A stretch of DNA of 64,000 nt from Azolla caroliniana (lineage: Eukaryota; Plantae; Polypodiophyta): assembly GCA_043228905.1 (NCBI GenBank), contig JBHGNT010000011.1:6758001-6822000 (forward strand), given 5' to 3'. Position 1 is the stretch's first letter. Every line of letters begins with the position of its first letter. The notes under the pieces were generated by a model. It was not told where the DNA came from and made no database searches. It saw only the letters and a program-made list of their open reading frames with translations. This document shows positions 1 to 64,000 of the stretch, one piece after another. A program made the position numbers and the translations under genes.

Positions 1-1290
1 CGTCAACTAGACGGATTCAGGCGAACCAAGCACCTATGAAGAAGCTATGGCCGCACCGGACGTCGAAACATGGCTATAAGCCATGAAATTTGAAATGGAC
101 CCGATTCATCAGAATCACACATGGGAGCTGGTCGAACTACCAGCTAGAAGAAAGCCGCTACCTTGCAAATGGGTTTTCTGATACAAGTATGTATCCAACT
201 CGGAGAAACCCAAGTACAAAGTTCGGCTTGTCGCGAAAGGATTCAAACAGGAATACGGGGTCCTACAACAAGATATTCTCACCAATAGTCAAGATGACCA
301 CCCTCCAACTCCTACTAGGAGTCGTGGCGATAGAAGATCTAGAGCTCGAGCAAATGGACGTAAAGACGACATTCCTACACGGAGATCTGGAAGAAGACAT
401 ATACATATCTCAACTGACAAGCTTCACGGCGATGGGGGAGGATAGTCACCTCGTATGTCTACTAAAGAAAAGTCTATATGGACTAAAACAAGCGCCAAGA
501 ATGTGGTACCACAAGTTTGACTCCTACATATGCCAGCTTGGATACAACAGATTAGACTCCGACCCATGCATGTATGTTCTACAATTGGCCGACGCGTCAA
601 GGATCTATCTGGTCCTATACATCGACGACATGTTGATTGCAGGAAGCAATCAAGCAGAGATTGGTAAGCTGAAGCGGAGCTTTCACGCAAAGTTCACGAT
701 GAAGGAACTCAGACAAGCCCGACACATACTTGGCATGAGGATAGAGCAAAATCAGACGACCAAAACTCTCCGACTCTCCCAGTTCGAATACATCCGCAAG
801 GTGCTGAAGTGCTTCAACATGGAGAATGCGAAGCCAGTACCAACACCGCTTCCGATGTTGATTGGACTATTGGACAAAGACTCTCCTTCAACGGACAAGC
901 AGAGAGAACTTAATGGAAAAATACCCTACACAAGTATCATGTACGCCATCGTGGCGACCCAACCCAACATAGCCTATGTCGTAGGGGTGGTCAGCCGGTA
1001 CATGTCAAACCCAGGAAAGAAGCATTGGGAGGGCGTCAAGCACATCCTTAGGTATCTAAAAGGAACCCTGGATGCACAACTGACTTTCAGACTGACAACC
1101 TCAACCGAAGTCGAAGGCTACACCGATTCCGACTATGCATGAAATGCAGATAACCGGAAATTGACATCAGGCTACATCTTGACCCATGGTGGCGGCGTGA
1201 TATCATGGAGGTTGAAACTTAAAGAGTGCACGACTCTGTCTACCATAGAAGCTGAGTACATATCAGCATCAGAAGCAGTGAAGGAAGCGA
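1..1290 (+). pseudogene. Ty1/copia pol fragment (RT and start of RNase H), degenerate
   Basis: Translates to [84 protein letters not shown]. Internal stops and frameshifts; breaks off at ~1290. Confidence 0.95.
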
Positions 1291-1469
1291 CGAAAATGGG
1301 GATTCGAAGTGACCGAGCAGAAGAAAGCCGAACGAGCAACAGAAGGTAAGATATGATGGGAACAATAACGACACATCCTATACATTTGCCTACCTGGCTC
1401 CATGCCCACCGACATGTAACATATAAACTTAGATCAATTTTGTAATCTAGGCTTACAGGGGAGATAACC

Positions 1470-4400
1470 CCAATACACGTTATGCGATGAAGTTCTTCCG
1501 CGTATGAACGGGAATAACCATGAGTGTACTTTGAATCTGACATCATGGTAATATGGGCCCTGCCTCGCGGACGACCCACTGTACCCCCCCCCAAGGGTTT
1601 GAAAGGTGTAGAGAATCCGGAAGAGGGAGCAATGCATTGAGCATATGACGGTGCAGGATCCTCGACGGCAATACTTTAGGAAATGACATCAGATTCACCC
1701 CGCCCTTCACGCTGTTGCCGGGGATCAAACCCAGCTCACCTGTGTGACAGGCGGGAATACTCACCACTATACTAAAACGACATCCTAGTATTGGAGGAAG
1801 AATACTCGGTACTGCTCGTTCAGACCATGGATCGGAATGTCAAAAACGAGGCCCAGTTTCATTGCCAATGTTGGAGGAAGTATCCTCCGTACTACTCGTT
1901 CGCACCATGGACCGGAATGTCGAAAACTAGGACCACACCGCTTTGTTGCCAATACATGGGATGCGACGAAGTTCATCCCCGTATGACCGGGACTATCCGT
2001 GAGTGCACTTGGACGAAATCATCGTAATATGGGCCCTCCATCGTGGACGACCCACTATACGCCCCCAAGGGTTCAAAAGGCATAGACAATCTAGAGGAGC
2101 AAGCAACAAAGTCCTAGGAGATGACAGGAGATTCACCCCGTCATTCGCGCCATCGCCGGGGATCAAACCCGGTTCACCTGCGAGAATACTCACCACTATA
2201 CTACAACGACATCTTGGTGTTGGAGGAAGTATCCTCCGTACTACTCGTTCGGACCATGGACCGGAATGTTGAAAACGAGCCAATACACGTAATGCGATGA
2301 AGTTCGTCCACGTACGAACGGGAATCCTCATGAGTGCACTCGGACGAGATCATGGTAATAGGGTTTTGCCTCACGGACGACCCACTGTACCCTCCCAAGG
2401 GTTCGAAAGTTGTATAGAATCCCGAGGAGGGAGCAAAGCATTGAGCATACGCCGGTGCGAGATCCTCGACAGCAATGCCCCAGGGGATAACATCATATTT
2501 GCCCGACCCTTCGCACTGTTGCCGGAGATCGAACCTGGGTCACCCATGTGACAGGCGAGAATACTCACCACTATACTGAAACGACATCTTGATGTTGGAG
2601 GAAGTATCCTCCACACTACTCATTCACACATAGACCTGAATGTTGAAAATGAGGCCTGGTTTCATCGCCAATACAGAGGATGCGATGAAGTTCGACTGCA
2701 TATGAATGGCACTAGTCGTGAGTGCAGTCAGAGGAGATCATGGTAATATGGGCGCTGCCTCACGGACGACCCATTGTACGCCCCCAAGGGTTCGAAAGGG
2801 GTAGAGAATATTGTGGAGCGAGCATCAATGACCTAGAAATTGACAAGAGATTCACCACGCCCTTTGCGTCGTTGACGTGTGTGACAGGCGGCAATACTCA
2901 CCACTATACTACAAAGTCATCCTGGTGTTGGAGAAGTATCTTCTGTACTACTCCTTCCGACCATACACGTTATACGACGAAGTTCGTTTGCGTATGAACG
3001 GAAATACCCGTGTGTGCACTCTAATCAAATCATAGTAATATCGGCCCTGCCTCTCTAACAACCCACTATACGCCCCCAACTGTTCGGAAGGGGTAGAGAA
3101 TCCGGCGGAGCGAGCAACAATGCCCTAGGAGATGATAGGAGATTTGCCCCGCCCTTCGTGCCATTACCTACCAGGGATTGAAACCGCGTGACAGGCGGGA
3201 ATACGCACTAGTATATTACAACAACATCCTCGTGTTGGAGGAAGTATTTTCCGTACTACTCATTCGGACCATGTACCAGAATGTCGAAAACTTTGCTCGG
3301 TTTCGTCGCCAATACACATTATGCAACGAAGTTCTTCCCGGTATAACAAAAATACCCGTGTGTGCACTCGGACGAGATCATGGTAATATGGGCCCTGCCT
3401 CACTGACGACCCACTATACGCCCCCGAGTGTTCGAAAGGGGTAGAGAATCCGGCGGAGTGAGCAACAATGCCCTCGGAGATGATAGGAGATTCTCCCCGC
3501 CCTTCGCACAGTTGCCGGGGATTAAACCCGGGTAACCCGTGTGAAAAACGGGAATACTCACCACTATACTAGAACGACATCTCATTGTACTTCCTCTGTA
3601 CTACTCATTCGGACCATGTACCGGAATGTCGAAAACATGGCCCAGTTTCGTCACCAATACACATTATGCGACAAAGTTCGTCCGCGTATGAACGGGAATA
3701 CCCATGTGTGTACTCAGACGAGATCATTGTAATATGGGCCTTGGCTCGCTGATGACCCACTGTACACTCCCAAGTACTTGAAAGAGATAGAGAATCCGGC
3801 GGAGTGAGCACCCGGGTCACCCGCGTGAATACTCACTACTATACTACAACGACATCCTGGTGTTCGAGGAAATATCCTCCGTACTACTCGTTCGGACCAT
3901 GTACCGGAATGTCGAAATCATGGCCCGTTTTCGTAGCTAATACACGTTATGCAACGAAGTTCATCCCCGTATGAACGGAAATACCCATGAGTACACTTAG
4001 ATGAGATCATGGTAATCTGAGCCTCGGCTCGCTAACGACCAACTGTACGACCCCCAAGTGTTTGAAAGGGGTAGAGAATCTGGCGGAGCGAGCAACAATG
4101 CCCTAGGAGGCAATAGGAGATTCGCCCCGCCCTTTGCGCCGTTTTCGGGGATCTAACCCGGGTCACCCGCGTGACAAGCTGGAGTACTCACCACTATACT
4201 ACAACGACATCCTAGTGTGGGAGGAAGTATCCTCTGTACTACGTGTTTGGACCATAGACTGGAATGTCGAAAACGTGGCCCGGTTTTGTCGCCAATACAC
4301 GAAATGTGACGAAGTTCGTCTACATATAACGGGAATACCCATGTGTGCACTCAGAAGAGATCATGGTAATATGGGCCCTGCCTTGCTGACGATCCACTAT

Positions 4401-5277
4401 ATGCCCCCAAGTGTTCGAAAGAGGTAGAGAACCCTGCGGAGCGAGCAAGAATGCCCTAGCAGATGAGAGGAGATTTGCACCGTTGTCGGGGATCGAACCC
4501 GGGTCACCCGTGTGACAGGTAGGAATACTCCACACTATACTACAATGACATACTGGTGGTGGAAGAAGTATCCTCTATACTACTCGTTTGGACCATAGAC
4601 CCACATGTCGAAAACGTAGTCCGGTTTTGTCGCAAATACACATTATGCGACGAAGTTCGTCCGCGTATGAACGGGGAATACTCGTGTGTGCACTCGGACG
4701 ACATCATGGTAATATGGGCCCTGCCTCGATGAGGATGCACTATACTACAATGGCATCCTGGTGTTGGAGGAAATATCCTCTGTACTATGCGTTTGGACTA
4801 TACACAGGAATGTCGAAAATGTGGCCCGGTTTCGTCGCCAATACAGGAAATGCGACGAAGTTCGTGTACGTATAACGGGAGTATCCGTGTGTGCACTGAG
4901 AGGAGATCATAATAATATGGGCCCTTCCTCGCTAACAACCCACTATATGCCCCCAAGTGTTCGGAAGGGGTAGAGAATCCGGCGGAGCAGGAAATGCGAC
5001 GAAGTTCGTGTACGTATAAAGGGAGTACCCATGTGTGCACTCAGAGGAGATCATAATAATATGGGCCCTGCCTCGCTAACGACCCACTATATGCCCCCAA
5101 GTGTTCGAAAGGGGTAGAGAATCCAGCGGAGCGAGCAACAGTGCCCTAGGAGATGATAGGAGACTCGCCCCGCCATTCGCGTCGTTGGCGGTGATTGAAC
5201 ACGGGTCACCAGCGTGACAACTGGGAATACTCACCACTATACTACAACGACATCCTGGTGTTGGAGGAAGTATCCTT
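1470..5277 (-). repeat. tRNA-Asp(GTC)-containing tandem satellite, block 1 (reverse orientation, ~10 partly deleted monomers)
   Basis: Recurrent reverse complement of the tRNA (..cccgggtcacccgcgtgacaggcgggaatactcaccactatactacaacgac) and of the same spacer seen in later blocks. Confidence 0.95.
5180..5251 (-). pseudogene. tRNA-Asp(GTC) pseudogene (example satellite copy)
   Basis: 72-nt copy with GTC anticodon and several stem and T-loop substitutions. Confidence 0.85.
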
Positions 5278-8200
5278 GCCGGTGGATCCGATTCCGTTAG
5301 TAGCCGCTTCGCCGGCCTGATACCTTCTTTCTCTGTTTCCGTCGTCCGATCACGTTCACCTGCCGCCACCGACCTCTCCTATAGGAATCACGCCGGCACT
5401 CGGGCCGACCGCCGAATCAGTGTGAGGATCTTCGCAAACCTCCCCTCCGCAGTCCCTCGCCTTCGTCCCCTTTCCGCCACCGATCGCCACTCTAGGTCTC
5501 ACGCCGGCTCTCGGGCCGACCGTCGGAGTCTCTGGAACCGGTGTGAAGGATCCTCCTTGGGCTCGTCATATCCTTGACCCTTCTCCCGGGTCTTCCTTCC
5601 TTCGCAAGCCGAGAGGGTGGCTCGCTCCACACCCTCTCCTGTGGTACCGACGTACCGTGTTCTCGGCCTCTTCGTAGGCCTGCTCTCTTCCTCCCTCCCG
5701 GAATGGTTATCCGGGAGTCCGCTCCGCCCGGTTCTCGTTTGGGTCCGTTCGTCAATCTCCGGATTGCCGGGTCCCGTTCTCCTGTTGCCACCGACCTCTC
5801 CTACAGGACTCATGCCGGCACTCAGGCTGACAGCCGGATCTGTGTGAAGATCTCATGGGACCGGTCTTTGTTCTCCTCTACATCCCCCGTACTTCTCCCG
5901 AACTCGTCGTCGCTCTCCTCGTTGCGTTCCCGCCCCAATCTTCCATCTCTTTCGGTCTTACGTTGCCACGTCAGCTGAACAGCCGCAGTCTCCGGATAGG
6001 ATGTAGCGTAACCGATTTCACAACGTCTTTCGGCGACTCGTCCGGGTCACCGCCCCTTTTAGTGGTGTCAGTGGATAGCATCCGCTCTGTGATCAATCAA
6101 GCCCCGCCTGGGCTTGATTCTCCAATGTCCGGAGTTTCGGCTCCGATGCCGACCTTACCAGACTCGTTCCGAACCTTTGATCACCTTCCTTCCAATTCCT
6201 GACCTTCGCCCGATCGGTCTTTCTCCCCATGTAAAAGAGGGCGGCTCGTCCCGCACCCTCTCTCGTATCGGCACCTTCATGCCGAATCCGGCCCCGATCG
6301 AACAATCCACGATCGGATTACGCTCCAACCGTATCAGAGCGTCGCGCGAATCAGTTCCCGGTCAGGTCATCCCTTGGTCTCTTCGTCGACCTTTTCGTGG
6401 GCCATCTCCCATCCATCTTCGCTGGCATCATGCCAGGACTCCTCGATACCGTCATCCATCTCCTTGGTCTCACTTGGGCTTAAGGGCCCGAACGCCGAGT
6501 TTTCCGGAATTGGGTTCGAGGGCTTTCGTCCGCTCCTTCCCCGTATCGTCTCGTCAGTGATTCTTGGTCTCTCGCGGCCGCCTTCCTCCTCTTGGGACTC
6601 ACGTGGGCACTTGGGCCCGACTGCCGTCGTCTCGGGAGCAAGCGTGGGAAGACGCTAGGAATCGCTCGTCCGTTTTACGCCCTCGTCCGTAGCCACCGGC
6701 TCTTCGTGGTCGGCGGTCGTCTCCTTACCGATCGCGCAAGCCCCGTCTGGGCTTGCTTCTCCAATGACTGAGGTTTCGGGCTGACATGCCCAACACCATT
6801 GGTTCCAACGTTCCGATTCCGTGATCGGTATCTCGGCCTCATCCTTGGCCGTTCTATCTCCGCAAGTTGAGAGGGTGTTTTGTTCCGCACCCTCTCCCGT
6901 GGTACCGTGGTATCGATCTTCCGTCATCACGTGGGGCAAGTCCGTTGTCACGAAAATATGACGAGGACACGCGAACTTGAGGCAGGACCCCGGGGCCTCA
7001 GACCAGAGGATAATCACATTCGTGCGTTTATATTTTTAACAATTAATGGAAAGAAGAAAATTTAATAATTTTCATGAACAAAGGAAAAAGAAATTACAAT
7101 ATGTCCCAAGATTGGGATTTAGAAGTTTTAGGTTTACTAAGATTAATAGAAAAGAAAAATTAGGGGTTTTGAGAGATATGGTTTCCGTAGGGAAGATTAG
7201 GATTAGGTTATATGAGTATTATGGCTTCCGTAGGGAAGATTAGGGTTTTTGGATTCCATAAGGAAAATAGGGTTTATGAGAGATCTGGCTTCCCTAAGAT
7301 AAGGGAGTTGAGAAGGAAAAGAAAATTAAGATAATATGGAGAGTGAGTCCCAGTGTAGGAAAAAGATTGGAATATATATGGAGTTCTCCCTTGATCATAG
7401 CCTTTCCACTTTTTGTTGCATGGCCTCTACTTTTAGTTGCTTAGCTTTTTCTTTTAGTTGCATCTATTTTTAGTTGCATGGCTTTTTCGTTTAGTTGCAT
7501 GCGACCGTCCACATGACCTTTACTTTTTGCATGCACTCCAACTTTAGTCGCTTGCGTCCACATGGCCTTTACTTTAGTTCTCTTCACTTTACTTTAGTTT
7601 GTTGTATGATCCAATCTTCCGTGCGTCTGCGTCCAACCTCGTCCGGTAGCCGGTTCCGCCCGATCGCCGAATCCCTCGCCGGCCGGTTCCATTTTGCTTG
7701 CCAGCCGGTTCCGGTTCCGGTTTTGCTTGCCGGCCAGTTTCGGTTCCGGTTTTGCTTATCGACCGGTTTCCGGTTTGCATACCGGCCTGTTTCCGGTTCC
7801 GGTTTTGCATACCGGCCGGTTTCTGGATTTGCTTACCGGACCGATTTCCGGATTTGCTTACCGGCCGATTTCCGGATTTGTTTATCAGCCGGTTTCCGGT
7901 TTTAGGGAATTTGGCCACCATCATCCATCAACACAAAGTGCCCATAGTGCTCTTAGCACAAATGAAAAATGAGGAGCTCAAGGTGCTTATATAGCTAGGG
8001 CCTTAACTTTCCTATGTATGTGGGAAAGTTCTAATTTCCCTATCTTCTCAAACTTTATTTTCACAGCAGTATGTATTTCTCCATTTTGTATATAGTAAAA
8101 TACATTTTGAAGCTCTTGAGTATATCCATCTTTCTATAGTAAGCTACTAATCTAATCTATCATAATTATTTAATTATTTTTTTACATAGTCTGTGAAGAT

Positions 8201-8967
8201 TCACACGACACCGTCTCCTCAGTCTCGGCTTGCGGCCTCGATCTTTCCTCTTCCTCGAGCATCGCCTTGAGAGCTGCGTACGCCTCCACAATCCTGGCCC
8301 TAATGCCAACCCTTGCCGAATCTCTTTCTCTTTCGGCCTCTTCCCGATGTAATGGCATGCCGTCGCGCGCCTTCCTCTTAGCCTTCTCGGCACACCCTTC
8401 CGACCTTCGACCAGTCCTTCGTAAGCCCATTCGCTCCGTCATCGTCTTCGAGCTCAAGCCTGGTGGCCTCCCGTTCCGCTTAGTCGATCGACCTGACGAA
8501 CAATAGGACTTTGTCCGCCCCCACCAAACCTTGTTCCCGCTCCGGGAGCCGAGCAAGCCGTCGCTTGAACTCTCGGAATGCGTGTGGGTCTTTGCCGATG
8601 CTACCCACTGGTCGAAGTCATGTTGTCCCCGGCTCTTCCGCCGTCCTCCATATGCCTGCCGGAGCGCCTCTTCAAAGGCCTCCCACGAACTATGAGCTTC
8701 TCGGAGCTCCTTCACTTCTGCGTGCATAAGGACGACGACAACCCGAGAGAAGAACTCCAGCCTCAACGCTTCGTCCACGTCTCGCTCCTCCATTTTCGCG
8801 TTGTAGGCTTCCAAGTAAGATGGGACTTTTTCCCCGTTGAAACGGCCGACTCTTTCGACCACTCGCTCAACCGCTTGTTGCGCTGCTTCTCGCCTCATCA
8901 CCACTCATGCAGACTCCAACACCACTTCGGCCACAATCTCCGCAAGGTCCTCGTCTTCCAACTCCAT
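5278..8967 (-). pseudogene. Element A gag-like N-terminus plus long low-complexity tail, disrupted
   Basis: MELEDEDLAEIVAE..AVERVVERVGRFNGEKVPSYLEAY resembles the Gag N-terminus of B and D. The frame rejoins across solo-LTR M (EET|DLPHVMTEDRYHG). Confidence 0.75.
6946..8210 (-). mobile_element. Solo LTR M (~1265 bp), related to B/A/D LTRs
   Basis: tgtcacgaa...cacgaca termini; 4-bp TSD ccgt (6942-6945 and 8211-8214); first ~65 nt resemble the B LTR end; internal short repeats (tagggttt, ttttagttgc, ccggtttccgg). Confidence 0.88.
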
Positions 8968-8983
8968 CCTCCCCTGCCACCTC

Positions 8984-9000
8984 TCACGTCGGGTTCACCA
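8984..9000 (-). promoter_or_regulatory. PBS of element A, complementary to tRNA-Trp 3' end
   Basis: Plus strand tcacgtcgggttcacca matches the 3' end + CCA of plant cytosolic tRNA-Trp (from memory); 4 nt from the LTR. Confidence 0.85.
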
Positions 9001-9004
9001 AAGA

Positions 9005-9270
9005 TGTCGCGAAGTTTCACGCGTGCGTGTAGAAGGGCGGGACCACGAGGATCTTGGACTAGGGAGTGATGGAGCGTAGGAAGTCGTGAATTACCATTTC
9101 CGAGAAGCCAGAAACAACCCAAAAGGAGGGAGAGAAGAACACACGCGCACCCCTGGCCGACACACGCACACACACAGTGCAGACCCCACTCACGCTTATG
9201 TACAGAAACAGAAGTAAGGAAACACTAAAACACCCACGTAGACACCAAAAACGCAGAATCTTCCATACGT
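9005..9270 (-). repeat. Element A 5' LTR, U5-side part
   Basis: Begins tgtcgcg.. next to the PBS; homologous to the start of the D LTRs (gtagaagggcgggaccacg). Confidence 0.8.
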
Positions 9271-10301
9271 TGTCGTGAAGATCCGTCACTACGCGCGGAT
9301 CGTGAGGTGGAACCGCCGGGGTTCTGGACCAGAAGGATTTAGAGTCGATACAAGCTTTGGCGAGAAAGTACTTAAGATAGATTGGGAAAGAGAGAAGTTG
9401 AGATTAAAAGATTGAGAAAGATTGATTGAAGTTTTATCTTTGGATTTAAGAAACAAGTTACACCATCAATTTGATAACAAATTTCTTCCTCTTAATTTTC
9501 ATAAAAGAAAACCGTGTTTTTTCTCCTCCCCCTTCCCTCTTTTATAGATGCTCTCATGCATATGATGCATGTGAGGGTACAAGACATGCATAAATTGCAT
9601 GTTTGCCATTTGGCGCTTATGTATTACATGTGGTGCATGATAACCATGTCACTCATTTTAGCTCTCATGTATGAGAATTTACATGTAAAAGTACAATGAT
9701 AGAAATATAATTTCAACTAAATAGCATGGCTTAATGGTAAGCCAATTGACTCCTAACTTGGAGGTGCAAGGTTCGAATCCTTACTTGCTCTCCTTGTATA
9801 TGTAAATATGTATATATATTTATTTATCTAGTCATCGGACGCCGGTTCGCCGGATACCGTCGGTTACCGGTGCCTAGCCGGATTGCCACCGGATCACCAG
9901 TTCTATCGCCGGTTCGGTTTTGGTTGGCCAAAACCCTTTATGAGTAGCTAGCCCACCTCCACTCTTAGTTCAAGTTACCTTGAACTCTCCATGCTTCACA
10001 CATAGACACAAAGATAATATCTTTTGCTCCACATTATATATGATGAGAGCTGTATTTGTCGTGCCTATGTGGGATATCTCACAATTTTCTCTTTTCCTTT
10101 CACAAACTTTATACCCTCATATCTTGACATTTAGTTGTCCGTTTCTTGTGTAATAAAGTGCATTCGAAACCTCCATCATTTTGTACTTAGATATTAAATC
10201 TATTTAAAATGTTATCTTTACAATTATTGTACTATGTGATTCATACTCGATTTCGTACGTTTTATGGGATTTTCACACTATTGTCGAAAGTCTTCACGAC
10301 A
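9271..10301 (-). repeat. Element B 3' LTR
   Basis: Near-identical direct repeat of 21499-22538. Confidence 0.95.
9720..9791 (+). promoter_or_regulatory. tRNA-like Pol III A/B-box cassette in B LTR (second copy ~21948-22019)
   Basis: A-box tggcttaatgg (9727), D-stem ggctt/aagcc, loop ctcctaa, B-box ggttcgaatcc (9770); acceptor and anticodon stems pair poorly. Confidence 0.7.
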
Positions 10302-10554
10302 TCCACCTCCACCAAACCGCACGTCCTCCGGTACGTGCCAAGAAGAGAAGAAGTGAGATTTCGGCTACGATGATCAATTAGATTCCTCCATGTCTTCATT
10401 TTCATCCGGCCTATTATGTTCATCGTCGAGGTAATCGAGGTCAGGATCCTTGTCTTGTCTTTTTCCCGCAATGGGTACGGCCAACCTTGATCCGTCTAGT
10501 TCCGCAAGGTGGTATGTGGCATTATCGTTGGCACTTGTCACCACATATGGCCCG

Positions 10555-11195
10555 TGTCGAACACAGTGCTCGGCCTCAACCGAGGAATAGGATCAACTCA
10601 CAGAAAACAGGAAATACAAAATGCACGAAGACAATGGAGAGCAGAGTACACAGGATGTTTTACGTGGAAAACCCTAAATGGGAAAAACCACGGGAGTCCT
10701 CAAACTCCAACTATCACTATAAGCAGAGATGTACAATGGTGAGGCTACAAGGCAACAACCTTGAGCTCACTGTCCTCGCCACAGGCGGCGGTAATACACA
10801 GAGGCAACGACCTCTTCGTCTCTCTCTCTCTCTCTCTCTCTCGGCTGCTCACTTAGCTCCCTCTAAGTGGAAAACCAGAAAAATGAGTAACAACAACTAA
10901 ACTGTTTGCCCTAAGTCATATTTATACACATATGACTTTCGGGCTATTTACAAATATAGCCTCAAGGGCTCTTGGCAAACATATTCACAAATATGTCCCC
11001 GCATCCGGATCTCTCTCCGTGTACATTCGTCATCCGGCTCCGTAGCCGGGGTCTTCATCATCCGGCTCCGTAGCCGGGGTACTCTTCATCCGGCTTCATG
11101 CCAGGGTACTCTTCATTCTCCGGTTCCGTAACCGCAACCGGGCTTGCCGTCATTCATCTCCGGCCATCCCATCCGGAGGGACCGAAATCCCAACA
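10555..11195 (-). repeat. Element C 3' LTR
   Basis: tgtcg...caaca; repeat of 15282-15948 lacking one ~28-bp internal repeat unit. Confidence 0.95.
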
Positions 11196-11205
11196 AACTC
11201 CCCCT

Positions 11206-14200
11206 TCACTTCGGCATGGGATGTCTTTCCAGTCCGACCCTCTTCCGGCACGCTTCCAGCTTGTCGGGTGTGAGCACTTTGGTCAGCATATCTGACCCGT
11301 TCTCGTCCGTGTGGATCTTCGTCAGCACGAACTCCTGGTCTTCTATCCTTTCCCGGATCCAGTGATATCTTCGCTGGATGTGCTTCGTCCGGGAGTGATA
11401 GGCCGCGTTCTTCGCAAGGTGGATGGCACTCTGACTGTCGCAGTAGAGTCGGTACTCCTCCTGCTGGATACCGAGCTCTCTAATGAAGTCCTTCATCCAT
11501 ATGATTTCCTTGCCGGCTTCAACAGCCGCCATGTACTCCGCCTCCGTGGTTGACAACGCAACCGTCTTCTGCAGCCTCGACTGCCACGAAACAGCTCCCC
11601 CTGCATACGTCATCACATACCCTGATGTGGACCGGCTGGTATCTGCATCAGCCGACATATCCGAATCGGTAGAGCCGTCGAGTTCGGGCTTACCGGAGCC
11701 GAATCGGAGGCACATGTTCGAAGTGCCCTTTAAGTATTGGAGTATCCATTTGACCGCGTTCCAGTGCTCCTTGCCGGGATGTCTCATGTACCGGCTCACC
11801 ACTCCGACTGCATATCCTATGTCCGGCCTTGTACACACCATTGCGTACATCAAGCTTCCGACGGCAGAGGCATATGGTACTTTCATCATGTCCTCCTTCT
11901 CAGCCTTTGTCTTGGGGCTTTGCTTGCTGGACAACTTGCAGTTTGCCGGGAGGGTTGACCCGACCGGTCTTGCTTCCGACATGTTGAACCGGTGAAGCAC
12001 CTTTGTCACGTACTTCTCCTGTGACAGCCACAACTGCTTCTTCTTCCGGTCCCGGATGATGTGCATCCCTAGTATTTGCCTCGTCAGACCCAGGTCCTTC
12101 ATTGAGAAGGTTCGGTGAAGCGCTTTCTTCAGCATCCGTATCTTGACCTGATCCCGTCCGACGATCAACATGTCGTCCACGTACAGGAGGAGTATTAGAA
12201 AGTCTCCTCCTTCGAACTTCTTCACAAACACGCAGTGATCGGACTGCGTTTTGTGGTACCCTTCGTCGGTCATGAAAGAGTCGAACTTCCGGTACCATTG
12301 CCGGGGAGCCTGCTTCAGTCCGTAAAGGCTCTTCTTCAAACGGCATACCAGGTGCTCCTTCCCTTTCTTCTCGAATCCTTCCGGTTGCTGCATGTAGATC
12401 TCTTCTTCGAGGTCACCGTGAAGGAATGCCGTCTTCACGTCCATCTGTTCCACCTCGAGGTCCATGTTTGCCGCTATGCTCAGCACCGTCCGGATGGAGG
12501 TCATCTTCACTACCGGGGCAAATATCTCGTCGAAGTCGACGCCCTTCTTCTGCTGAAACCCCTTCACCACGATCCTGGCTTTGTATCTCGGGGGGTTTTC
12601 GGCATCTCCCGGTTTCAGCTTGAACACCCACTTGTTTCGAAGTGCCCGCTTTCCTTTCGGCAACTCCACAAGTTCATATGTGTGGTTCTCATGCAGGGAA
12701 TCCATCTCCTCCTGCATGGCACTTAGCCACCTGCGGCTATGGGTGTCAAGCTTTGCTTCTTCAAAGCTCTCCGGCTCCCCCTCGTTGGTTAGCAGCACGT
12801 GCTCTGGTTCCGGAAATCTCCGGGGGGCCCTTCTCTCTCTTAGAGGATATCTCCGTTCCGGAGCTTCGGTAACCGGCTCCTCCGTTTCCTCTTCATCCGA
12901 AACCATTTCGGGATCGGGGCCGGTTCCGGTATCAGTTTCATCTTCCTCGGCCGGATCCTCGAGTGCTAACCGGTTCCTTGCCGGTCGGGACTGCTCTTCG
13001 TAGAGTTGATCCTCACCGGTCGACTTGGAGCTCTTCATCTTCTTCTCCGACTCCCAGTCGGCGAGTGTCTTGTCCTCCATGAAGATGATATCGCGACTCC
13101 GGAATATCTTTTTGTTGACCGGGTCCCATACTCGGTAGCCGAACTCGTCATCGCCGTAACCGAGGAATATGCATGGCCGGGTCTTTGGATCTAGCTTTCC
13201 TCTCCGGTCCTTTGCCACATGCACATATGCGAGACACCCGAACACCTTCAGATGCCGGTAGGATACTTCCCTACCGGTCCACACTCTCTGCGGCGTGTCT
13301 CCGTCCAAAGGTACTGAGGGTGATCTGTTTATCACGTATGTCGTCGTCGACATTGCCTCAGCCCAAAACCCCTTGGGTAATTTCGCATGCGCCAGCATAC
13401 TCCGGACCCTCTCCATTATGGTCCGGTTCATCCTCTCGGCCAGCCCGTTCAGTTCCGGCGTCTTCGGCACAGTAAACTCGAGCCGGATTCCCATCGAACG
13501 GCAATACTCCTCGAATTGCCCTCGGTATTCTCCTCCGTTATCCGCTCGTATCGCTTTCAGCTTTTTTGACGGATTCCCTTTCCACTCTTGCGTGGAGTTC
13601 TTTGAAGACGCACAACACTTGGTCCTTTGTCTTCAACGGTGCCGTCCACAGCTTCCGGCTGTGGTCATCAATGAATGTCACGAAGTACTGGGCTCCGCCA
13701 TGTGACTTCGTTTCTACCTGACACACATCAGTGTGTACCAACTCCAATGGTACACTACGTCTCGTCGGTGGCCTTGAGTGGAAAGAGGTTCGGTTCTGCT
13801 TACCGGCCAGGCAATCGGTGCACTTCTCCAGGTGCACATGCTTCACTGGAATAAGGTTGTCTTCTGCAAGCCTCTTCATCCCCTTCTCACTCATGTGGCA
13901 CAGTCTCTTGTGCCACAGCTCACCGGCAGTGTCGGCTGCCACGTTCAACTCCTCCGGACACAACCAGGCATTCATAAGGTACAGTGTGTTGACTTTCCGG
14001 GCCCGAGCCACTATCAGGCTCCCTTTGCTGAACTTCATGACACCGTTCCGGATGCTACCCGTGTAGCCTTCATCGTCTAGCCTCCCGGCCGAAATCAGGT
14101 TCAATCGAACCTCCGGAACGTGTCGGACATCCTTCAGCAGCATCTTGCATCCGGTTGATGTCATCAGCCACACGTCTCCTATGCCGGCAATCCGGCATGT

Positions 14201-15250
14201 ACCTTCATTTCCCATCCGGACACAGCCGTGCTCACCGGCTGTGTAGGATGAGAAGTATTTCTTCTCCGGGGTCAGGTGGAATGACGCTCCGGAATCGACC
14301 ACCCAGGTCATCTCTTCACCGGCAAGGTTCAGCTCCCTCTCTTCGGTAATGAGCATTATCTCTTCTTCACTTGCCGCAAGTGCCGTCGTTCCTTTCCGGT
14401 CCTGCCCTCGCCGATCCGGACCTCTCCGGTCCGTGGCTCCCCGGTATGCACCGTTTCGCTCCGGTGACTTCTTCGAATCGGTACCGTCGGTTCCGTTGTC
14501 TTTCCGGAAATGCCGACAGTTCTTCTGGAAGTGCCCCGGCTTCCCACAGTAGAAGCATGTAGGTCTTCCCCTCGACTGCGACCGTGTCCCCGACTTCTCC
14601 CGTCTTTGCGGACTCCGGTTCCGTTGTCTTCCCCGTTCCGATTCGGTAAGCAGCGCCTTCGAGTCGGAGGCCGGTTCATCTTTCCAACGCGCTTCTTCAT
14701 TTAGAATACTTGTCTTTACCGTTAGTAAAGACAAGTTCTCTTCCTTACAGGAGGTGCTGAGAGTAACTACCAAGTTCTCCCAGCTCTCCGGAAGGGTACA
14801 CATCAGCATGATGGCTTGCATTGCGTCATCCAACGGGAACTTGATCGCCGCAAGCTGGTTCACGAATCCCATGAACGTGCTGACGTGTTCGACCATGCTC
14901 TCGCCGTCCCGGTACTTAAGATTCACTATCTTCCTCATCAGGGAGGTCCGGGTCAGAGCATTCTTCCTCTCATACAGTCCGGACAGCTTCTGCCACATCT
15001 CATAGGCGTTCGTATCGTTCGTCACATGTTGCAGGACACTTACATCGACATATTGCCGGATCGTCGCTACGGCTTTCCGGTTCAGGAGCTTCCACTCCGA
15101 CTCTATTACCCCCTTGGGTATCTCGGCATTGTCGATCGGTTCGTACAGGTCTCGAACGATGAGAAGGTCTTCCATCTTTATCTTCTAGTCGGCGTAGTTC
15201 TGTGAGTTCAACACCATCATGCCCGGAGGCCCACTACCGCCGCCTTCCAT
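11206..15250 (-). pseudogene. Element C gag-pol (Gag, CCHC knuckle, PR, INT, RT, RNase H) with one early stop and one frameshift
   Basis: CFYCGKPGHFQKNC, WVVDSGASFH, WHKRLCH..CTDC, LVHTDVC, YVDDML, STTEAEY. TAG at ~15186 and frame change at ~13500-13580. Confidence 0.95.
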
Positions 15251-15281
15251 TTTCTGTGTTACCGATGCTCTGATACCACTT

Positions 15282-15948
15282 TGTCGAACACAGTGCTCGG
15301 CCTCAACCGAGGAATAGGATCAACTCACAGAAAACAGGAAATACAAAATGCACGAAGACAATGGAGAGCAGAGTACACAGGATGTTTTACGTGGAAAACC
15401 CTAAATGGGAAAAACCACGGGAGTCCTCAAACTCCAACTATCACTATAAGCAGAGATGTACAATGGTGAGGCTACAAGGCAACAACCTTGAGCTCACTGT
15501 CTTCGCCACAGGCGGCGGTAATACACAGAGGCAACGACCTCTTCGTCTCTCTCTCTCTCTCTCTCTCGGCTGCTCACTTAGCTCCCTCTAAGTGGAAAAC
15601 CAGAAAAATGAGTAACAACAACTAAACTGTTTGCCCTAAGTCATATTTATACACATATGACTTTCGGGCTATTTACAAATATAGCCTCAAGGGCTCTTGG
15701 CAAACATATTCACAAATATGTCCCCGCATCCGGATCTCTCTCCGTGTACATTCGTCATCCGGCTCCGTAGCCGGGGTCTTCATCATCCGGCTCCGTAGCC
15801 GGGGTCTTCATCATCCGGCTCCGTAGCCGGGGTACTCTTCATCCGGCTTCATGCCGGGGTACTCTTCATTCTCCGGTTCCGTAACCGCAACCGGGCTTGC
15901 CGTCATTCATCTCCGGCCATCCCATCCGGAGGGACCGAAATCCCAACA
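15282..15948 (-). repeat. Element C 5' LTR
   Basis: Adjacent to the iMet PBS; followed by TSD gcccg. Confidence 0.95.
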
Positions 15949-15953
15949 GCCCG

Positions 15954-18900
15954 AACCATCTTTTTGCGAACTTCCTTGTTGTACTGTGTTGATTGTCAAG
16001 GGTGTTGTCGTAAACCAAAACCCAATCCCCTTCTTCAATCTTCTTGGGACGAAGTCGATGCGTGTTGTCGAACCGAACTTTGTTATTTACTCGGGCTGCC
16101 TTCATCATCTTTCGCGCTTTTTCTAAATCTTCAGGTCTTCTTTCAAGTTGCCTTATCCGCGCCGCTAATAACTCTTCTCGGCTCATCTCGTTCTCCCACG
16201 GTATCGCTACCCATGAGGCGATCGTCCTTTCGATGGGCATAATCGGCTTTTGTCCATACATAAGCTCTGTCGGCATATACCCTGTCACCGAGCTATGTGT
16301 CGTTCTATCGGCCCTCAAGGCATAGGGTAATAGTCGTGGCCAATTCCCGACTCGACCGTTGCATGCCCGTACGATGGCTTTAACGATAGGTCCATGCCCT
16401 CGCTCGATCTTCCCATTTGCTTCCGGATTGTAGGTAGTCGTGAGGGAGAGATTCACGCCTAGTCTTTCGAAGAGCTCCGTCGCTTCGTGCGCGTCCAACT
16501 CCCCTCGGTCGGCCACTATCTTCCCTACACATCCATATCTACAAACAACATCTTCAAGTAGAAATTTGCAAACGGCTGAAGTCGTCTTATTTGTCAAGGC
16601 TCGTCCTTCCACTTGATTTGTCAAGTCTTCCCTTGCCAGCGCTAAGTACTTCATTTGTCCCACTCCCATTGGCATCGAGACCAGATCCACCAACCATTTG
16701 AAGTGTATGGTGAGTGGGTATGTCGGCTTTAACTCATCACGATGACATATATTTGAATATACTTGGCAAGTTTCGCATGTGGACATGAAATGGAGTACAT
16801 CTTTGTACATGCTTGGCCACCAGTACTTCTCCTTCAACTTTTCAAACGTCGCCCATGTTCCTCTATGACCTGCCCAAGCACTCTCGTGGAATTCGGTCAT
16901 CAGCGTCTCTTGCTCTTCTTTCTTTACCACCACTCGACGTGGTATTCCTGTCCTTCTTTTTGGATGTCGCCAAAGGAATCCTCCCTTCAAGAAGTATCGG
17001 TAAGCTTTCTTTCGGATTCGTAGGGCCTCCTCCTTTGTCAACGAAGCATCTGCCGTCAATGTTCTTAGGAATCTACCGATGAGTAACCACTCTCCTTAGT
17101 ACTCGTTCTCGTTGAAGGCGTGGAGGGTTTGCGTGTCCTGGTCTTCCGCTGACAATAGAGCCATCTTGAAGAAGTCGAGGGCGACATCTTCATCTTCCGA
17201 AACCATGTTACTTCCATTTGAAAATCTTGCCCTTGACAGCATGTCAGCCATGGTGTTCTTCTTCCCTGCAATGTGACGGATCTCTGGGTTTAAAGATTTG
17301 ATGTAGGCGATCCACCTTAGCATAGCAAGATCTGGGGTCGCACATCCCAAGACCATTCCGAGAATTGGGAGACAATCTGTCTCTATTATCACTTCTGACC
17401 CGATCAGGTAATCTTTGTCCGTCTTCACTGCCGACACAATACCCCAAAGTTCCCGCTTGACTTGGGCATATCTTTGTTGCCGTTCGTTGAGAACCTTTGC
17501 TCCGAACCGGACGGCATATCGCGCATTATCTTCACCTTCTTGATTGATGACCCACCCGTTTCCGGTTGGGCTTGTATCTACGGTCACGTAAATTGGTTTC
17601 CCTTCGGCATAGTCGGCCTTCCTTAGTGCCGGAGCTTCAAGAAGCAGTTTCTTTAATCTTCGCATCGCCTCTGTGTGCTCGTCTCGCCATTCGAACTTTA
17701 TTCTTTTCTTTAGTAGTCCATATAACGGTTCAGCGACATGAGCGTAGTGAGGAATCCATATATAATAAAACGCGCACGCTCCAAGGAACCTTCGAACCTC
17801 CGTTTGGTTTTCGCATTCTTCTTTCATGTCTTGGATTGCGTTCACTTTGGATGGCGAGGGCTTCCGGCCGTATGCTCCACACAAGTGACCTACCACCAAG
17901 ATCTCCGGTTACCCGAATGCGGATTTTTCTCCTAAAAATGTCAAATTCGCATCTTCGAGCCTTTGAAGCACCTTCTCGCAATCTTTCATATGATCCGCAA
18001 CGAACTTTCTACAACCTTCCTTATCTTTCGATTCATCTGTCTCCTCATTTGAACATCCTTTTATCGGAATATCATCCAAGAATGGCATCATGATGTCCGG
18101 AATGCAATCCTTCAAGACTTTATTCATGGCATTCACCATATGAGCCACCGAGTTCGTTGCGCCTTGGGGTAAGGTACACATCCGCACAAGCCCGATCGGA
18201 GTCCTCATGGTTGTAATGTCCCGACTGTCGATCGCCAATTGGAATTGTTCATATCCGGAGTAGAGATCGCCAATGGAGTAGATGGACCCGCAAACGCTTC
18301 AACAAATTCGTCCACGCTCGGACCGATTCCGGCATTTCGAATTGTCACCTTGTTGACGGGTTGAAGATCTTGGATGAATCGCAATGATCCATTCTTCTTC
18401 AGCTCCGTGAACCACCTATTGGAATAAGGGGCATTCGAAGGTTCTAGAATTCCCATACTCACCTTCTCCTTTAAGAGCTCGATCAGCTTCGGAAGGTGTG
18501 CTCTCGGAACCGGTATCGGCTTCAAATTCCAAGGCACATGAGGCACCGTGATGATCACCATCGGCTCTATAACCTTTGGGTCGGCGCATCCGATTTCTCG
18601 TGGGAAGAATGCGAAAGCCTTCCCATGTCTCTCAAGCATATCGCGAAACATTCGCTCCTCTTCAGGGAGAAGGAAATCCTCCTTTCCAACTCGTAGCTTC
18701 CCCTTCGTCTCTTTGGTGAAGACATGACCTATCTTCTTCGGATCTCTTAAGCTTGGATCGTTAGCGACTTCCTTCATCTTTTGCCAGCTATCTTCCGGTA
18801 GCAGAACCGCAACTGGCTTGATCTTCTTATCCACCGTTTTATATTTCGTGTTGATTTCAGCTTCCTTCATCGAGATGCCACGACGGTATTCATCGATGAT

Positions 18901-19167
18901 AGCGTACATGTTGACGGAGTTAACCGAAATCACACGTTGATTGTGAAGATAGCTCAAGTCCACGACGTCCTCGATTTCGCCGATGGTGTCGTTAAATGAG
19001 GCTTCTTCCATAATATGAGTCACGAACTCTCCTTCTTCTATTATGTTTTCTTCTTTCAACATCTTCTCGAATTCTTGTATCCGGCGCTTGTGCTTCTTGT
19101 CAAGTAGTACTAGTTTACATGCGCCACTAGGTGTGACACATGTTGGTTCTCCTCGCAATCCACGCAC
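15954..19167 (-). pseudogene. Element B pol (RT, RNase H, integrase), fragmented; C-terminal tail continues below 10554
   Basis: LRFIQDLQPVN, TLPQGATNS, PFLDDIPI, VTVDTSP, IETDCLP, integrase H..GH..C..C, IVADRGE, NGKIERGH. Confidence 0.93.
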
Positions 19168-19232
19168 TCTTCTTTCTTGTGGGGTCTTGTGATTGCTTGG
19201 ACTATTTGTGCCCCATGCTTCAATAGTCCGCT

Positions 19233-21431
19233 CTAAAAATCCGAGGATTCACCTCCGAGACTATCTCGATTCCTTTCATGATTGGCTCGCACCGTTAGGA
19301 ATTGAACCGATCTTTGGTTGTCAAGACTCTTTATTCGTGTGAAGGCTGCTCCATTATCGAACACTTTGGTCTCCATCTGAGATGATGTGATATAAGGTTG
19401 CCCTAGGATTACAGGATGCGACGCCGATTCTTGTACGAAGAAGTGTTGATCCATCTCCACATCCCCGATCGTGACTTTGACATTGGGACAAGCTCCATAC
19501 AAATCCTCCGTAGAATTTGTTGCCGCGCGAATCTTCCATCCGTGGTTTGTATTGATTGGCCATCTTCCTTTTTTGTAGAAGTTGGTTGACATGAGGTTGA
19601 TCTCCGAGCCGTGGTCGATCAAGGCTACCACGGTCTCTTCCTTCTCCCCGATCTTCACCGGCGTCTCCGTTGTCGCTCGTGCCCAATGAGGTCGAGTGTA
19701 GTGGTTGTCCACCATATCTTCATCGATTTCTTCTCTTGTCATCGTTATGGCATTCATTTTTGCTTTTTGCGGCTTCTCTTCTTCCTCGTCCGATTGTTGT
19801 CTCTTTCTCTTTACAAGGTCCACGATCGTGTCATGGAACTCCTTCTTCGTAATGCCTAGCAATTCCCTCAAGGACAAAGTTACGTGGCTATCAAGAACTC
19901 GTTCTTCGAGAATCTTCTTTAGGTCCGTCGTCTGTTCTATGTCCGACCTTAGCTTATAGGTAGCTATAGTCCTTGTCCTCCGAGTGGGGTCTTCGACACC
20001 AACCTTCACGGGCCGAACCGTTTCTTCAACTCGTATGCTCGGCTCCCCTTTTCGGCTTGATTCTCGTTCCTCTGTTTGTAAAGGTTGACTCGTCTCCGCA
20101 TCGTCCTTCTTTTTCGCGTTCCTTGTTTCATGTCTTTTTGATGGCCCTTGCTCTTCTATTCTCTTTCTCTTTTCTTTGACGAACACCTCGTGGTTGTCGC
20201 ACATCACCTCTGCGAGTATGGTGTTGTCGTCCACCGGATCCGACCACCCGGTTATGCTTTGCACGCTTCGGTCCGCAAGCTCTACCTCGTTCGATGTGAT
20301 TTTTCCCTTCTTCTCATATTCGAGAACGGAAGTCCAAAACTTTGCTCCCGCTCTAGCAGCTTCAGTCTTGTCTTTCCCGACTCTTATTCCGGCCGACGCA
20401 GCATAGTGCATCGTATCCACATGAGTCGCATCGGCATCCTCCATAGATTTCTTCATTCCTCCTCTTCCAAAATTCACCCGTAGGGGTCTTCTAGTCTCGC
20501 TTGAACAGATCATGTTGTCCTCTATGTATACGATATTTTGTCGAATCGCCTCTCGAAGGCTCGCACAATCCCTTCTCATGTGGTCCATGCTATCGCACCA
20601 CACGCATCTAAAGGGTTCTTTTCCTTTAGGGCCCCGATGATTCATGTTGGCTAGAGTGACCTTCTCGAACTTCTTTGCTAGCTCTTCAATGATGTCGTCA
20701 TCAATCTTCTTTTCTTCCACGTTACTTTGTCTTGGCGGCTCAGCTACTTTCGGCGGTCTTGCTTTCTCCGTGGTAGTCGGTCCCGTCAAGTCGGTGTCAT
20801 CAACCCATTGGCGACGCTTGTCGAGCCTATTGCATGCCCTCTTCACCGTGATCTAGTCCGCTACGAGCCCATTTGCTTGGGTATCATCTTCGAGAAGAGT
20901 CCCCAACTCCCGTCTATCCTTTATGTCCACGGCCTTCAAGAAGTACAAAGTCTTGTCCTCTTCAAGCAACACTTGGTCCGTATTGGGGAGATGACTAAAC
21001 ATCTGGTCGAATTCGTCGTACACCCTCGAGACGCTCATCTTCTTATTCTTCTTCTCTATCCACTTCATCAGGGCATGTCGAGTCATCCTCGTTGAGTCTT
21101 CAGTCACGAACTCCGCTAGTATCGTTTTCTCGAACTCGGACCATGTTGTCTTACCTTCTTGAAGCTCGATGACGTGTCTTTGGATGTTGTTGGCGACAAC
21201 TCTCTTGAAGCTTGCGATTTGACGTGCCTCGGACACGTCCCTTTGATTAATCTCCCTTCTATATGCATCAAGGAACTTCGTAACGTTCCTTCCATCGATT
21301 TGGCCCTCGAGCTCTACGACACGATCGACAGCCTTCTCCACGCTCGCATCGTTGTCCCGAGTTCTCATCATTTGCTCGACGATTAGCATCATCCTTTCGA
21401 GCTCTCCCGCTTGGTTGCTTGAGGACGCCAT
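19233..21431 (-). pseudogene. Element B gag-protease with in-frame stop at ~20853
   Basis: Zn knuckle CVWCDSMDHMRRDC; protease ALIDHGSEIN..VILGQP. Confidence 0.9.
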
Positions 21432-21472
21432 CTCCAAGTATTAATCTCGACTTGATCCTTCCTACCACCTCT

Positions 21473-21490
21473 TTCACGTCGGGTTCACCA
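21473..21490 (-). promoter_or_regulatory. PBS of element B (tRNA-Trp)
   Basis: ttcacgtcgggttcacca, 18 nt, 8 nt from the LTR. Confidence 0.88.
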
Positions 21491-21498
21491 CTTAATTA

Positions 21499-22538
21499 TG
21501 TCATGAAGATCCGTCACTACGCGCGGATCGTGAGGCGGAACCGCCGGGGTTCTGGACCAGAAGGATTTAGAGTCGATACAAGCTTTGGCGAGAAAGTACT
21601 TAAGATAGATTGGGAAAGAGAGAAGTTGAGATTAAAAGATTGAGAAAGATTGATTGAAGTTTTATCTTTGGATTTAAGAAACAAGTTACACCATCAATTT
21701 GATAACAAATTTCTTCCTCTTAATTTTCATAAAAGAAAACCGTGTTTTTTCTCCTCCCCCTTCCCTCTTTTATAGATGCTCTCATGCATATGATGCATGT
21801 GAGGGTACAAGACATGCATAAATTGCATGTTTGCCATTTGGCGCTTATGTATTACATGTGGTGCATGATAACCATGTCACTCATTTTAGCTCTCATGTAT
21901 GAGAATTTACATGTAAAAGTACAATGATAGAAATATAATTTCAACTAAATAGCATGGCTTAATGGTAAGCCAATTGACTCCTAACTTGGAGGTGCAAGGT
22001 TCGAATCCTTACTTGCCCTCCTTGTATATGTAAATATGTATATATATTTATATATTTATTTATCTAGTCATCGGACGCCGGTTCGCCGGATACCGTCGGT
22101 TACCGGTGCCGTCGCCGAATTGCCGCCGGATCACCGGCTCTATCGCCGGTCCGGTTTTGGTTGGCCAAAACCCTTTACGAGTAGCTAGCCCACCTCTACT
22201 CTTAGTTCAAGTTACCTTGAAATCTCTATGCTCCACACATAGACACAAAGATAATATCTTTTGCTCCACCTTATATATGATGAGAGCTGTATTTGTCGTG
22301 CCTATGTGGGATATCTCACAATTTTCTCTTTTCCTTTCACAAACTTTATACCCTCATATCTTGACATTTAGTTGTCCGTTTCTTGTGTAATAAAGTGCAT
22401 TCGAAACCTCCATCATTTTGTACTTAGATATTAAATCTATTTAAAATGTTATCTTTACAATTATTGTACTATGTGATTCATACTCAATTTCGTACGTTTT
22501 ATGGGATTTTCACACTATTGCCGAAAATCTTCACGACA
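21499..22538 (-). repeat. Element B 5' LTR
   Basis: Direct repeat of 9271-10301; followed by TSD acgt. Confidence 0.95.
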
Positions 22539-22542
22539 ACGT

Positions 22543-23009
22543 ATATTTACAAGAAGCAACATACAACAATCGTCTACTGCCAGGCCGCTGGTCGGGGAGC
22601 TCACGGGCTCGTCGCGCCGAGCGGGGTCTTGCACAGCAAACAGGGCAGATACCGAACCTACAGGTATCAAGCTAGACTCATAGAGTGATGAAGAAGAAGC
22701 AGAGGAGCAGAAGAAGAAGAAACCTTAAAACAAGAGAGAGAGAGGAAGAGAGAATGTGTCTCCATCTAACGGTATACCCTACTAATACAAAATGGGCAAC
22801 CCCTTCGTAAAGGGGCACTCCCTTCCTTTTATAGAACAAGGAGAGGGATGCGTTACAATGTGGGATAACCCCGACTTAACTACTGTTCGGCGCCATAAAG
22901 GCACCCTCGTTATTCACACTAAATGTACAAGGGTGACTACACCTGCTGCACGCCGCTGATGTAACCAACATTTCCCGATTTCCGCCTCTGGCCAAAATTC
23001 TTCATAATA
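22543..23009 (-). repeat. Element A 5' LTR, U3-side part
   Basis: Homologous to the D LTR (ggcaacccc..ctcccttccttttatag..tacaatgtgg..tttccgcct..cttca); degenerate end cttcataata abuts the 3' half of a tRNA-Asp. Confidence 0.78.
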
Positions 23010-23638
23010 GCGGGTGACCCGGGTTCGATCCCTGGCAATGGAGCGAAGGGCGTGGCAAATCTCATGTCATCTTCGAGCGCATTCTTTCTTGGTCCATTGG
23101 ATTCTTTATCCCTTTAAAACACTTGGGGGTGAACAATGGGTCGTCAGCGAGGGAGGGACTATATTACCATGATCTCGTTCGAGTGCACACATCGCTATTC
23201 CAGTTCATATGCAGACGAACATCGTCACATAACATGCATTGGCGGTGTGAGCAAGTATTACAGAGGATATATCCTCCAATCCCAACATGTCATTGTAGTA
23301 TAGTGGTGAGTATTCCCGCCTGTCACGCGGGTGACCCAGGTTCAATCCCCGGCAACAACGCGAAGGATGGGGCGAATCTCCTGTCATCTTCTAGGGCATT
23401 GTTGCTTCTGTTCGATTCTCTATCCCTTTCAAACACTTGGGGGCGTACAGTGGGTTGTCAGCGAGAGAGGGCCCATACTACCATCATCTAGTCCGAGAGC
23501 ACACATGGGTATTGCAGTTCATATGCGGACGACATCTTCGCATAACATGTATTTGCGACGAAACTGGGCCATGTTTTCAACATTCCAGTACATGGTCCGA
23601 GCCAGTAGTACAGAGGATACTTCCTCCAACACCAATAT

Positions 23639-23710
23639 GTCGTAGTAGTATAGTTGTGAGTATTCCCGCCTGTCACGCGGGTGACTCGGGTTCGATCCCC
23701 GGCAACGGCG
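23639..23710 (+). pseudogene. tRNA-Asp(GTC) copy, 3 differences from the array consensus
   Basis: gtcgtagtagtatagttgtgagtattcccgcctgtcacgcgggtgactcgggttcgatccccggcaacggcg; D-loop GG mutated. Confidence 0.88.
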
Positions 23711-25095
23711 CGAAGGACGGGGCGAATTTCATGTCATCTTCAAGGGCATTCTTCTTCGGTCCATTGGATTCTCCATCCCTTTCAAAAACTTAGTGGGGTA
23801 CAGTGGGTTATCAGAAAGCGAGGGCCTATATTACCATGATCTCGTCCCAGTGCAACACAGATGGTCCGAACAAGTGTAGTCACCACTATACTAGACTTCC
23901 TCCAACACCAACATGTGGTTGTAGTATATTGGTGAGTATTCCCGCCTGTCACGCGGGTGACCTGGGCTCGATCCCCGGCAACGGCGCGAAGGACGTGGCA
24001 AATCTCTTGTCATCTTCGAGGGCATTGTTTCTCGCTCCGTTGGATTCTCTATCCTGTTCAAACACTTGGGTGCATAGAGTGGGTCGTCAGCGAGGGAGGG
24101 ACTATGTTACCATGATCTCGTCCGAGTGCACATATGGGTATTCTAGTTCATATGCGGACGAACATTGTCACATGACATGCATTGGAGACAAAACCGGGCT
24201 ATATTTTTGACATTCTGGTAGTGGTGAGTATTGCCGCCTGTCACGCGGGATGTTCGTCCCATGACATGCATTGGCGACGAAACCGGGCTATATTTTTTAC
24301 ATTCCGGTAGTGGTGAGTATTGCCGCCTGTCACGCGGGTGACCCGGGTTTGATCCCCGACAACGACGCAAATGACGGGGTGAATCTCCTATCATCTTCTA
24401 GGGCATTGTTGCTCGCTTCGTTGGATTCTTTTAAACAGGCGTACAGTGGGTTGTCAGTGAGCAAGGGCCCATATTATCATGATCTATTCCGAGAGCACAC
24501 ATGCGGACGAACATCTTCACATAACATGTATTTGCGACGAAACCAGGCCATGTTTTCAACATTCCGGTACATGGTCGGAGCAAGTAGTACAGAGGATACT
24601 TCTTCCAACACCAACCTATTGTTGTAGTATAGTGGGGAGTATTCCCGCCTGTCATGCGGGTGAATCTCCTGTCATCTTCTAGGGCACTCTTGCTCGCTCC
24701 GTTGTATTCTCTATCCCTTTCAAACACTTGGGGGTGTACATTCTCTTATCAGCGAGCGCGGGCGCATATTAGCATGATCTCGTCCGAGTACATAGATAGG
24801 TATTCCAGTTCATATGCGGACAAACATCTTCGAATAACATGTATTTGCGATCAAACCGCGAGATTTTGTACCCCTTACGAAGACATTGGGGCATACAATG
24901 GGTTGTCAGTGAGAGAGGGTACATATTACCATGATCTCGTCTGATTGCACACATGGGTATTCTAGATCATATGTGAACGAACATCGTCGCATAACATTTA
25001 TTGGCGACGAGACTGGGCCATGTTTTCGACATTCCGGTACATGGTCCGAACAAGTAGTACTCACCACTATACTAGACTTCCTCGAACACCAACAT

Positions 25096-25167
25096 GTCAT
25101 TGTAGTATAGTGGTGAGTATTCCCGCCTGTCACGCGGGTGATCCGGGTTCGATCACCGGCAACAGCG
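25096..25167 (+). tRNA. tRNA-Asp(GTC)-like copy with intact A box and anticodon arm (probably non-functional)
   Basis: 72 nt; substitutions in the acceptor and T stems; no adjacent T-run terminator. Confidence 0.5.
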
Positions 25168-25825
25168 CGAAAGGCGTGGCAAATCTCTTGTCATCTTCGA
25201 GGGCATTTTTTCTCGCGCCGTTGGATTCTCGATCCCTTCCAAACACTTGGGGGTGCACAGTTTGTTGTCAGCGACGGAGGGACTATATTACCATGATCTG
25301 GTCCGAGTGCACACATGGATATTCCAGTTCATATGCGGACGAACATCGTGAGATAACATGCATTGGCGACGAAACCGGGCTATATTTTCGACATTCTGGT
25401 ACATGGTCCGAGAAAGTAGTACAGAGAATATATCCTCCAACACCAACATGTCGTTGTAGTATAGTGGTGAGTATTCTGGCCTATGGCGCGGCTGACCCGG
25501 GTTCGATCCCCGGCAATGGTGCAAAGGGCGGGGCAAATCTGTTGTCATCTTCTAGGCCATTCTTGCTCGCTCCGTTGTATTCTCTATCCCTTTCAAACAC
25601 TTGGGGGCGTACATTCGCTTATCAGCGAGTGAGGGCCCATATTTCGATGATCTCGTTCGAGTGCACAGATAGGTATTCCAATTCATATATGGACGAATAT
25701 CTTCGTATAACATGTATTTGCGACGAAATTGGGCCATGTTTTCGACATTTCGGTACATGGTCCTAGCAAGTAGTACAAAGGATACTTCTTCCAACACCAA
25801 CATGTTGTTGTAGTATAATGGTGAG

Positions 25826-26556
25826 TGTTGGGAGACAGGTCCCTCCGGATGGTGCAGACCCAGTATGAACCGGATGAGGAGTACCCGGCTACGGAGCTCC
25901 GGATGGTGCAGACCCGGTATGAACCGGATGAGGAGTACCTGGCTACGGAGAGCCGGATGGTGCCGACCCGGTATGTATCAAATAAGGAGTACCCGACTAC
26001 GGAGAGTCGGATGGTGCAGACCTGGTATGTGAACCGGATGAGGAGTACCTGGCTACGGAGAGCCGGATGGTGCAAACCCGGTATGAACCGGATGAAGAGA
26101 CATATTCGTAAATATGTTTCTGAGAGCCCATCAAGGCTATATTTGTAAATAGCCGAAAAGTCATATTAGTATAAATATGATTTAGGGCAAACCTTTAGGG
26201 TTGGTTGTGGTTGTCATTTCTTGTTGGTGCAAGAAAAGCGTGAGTGTGTAATTGTACAGAGAGTGAGAGAGAGAGAAAGAGGTCGCTGCCTCTGTTGTAA
26301 CCGCCATCTGTGGCGAAGATCTGTGAGCACGAGGTCGTTGCCTCAGTGAACTCACTATTGTATATTCTTACATAGTGACAGTTTGCAGCTTGTGGGCTGC
26401 CGTGGTTTTTTTTTTCCCTAGTTTGGGGTTTTCCACGTAAACTTCATGTGTACTCTTCTCTTCCATTGTGTCGTTCTTTATTTCCCGTTTTCTGTGTCTG
26501 ATCCTAAGCTTGGTTGTGGTCGAGCGTTGCGTATAGGGAGCGTTGAGTTCCCAACA
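25826..26556 (+). repeat. Element E 5' LTR with ~54-bp tandem repeats in U3
   Basis: tgttggg...cccaaca; 4-5 copies of ccggatggtgcagacccggtatgaaccggatgaggagtacc.ggctacggagag. Confidence 0.95.
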
Positions 26557-26585
26557 AGTGGTATCAGAGCGAAACAGCACAGAAA

Positions 26586-28758
26586 ATGGATGAATTGTTT
26601 GGCGGCATGTTCAAGCTCATCGGCTCCAACTATTTAGTGTGAAAGTTGAAGATGAGGGACATGCTCGTGGTTAAAGACCTCTGGCTGCTGGTTTAGTTCG
26701 TGGACAAGAGACCGGACAAAATTGACACCGCGATATGGGAGGTGATGCACATGAAGACAATGACGTACATACGGTGCTTCATCGACATGAGCCTGTACAA
26801 CAACTTCAATGAAGAGAGCAAGGCTCATGAGCTCTAGGAGAAGATTGGCATAATGTTTCAAAACAAAAATGTTGTTAACCAGGTTTCGGTATTCCGGAAG
26901 CTAGTAAGACTCCAGTACCAAGATGGCTCCAGCATGGCGGAGCACATGAATGCCTTCCAGGGGTTGATCCACCAGGCAACTTCATTGGAAGTACCTCTCG
27001 CCGATGAGGTACTTGCGCTACTCCTGCTCGGTTCCCTCCCGGATAGCTGGGAGACGTTGGTTGTCACTTTGGGCAATGCCGGGCCGGAAGGAAAGCGGTT
27101 ATCCCTAGCAAGAGTAAAGTCGAGCTTGCTAGATGAGGAGGCGGGTCGGAAAGATAAAGATACGAGCTCCGACTCCAAAGCGCTCCTTACCGAATCGGAA
27201 CGCGAAAGACAAAGAAACCGTAGTCCCTAGAACCGGGAGAAGTCGGGGACACGGTCAAAGTCAAGGGGGAGGCCCACTTGCTTCTATTGCGGCAAGCCGG
27301 GACACTTCCAAAAGAACTGTCGGCATTTCCGAAAAGATAAGGAGACCGACGGTACTGATTCGAAGCGGACACCGCACCGGAACGGTAAAGACCGAGGGGG
27401 CCGGACCAGAAGGGAACGACGGCAATCGCGGCAAGTGAAGAAGAGTTGATGCTCATCAACGAGGAGAGTGAGATAAACCTTGCCGGCGATGAGATGACCT
27501 GGGTGGTAGACTCCGGAGCATCGTTCCACCTTACCCCAGACCGGAAATGCTTCTCATCCTACTCATCCGGTGATCACGGCTGTGTCCGTATGGGGAATGA
27601 AGGTACATGCCGAATTGTCGGCATACGAGACGTGTGGCTGTTGACACCAACCGGATGCAAGTTGCTACTGAAGGATGTCCGACACGTTCCAGAGGTTCGA
27701 CTGAACCTGATATCAGCCGGTCAGCTAGATGATGAGGGCTACACGGGTAGCATCCGGAACGGAAAGGGAGCCTGATTGTGGCTCGGGCCCGGAAGGTCAA
27801 CACTCTGTACTTGATGAATGCCCGATTATGTCCGGAAGAAGTGAACGTGGCATCCGACACTGCCGGTGAGCTGTGACACAAGAGGCTATGTCATATGGGT
27901 GAGAAGGGGATGAAGAGGCTTGCAGACGACAACCTCATTCCAGTGAAGAACGTGCACTTAGAGAAGTGCACTGATTGTCTGGCCGGTAAGCAGAACCGGA
28001 CCTCCTTCCGACCAAGGCCACCGATGAGACGTAATGCACCACTGGAGTTGGTGCATACGGATGTGTGTCAAGTAGACACGAAGTCACATGCCGGAGCGCA
28101 GTACTTCGTGACATTCATAGATGACCACAACCGAAAGCTGTGGACCACACCGTTGAAGACAAAGGATCAGGTGTTATCCGTCTTCAAAGAGCTTCACGCG
28201 AGAGTGGAAAGAGAAACCGGCCGGAAGCTGAAGGCGGTTCGGGCAGATAACGGAGGAGAATACCGGGGGCAGTTCGAGGAGTACTGCTGCTCGAAGGGAA
28301 TCCGGCTCGAAGACACCGGAACTAAACGGATTGGCCGAGAGGATGAACCGGACCACAATGGAGAGGGTCCGAAGTATTCTAGCGCATGCAAAACTACCCA
28401 AGAAGTTTTGGGCTGAGGCACTGTCGACGGCGACATATGTGATAAATAGATCACCCTCAGTACCCTTGGACAGAGACACGCCACAGAGAGTATGGACCGG
28501 TAAGGAAGTGTCCTACCGGCATCTGAAGGTGTTCGGGTGTCTCGCGTACGTGCATGTAGCTAAGGACCGGAGAGGAAAGTTAGATCCAAAGACCCGGCCA
28601 TGCATATTCCTCGGTTACGGTGACGATGAGTTCGGCTACCGAGTGTGGGACCTGGTCGACAAGAAGGTATTCCGGAGTCGAGATATTATCTTCATGGAGG
28701 ACAAGACGCTGCTGACTAGGAGTCGGAGAAGAAGATAATGAACTCCGAGTCGACCGGT
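26586..28758 (+). pseudogene. Element E gag-PR-INT part
   Basis: LLGSLPDSW, CFYCGKPGHFQKNC, WVVDSGAS, LVHTDVC, DNGGEY; multiple stops and frameshifts. Confidence 0.93.
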
Positions 28759-28780
28759 TGTCATGAACACATCACCATTA

Positions 28781-28853
28781 TGGCGTCACTCGGACTTGAA
28801 CCTCGAACCTTGTAATTCATACTTGAAAACCTCAACCATTAAGATAGCTTATT
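28781..28853 (-). promoter_or_regulatory. tRNA-like A/B-box cassette in I LTR (second copy ~34082-34155)
   Basis: Minus strand tatcttaatggt..(44 nt start to start)..ggttcaagtcc gagtgacgcca. Confidence 0.6.
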
Positions 28854-28916
28854 GTTATATAAAACAATAAAAGCTACTTCTTGTATTACATTGATTATTG
28901 TAAAAACTCTAGATTA

Positions 28917-28980
28917 TTCTAGAATGTTCTAGAATGTCCTAGAGCATTCTAGGTCTAGAACATTCTAGAACATTCTAGAA
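28917..28980 (+). promoter_or_regulatory. Heat-shock element array upstream of TATA (29006-29013) in I LTR
   Basis: TTCtaGAAtgTTCtaGAA and GAAcaTTCtaGAAcaTTCtaGAA: perfect alternating nGAAn units. Confidence 0.8.
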
Positions 28981-29167
28981 ATCTCTAAGCTATTCTATAG
29001 GAACCTATAAATAAGTGCATACATGTATTCTCAAATCAATTCGAATCAACACCAGTCTTTCTCTCATTACATATCTTGTATCCATTCTCTTTCTTTCTCT
29101 ATCTTATACATACATTCTTCTCTATCCTTCTTCCATCACTCTATCTTTTATCCTTGGTTCTGACAGT

Positions 29168-29177
29168 TTGATTCGAA

Positions 29178-29179
<2 letters not shown>
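29168..29179 (+). promoter_or_regulatory. Self-priming PBS of element I
   Basis: ttgattcgaatt is the exact reverse complement of LTR 29038-29049; no TGG-type tRNA PBS. Confidence 0.8.
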
Positions 29180-29232
<53 letters not shown>

Positions 29233-29257
29233 CCTCCTTTGTAACCATCCTGAAACC

Positions 29258-30421
29258 ATGGCTGCCATTAACTCAGAAGAATATCTCACCCTTGTTGCAG
29301 AAATGGAGAACCTTAAATCCAAGTTCGCATCTCTTGAAGTAGAGAATCAACGTCTACTTGGGGATCTACAAAAGGTTACTATAGAGAAGCAACAACAACA
29401 AGAGGAGTTCACGCGACGAGTGCAACAGTTAGAGTCGACAATCGTCGTGTTACAACAACAAAGGGTTGAAGGTCAGGGACTTATCAAGGAGCCCAAAATT
29501 AGCCTCCCAGCTAAATTTGATGGGTTGAGGGCGCATTTCCGAGGTTTTTTGAATCAAGTACAGTTGGTGATTCAAATGCATCCCGCATGTTACCCAACAG
29601 ATGCATCACGAGTCGGGCTAGTGGGCACTTTATTGACTGGCATAGCGTTGTCGTGGTTTGCTCCATTGCTAGAGACCAATTCTCCTCTACTGAATAATTT
29701 CGAGGAATTTATCAAGGAATTTAAGGCTTGTTTCGGAGATACTGATGGGGCGAGAACAGCTATTAACAAGATTCGTACACTTCGTCAAGGCGATCAACCA
29801 GCTTCAACATATGCTGCCAATTTCCGTCTCATCGCAAGCGATACTCCTTGGGATGAACAAGCCCTAATGGAGCAATTCCGTTCAGGCCTTCGTAGAGATG
29901 TCAAAGACTTACTTCTTACCTTCCCCGAGGATCCAAGGTCACTTACAGAAGCTATTAGTCGAGCAATACGGTGTGATAATCGCCTTTTTGAGCGTCGATG
30001 TGAGCGACAACAACAAATAACAAGATCTAGATTCACACCAACTTATGCATCAGTAACGGCGCAATCATCCCCAAGGCAAATGTATAGCCCTGCTCCAACT
30101 CCAAGGCAAACACGTAGTCCAGTCCCAATGGATAGTCCTACACCCCTGGAGATCGATATGACTCAACGACGAGGACCGTTGTCAGACGAAGAGAAGCAAC
30201 GTCGTCGAGCAAACCATCTGTGCTTATATTGTGGAGGTCCAGGACATATAGCCATTCATTGCTCCCGTAGGCCGAGACGTCAGGTAAATCAAATTCACTA
30301 TGACAATAAAAATGAGTCCAACATTTTAGAAGTAGTTAGTGAATCTAATATTATGAATAATCCACCCTTGTCCAATAAATTTGAAGTCCTAAGCCAATTA
30401 GAAGAGGAGTCAAACGAATAA
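29258..30421 (+). CDS. gag: Element I Gag (coiled coil, retrotransposon gag domain, CCHC knuckle)
   Basis: Open frame from ATG 29258; EPKISLPAKFDG, LRQG, CLYCGGPGHIAIHC. Confidence 0.92.
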   Translation: MAAINSEEYLTLVAEMENLKSKFASLEVENQRLLGDLQKVTIEKQQQQEEFTRRVQQLESTIVVLQQQRVEGQGLIKEPKISLPAKFDGLRAHFRGFLNQVQLVIQMHPACYPTDASRVGLVGTLLTGIALSWFAPLLETNSPLLNNFEEFIKEFKACFGDTDGARTAINKIRTLRQGDQPASTYAANFRLIASDTPWDEQALMEQFRSGLRRDVKDLLLTFPEDPRSLTEAISRAIRCDNRLFERRCERQQQITRSRFTPTYASVTAQSSPRQMYSPAPTPRQTRSPVPMDSPTPLEIDMTQRRGPLSDEEKQRRRANHLCLYCGGPGHIAIHCSRRPRRQVNQIHYDNKNESNILEVVSESNIMNNPPLSNKFEVLSQLEEESNE

Positions 30422-33400
30422 GTCCGGCCAAAATAGGAGCCATTTGGTTGGACAACCCTAGATATGTACAACCTAGTGTGGGTTCCATTTCTTCCAAGCA
30501 TGTTAGTAGAGTCTTCTCAGCCCTAGTACAAGTTAGGACACCAAGTTGTCAACTTCAAGTCCAAGCCCTCTTAGATACTGAAGCCAATTCTTGTTTCATG
30601 GATAGAGATTTTGCCCAAAAACACCAAATATCCTTGCATACACTTCCTTGTCCAGTTTCCGTAGTAGTGATTGATGGACGCCCCATAGCTTCCGGGAAGA
30701 TATTTGAAGAGTCTGAGCCAATACACATACTCTTGGGGGATTTAGGATGTGTAGTTTCCTTTAACATAATCCGTAGTCCTGAGCATCCAATTGTCCTCGG
30801 TTTGCCATGGTTCGAGCTACATAACCCTAGAATCGATTGGAGGAAGCGAGAAATTAGGTGCCTTTAGTAGAAAATATCATTGTCAAGGATCGAACTCGGG
30901 ATTATCCTCCCAAAGTATATAGTTCTACCGATGCACCATATCCTTCTCATCAAATTTCAGCCATCACATTGCAACAATTGCACCAAGTGGGAGGCAAGGA
31001 GGACCTTTTCTTATTTGCAGTATCAGTGACACCTTCTAGTGTCACTCAAGGGAATTCAGACATCCAAATTCCCAAAAAATATCAAGACTATGCTGATGTT
31101 TTCGACAAAGTCAAAGCTAGTGTTGTTCCAAAGCATCGGCCGTACGACTGTCCTATTGATCTCCAACCAGGAAAAGAGCCTCCGTGGGGTCCGATTTACA
31201 ATTTATCACCCACTGAGCTTGAGGTTCTTCCAGAATACATCGAGGAAAATCTTGCACATGGATTTATTCGACATTCAAAGTCTCCAGCTGGTGCTCCTAT
31301 CTTTTTTGTGAAGAAAAAGGACGGCTCCCTTCGTTTGGTCGTGGACTATCGAGGCTTAAATAAAGTCACCATAAGGAATAGGTATGCTTTACCTTTAATC
31401 TCCAATCTCTTAGAACGCATTTGTGGGGCAAAGCATTTTACCAAAATTGATCTAAGGGGTGCACATAATCTTGTTCGAATTCGGCCAGGAGATGAGTGGA
31501 AAACAGCATTTCGTACTCGGTATGGTCATTTCGAGTATACAGTCATGCCTTTCGGGCTCACAAATGCACCTGCCGTATTCCAACATATGGCAAATGACAT
31601 CTTCCGGGATTTCTTGGATATTTTTCTAATCATCTACCTAGATGATCTATTGATTTACTCTAAAACACAGGGGGAGCATGATATACATGTGCGGCAAGTA
31701 CTTGAACGCCTAAGGAAGTATGGTCTTTACGCCAAACTTCAGAAATGCAGTTTTGATTGCAAACAAGTCGAATTTTTGGGATACACTATTTCATCCCAGG
31801 GTGTTTTCATGGACCCGGCAAAAGTCCAAACAATATTGGAATGGAAACCCCCATGCTCAGTTCAGGATGTCCAGTGTTTCCTCGGATTTGCGAACTTCTA
31901 TCGCAAATTCATACATAATTATTCAAGCATTGTGTTGCCCCTTACTCAACTCACCAAGAAAAATCAAGCATTTTTTTGGAGTATCGAAGCGGACAAGGCT
32001 TTTACGCAGCTAAAAGAGGCATTCACATCAGCACCCATCCTAGCACATATTGATCCTAAAAAGCCATTTACTATTGAGGCGGATGCATCAGACTTTGCAT
32101 TGGGGAGTATCCTATCGCAACCAGGCGAGGACGGGCAGATACATCCAGTCGCGTTTCACTCGAGAAAGTTTACTGTTTCGGAGATAAACTATGAGGTGCA
32201 TGACAAGGAGTTACTAGCTATGGTCGACTCATTCGAGCAATGGCGTCATTTTCTAGAAGGATCACCTCATCAGATTATCATTTATAGTGATCACAAAAAT
32301 CTCACATATTTTCAAACAGCTCGAGTATTAAATAGACGACAAGCTCGGTGGGCCCAATTTCTAACGCGTTTCGATTTCAAGATCATTTTTTGCCCCGGAA
32401 AACAACAAGGGAAAGCAGATGCTCTGTCTCGGCGTTCGTATCTAGCACTTCAACCTGGAGATCCGGCCTTTGACAATCAAAAGCAAACTCTCCTCGGGCC
32501 ATCAAAGCTACAGGTAGCAACAATTTATGCCACACCACTTGATTCTACCCTTCTTGACACTATTCGGCAACAACTTCATTCAGATGATTTTGCTAAGGAT
32601 GTCTTAGCCCACTGTGGTTCAAGTCGTCCATCTTGCTCCACATTGCCAGGGTCATCTCAATATTATAAGGACTTCAAGTGGCAAGATGGTTTACTCTTCT
32701 ACAAGAATCTCCTTTACGTCCCCGACGGATCACCCCGACTTCAAGTGTTGGAACATTGTCATGATGCCCCCATGGCTGGACATTTTGGTATTTCCAAGAC
32801 CATTGAGCTGGTGAAACGTTCGTTTTGGTGGCCTCACTTCCAAAAATTTGTCGAAGATTATGTTCGCACTTGTGACACCTGCTGTCGCGCCAAAATACCC
32901 CGACATCACCCTTATGGCTTACTACAACCATTACCCCCTCCCAACAAGCCATGGCAGTCTATTTCTATGGATTTCATTACGGATTTTCCACCTTCCAAAG
33001 GCTTTGATACTATTTTAACAGTAGTGGATCAGTTTACCAAGATGGCACATTTTGTACCATGTGTAAAGACCATCAATAGTGAAGAAACTGCAGATCTCAT
33101 TATGCGTGAAGTGTTTCGCCATCATGGTCTCCCAAATGATATTATTAGCGATAGAGGTCCTCAATTTATCTCACACTTTTGGAAGCACCTATGGGCAGGC
33201 CTCAAAATCTCTTGCAAACTCTCTTCGGCTTATCATCCACAAACTGACGGACAAACAGAGCGCACAAATCAAACGCTCGAGCAATATCTTCGATGTTTCA
33301 TTAGTTATCAACAAGATGATTGGAGTAAAATTTTACATCTTGCTGAGTTTGCATACAACAACACGGTCCACTCTTCTACCAAAGTTACACCTTTCTTTGC

Positions 33401-34076
33401 CTACACCGGCAACCACCCTCGATGGTGTATACTGGGTCTTCCCGAGGTGTCACGAAACCCTAGTGCGGCGCATCACCTCCACCGACTACAACAAATCCAG
33501 TTCGAGTTATCGTCACATCTTCAGAAAGCGCAAGCACACCATAAGACCAATGCCGATCGACATCGTCTTAAGTCTCCATTTAAGGTTGGTGACCATGTAT
33601 GGTTGCTTCGTCGTCACATCAAGACTACCCGACCCCGTGCTAAGCTTGACTATCAACGCTTAGGTCCTTTTGTCATCACGGCGCAGATTAATGATCCAAC
33701 ATTTCGTCTTAACCTTCCCCCACATATGCGGCTTCACCCTGTCTTTCATAGCTCTCTTTTGGAACCTTGCCACACCTCTTTAATTCCTGATCGTGTCGTG
33801 CCACCACCGCCTTCTGTACAACTTGTGGATGGCCCCGAATACGAGGTAGTTGCTATTCTCGATTCTAAGATTGTGCGCAATAAGCTTTATTATCTAGTTG
33901 ATTGGCTTGGTTATCCTCCGAGTGATCACACTTGGGAACCCATCGATAACGTTTATAATGCTGAAGCTCTGGTCAACGACTTCCATCGTCACTATCCAAA
34001 CAAGCCCGACCCAACAATGTTAACGCCGACTTCCACTTGGCGTTCTCGAAGGAGGGATAGTGTCATGAACACATGA
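30410..34076 (+). CDS. pol: Element I Pol (PR-RT-RH-INT-chromodomain) in the -1 frame to gag; one further frameshift at ~30860
   Basis: LLDTEANS protease, YLDD RT, EADASD RNase H, HHCC + DD35E integrase, EYEVVAILDSK..YYLVDWLGY..TWEP chromodomain; stop lies inside the 3' LTR. Confidence 0.9.
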
Positions 34077-34469
34077 CCATTATGGCGTCACCCGGACTTG
34101 AACCTCGAACCTTGTAATTCATACTTGAAAACCTCAACCATTAAGATAGCTTATTGTTATATGAAACAATAAAAGCTACTTCTTGTATTACATTGATTAT
34201 TGTAAAAACTCTAGATTATTCTAGAATGTTCTAGAATGTCCTAGAGCATTCTAGGTCTAGAACATTCTAGAACATTCTAGAAATCTCTAAGCTATTCTAT
34301 AGGAACCTATAAATAAGCGCATACATGTATTCTCAAATCAATTCAAATCAACACCAGTCTTTAGCTCTCATTACATATCTTGTATCCATTCTCTTTCTTT
34401 CTCTATCTTATACATCCATTCTTCTCTATCCTTCTTCCATCACTCTATCTTTTATCCTTGGTTCTGACA

Positions 34470-36321
34470 CCGGTAAGGATAGATTCTACGATGAGCAGAC
34501 CCAACCGGCAAGAGACCGGTTAGCACTCGAGGGACCAGCCGGTTACGGTGAGGATACCGAACTGGCAGAAGAAGAAGTAGAGGAAGCTGAGACCGGAACC
34601 GGCCTAGACCCCGAATGGGATTCGAATGAAGAGCAAATGGAGGAGCCGGTTACCGAAGCCCGAAGACGGAGATATCCTCTCAGAGAGAGAAGGGCCCCCC
34701 GGAGATTTCCGGATGCAGAGCATGTGCTGCGGACCGATGAGGGGGAGCCAAAAAGCTTCGAAGAAGCAAAGGATGACACCCACAGCTGAAAATGGTTAAG
34801 TGCCATGCAGGATGAGATGGATTCCCTGCATGAGAACCATACGTATGAATTGGTGGAGTTGCCAAAAGGAAAGCGGGCACTCCGAAACATGTGGGTGTAC
34901 AAGTTGAAACCGGGAGATGCCGGCAACCCCCCGAGATACAAAGCCAGGATCGTGGTGAAGGTGTTCCAGCAGAAGAAGGGCGTGGACTTCGACGAGATAT
35001 TTGCCCCGGTAGTAAAGATGATCTCCATCCGGACGGTGCTGAGTATAGCGGTAAGCATGGACCTCGAGGTAGACCAGCTGGACGTGAAGACGGCATTCCT
35101 TCACGGTGACCTCGAAGAGGAGATCTACATGCAGCAACCGGAAGGATTCGTGGAGAAAGGGAAGGAGCACCGGGTATGCCGGTTGAAGAAGAGCCTCTAC
35201 GGGTTGAAGCAGGCCCCCCCGGCAATGGTACCGGAAGTTCGACTCTTTCATGACCGATCAAGGGTACCACAAGACGCAGGCCGATCACTGCGTGTTTGTG
35301 AAGAAGTTCGAAGGAGGCGACTTCCTGATACTCCTTCTGTACGTGGATGACATGTTGATCGTCGGATGGGACCAAGTCAAAATACGGATGCGGAAGAAGG
35401 CTCTCAACCGGACCTTCTCAATGAAAGACTTGGGTCCGGCAAGGCAGATGCTGGGGATGCACATCATCCGGAACCGGTCAGCGAAGCAATTATGGCTGTC
35501 ACAGGAGAAGTACGTGACAAAGGTGCTTCACCGGTTCAACATGTCAGATGCAAAACCGGTCAGATCGACACTTCCGGCAAACTGCAGGCTATCCGGTAAG
35601 CAAAGCCTGAAGACGAAAGCAGAGAAGGCGGATATGATGAAGATTCCATATGCCTTTGCCATCGGGAACTTGATGTATGCAATGGTGTGTACCCGATCGG
35701 ATATAGGATATGCAGTCGGAGTGGTGAGCCGATTCATGAGCAATCCCGGCAAGGAGCATTGGAACGTAGTCAAATGGATACTCCGGTACTTGAAGGGCAC
35801 CACGCATATGTGTCTCCGATTCGGCTCCGGAAAACCCCAACTTGACGGTTTTACCGATTCAGACATGTCGGTTGATGTGGATACCAGCCGGTCCACATCC
35901 GGGTATGTAATGACATATGCAGGGGGAGCTGTTTCATGGCAGTCGAGGCTGCAGAAGACGGTTGCATTGTCAACCAAAGAGGCAGAGTACATGGCGGCTG
36001 TGGAAGCCGGCAAGGAAATCTTATGGATGAAGGAAGGACTTCATCGGACAGCTCGGTATCCGGCAAGATGAATACCGGCTCTATTGCGACAGTCAAAGTG
36101 CCATCCACCTTGCTAAGAATGCGGCCTACCATTCCCGAACGAAGCATATCCAGCGAAGGTATCATTGGATCCGGGAAAGAGTAGTTGACCAGGAGTTCGC
36201 GCTGACGAAGATCCACACGGCCGAGAACGGGTCAGATATACTGACCAAAGTGCTGATACCCGACAAGCTGGATGCATGCCGGAAGAGGATCAAACTGGTA
36301 AGACACCCCATGCCGGAGTGA
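34470..36321 (+). pseudogene. Element E RT-RNase H part
   Basis: YKARIVVK, LDVKTAFLHG, YVDDML, STKEAEY; frameshifted. Confidence 0.93.
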
Positions 36322-36331
36322 AGGGGGAGTT

Positions 36332-36909
36332 TGTTGGGAGACAGGTCCCTCCGGATGGTGCAGACCCGGTATGAACCGGATGAGGAGTACCTGGCTACGG
36401 AGAGCCGGATGGTGCAGACCCGGTATGAACTAGATGAGGAGTACCCGGCTACGGAGAGCCGGATGGTGCAAACCCGATATGAACCGGATGAGGAGTACCC
36501 GGCTACGGAGAGCCGGATGGTGCAGACCCGGTATGAACCGGATGAGGAGTACCTGGCTACGGAGAGCCAGATGGTGCAGACCGGGTATGAACCGGATGAA
36601 GAGACATATTCGTAAATATGTTTCTGAGAGCCCATAGAGGCTATATTTGTAAATAGCCGTAAAGTCATATTAGTATAAATATGATTTAGGGCAAACCTTT
36701 AGGGTTGGTTGTTGTTGTCATTTCTTGGTGGTGCAAGAAAAGCGTGAGTGCGTAACTGTACAGAGAGTGAGAGAGAGAGAAAGAGGTCGTTGCCTCTCTT
36801 GTAACCGCCATCTGTGGCGAAGATCTGTGAGCACGAGGTCGTTGCCTCAGTGAACTCACGGTTGTATATTCTTACATAGTGACAGTTTGTAGCCTGTGAG
36901 CTCCCAACA
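36332..36909 (+). repeat. Element E 3' LTR with internal U5 deletion
   Basis: Matches the 5' LTR up to ..gacagtttg, then jumps to the terminal cccaaca. Confidence 0.9.
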
Positions 36910-39427
36910 GTGAGTATTCCAGCCTATCACTTGGGTGACCCGGGTTCGATCCCTGGCAACGGCGCGAAGGTCGGGGCAAATCTCCTGTCATCTTTTAGGC
37001 CATGCTTGCTCGCTCTGCGAGATTTTGTACACCTTACGGAGACTTGGGGGCGTGCAGTGGGTTGTCACCGAGGGAGGGTACATATTACCATCATCTCGTA
37101 CGATTGTACACATGGGTATTCCAGATCATATGCGATCAAACATTGTTGCATAACATTTATTGGCGATGACACCGGGCCATGTTTTCGATATTCTGGTACA
37201 TGGTTGGAACAAGTTGTACTCACCACTATACTAGACTTCCTCCAGCATCAACATGTCGTTGTAGTATAGTGGTGAGTATTCCCGCCTGTCACACGGGTGA
37301 CCCGGTTTCGATCCCCTGCAACAGCGCGAAGGGCATGGCAAATCTCCTCTCATCTTCGAGTGCATTCATTCTCGCGCCATTGGATTCTCTATCCCTTTCA
37401 AACAGTTGGGGGCGCACAGTGGGTTGTCATCGAGGGAGGGACTATCGTACCATGATCTCGTCCGAGTGCACACATGGGTATTCCAGTTCATATGCGGACG
37501 AACATCGTGACATAACGTGGATATGCGACGAAACCGGGTTATATTTTCGACATTGCGGTACATGGTCTGAGCAAGTAGTATAGAGGATATATCCTCCAAC
37601 ACCAACATGTCGTTGTAGTATAGTGGTGAGTATTCCCACCTGTCACGCGGCTGACCCGGGTTCGATCCCTGGCAACGGTGCGAAGGGCGGGGCAAATCTC
37701 TTGTCATCTTCGAGGCCATTCTTGCTCGTTCCGCTCGATTTTGTACCCCTTACGATGACTTGGGGGCATATAATGGGTCGTACAATAGGTTGTCAACAAG
37801 GCAGGGTACATATTACCAGGATTTAGTCTGAGTGCACACATGGGTATTCCAATTGATATGCGAACGAACATCGTCGCATAACATGTATTGGCGACGACAC
37901 TAGGCCATGTTTTCGACGTTCCGGTACATGGTCCGAACAAGTAGTACTCACCATTATACTATACTTCCTTCAACACCAACATGTCGTTGTAGTATAGTGG
38001 TGAGTATTCCCGCTTGTCACGCGGGTGACCCAGGCTCGATCCCCGGCAACTGCGCGTAGGGCGGGGCAAATCTCCTGCCATCTTTGAGGGCATTCTATCT
38101 CGCTCTGTTGGATACTCTACCCCTTTGACATACTTAGAGGTGTACAGTGGGGCGGCAGCGAGGTAGGGTATTTATTACCATTATCTCATCCGAGTGCACA
38201 CATGGGTATTCCAATTCATATGCGAACGCATATTGTCGCATAACATGTATTGGCGACGACACTGGGCCATGTTTTCGACATTTGGGTATATGGTCTGCAC
38301 AAGTAGTACTCACCACTATAATATACTTCCTCCTACACCAACATGATGTTGTAGTATAGTGGTTAGTATTCCCGCCTATCACGCGGGTGACCCGGGTTCG
38401 ATCCCCTATAACGGCGAGAAGTGCGGCGTAAATCTCCTGTCATCTTCGAGGGCATTCTTTCTCGCTCCGTTGGAATCTCTAACCGTTTCAAACACTTTGG
38501 GGCGTAAAGTGGGACGTCAGCGAGTGAGGGACTATATTACCATGATCTCGTCCATGTGCACACATGGGTATTCCAGTTCATATGCAGACGAACATCGTCA
38601 CATAACATGTATTGGCGACGAGACCGGGCTATATTTTCGACAATCCGGTTCATGGTCCGAGCAAGTAGTATAGAGGATACTTCCTCCAACACCAACATGT
38701 CGTTGTAGTATAGTGGTGAGTATTCCCAGTCACGTGGGTGACCCGGGTCCGATCCCCGGCAATGACGCAAAGGACGGGGCGAATCTCCTGTCATCTTCTA
38801 GGGTATTCTTGTTCACTCCGTTGGATTCTCTGTCCCTTTCAAACACTTGGGGGTGTAAAGTGGCTTATCGGCGAGGGAGGGCACATATTACCATGATCTC
38901 GTCCGAATGCATAGATAGGTATTCCAGTTCATATGCGGACGAACATCTTCGCATAACATGTATTTGCGACGAAATCGGGCTATATTTTCGACATTCCGGT
39001 ACATGGTCCGAGCAAGTAGTACAGAGGATACTTCCTCCATCACCAGCATGTCGTTGTAGTATAGTGGTGAGCATTCCCGCGTGTCACGCGGTTGACCCGG
39101 GTTCGATCCTCGGCAACCTTGCGAAGGACGGGGCGAATCTCTTGTCATCTTCTAGGGCATTGTTGCTCGCTCCGTTGGATTCTCTATCCCTTTCAAACAC
39201 TTGGGGGCATGCAGTGGGTTGTTAGCGAGCGAGGCCCCATGCTACCATGATCTAGTCCGAGTGCACACATGGGTATTACAGTTCATATGCAGACGAACGT
39301 CTTCGCATAACATGTATTTGCGACGAAAGCGGGCAATGTTTTCGACATTCCGGTACATGATCCGAGCAGGTAGTACTCAGGATACTAAAACAACATGTCG
39401 TTGAGTATAGTGGTGAGCATTCCCGCC
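36910..39427 (+). repeat. tRNA-Asp satellite, block 3 (most regular)
   Basis: tRNA starts at 37255, 37609, 37983, 38345, 38699, 39050 and 39397 (spacings 354, 374, 362, 354, 351, 347). Confidence 0.97.
37609..37680 (+). tRNA. tRNA-Asp(GTC)-like copy with intact A and B boxes (anticodon stem mutated)
   Basis: gtcgttgtagtatagtggtgagtattcccacctgtcacgcggctgacccgggttcgatccctggcaacggtg. Confidence 0.5.
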
Positions 39428-42400
39428 TGTCGCGTTGTTACGCGCGTTCATGTAGAAGGGGCGGAACCACGGGGGTCTAGGACTAAGGAGTAGAGGAGAA
39501 AGAATAAGACATGATATGGAGGCTTAGCTCAAGAGGAGAAGAGGAAAGAATAAGACCAGGACATAGAAGGAGAGATCGAGGAGGCAAGATACTCAACAAG
39601 TTATATAAAAACGAACGAATGATTACAACAATGGTGGCCGCGTGGGCCGCATGAAACGACTATGAGAAAACCCTAACCGAAGATGAATATGGAAAACCCT
39701 AAACGAAACCCTAACCCTTAAACGGTAAGAACTCTTGGCTAAGTGGTATACCTTTCATACACGAAATAGGCAACCCTTCATAAGTAACCCCTCCCTTCCT
39801 TTTATAGCCCAAGGAGGGAGGAACCTTACAATGTGGAACAAAATTTCCCCTCTGATTTCTATACACCATTTCGTAGTACACGTGTGCACACGTTGCACAC
39901 CACCGACTTGCCCTTTCCACCCCGGTTTCCGCCTATGGAATGAAAATCTTCACAACATCCGCCCCCACCAAACCACACATCCAACGGTATGTGCTAAGAA
40001 GGGGAAAGAGGTGAGATTTTCGGCCATGGTGGTCAACCGAGTCCTTAGCGTCTTTGTCAGGTTTGGCCAACTTTGTCTTCCACTTCGAGCAAGCCCATCC
40101 GTCCCACATGGACTACCGTAGCCTCCCGGTCCGCCATATCCGTTGTTTGCTCTCGACCCGTCGGCTCAATCCGATCCACCATACTCGACGGAGTTCGCCG
40201 AACCACTGTCTCCGCTTGGTCCGCCAGACTCGGCCTTCACAAACCTCGCTTTGCCTTCCTTCGTTTTCTGTGTGCGACTTTGGACCGAATCTTTGTTCTT
40301 CCCGACTGTTTGCCAGATATTGCACCGTGTGCTCTTTGTCCACGCTTGTCTCGCCTTGGCCGCTTCCTCGACTCGGCACTGTCACGCGCCGAACTTCGTC
40401 GTCGATCATCCTCGTCGATTATCCTCGTCGCTCGGCCCTTACGAGGCCACATCGCACGTCTCGCACTCCGCTCCACTTTGCATACCCTTTCGAAAAGGTA
40501 CGTTGCTTCCCAGACATCCGAGTCGGTTCTGTCGTCTTCGGTGTCCTCCACAACCTCCGATGTTGCTGCTTTGCCCCGAGGTACATCCTCTTGGTCCGCC
40601 TGGCCTGCTTGGCCACACACATCCTTTGGGATGCCCTGTTTGCTCTTCACGGTACGTGACCCTTCGTTCTCCACGCATCCCCTTCGTTTTCCTAGACACA
40701 ATCCTTCGTTCATGCCGATCGCGCTCGTCTCGTTCCGTCGATCTTGGCGTCTCGTCGTGCCGTCTATCGTCCCATGCTTGCCTCTCGAAGGCTTCCTCCG
40801 ACCGTCATCATCGGTCACTCGTTGCGGTTCCTCCGAATGCATGCTCATTCTTTGGTCCTTAGGTGACCCCATTACGTGCACCTCGATTGTCCCTTGCTCT
40901 CCGTGCTCTCTTGTAGTAGAGCGTATCGTCATCCCGACCTTCGTGTCGGGGTTCTTCGCGGCTCTCGTTACCGCTTCATCCCGACTCGCATCCTCTTGGA
41001 CCGCTTGGCCCCGCATGTCCTCCAGGAAGCCGCTTTGTCTCTCCCTGGTGCATAACTCTTTGCTCTCCGCGCACCAACCTCCGCTTTCATCGTTCATCCG
41101 CCGATCCCGACAGCTCACCGCTCCGTCTCTTGCAGCGTGCTTGCCTCTCAAAGGCTCGACCAATTCGCCGTTGCCGGTCACTCGTTGCCGCTCTTCCGGT
41201 TGCATGCTTGCTTCTTGGCCCTTCGCGGGCCGTAGTGCATGCTCCGTTTTACGCGGGAGTGCATACTTCGTATTACGCGTCTCATCCACCGTAGACCCGA
41301 CCTTCGCGTCGGTCTCTTCATCCTTCGTTGCCGTACACTCTTCCATCTCCGTTTGGCCCTCTTGACCGTGCTCGTCCGTCTTCACGTAACGGGTACCCGT
41401 TCCGGTAGTCTCATCTGTTCCGGTCTCCAATTCCTCGCTGCCACCCGCCGTCTCCCCGGTCTTATGTTGATCGGCAACCGGCAAAGTCTGTAGAATAGGT
41501 GGGGAGGGTCCTGCTCGTTTCCGGTCTTCCACGGAACCGTAGTCATCATACCCGCTTGGTCTCCTTCTCATGCTCACCGGCTCCCACCGGGTGTTGTGGC
41601 TTGTTCGCCTCGACCTCCAATCATGCTGACTTAGCCTTCGCCCGGATCGGTCTCGGCCGATCAGTCTCCGTGTCGTCTTCCGGTCATGTCGGATTATCGA
41701 CCGGTTCATCTTCCGGTCGGGTCGGTTCCCGACTCTCTCCTCTTTGCCGCTCCCGACCTCTCCGTCGGTCCTCTTGTACATGCCCATTTTGGGCCTCGCA
41801 TCCTCATCTTCGTACGTGTTCGCTCCAGGCCATGCTTCCTCATGGCCTCCGCCCTTCTCTCCGGTCTTATGTTGGCATTCGAGCGCAACCGCCATAGTCT
41901 CCGGCCCCGGTGTCGAGGGGTCTCTCCTCCGTCCGCTATGACCTTCCTCGTCGTGGTTTCGATCATCGGCTTTGCCGCCGCCACCTTCCGTCTCTCCGGT
42001 CTCACGTGGGCTCTTAGGGCCGACCGCCGAAGTCTCTAGAATAGGTGTGGGAAAAGTCTCGGTACCATCACTCACCGATGTCATGTTTGTAGCCACCTTC
42101 GTTTGGACGCCGTGGTCCGTGGCTATCTTGTCCCCGGTTACGCAAGCCTCAGTTATGCTTGCTACCTCCTCGTCCTCGTCCTCGTCTCGGTTTCCCGCCT
42201 TGCCGCCACCACCGCCCATCCTTCTAGGTCTCACGCCGGCACTCGGGCCGATTGCCGGAGCCTCTAGGGACGGTGTGGGTAAGGACCCGGCACCCCCACT
42301 TGTTGTGTCCGTAGCCGCTTCCGTCCAGACGTCGTTGTCCGTGGCTACCCCATCTCCGATCGCGGAAGCCTCGATTGCGCTTGTCGCGTCCTCTTCCTCG

Positions 42401-43754
42401 ATCTCCTTGCCGTCGTCTTGGTTGCCCGCCTTGCCGCCGCCACCGTTCATCACTCTAGGTCTCAAACCGGCTCTAGGGCCGGATGCCAGAGTCTCGCTCC
42501 CCGCTTCGTAGTCACTGGCCTCATCCATGGCCGTCCCTTTTCCGCAAGACGAGAGGGTCTCTTGCCCTGCACCCTCTCCCCCATCGTCCACGCATAGGGA
42601 CGCTTCTTCCTCCGCATCCTCGGATCGTCTCCGGCCCGACTCCATAATAAGCCCTTCTTTAGCTTCGAACTTCAACTTCACGCTCTCGCACGCCTCCCAT
42701 ACCAACGCCTCTAGGTCGTACTCCTCGAGTTGATCGCGCGTCGAGCTCTCTTCCGATGGTAGTGCATAGCGGCTCACCGCCCTCTCTTCTCCGTCGCTCG
42801 TGGGCCACGTTGTTGCCAACCGCTCCCCATCGGGTTGCCGGCATACCCACTCCGGTTTCGCGTATCCGTATGCGTCTAATAGAGCTCCCTAAAAGGACTC
42901 CCATGAATCGTGAGATTCTTGAAGCTCCTTGACCTCTTTGTGCACTGATACGGTCGCCACTCGACGAAAATATTCTAGCCGCATCACTTCGTTCACGCCC
43001 CTCCTCGTCATCTCGGCTTTGTACGCTTCCAAGAACCTCGAGACTTCGTCCCTGTTGAATCGGCCGACTCAATCGACCACCCTCTCGACGTCTTGTGGAG
43101 CCACATCTTGCCTCGCCTTCTTCCGTCGGGTCTCCATCACAATATTCGCCATCATCTCCGCAAAGTCGAAGTCTTGTTCCATCTCTATGCTCCCTTGCCG
43201 CCCTTCACGTCGGGTTCACCAATGATGTCGCTTTGTTACGTGCGTCCATGTAGAGGGCGTGGGACCACGGGGGTCTCGGACTAAGGAGTAGAGGAGAAAG
43301 AATGGGTTTAGGGTTTAGGGTTAGCTCAAGAGGAGATGAGGAAAGAATAAGACCATGACATAGAAGGTGAGATCGCGGAGGCAAGATACTCAACAAGTTA
43401 TATTAAAACGAACAAATGATTACAACAATGGTGGCCGCATGGGCCGCACCAAACGACTATAAGAAAACCCTAACCGAAGATGAATAAGGAAAACCCTAAA
43501 CAAAACCCTAACCCTAAAATGGTAAGAACTCTAGGCTAAGTGGTATACCTTTCATACGCAAAATAGGCAACCCTTCATAAGTGACTCCTCCCTTCCTTTT
43601 ATAGCCCAAGGAGGGAGGGACCTTACAATGTGGGGCAAAATTTCCCCTCTTATTTCTATACACCATTTCCTAGTACACGTGTGCACATGTTGCACACCAC
43701 CGACTTGCCCTTTCCACCCCGGTTTCCGCCTATGGAATGAATATCTTCACGACA
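39428..43754 (-). mobile_element. Element D: complete non-autonomous LTR element (gag-only, no pol)
   Basis: ~529-bp LTRs 39428-39957 and 43226-43754; Trp PBS 43204-43221; PPT tccgcccccacca homologous to that of B; splits a tRNA-Asp at the anticodon loop. Confidence 0.92.
40237..43182 (-). pseudogene. Element D ORF: Gag-like N-terminus in frame with an 860-aa low-complexity region (982 codons in total, two early stops)
   Basis: MEQDFDFAEMM..VERVVD*VGRFNRDEVSRFLEAY..SWESF*GALL.. continues in frame into ORF 40237-42819; no PR/RT/INT motifs. Confidence 0.75.
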
Positions 43755-46530
43755 ACGCGGGTGACCCGGTTTCAATCCCCAACAACGGCGCGAAGGGCGG
43801 GGCGAAGCTCTTGTCATCTTCTAGGCCATTCTTGCTCGCTCCGCCAGATTTTGTACCCCTTACGAAGACTTGGGGGCGCCTAGTGGGTCTTCAGCGAGGG
43901 ATGGTACATATTGACAGGAACACACACTCCCAATGAACAATGCTCGGCCACAACTGAGCTTAGAATCAAAACACAGAAAAACGGGGAATGAATGCACGAC
44001 ACAATGGAGAGAAGAGAACACAGGATGGTAACGTGGAAAACCCAAACTAGGGAAAAAACCACGGTAGCCCACAGACTGCAAACTATCACTATGTTAGAAT
44101 GTACAAATGGTAAAGCACTGAAGCAACAACCTCGAGCTTTCTATCTTCGCCACAGGCGGCGGTTACAACAGAGGCAACGACCTCTTCCTCTCTCTCACTC
44201 TCTCTATACACAGTTGCACGCTCTAATCTTGCGCCAACAAGAATGACAACAACTCTCTCTAAAGAGTTTTCCCTAAGTCATATTTATACTAATATGACTT
44301 TTCGGCTATTTACAAATATAGCCCCGATGGACTCTCAGAAAACATATTTACGAATATGTCCCTTCATCCGGTGAGCACTCCTCACCGGGCCTGCATCATC
44401 CGGCTCTTGCCAGGCACTTGTCATCTGGTTCTCACCGGGTCTTCCGTAGTCGGGTACTCTTCATCCGGTTCTCACCGGGTCTTCACCATCCGGCTCTTGC
44501 CGGGTACTGCTCATCTGGTACTAACCGGGTCTTTACCGTCCGACTCTTGCCAGGTACTTCTGATCCGGTTCTCACCGGGTCTTCCGTTGCCGGGTACTTC
44601 TCAAGTCCCATCCGGAGGGACTTGTTTCCTAACACATATTACCATGATCTCATCCGAGGGCACACATGGGTACTCCAGTTCATTTGCAGACGAACATCAT
44701 GGCATAACATGTATTGGCGACGACACAGGGGCATATTTTCGACATTCCAGTAGTTGGTCTGAGATGGTAGTATAGAGGATATATCCTCCAACACCAACAT
44801 GTCGTTCTAGTATAGTTGCGAGTATTCCCGCCTGTCACGCAGGTGACCCGGGTTCGATCCCTAGCAACGACGGGAAAGGCGGGGCAAATCTCCTGTCATC
44901 TTCTCGTGCATTCTTTCTCGCTCCGTTGGATTCTCTATCCCTTTCAAACACTTGGGGGCGTCCATTGGGTGCATATTACCATGATCTTGTCTAAGTGCAC
45001 ACATGGGTATTCCAGTTCATATGAGGAAGAACATCGTCACATAACATGTATTGGCGACGAAACCGGGGAATATTTTCGACATTCGAGTACATGGTTCAAG
45101 CAAGTAGTACAGAGGATACTTCCTTGAACACCAACATGTCGTTGTAATACAGTCGTGAGTATTCCCGCCTGTCACGCGGGTGACCCGGGTTCGATCCCCG
45201 GCAACGGTGCGAAGGACTGGGCGAATCTCCTATCATCTTCTAGGGCATTCTTGCTCGCTCTGTTGGATTCTCTCTCCGTTTCAAACACTTGGGGACGTAC
45301 AGTGGGTCGTCAGCGAGGGAGGGCCCGTATTACCATGATCTCGGCCGAGTGCACACATGGGTATTCTAGTTCATATGCGGACAAACATCGTCACATAACA
45401 TGTATTGGCCAGGAAATCGGGCCATATTTTCTACATTCCGATACATGGTCCGAGCAAGTAGTACAGAGGATATATCTTCTAATACCAACATGTCGTTGTA
45501 ATGTAGTGGTGAGTATTCCCTCCTGTCACGCAGATGACCCGGGTTCGATCCCCGGCAACGGCACGAACAACGCGGCGAATCTCCTGTCATCTTCTAGGGC
45601 ATTCTTGCTCGCTTCGTCGTATCCTCTATTCCTTTCAAACAGTTGGGGGCGTACAGCGGGTTGTCAATGAGCGCGAGGGCCCATATTACCATGATATCAT
45701 CCGAGTGCACACATGGTTATTCCAAATCATATGCGGACGAAACCGGGCTATATTTTCGACATTCTGGTACATGGTCTGAGGAAGAAGTACAGAGGATATA
45801 TCCTTCAACACCAACATGTCGTTGTAGTTTAGTGGTGAGTATTCCCGCTTGTCACGCCGGTGACCCGGGCTCGATCCCCGGCAACGACGCGAATGACGGG
45901 GCGAATCTCCCATCATCTTCTAGGGCATTCTTGCTCGCTCCGGTGGATTCTCTATCCCTTTCAAACACTTGGGAGCGTACAGTAGGTCGTCAGTGAGGGA
46001 GGGCGCATATTACCATGATCTCGTCCGCGTGAAGACATGGGTATTCCAGTTCATATGCGGACGAACATCGTCACATAACATGTATTGGCGACGAGACCGG
46101 GGCATATTTTCGACATTCCGGTACATTGTCCGAGCAAGTTGTATAGAGGATACTTCCTCCAACACCAACATGTTGATGTAGTATAGTGGTGAGTATTCCC
46201 GCCTGTCACGCGGGTGACTGGGGTTCGATCACCGGCAACGGTGCGAAGGGTGGGGCGAATCTCCTGTGAGTGTTTAGGGCATTCTTGCTACCTCCATTGG
46301 ATTCTCTATCCTTTTCAAACACTTGGGGGCATACAGTGGGTTGTCAGCGAGCGAGGGCCCATATTACCATAATCTCGTCCGAGTGCACACATGGGTATTC
46401 TAGTTCATATGCGGACGAACATTGTCGCATAACATTTATTGGCAACGACACCGGGCCATGTTTTCGACATTCCGGTACATGGTTCAAACAAGTGGTACAG
46501 AGGATAGTTTCTCCAACACCCACATGTCGT
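43755..46530 (+). repeat. tRNA-Asp satellite, block 4 (interrupted by solo LTR F)
   Basis: tRNA copies at ~44801, 45138, 45492, 45818 and 46172. Confidence 0.95.
43912..44634 (-). mobile_element. Solo LTR F of the C/E copia family
   Basis: tgacagg...cctaaca; homologous to the reverse complement of the E LTR; TSD catat on both sides. Confidence 0.92.
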
Positions 46531-49500
46531 GCATTTATGGTACAAGTGGGGCCGTCCATTTACGCCGCGAGTTCTCCGGCTCTGGCATGTTTGGTGGTGA
46601 ATGGGTTAGGTGGCGTAGTGCCCAGGTATGGTTTAAGGCGAAACCCATTCTGCTTTTGGCATACTACTTCCCCAGCTAGCGTACCTAGTTGGAACATGCC
46701 TTGTTCCGCTCCAATTATCCAGTATGGACCGTTCCAGCGGAATTGTAACTTCCTTGGCATATGGCGCATGTGGGTTTGGAAAACCAGCACCGCCCGACCG
46801 ACGGCGAACTTCTTTTCCCTTGCGTTCCGATGTCGATCCACAAACGCTTTACGCCGTCGTTGTTCCTGCTCCAACACCACAATGTTGTGTACGCGTTTTT
46901 CCCCGAGTTCGAGTAGCTGGTGGAGCCGTACCTCCTTTGACTTGGCTTCCGATAGTCGGTCCAGTTTCTGAATCCACAAACTGGGTACCTGAAATTCGAC
47001 CGGCATCACAGCCTCCAACCCAAATGCTAGTCGAAACGGTGTTGATTGTATGCTTGTCTTGTAGCTGGTTCTATACGCCCATAACACACTCTGTAATTTG
47101 GTATGCCAACCCATTCTATTTTCATTGATGATTTTCTTCAAGATTGTCTGCAACGTCTTATTGGTGGATTCCGCTAACCCATTCGCCTGTGGATAATATG
47201 GCGTACTCTTCTTATGGACTACGGTGTAATGATGTGTTAGTTCCCGAACCACTGTATTGAGAAAGTGACTCCCCTAGTCATTGATGAGCTCAATCGGACA
47301 GCCGGCACCAGATGTGCTCGTAAAGGAATCTGGTTGTGACGACCGCCGTATTTTCTCGTAGTGCCTTTGATTCTACCCACTTGGTGCAATAATCCATAGC
47401 TACCAATATGTATTTATTGCCCATACGGGCTGATGTCGGTGTGAAGGGGTCCACGAAATCCAATCCCCACTTTTGGAAGGGGTCTAGCGGTAATACGGGC
47501 TAGTGTGGCATCCTTGCGCCTCCGTGGGGTTGGCCCATCCGTTGACACAAATCACACTTTCTACAATACTCGGATGCATCCTTCTGCGTTGTTGGCCACT
47601 ATAAGCCCGCCTGCCATATCTTCCGGGCTGTAACGTCGCCCGCGTAATGGCCACCTGTCGTGCCGCAATGTGCTTGCCGTAAAACTGCTTCTTTCTCATC
47701 CTGACGTACCCCATGTTGCCAAATGTCGTCACTGCCTTTGTGATATAAATCTCCTTCGACGAGGCAGAAGTTACGGCTTCGGACGGCTAGTCGTTTGTTC
47801 TCGTCCGTGCGTAATTGTGGTGGAGGCAGTCCCGTAGTCAAAAAGTATGTCATTTCCATAAGCCACTGGTCTGGAAAGGTCGATTCCGTTCTTTCTGCTA
47901 GTGCTGCTACCCACAGGATGTCGACGTCCATAAAATCGTCGTCATCTTTCTGTACTGTTTCTCCATTCTCGAGTTTGCTCAAAAAATCTGCCACTGCGTG
48001 TTGCGTCCTTGGTCGGTGTTGGATTACGAAATCGAATTCTTGGAGCAGCAGCATCCATCGCGCCAATTTCCCCGTCAGGGCTTGTTTCTCCACCAAATAC
48101 AGCAGCGCCGAATGATCCACGTGGAACATGAATTTCCTCCCTAGTAAATAATGCCGGAATTTATTGATGCTATAGATCATCCCTAGCACCTCCCGCTCCG
48201 TTGTGGAATAGTTATGCTCTGCTGCTGATAATTTGCGACTAGCGTAGTACACTGGCCGGTACCAGTTTGGTTCAGTGAGCTGCATTCTAAGTGCACTTCC
48301 TATTGCTATGTCCGAGGCGTCGACGAACACGTGGAATGGCTTCGCCCAAACTGGTGGTTGTACGACGGGGGCCTGCGTGAGCATTATCTTAAGTGCCTCA
48401 TAGGCTTTGTCCTCCATTGCTGTCAATTGGAAGGGAGTCTGATGTACGGCAGCATGTAACGACGTGGCGAAGTCCGCCAAATATCGTATCATCCGACTAT
48501 GACACCGTATTTGTCCTAAAAACCGGCCGAGTGATTTCGCGTTTATCGGAGTTTTGGCTTGCGTAATCGCGGAGATCTTGTTTGGATCGACCACTATTCC
48601 CTCCTTGCTGACTATATGACCCAGGAGACTCCCGCTGGTCACGCCGAAAGCACATTTCGCGGGATTCAGGCTTAAGCGTGCGGTGCGACAACATTCCAGG
48701 CACAATTGTAGGTGCGTAAAGTGGTCTATTGTTCTCCCATATACTAGAAAGTCGTCTAAAAAAACTTGCATGAAAGCCAGAACGTATTCCCCAAAGATCT
48801 CTGTAATTGTCCGTTGAAATGTTGTCGGCGTCATCTTTAGCCCAAACATCATGACGACTGCCACATATACTCCCTAGTTCGTGACAAATGCCATCTTTTC
48901 TTGGTCCTCGGGATGCATGCGTACCTTTGTTATACCCACTGAAGCCATCTAAAAAACTGTACATCTCATGTCCTGCGACGACATCCAGTACGCTATCAGT
49001 GAAGGGTAAAGGGAATGCATCTATAATGGTTATGGCGTTTAGTTTTCGGTAATCCACGCATACCCGTATTTTGCCGTTTTTCTTTGGAACGACCACTATC
49101 GGGCTTAACCAGGTGGCTTGTTTAACTGGCCGTATGAACCCCGCCTTCAAGAGTTTGTCAATTTCTTCTTTTATGTGGGTCGCATAGTTCGGGTTCATGT
49201 GGTAGCGGCGCTACTGGACGGGTTTTGCGTCGGTTGCTAAATTGATCTTATGCTAATAGAACTTGGGATCTAACTCCTTCATGTCCTCGTGAGCCCAAGT
49301 GAACACATCTTTATATCTCGTGAGTAGTCCGATCATTGTGTTTCTCTGGTCTGGCCTTAATTCCTTTGCGATGGAGAGGAAACGGGGTTCCGACTCCATA
49401 CCCACATTTACTTCTTCCAGGGGGGAAGCGGTGACTCGTCGTGAAATTTCCATTTCCCTTTCGAATGCCGCTCGTGCTCTACTGAGTTCCAATATTGACT

Positions 49501-52368
49501 CTGGGTTTGGTTCGTAAGTCTCATCATGGAGAATAGTGGTCGTGCCATATTTTGCCGCGGTTGTGATGACGTCGATTTCGAACAACGGAATGATCCGTGG
49601 GTGCTCATCTAAGTATGCCTCCAATTCTGCATCCTCCACCCCCGCCAACATATTTATATCTTCTGCGTATAATGGTTTTATACCCTTGGGTTGTGGCATG
49701 CTTCCTTCCGTAGGTACGCGAACCTTGGTGCGTCTGTGTCAGAAACTGATACACTTGTGATGCCAGCTCTGCTTGATATTTGATGCCCGAAGCCATGGTC
49801 TGCCCAGAAGCATTGGGTATGCCCCTGGGGCATCCAAGGCGAGGACGACCGCCGAGATGTCCAAGCGATGTCCGCCCAATGGTCGTACTGAGCGGGTATC
49901 TGCCATTCGGAGCCAGAATGGGCAAGACTCCCATTCCGAAATGCCTAACTACTCGCGCGCTAATTACATTGACGCCTGAGCCGCCATCGATTACGCATCC
50001 AGGAATTTCCTGTCCGTGTAATATTAATGTAATAGCCGGGTTGTGGTGATCCACTACAGGCGGGTCGTCGCTAACGTCTGTAAGGTTTGTAGCGACGCTC
50101 ACCCCGGGTATGCCCGTCACGCGTTCTTCCATGGTTTGGCAGAAGTGTGGGACTAGCTGCAGCAGCTTCTCCATGGTTAGCGTTATCTCGCAGCCCGCTA
50201 ATGCCTGCCAAATGGGGTCCGGGAGCGGTCCTTCGTCCTCTACTTGATCCCTCGCATTCGCGGACTCCTTCCACATGCGCTTTGTATTGGTCGCTTTTTC
50301 TTTTTCCACCCATGCCTTGGCTTGTCGTCGTATCTCATCTTGCGCAGCCCAATCAACCGTTTTTGTTTGTTGGCGTGTCGTGACTTGCTACACTTCCGTC
50401 GTAATCGTGTTGACGGCGAGCCCTTGCCCTTGCATGTTGGGCATTGCGTGACATAATGTCCGGGCTGCTGACAAATAAAACAATGGATGCTTGATTCACC
50501 CTTCTCGGCTCTTGGTGGTGTGTGCCGATCCCCTGGTGCGACTTGCTCCTCCCAGTCCGGCCTTGTTTGTCGAAACGCACGCGGTGGTTGCTGTTGGTCC
50601 CATCGTGGTTCTTGGTGTCGCTCATGTCTCGAGCTTTCGTCATAACGCCAGTGATCTCGATATTGCCGCGGCTTCCCACAATAACCATTGAAGCCGCCAC
50701 GTTTGTTTGTCGTCCGGTGATTCTCATAGCTCCGACCCCCTTTAGCATAACTTGGATGTCCACGATAGTCCTCATCCTCCGGTTCGTCTTCCTCGGAATC
50801 ATTGTGATTTCGGCGATTCCGGTGGTGCCGGTCGTCCCATGGGTTGCGATCCATATACCGTGGTCGGTCTTGTTGCCTCCTTTGTTTAGTACGGCGTGGG
50901 GGACACTGCGTGTCCATGCTGCGGATTGTGGGAGCGGCTCTGTTCAACATATTGTATTCGCATTGTTCGACTGTGTGAGCCTTCGAGTGGCAGATTGGGC
51001 AGTGGATTCGCATGTTGCACTCCACTGCGGAATGCCCCGAGTTCAAGCAAATCGTGCACTGGATTGCTTGACGAAACTGGCGTTCCTCGTCCTGGGGTAA
51101 CGCTTGTCGTAAGGAGGACATAGAAAACCTTTCCTTCTCCTCGTCTAACTCGAGCTGTAACGCTTGTTCAATGAACATATCCGTCATTTCCCCTTTCACG
51201 CTATTGTTGTTGAGCATTGCCCGGATGGGTTAGCGTAATGCTACCAGAAATGTCTCTCGAGCCTCGTCCTCTGCGGGGCTCCGTTCTAGTTTCTGCCGTA
51301 AATTTTGGAAACGTAAGCTGAAGTCTGCGATCGTCTCGGTCGGCAGTTGCTTAATCGTGTAGAACTATCCGAGGATTTCGCGTTGTGGAACCCTCCGATG
51401 GAAGAACCGCAAGAAAGTGGACTACAGCTGATCGAAGGTTGTGATTGCTAGTAAATCCATCTGTGAATGCCAAAATGTCGCTCGCCCATCCAATGTCAAC
51501 CCGAACTCCGTCATTTTCGACTGCTGCGCTACCGCCTCTAAAAGGCTTTGCGCCATGTGGTTCGCATTCCAGACATTAAGGAACATGCGAATATGGGTTG
51601 CGGCGTCGGTTTCGCCGTTAAAGCGGGGATAGGCAAAGGCCATGCTGGGGGCTACGGCGGGTCGGGAAAGACAACAGGGTGGTTGTGGTGAGCGTGGTCC
51701 CCGGGTATCGCCGAGGTGTTTGGAGAGCGAAGAATCACCTTTGTAATCACGACAGGTAGTACCGAGGTCGCTGAGGCGAGGCTTCTGCCGTGCGCGTTCC
51801 TCTGCCTGGCGTGTGACGAACCTTGTGATTGGCCGGTCTTGTCGTGTTGGTTCTCTGGGGCGTCTGCGGCTAAACATCCATTCATTGTTGCTCGTCTGTG
51901 AGAAGACACAGATCACCAAGCGTGCCAAAAGTGTTACCGATTAGGAACAGGGTCTGTGGTCAGTCCTTCGACCTAGACCTCCAAGTGATTGTGGAACCAC
52001 GAATGGGGCGTCTATGCGTAATGCGTAGGGGAATGTCTCCCTTAACCTATCAGCGTATAAGGGGGACGGCTACAACCAACTCCTTAGCAATGGTTACACT
52101 TACGTTCTTACACGCTCAGGTATTCCAGACACATAGTAGATTAGCCGTAGCTATACATAGACTTTCAGAGAGGATAGAATTCTATTATGATACGCTTCTT
52201 TACATTCCAAAATACACGCTCCTTCTATCAGAGGTTTTTTTCCCTTTATATACACAGGGTCAATTTAGCCGTTCACACTTCCTACGTGAAACGTTACATG
52301 TGTTATGATCTTATATTATTTCTTATTCCTACACTCTTGTCCGTCGGTTACTATTCCGGCGGACAACA
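46531..52368 (-). mobile_element. Element G: degenerate non-chromovirus Ty3/gypsy (Athila/Selgy-like RT), 3' LTR missing
   Basis: 5' LTR 51932-52368 (tgtta..caaca); PBS-like tggcacgcttggtg (tRNA-Arg-like); gag with three CCHC knuckles; VIDGGSG protease; WLSPIVVVPKKNGKIRVCVDYRKLN..FLDGFSGY..FLDD RT; FVDASD RNase H; YYPQANGLAE integrase. Confidence 0.9.
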
Positions 52369-53474
52369 GGCGCGAAGGACAGCGTGAATCTCCTGTCATC
52401 TTCTAGGGCATTCTTGCTCGCTCCATTGGATTCTCTATCTCTTTCAAACACTTGGGGGCGTACAGTGGGTCGTCAGTGAGCGAAGGCCCATATTACCATG
52501 ATCTCGTCCGAGTGCAGACATGGGTATTCCAGTTCATATGTGGACGAACATCGTCACATAACATGTATTGGCGACAAAACTAGGCCATATTTTTGACATT
52601 CCGGTACTTGGTCCGAGCAAGTAGTACAGAGGATAGATCCTCCAACACCAACATGTTGTTGTAGTATAGTGGTGAGTATTCTCACCTGTTACGTGGGTGA
52701 CCCGGGTTCGATCCCCGGCAATGGGGCGAATCTCTTGTCATCTTCTAGGGCATTCTTGCTCGCTCCGTTGGAATCTCCATCCCTCTCAAACACTTGGGGG
52801 CGTACAATGGGTCGTCAGCGAGCCAACGCCCATATTACCATTATCTCGTGGGCGGGGCGAAGCTTTTGTAATCTTCTAGGGCATTCTTGCTCACTCTGTT
52901 GGATTCTCTATCCCTTTCAAACACTTGGGGGCGTACAGTGGCTCGTCAGCGAGCCAACGCCTATATTACCATTATCTCGTCCAAGTGCACACATGGGTAT
53001 TAAAGTTCATATGCGGATGAACATCGTCGCATAACATGTATTGGCGACGACACCGGGCCATGTTTTCGACAGTTCAATACATGGTCCGAACAAGTAGTAC
53101 TCACCACTATACTATACTGTTTCCAACACCCACATGTTGTTGTAGTATAGTGGTGAGTATTCCCGCCTGTTACACGGGTGACCCGAGTTCGATCCCCGGC
53201 AATGGGGCGAATCTCTTGTCATCTTCTAGGGCATTTTTGCTCGCTCCGTTGGATTCCCTATCCCTTTCAAACACTTGGGGGCGTAAAGTGCGTCGTCAGC
53301 GAGCCAGGGCCCATATTACCATGATGTCATCTGAGTGCACACATGGGTATTCCAGTTCATATGCAAACGGGCATCTTCGCATAACATGTATTGGCAACGA
53401 AACCAGGCCATGTTTTCGACATTCTGGTACATGGTTCGGACAAGTAGTACAAAGGATACTCCATCAAACACCAA
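52369..53474 (+). repeat. tRNA-Asp satellite, block 5
   Basis: tRNA copies at ~52655 and ~53136. Confidence 0.95.
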
Positions 53475-56400
53475 TTAGATTTCTTGAGGCAATTAGATGA
53501 TGTGGTAAACGAGTAAGACCGGCCAAAATCGGAGCCATTTGGTTGGACAACCCTAGGCATGTAACGTCCGTCCCTAGTTGTGGTCCCATTTCATCCGGTC
53601 AAGTTAGTCGAGTTTTCTCTGCACAAGTTGAGCTTAACACATCTAGGTGCCATTCAGTCCTAGCTTCTACCCTCTTAGACTCTGGAGCCAACTCTTGTTT
53701 CATGGATCATGAGTTTGCTGTAATGCACAATATTCAGTTGCATATGCTCCCAAGCCCAGTGTTTGTCGGAGTCGTTGATGGATGCCCCAAAGCATTAGGT
53801 GATATAGTTGAAGAGTCTGAACCAATTCATGTAGTCCTAGGCAATTTGGCTAGTGTCATCTCATTCAACATCATTAGTAGTCCAAAGCACTCACTAGTTC
53901 TTGGTCTTCCATGGTTTGAGCTACATAACCCAACTATTGATTGGAGAAAAAGAACCATTGAAGAGGTCACAATACAGACCGAGCCTCTTAAAACTCCAAC
54001 AAAGGATATGACATTCCAAAAGATTTCGACAATCTCTATACATCAATTACGTGAGGAAGGACGGAAGGAAGACATGTTGGTGTTCGCAGTTTTAGCAACT
54101 CCCACATCGAGCTCACAAGAATCGGGGGTCCAACTACCGAAGAAATATATAGAATTCTCCGATGTTTTTGATAAGGTGAAGGCCAATAGACTACCAGAGC
54201 ATCGAGCATATGATTGCCCGATTGATTTGCAGCCCATAAAAGAGCCTCCATGGGGGCCAATTTATAACCTTTCACCCACGAAGTTAGAGGTTCTTCGGGA
54301 ATATATCGATGAGAACTTGGCGAATGGGTTTATCTAGCATTGAAGATCTCCTGTCGGCGCACCCATATTTTTCGTTAAGAAGAAAGATGGTTCACTTCGT
54401 CTGGTCGTGGTGCTTACAATCTTGTTCGAATTTTTCCTGGGGATGAATGGAAGACTGCTTTTCGTACTCGCTATGGCCATTTTGAGTATACAATGATGCC
54501 ATTTGGTCTCATCAATGCACCAACAGTTTTCCAACATATGGCGAATGACATTTTTCGAGATTTCCTCGATATTTTCGTCATAATTTACCTAGATGATATC
54601 TTGATCTACTCAAAAACTCAAGAGGATCATGATAAACATGTTCGACAAGCTTTGCAAGGGTTGCGTGAATATAGTCTCTATGCAAAATTGGAGAAGTGTA
54701 GTTTTGACCAGCGTCAAGTGGAATTTTTGGGGTACATAGTCTCTTCACATGGCATCTCTATGGATCCAGCAAAGGTTCAAACAGTTTTGGATTGGCAAAC
54801 ACCACAGTTTGTGCGAGATATACAATGTTTTTTAGGGTTTGCAAACTTTTATCACAAGTTCATCAAAGATTATTCAAAGATCGTATTGCCCCTCACTCAA
54901 CTGAGACAGAAGAATCAACCATTTGTGTGGAGTATAAATGCAAACTCTGCATTTGAAGGATTAAAGCAAGAATTTACATCCGCACCAATTTTGATGCATG
55001 TTGATCCATTGAAGCGCTTTATACTTGAAGCTGATGCATCCGACTTCGCAGTAGGAAGCGTATTATCCTAGATTAGCAATGATGGCCAACTACACCCTGT
55101 GGCTTTTCATTCACGGAAATTCGAAGCTGCAGAAATCAATTATGAGATTCACGACAAAGAGCTTCTTGCCATTGTGGATTCTTTTCAACAATGGCGTCAT
55201 TTTTTGGAGGGTTCTTCTCAACAAATCATTGTCTATAATGATCACAAAAATCTAATGTACTTCCAAAGTGCTCGAGTCTTGAGTTGTCGACAAGCTCGTT
55301 GGGCCCAGTTTTTAACTCGTTTTGATTTCGTAATTTTATATCGCCCTGGGACGCAACAAAGCAAAGCAAATGTTTTATCTCAGTGTTCATATATGGAACT
55401 TCAACCAGGAGAGGCCGCATTTGAAAGTCAGAAGCAAATCCTCTTGGGTCCTGACCGTCTACGACTAATGGCTTTTCATGCTATAGACACACCCGAGGAT
55501 TCAAGTCTTCTGGACTCCATTCGGGAGCATATTGAGACTAATGAATTCGCCCAATATATTCTAAACCATATTATCCCAGTTCGTGCTTCTTGTCACAATC
55601 TCAAAATCCTCGACAAAATCTCTTATATGTGCCTGATGGTCCTTCTCGACTCCAAGTCTTGCAACAATGTCATGATACACCAATGGCTGGACATTTTGGC
55701 ATCCACAAGACTTTGGTGTTAATTTCTCGAAGGTATTGGTGGCCACGACTTCGCCATTTTGTTACGGATTATGTTCATATTTGTGATACATGTTGCCGAT
55801 CCTAAAAACATCGACATCATCCATATGGCTTATTACAGCCAATGCCTATTCCTGAGAGTCCATGGAAATCTATTTCATTGGACTTCATTATGGATCTACC
55901 ACCTTCCAAGGGTTTTGATTCTATTCTCACGGTAGTAGATCGTTTTACCAAGATGGCACATTTTCTTCCTTGCACAAAGGCCATTATGAGCCAAGAGACA
56001 ACCGAGTTACTCATGCGAGAGGTGTTTCGGCATCATGGTCTTCTGATGATATTATCAGTGATCGGGGTTCCCAGTTCATCTCAAAATTGGTGGCACATGT
56101 TCAAACTCTTACATACTTCTTGCAAACTCTCTTCCGGCTACCATCCAGAAACTAACGGAAAGAGTGAGCGCACCAACCAAACAGTAGAACAATATCTTCA
56201 TTGTTTTGTCAACTATCAACATGATGATTGGGTTGATCTATTACATTTGGTGGAATTTGCTTACAACAAATCAGAACATTCTTCTACTGGATATTCCCCA
56301 TTATTTGCAAACATTGGGTTCCATCCTCGTTGGACTATGCTTGAACATCCTGAACTTCCGACGAACCCAGCTGCTGAAGATCGGCTCACCCGACTCCAAG

Positions 56401-56590
56401 AAGTTCAAGATATCCTTTTGCACCATTTATGTGATATTTGGTAAGATCAATGATGTGGCATTTCGCCTTGATCTTCCCCCTCATATGCATCTTCACCCGG
56501 TCTTCCATGTTTCACTTTTGGAGCCGTACACAACCAGCTCTATTCTAGGTCGTCTTACATCTCCCCCACCTCCAATCGAAATGTATGTAT
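53475..56590 (+). pseudogene. Element H: old Tcn1-like chromovirus fragment (gag end, PR, RT, RH, INT), no LTRs visible
   Basis: LLDSGANS, YLDD, EADASD, SLDFIMDLP; many stops and deletions; colinear with I and K. Confidence 0.92.
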
Positions 56591-56869
56591 CATGAGATGG
56601 GGTCGACACCTTGATCCGCAAGTCTTGCAGCAATCGCCGAAAGCCAAATGGCTTCATAGGTGGCAATGGTAGCGCCCCGGTGTTCCTTAGTGCTCGAAAG
56701 GGCCACTGGTGGTTGCTTTTTGCTGCTCCATGCAACAACCGCGCTACCAAGGGAAAACATATAGCCGGAGGTGGATCCGCGATTCGATGCATCGCCGGCC
56801 CAGTAAGCATCGGTGTAGCTGACTAGGTCTTTGGTTATACCATGCCGGGTATAACAATCCCTAGTCCTT

Positions 56870-57834
56870 CATGCTGCTCACTTATCGCAAAATTCAATGC
56901 ATGCACAGATGGTGCTCCACGGTCGGCTTCTACATATATTGGTTGATCACGCCGACTGGATAACTGATGTCAGGCCGGGTGATTATCAAATATATAAGGC
57001 TTCCGACGATTTGTCGAAACCGCTTCTCATCGGAGGCCGGTCCGGAGTCGGGATGGAGCTTCTGGTTCCGGTCCAAGGGTGTGGAGATCGGTCGGCATTC
57101 CGTCATTCCGTTGGAGCAATATGCCGTCGGGGGTTCGGATCACCTCGATCCCAAGGAAATAGTGAAGGTCCCCCAGGTCCTTCATCTCAAATGCGTCTGA
57201 TAGCTGGTACTTGACTCGGTTGATTTCATCAAGTCCGGGTCCGATGATGACTAGATCATCAACATACAACAAGATGCAAACCGGACCGTCCGGACCTTGC
57301 CGGATGAACAACAAAGAGCCAGACTTGGAGGCCGCAAACCCCATCTTATGCAACCGGTGCGTGATCTTCGCATTCCAAGCTCGGGGGCTTGCTTCAGGCC
57401 ATAAAGTGACTTCTTCAACCGGCATACCGCCGACTTGTTCATCTCCGACTGGAAACCGGGGGGTTGGCTAATAAAGACCTCTTCTTCAAGATCTCCTTGA
57501 AGAAATGCATTCTTCACGTCCATCTGGTGAAGATGTCACCCCCTTGCCGCAGCAACCGCCAACACCACACGAACCGTCATCATCTTCGCCACTAGAGCAA
57601 AGGTTTCATCGTACTCGATTCCGTTGGTCTGCGTGTATCCCTTCGCCACTAACCGGGCCTTGTACCGGTGAACCGAACCGTCGGCATTGTACTTTACCTT
57701 GTACACCCACTTACATCCGATCGGTTTACAGTGTCGGGGAGGGTCAACTATGTCCCATGTGTTGTTGGCATCAAGTACCCACATTTCTTCCTCCATAGCG
57801 GCACACCAATTCGTGTCCTTTGCCGCTTCTACGT
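56870..57834 (-). pseudogene. Ty1/copia RT fragment (different family), cut by J
   Basis: [62 protein letters not shown]. Confidence 0.92.
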
Positions 57835-59209
57835 TGTTGTGGCGTGGACAAAAGATATCGTGAAAGTGAGGAAGGAATCACTGGGATTATGGGAAGAGAC
57901 GAAAAAGTAGAGATAGAGTAAATAGAGATCAACAAGATATGACAAGATAGGATATTGAATGATATTTGAAGGAATAAACGAGATTTATCATTATTTGATG
58001 AAAAAGTTACAAAAGTGGTTGTAAGCGTCGTTGATCCTTCGAACTTCGTCACAAGATAATCGCTCTTCTCTTTCTTGATAGTAGGCCACAACAATCTTCA
58101 CTTCAATATTTTGATGAAGATATGGCTCGAACGGCCTCCCTCTTGTTGAGAGTTGACCACCACGATCGACAAGCTAGAGCTCCACCTTTATGTTGAACTT
58201 CTTCCTTTCTTTCTCTATTTTATGGTATCTCTTATGTAATATATATTTGATTGATATCTCATACCTCTCCCCCTTTGATCTTCTCTTTCACCATTTAAAT
58301 AGGTGCCCCCATGCATATGATGCATTGGAGGGTACAAGTCATGCATGTAGTGCATGAAATGCATGATCGCCATTTGGCGTTCATGCATTACATGTGATGC
58401 ATGATAGGCATCTCGCTCATTTGAGCTTTCATGTATGAAAAAATATATGGCATAAGAATAAACATGAAAATATAATCCTAAAAACAAAGGACCTAGCCTA
58501 ATGGTAGATGTGTTGGCTTTGGTATATGAGGTTGTAGGTTCAAGTCTCTCAAATATTATTGAATACAACATTTAACGTCGTTTTTATATCATGAAGCAAA
58601 TACTTTATTTTATATATATTATTAGTATAGAGTAAATGGTAAGATTTGAAAGTCATAAGGTGGGGTTATTAGTTCAAGTCCTCTCTTGTTCGTGTAATAT
58701 AATATATTTATCTATATATTATTTTTCTTTACATCTATATAATATTATCATGTGTTGTTAATATTATCTTTATATATAAAACATTATCATATTTTATTTT
58801 AGTTACGTATTTATCTTATTATAGACTTTTAATGTAAAGCTTTCGTACTTCACGACATCAACCCCCTCTAGACCTGCACATCCTCCTGCATTTGCCACTA
58901 TCTTTCATCTTCATGTTGATCTATTGGAGGAGGTTCAAGCTTAAACCTTTTCTTAAATACTTTTTTCCTCTTTCCAGGTACCACATCTAGGGTTAGTGTC
59001 CCATCCAATTCACTAAGCTTAGAAGTAAAGTTATCATATACTTTTCTTACTATATAAGGCCCAAACCATCTTTCAACGAACTTGCGGACGATGCTATGTT
59101 GATTATCTAAACTGCTATCATACACGAGCACCCAATCTCCTTCTTCTATTTTCTTAGGTCGAATTCTATGAGCTTTATCAAAACGAATTTTATTCTTCAG
59201 TCGAGCCTC
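57835..59209 (-). mobile_element. Element J: 3' LTR (57835-58857), PPT and integrase tail of a B-related gypsy; interrupted by K
   Basis: tgttgt...cttcacgaca; central LTR block homologous to the B LTR; KIEEGDWVLVYDSSLDNQHS..RWFGPY matches the B integrase. Confidence 0.9.
58487..58692 (+). promoter_or_regulatory. Two tandem tRNA-like A/B-box cassettes in J LTR
   Basis: tagcctaatgg (58494)..ggttcaagtct (58537) and tagagtaaatgg (58628)..agttcaagtcc (58671); both 43 nt start to start. Confidence 0.62.
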
Positions 59210-59313
59210 TGTCAGGAATAGTACTGAGACAGAGAAGGAATTAGTACTAAACGAAGGATTAGTACTATGAGAGGTGTGGAACTTCTTCGAGAGAAGGAAG
59301 AAGTGAGCGAGAC

Positions 59314-59356
<43 letters not shown>

Positions 59357-59574
59357 TGATAAGAAAGATATTTATTATATGAAGAGAATATACAACGGTG
59401 GCTAAAAGGCTTAAGACTGGCGTTGAACCAATTTGGTTCAACATAATGCCTAGTGCCCTCTTTTATAGTGTTTTCAGGAGTAATCCTGAAGCTTCTAGAA
59501 TGTTCCAGAGAAATCTGGAATATACACTAATTTCCTATAATAAAATGTAAATGAAAATAATATCTTACGTATTA

Positions 59575-59646
59575 CAATAGATGGTCTAATGGTCAAGAGC
59601 TCGACCCATATAACCTAAGGTCATGGGTTCGAGTCTTGCCATATCA
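59575..59646 (+). promoter_or_regulatory. tRNA-like A/B-box cassette in K LTR
   Basis: tggtctaatgg (59582)..ggttcgagtct (59626). Confidence 0.65.
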
Positions 59647-62600
59647 TGACACTATCCCCCCTTTAAAACGACGAGTGTCACGAGTCGTCTTGGATTGAGG
59701 ACCCGGTTTGTGTGGATATTGACGATGGAAGTCTTCAAGAAGAGCACGAGCATTGGTTACATTCTCGATCGGTTCCCAAGTACGTTCGCTGGGACTATAG
59801 CCTAGCCAATCGACTAGATAGTAGAGCTTGTTGCGAACAATCTTGGAATCAAGAATGGCGGCAACCTCGTACTCCGGCCCATCTTCAAGCTCGATCGGGG
59901 GTGGAGGTTGGATAAGACGTTCTGGGATGGTGCTCTCGTGGTAGGGTTCGAAGAGAGAACTATGAAACACCGGATGTATCCGAAGTTGAGGAGGTAGATC
60001 GAGACGAAAAGCAACATCATTAATCTTTCCAATAATATGGAAAGGACCTAATCGCCGATAATCCAACTTGTCACATGGGCGAGTAGTCTTGATGTGTCGT
60101 CGTAGCAACCACACTCGATCTCCAATATTAAAACTAGATGGAAGTCGATGACGATCCGCGTAGACCTTGTGTGTTTGTTGTGCTTGCTGGAGATGAGTAG
60201 ATAAATCCGCTTGTATCTTGCGTAACCACTCCAAACGATCCTCCGCGCACGGATTTGTGGACACCTCTGGGGTTTCAAGTACACTCCACCGGGGGTGACA
60301 TCCCGTATAAGCATAAAATGGCGTAACTTTAGTGGATGCGTGGATAGAGTTGTTATAGGCAAATTCGGCGAAGTGGAGAATATCTGCCCAGTCGTCCTGA
60401 TGATAGCTGAGAAAGCACCGCAGATACTGCTCCAACGTTTGATTTGTTCTTTCAGCTTGGCCATCAGTTTGTGGGTGGTAGCCGGAAGAGAGGTTACAAG
60501 TGACCTTGAGCATGTTAAAAAGGTGCTTCCAGAATTTTGACACGAACTGGGGTCCACAGTCGCTGATGATACTATCGGGGAGGGGAGTCCATGATGCCGA
60601 CATACTTCACGCATGACAATTTCGGCAGTGTCTTCACTGGAGATCTCCTTAGTAAATGGCAAGAAATGAGCCATCTTCGTATATCGATCGACCACCGTTA
60701 GAATCGCATTGAACCCCTTAGAGACTGGAAGATCTGTGATGAAGTCTAGAGCAATGGATTGCCACGGCTTGCTTGGAATTGATAATGGTTCTAATAAACC
60801 ATATGGATGATGCCTTGGCATTTTCGCTCTGCAACATGTATCACAAGTCCGAACAAAATCCTCGACAAATTGTCGCATACAGGGCCACCAAAATGATCGT
60901 TGTACTAAATGTAATGTTTTAGTACTACCAAAATGCCCAGCTGTATATGTGTCATGACAGTTTTGTACTACTCGAAGGCGGCAAGAACCATTAGGAACAT
61001 ACAAAAGTTCTTTAAAGAAGAGTAATCCATCATGGTATTTGAATTGCCGATAGTCCGTACCTGGTGGTTGCGACTGTGAACACGACGCTCGAGAGGGATC
61101 AATTTGTGCTAGTATAGCTTGGGCGAACGCATCTGTCTTCAAGTCTTCACGTATGGTATCGATAACGCGGGAATCCATAGGCATGTCAAAGATTTGTGTT
61201 GCTTGTAATCGTGTCGGTCCCAAGATGACTTGTTTTTGGTTATCGAAAGCTGGCTCGCCGGGATGGGGTGCTAGATACGAACGCCGTGATAATGCATCTG
61301 CCTTCCCTTGGTGCCTCCCCGGACGATATGTAATTTTGAAGTCGAAACGCGTGAGGAAGTGGGCCCACCGAGCTTGACGTCGATTCAACACACGAGCATC
61401 CTGAAAGTAGGCAAGATTCTTGTGGTCACTAAATACGGTGACTGGATGAGAGGATCCCTCCAGAAAATGCCTCCATTGCATAAAAGAATCCACTATTGCC
61501 AATAGCTCCTTATCATGGATTTCGTAGTTGATTTCGGCGGCATCAAACTTGCGTGAGTGAAAAGCCACAGGATGTAGCTTTTCATCATTCCCCTGTTGTG
61601 ACAGAATGCTCCCCAATGCAAAATCCGATGCGTCAGCTTCGATAATGAATGGTTTCTCCGGATCGACATGAGCTAGAATTGGAGCCGATGTAAATGCTGT
61701 TTTAAGACTCTCGAAAGCCATGTCCGTTTCTTCAGACCAGGTGAACGGTTGTCCCTTCCTGGTAAGTTGTGTGAGAGGTAGAACGATCTTTGAGTAATCC
61801 TGTATGAACTTCCGGTAAAAATTGGCAAAGCCTAAGAAGCATTGCACATCCCGTACCGAACGCGGAGTCTGCCATTCTACCACCGTTCTGACCTTAGCTG
61901 GGTCCATGGAGATGCCTTCTGACGAAATGATGTAGCCGAGAAATTCCACTTGGTTGCACCCGAAACTACATTTTTCTAGCTTTGCATACAGACCATGTTC
62001 TCGAAGTCGTTTTAGTACTAATAGTACATGAGAATCATGTTCTTCTTGGGTCTTTGAATAAACCAGTAGATCATCCAAATAGATGATCAAACAATCATCC
62101 AATAGATCTCGGAATATATCATTAGCCATGTGCTGGAAGACTGCCGGCGCATTAGTGAGGCCGAACGGCATGACAGTATACTCGAAGTGCCCATATCTGG
62201 TGCGAAACGCGGTCTTCCATTCGTCTCCTGGTCGGATCCGTACGAGGTTATATGCTCCCCGTAAGTCGATCTTCGTGAAGAACCTGGCACCATTGATCCG
62301 TTCTAAAAGACTTGAGATAAGGGGAAGAGCATACCTATTCCTGATTGTAACCTTATTCAAGCCACGGTAATCTACAACGAGACGAAGCGATCCATCTTTT
62401 TTCTTGACGAAGAAAATGGGCGCACCGGCTGGAGATTTCGAATGCCGAATGAAACCATTTTCCAAATTCTCCTCTATATAGGCCCGAAGGACTTCCAGCT
62501 CGGTTGGTGACAAATTGTAGATCGGTCCCCATGGCGGCTCTTTTCCCGGTTGTAAATCGATGGGGCAATCGTACGGTCGATGATGAGGAAGTGTGTTGGC

Positions 62601-63240
62601 TTGTACTTTATCGAACACATCGGTGTAATGGCGATACTTCTCGGGAAGTTGAACGGTGGATTCTTCTTTAGTGGTGTTGGAGGGGTTTACTGATATTGCA
62701 AAGAGGAACATTTCCTCCTTGTGCCCTTCTTTACGCAACTGACGTAGCGAAATGGTTGCCATCTTCTGAGTTGACCCTTGGGTTTGTCGACACCGGATTT
62801 CTCTTGTTCTCCAATCTATGTCAGGGTTATGTAACTCAAACCACGGTAGTCCTAAAACTATAGGATGTTCTGGGATACTAATAACATTAAATGATACTAC
62901 ACATACTAAGTTATCTAGGACAATATTAATGGGCTCTGACTCTTCTAGGATATTTCCGGAAGCAATGGGACGTCCATCAATGACTACTACAGAGGCTGGA
63001 CACTGGAGTTTTCTTAGGGATATCTTATGAGCTTGAGCAAATTTCTTATCCATAAAGCAAGAGTTAGCTCCGGAATCTAGGAGTGCTAGGACATGTACTG
63101 GAGGGGTACTTTTAGTACTAACTATTACTTGGGCTACGAACACATCACTAACTTGCTTAGAGGGAATGGAACCACTAATGGGCTGCACAGATCTAGGGCT
63201 GTCCAACCAAACGGCTCCTATTTTGGCTGGACTTAGTCGT
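59644..63240 (-). CDS. pol: Element K Pol (PR-RT-RH-INT-chromodomain), one frameshift at ~60580
   Basis: LLDSGANS, YLDD, EADASD, HHCC/DDE, PEYEVAAILDSKIVRNKLYYLVDWLGYSPSERTWEP. Confidence 0.9.
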
Positions 63241-64000
63241 TTAACTCTTCTTCTAACTGACTAAGGACATCAAATTTGTTTGCTAGATCTGGGATATTAG
63301 TACTATTAGGACTATCAGATATCCCTACTGAAATAGGTTCGGATTTAGTACAATTAGAACTAGCGACTATTTGGTTTACCTGTCTTCTTGGCCTATGGGG
63401 GCAATTTATTGCGATATGTCCTGGTCCACCGCAGTAAAGACATAGTCGATTTGTACGGCGTCGCTGCTTTTCTTCTTCGGATAATGGCCCTCGACGACGT
63501 GTAGTGTCAATCTCCATCGGAGTCGGAGTATTCGCTGGAGACGCATTATATGACTCCCTCGGAAAAGGTCTTGCTACCACTGAGGCGTAGGTGGGCTCTG
63601 ATCTTGCCCTCGGCATCTGTAGCTGTCGTTCCGAACGTCGCTCAAAGAGGCGGTTGTCACATCTCACCGCGCGACTGATTGCTTCTGTTAAGGACTTTGG
63701 CTCTTCGGGGAAGGTCAAGAGTAAATCCTTGACGTCGTTGCGTAAACCATAACGGAATTGCTCCATCAACGCTTGATCATCCCAAGGGATATCGGCGGCG
63801 AGTAGGCGAAAATCTGCAGCGTATGCGGAGGCTGGACGGTCACCTTGGCGTAATCGCCGGATTTTGTTGATTGCGGTCCTGATGCTGTCAGTATCTCCGA
63901 AACATGCTTTAAACTCACCTAGAAACTCTTCAAAATTGTTGAGTAACGGAGATTCCTTTTCTAATAGTGGAGCGAACCATGACAACGCTGAGCCACTTAA
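63233..64000 (-). CDS. gag: Element K Gag (C-terminal part)
   Basis: WFAPLLE..LRQG..CLYCGGPGHIAINC; highly similar to I Gag. Confidence 0.92.
   Translation of the reverse strand, partial: LSGSALSWFAPLLEKESPLLNNFEEFLGEFKACFGDTDSIRTAINKIRRLRQGDRPASAYAADFRLLAADIPWDDQALMEQFRYGLRNDVKDLLLTFPEEPKSLTEAISRAVRCDNRLFERRSERQLQMPRARSEPTYASVVARPFPRESYNASPANTPTPMEIDTTRRRGPLSEEEKQRRRTNRLCLYCGGPGHIAINCPHRPRRQVNQIVASSNCTKSEPISVGISDSPNSTNIPDLANKFDVLSQLEEELND

Follow-up and report, generated by a model that had tools for sequence, protein, structure and literature searches.

The LTRs of four Gypsy retrotransposons in the analysed window, a 64-kb stretch of Azolla caroliniana DNA, contain in their U3 regions a cassette that resembles the internal promoter of a tRNA gene: an A box and a B box at fixed spacing, antisense to the element and preceded by an AT-rich tract, are conserved and inherited within lineages, while the tRNA stems have been lost. 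This points to selection acting on a DNA-level Pol III-type promoter and not on a tRNA. The best explanation, on which we are nearly evenly divided, is that the cassette may serve as an outward-facing tRNA-gene-type promoter, likely bound by TFIIIC and TFIIIB, which would act in cis as a barrier keeping the Pol II promoter of the LTR usable.

Seven strict B-box matches were found on the two strands of the window, every one in an LTR of the elements B, J, I or K, and each is preceded by an A box starting 43–44 nt earlier (start to start). The tRNA-Asp gene of the satellite has the same spacing (43 nt), as had been noted before. The cassette in the B 3′ LTR (9727..9780, plus strand; A box at 9727, B box at 9770) has no mismatches and a spacing of 43, and its twin in the B 5′ LTR (21955..22008, plus; 21955 and 21998) has boxes that are nearly invariant among genomic copies. 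J contains two cassettes on the plus strand, of which J1 (58494..58547; 58494 and 58537) is the positional orthologue of that of B, and J2 (58628..58681; 58628 and 58671) is a second, more worn copy situated 134 nt farther out, with one mismatch per box to the textbook consensus. On the minus strand, the cassette of the I 5′ LTR (28792..28846; A box 28846, B box 28802; one mismatch, spacing 44) lies 34 nt in from the outer LTR edge and has a twin in the 3′ LTR (34094..34148; 34148 and 34104). The cassette of the K LTR (59582..59636, plus; 59582 and 59626; no mismatches, spacing 44) lies 16 nt inside the outer edge. All positions given for the four elements in the preliminary description were confirmed, and its A-box pattern finds six of the seven pairs, J2 needing one extra N.

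The carriers belong to two Gypsy lineages, B and J being Phygy-like and I and K Tcn1-like chromoviruses. The 3′ LTR of B (9271..10301, minus), with a PPT upstream, is 97.4% identical to the 5′ LTR (21499..22538, minus) with which it pairs, and the 4-bp NCGN target duplication that is a Phygy feature occurs as ACGT on both sides of B and after the J 3′ LTR (57835..58857, minus), which likewise has a PPT upstream. The tRNA primer-binding site of B (21474..21490, minus) is one we take to be of the tRNA-Trp type; Trp is the dominant type among Phygy elements. The 5′ LTR of I (28759..29165, plus; 5-bp target duplication CCGGT) and its 3′ LTR (34061..34469, plus) are 98% identical, and K is represented by its 3′ LTR (59210..59651, minus), its 5′ end lying outside the window. 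In the integrase, both I and K have the chromodomain PF00385; in the same check on the Phygy-like pair, the J integrase end has no Pfam match and that of B is interrupted. Gag/pol domains extend over several kb in B, I and K. About 4,000–6,000 contig records cover the B LTR in each of three DNA runs. Contigs over it were also present in run X17, which we guess to be RNA, but as contigs show neither strand nor start, they are silent on expression.

LTR pairs, PPTs and ORF strands place all seven window cassettes antisense to their element, and the same orientation was found in 17 of 17 scored locus cassettes, in agreement with the antisense orientation described earlier. From the start of the A box to the TATA-like site the distance is 113–325 nt (K 113, I 158, B 179, J1 191 and J2 325 nt), within the roughly 100–400 nt first described; in the nine primary family cassettes having such a site it amounts to 113–206 nt, and cassettes of the Tcn1-like clade are situated 16–49 nt from the LTR edge. 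A block-wise order-2 Markov model of the window, simulated 200 times, yielded on average 0.73 B boxes per simulation (maximum 4) and not a single A/B pair. When 12 LTR stretches were subjected to dinucleotide shuffling, the observed cassette score was reached in 0 of 300 shuffles for eight Tcn1-like families, in 1 of 300 for L014, in 6 of 300 for L038 and in 0 of 100 for B and J.

Conservation was compared between and within families. The majority fraction, computed from 13 family representatives, averaged 0.80 in the boxes, 0.61 in the spacer and 0.52 in the flanks, the p values of the between-family contrast (8e-4 and 2e-6) being generous since the families are related. Among genomic copies of B from four runs, variants at a frequency of at least 3% were present at 1 of 22 positions in the boxes and at 9 of 32 in the spacer (Fisher p=0.028); the sole box variant is an A to G change at an R position, by which the consensus is kept, and all four bases directly 5′ of the A box are variable. 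Indels at this frequency were absent from the B copies. Compared with all non-box positions examined, the contrast is weak (1/22 versus 19/120, p=0.14) because the stretches 21880–21917 and 22009–22021 are variant-free as well, possibly owing to an edge effect. B boxes were not significantly cleaner in high- than in low-coverage contigs (p=0.11). The motif AGGT at tRNA positions 44–47 is conserved as much as the boxes, and G/T at positions 8, 46, 47, 53, 54 and 55 is invariant in 13 of 13 representatives. The view that the boxes are conserved and the intervening sequence is not applies to boxes over spacer, in families as well as in B copies, and is refined by AGGT.

No covariation was found in the acceptor, D, anticodon and T stems, where pairing equals that of partner-shuffled controls in every stem, which argues against a tRNA product. 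The acceptor stem contains 18 of 91 possible Watson-Crick pairs, and neither ARAGORN nor Rfam calls a tRNA on the cassettes. A functional tRNA gene was rejected on these grounds. Thus the earlier statement that boxes are kept and stems are not is supported, and box-over-spacer conservation between and within families, together with stems lacking covariation, supports the proposed selection on promoter-type DNA signals and not on a tRNA.

A cassette conserved in its boxes might alternatively work in the genomic RNA, where U3, complementary to the D, variable and T loops of a tRNA, would capture a tRNA in the manner of the Ty3 primer half in U3. The U3 region of Ty3, also a Gypsy element, pairs with the T arm and the D arm of its primer (PMC5371799), and the conserved blocks described here, AGGT included, correspond to single-stranded tRNA loops at a spacing colinear with a tRNA. 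We nevertheless regard this as quite improbable. The Ty3 site matches its own primer tRNA (PMC5371799), whereas the Tcn1-like carriers self-prime: I has no tRNA primer-binding site and a predicted self-primer (29038..29049, plus) that lies 32 nt downstream of the TATA-like box (29006) and is complementary in 12 of 12 positions to 29168–29179 just behind the LTR, a Tcn1-like feature, and L012, equally devoid of a tRNA site, self-primes from a different complementary pair. The primer-binding site of B implies a primer T stem unlike that of its cassette. Moreover, the G-to-A and T-to-C changes compatible with G-U wobble are absent from the 13/13 invariant G/T positions, and the AT peak upstream would have no role in RNA pairing. 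Since I primes itself and the primer of B is a different tRNA, the cassette is not required for priming, and a self-made tRNA primer or bipartite primer-binding site was largely rejected.

The upstream tract is a further promoter-like trait. AT content peaks at 86% at 21–40 nt upstream of the A box, compared with 57–65% farther up (12 representatives), and reaches 77–97% as a local peak at −50..−15 in all LTR cassettes listed; in K, the tract (59532..59567, plus; 86%) is a putative place for TFIIIB, which is described to load onto AT-rich upstream tracts (PMC3082873, PMC7990762). The plant CAA motif is at its canonical place (−7..−3) in one of 13 representatives, namely B, and 1–3 nt closer in five others. 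Most B boxes contain a CpG, which may be methylated in heterochromatin. The strict spacing between A and B box is tighter than TFIIIC requires.

Given this full promoter layout, a divergent Pol III promoter might be in use, with antisense RNA from the 3′ LTR reading through the PPT and on into the end of the integrase, which would damp or tune the element or act as a decoy. Long transcripts would be possible in K, I, L001, L004 and L038, where the first T4 lies 398–1026 nt off. A second antisense A/B pair, missing from the preliminary description, is located in the protease-RT linker of I (30886..30938, minus; two mismatches, spacing 42, T4 11 nt downstream) and in both copies of L004; with T4 11–16 nt past the B box, these linker copies resemble a whole tRNA-sized unit. 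They have no AT-rich tract, and that of I (54–60% AT) is away from the LTR edge. In the LTR cassettes, T4 occurs within 40 nt downstream in 8 of 13 representatives and elsewhere hundreds of nt away; given distances between 0 and roughly 1000 nt, the length of any RNA is not conserved. Since the terminator place is not conserved, the RNA would have no conserved fold and a transcript from a Tcn1-like 5′ LTR would enter random host DNA, we consider a role of antisense RNA unlikely.

With respect to distribution, the A/B pair was found in 19 of 64 scorable Tcn1-type LTRs, 18 of which fall in one integrase clade of a quick tree with SH-aLRT support only; I and K belong to this clade, and every scored member has the cassette. 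None of the remaining 45 LTRs, of Tcn1 or fungal type, contains the pair at up to 2 mismatches. Cassettes in LTRs overall have 0–3 mismatches over 22 positions and a spacing of 43–46, in keeping with the A/B layout of type 2 promoters. Five repeat-derived copia LTRs (best 3–5 mismatches) and the Phygy-type LTR pair 39428/43226 (best 3–4) have no cassette, which rules out a host-wide property of all LTRs. The metagenome search covered the Tcn1-like clade, and breadth on the Phygy side rests on B and J and on the read data for B; all cassette-bearing loci come from one assembly series, so that host and clade are confounded. Searches of viral contigs gave two distant loci only, and a search of prokaryote genomes with the Phygy integrase gave no match.

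The preliminary description had proposed that the four families acquired the cassette convergently. This is not supported: B and J share flanking LTR sequence (76% over 178 nt) in which both cassettes have an identical offset, and I and K are members of the single clade in which all scored members carry it, so that four-way convergence was rejected and the cassette is, judging from these comparisons, present by descent within each lineage. Between J cassette and TATA lies a U3 block (58359..58387, minus) with TGCATG repeats, presumably RY-type sites, which is 28/29 identical to Tcn1-like L013. As J and Tcn1-like L009–L013 have this 28/29-nt block in common and their U3 order is colinear, descent combined with exchange of a U3 module between the Phygy-like and Tcn1-like lineages is suggested, and from this we infer a single cassette origin with a U3 swap.

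The cassette could also be selectively neutral, left over from the capture of a tRNA or the head of a SINE, its antisense orientation being a by-product of tRNA copying during plus-strand synthesis. In the I group, the linker pair is apparently a separate antisense capture whose boxes barely exceed the spacer in conservation (8/11, 19/31, 9/11); this and the many LTRs lacking any cassette fit such an origin. Boxes and spacing survive, however, in 10 families with varying flank lengths and integrase ends 59–81% identical to K, and the boxes are better conserved than the spacer between and within families, which makes a relic the least probable of the alternatives.

In the favoured barrier explanation, AT-rich tract, A box and B box in U3 would provide putative docking sites for TFIIIC and TFIIIB, and predicted factor occupancy rather than an RNA would be under selection. 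An occupied cassette might form a nucleosome-free barrier acting in cis, by which the Pol II promoter of the element, about 110–210 nt further in, would stay usable once the element has landed in silenced chromatin. The bound Pol III complex might instead restrain this promoter, confining activity to Pol III-released states. The same sequence evidence applies, and tRNA genes in yeast exert position effects on adjacent Pol II promoters. Yet the place at the outer edge, facing host flank, suits a barrier better, and a purely repressive site should easily be lost in competing lineages, although all scored clade members retain it; restraint thus has little probability in our view. It is very improbable, too, that bound TFIIIB/TFIIIC offers a landing pad by which the integrase of the element itself, or those of others, would be attracted to LTRs and TE islands. 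Ty3, DGLT-A and Tj1 are described to target Pol III genes, but no insertion lies upstream of the A box in any of the seven window cassettes, the loose ends around the B cassette look like subfamily flanks and not element termini (24 of 179 listed), and B prefers NCGN sites.

For the barrier, background comes from yeasts, where tDNAs and their boxes are reported as heterochromatin barriers (PMC7990762), and from moss, whose chromodomain gypsy copies are located in heterochromatic islands (PMC7466625). Counted against it were the scarcity of CAA, the B-box CpG, the strict spacing, the non-edge linker copy of I and the box contrast (p=0.14) and coverage test (p=0.11) mentioned above; the 45 Tcn1- or fungal-type LTRs, the five copia LTRs and the 39428/43226 LTRs manage without a cassette.

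The closest known system is formed by the Helenus TRIMs (TRIMp3; Kojima, 2024, PMC10886601). The earlier remark that no description was known is accordingly to be restricted, since tRNA-derived A/B boxes without a functional tRNA are described for Helenus LTRs, and AGGT precedes the B box in the LTRs displayed there; those boxes, however, are sense in the examples displayed and by word count in the supplement (B-box words: 120 sense, 7 antisense), and they belong to non-autonomous elements of 311–1263 bp, whereas the carriers here are protein-coding Gypsy elements with antisense boxes. Helenus genomic RNA is thought to be made by Pol III, whereas here a TATA-type promoter adjoins the cassette. 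Autonomous partners are expected there to rely on Pol II without Helenus-like LTRs, and "not a few LTRs" in Repbase are said to resemble part of a tRNA, an observation that paper did not analyse (PMC10886601). Cassandra and Ajax TRIMs likewise have the internal Pol III promoter of a small RNA gene inside the LTR, but this is a 5S type-1 promoter that drives the transcript of a non-autonomous element (PMC10886601). Yeast tDNA/TFIIIC barriers, which are situated at boundaries, share A/B boxes, AT-rich sequence upstream and the proposed action, but are host chromosomal and established by mutation (PMC7990762), whereas the present cassette is mobile, resides in a retrotransposon and is a putative barrier. 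Among elements of non-seed plants, Tcn1 chromoviruses resemble I and K in chromodomain and self-priming, and Phygy elements resemble B in the 4-bp NCGN duplication and perhaps in a primer-binding site of the Trp type; the passages on these elements mention no tRNA-like LTR cassette (PMC6317226, PMC2864245). The miRNA cluster of bovine leukemia virus comparably places type 2 Pol III promoters within a replication-competent retroelement, but internally and not in the LTR, with defined miRNA hairpins and degenerate boxes (PMC12498455).

A conserved B box next to the LTR promoter can be point-mutated, which makes directly testable one possible answer to the question of how retrotransposons remain transcribable in the silenced chromatin into which they insert. 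That protein-coding Gypsy elements in a non-seed plant are equipped with a tRNA-gene insulator, an outward-facing TFIIIC/TFIIIB platform at the LTR edge that moves along with each new copy, shields the Pol II promoter from surrounding heterochromatin and was swapped with U3 between two distant lineages, is possible, though we hold it to be rather doubtful. If true, the capture of Pol III promoters would extend beyond non-autonomous TRIMs, whose RNA they drive, to protein-coding elements, for which they cannot do so, and the genome would be seeded with many mobile TFIIIC sites. Even if the cassette is only a relic, genome annotations would pick up additional tRNA-like promoter matches from such LTRs.

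The window consists of nested LTR retrotransposons within a satellite (repeat ~354 bp) whose unit contains a tRNA-Asp(GTC) gene (stretches at about 1300-5280, 22900-25830, 36850-39400, 44600-46560, and 52280-53500; 18 ARAGORN calls, copies mostly worn). Retrotransposon insertions interrupt this satellite, two of them within the tRNA sequence itself (near 25826 and 39428). Element B (minus strand; LTRs 21499-22538 and 9271-10301, 97.4% identical; target site duplication ACGT) and element J (LTR at about 57835-58857) match the description of Phygy. Two others, I, with LTRs at 28759-29165 and 34061-34469, and K, with one at 59210-59651, have chromodomains and match that of Tcn1-like chromoviruses; both labels are putative, given by fit to descriptions. 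Phygy elements are described with 4-bp NCGN duplications and mostly tRNA-Trp primer sites (PMC6317226, PMC2864245), and the named relatives of the B protein are from liverworts and one fern, which makes a non-seed plant the likely host. A further element at 39428-43754 has 530-bp LTRs (91% identical), termini resembling B and J, a stop-free frame of 883 codons (40237-42888, minus strand) and no cassette.

Antisense pairs of tRNA-gene-type A and B boxes had been claimed in the LTRs of B, J, I, and K, and these pairs are present. The B box of the preliminary description has seven matches on the two strands of the window, all in LTRs of these four elements and all antisense to their own element. 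Its A pattern partners six of them at 43-44 nt, and the seventh, in the second and more worn cassette of the J LTR (J2), only with one added base. Simulated sequence held a mean of 0.73 B boxes and an A/B pair in 0/200 simulations. Dinucleotide shuffles of single LTRs never attained the observed score in eight families (0/300 each) or in B and J (0/100); in two copies, both worn and of low coverage, it was attained in 1/300 and 6/300.

The query for a search of metagenome contigs was an alignment built from 48 integrase C-termini, blind to LTRs. Of its 567 confirmed hits the 80 best were taken and, together with two loci from a viral scan and two window LTRs, gave 84 rows; 64 were scorable (LTR start callable with at least 100 nt) and 20 were not. 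Among these best 80 hits plus four, 19 of the 64 scorable rows carry an antisense pair with a spacing of 43-46, its B box lying 16-49 nt away from the LTR edge; over 22 positions, mismatches number at most two in 16 of these rows and three in the other three (L010, L014, L038). At locus L073 the contig is rearranged and the B side alone is trustworthy. At up to two mismatches, no antisense pair occurs in the 45 remaining scorable rows (two reach three mismatches, at spacings 41 and 49) and no sense pair in any row. In a quick tree of 151 columns, with L002 entered as a cassette row by eye from 90 nt and L020 put among the unscored rows for its doubtful LTR start, 19 of 20 cassette rows, including I and K, group with two unscored rows in a single branch (SH-aLRT 96), and none of the 44 cassette-free rows falls inside it; the remaining cassette row, L038, is placed elsewhere, at a fork that the tree does not resolve. 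All positive loci derive from one series of assemblies, which confounds host with clade.

Across 13 representatives (ten Tcn1-like, B, J1, and J2, the latter two being the J cassettes), the majority fraction averages 0.80 in the boxes, 0.61 in the spacer, and 0.52 in the flanks; tRNA positions 8, 46, 47, 53, 54, 55, and 58 are invariant, and AGGT at 44-47 is conserved too. Stem pairing (Watson-Crick in 18/91 acceptor, 22/52 D, 20/65 anticodon, and 10/39 outer T pairs) is at the level of partner-shuffled controls, as expected from the preliminary description, and neither ARAGORN nor Rfam calls a tRNA on the cassettes; a functional tRNA was therefore rejected. Genomic B copies from four runs, compared over a 142-nt stretch, vary at 20 positions at a threshold of at least 3%, namely 1/22 box positions (an A-to-G change at position 15 that the consensus permits), 9/32 in the spacer, and ten in the 5′ flank, among them all four bases directly before the A box; no indels reach 3%. 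Preferential box conservation within this family thus holds against the spacer (p=0.028) but is weak against all other positions (p=0.14). Contig coverage was no significant predictor of box quality (p=0.11). At 21955-21963, other repeats in the runs match the B cassette from the A box onward with different 5′ flanks, a hint of more cassette-bearing subfamilies.

Upstream of the A box, AT content is highest (86%) at a distance of 21-40 nt, a place corresponding to that of a TATA-like tract in plant tRNA genes (PMC3082873). A CAA motif is canonical in 1/13 representatives, and the first T4 follows at 0 to 1026 nt. Because boxes and upstream tract are conserved while fold and terminator are not, predicted factor occupancy on DNA is favored. 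The region might instead pair as RNA with a tRNA, as described for Ty3 (PMC5371799); such pairing, however, would permit wobble changes, and none is present. A selected DNA-level site of Pol III type, whatever its purpose, is quite probable.

Convergence in four families, as previously proposed, gives way to at most two LTR origins, since B and J have LTR sequence beside the cassette in common (offsets 16 and 18 nt) and I and K belong to one clade. From A box to TATA, the J U3 aligns with the Tcn1-like loci L013, L012, and L009 at scores of 53, 47, and 35, each reached in 0/300 mononucleotide shuffles, a lenient control for repeats; B scores lower (28, 28, and 18), and a comparable likeness to J is absent from K, I, and L004. 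Common to both lineages is a block of TGCATG repeats flanking a GCCAAATGGC core (window 58359-58387; L013 695-723; U3 of L009-L012), 28/29 nt identical between J and L013, and the U3 parts follow one order in J and these Tcn1-like loci; L009 has a CACGTG-type core instead. Such motifs are similar to the RY and G-box sites in promoters that respond to ABA or desiccation. The simpler reading of the likeness between the lineages is that they exchanged a U3 module, the less simple one that they converged on repeated factor sites.

The protease-RT linker holds a second antisense pair, on the minus strand, in I (30886-30938) and in both L004 elements (1010-1062 and 6334-6386), hence in 3/21 linkers examined and in the I group only. 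Its spacing is 42, T4 follows 11-16 nt downstream, and it sits in an insertion of ~65-80 nt relative to K, where a short B-like remnant occupies the corresponding place in the linker. Shuffles attain two mismatches in 1/300 each; the three copies are 83-89% identical in DNA, with a small box-over-spacer contrast. The reading frame of copy I shifts within this linker, and the two related Tcn1-like elements of L004 (143-9244) seemingly share one LTR at 4200, either as a true tandem or because the assembly joined them. The linker pair shows that antisense tRNA-like capture recurred. Strand bias alone does not prove function, since plus-strand synthesis copying a tRNA would yield this orientation without selection.

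Being antisense, the cassette is unable to make genomic RNA. The published study of SM-Tcn1 found no priming mechanism for it (PMC2864245). A putative 12-nt self-primer in I (29038-29049 pairing with 29168-29179) lies 32 nt after the TATA-like box, and L012 has a complementary pair of different sequence (about 4304-4316 with 4454-4467); judged by sequence, these Tf1-type pairs covary. The B primer site implies a T stem differing from the B cassette, and a requirement for priming was largely rejected on these grounds. The best reading, held tentatively, is that the cassette, fixed in position with the host flank on one side and the Pol II promoter on the other, may act as a barrier or keep chromatin open. 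It draws on this fixed place, on the barrier activity described for yeast tDNAs (PMC7990762), and on the heterochromatic niche reported for moss chromodomain gypsy elements (PMC7466625); against it, many LTRs manage without a cassette, and most B boxes contain a potentially methylated CpG.

Pol III transcribes the Drosophila mdg1 LTR, HIV-1 U3/R holds a tRNA-like stretch, and TFIIIC tolerates variation in box spacing. Our search, which covered open-access literature, found no protein-coding Gypsy element described as carrying an A/B cassette antisense in its LTR; the nearest cases are Helenus (TRIMp3), Ajax, and Cassandra. Kojima (PMC10886601) mentions tRNA-like LTRs in Repbase, unanalyzed there; the Helenus LTRs displayed also have AGGT, like the window and Tcn1-like cassettes at 44-47, whereas orientation and carrier type differ. 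The cassette is a real, probably selected, lineage-wide feature, whose function we infer, and it extends the known capture of Pol III promoters in LTRs to an antisense orientation and a protein-coding carrier.
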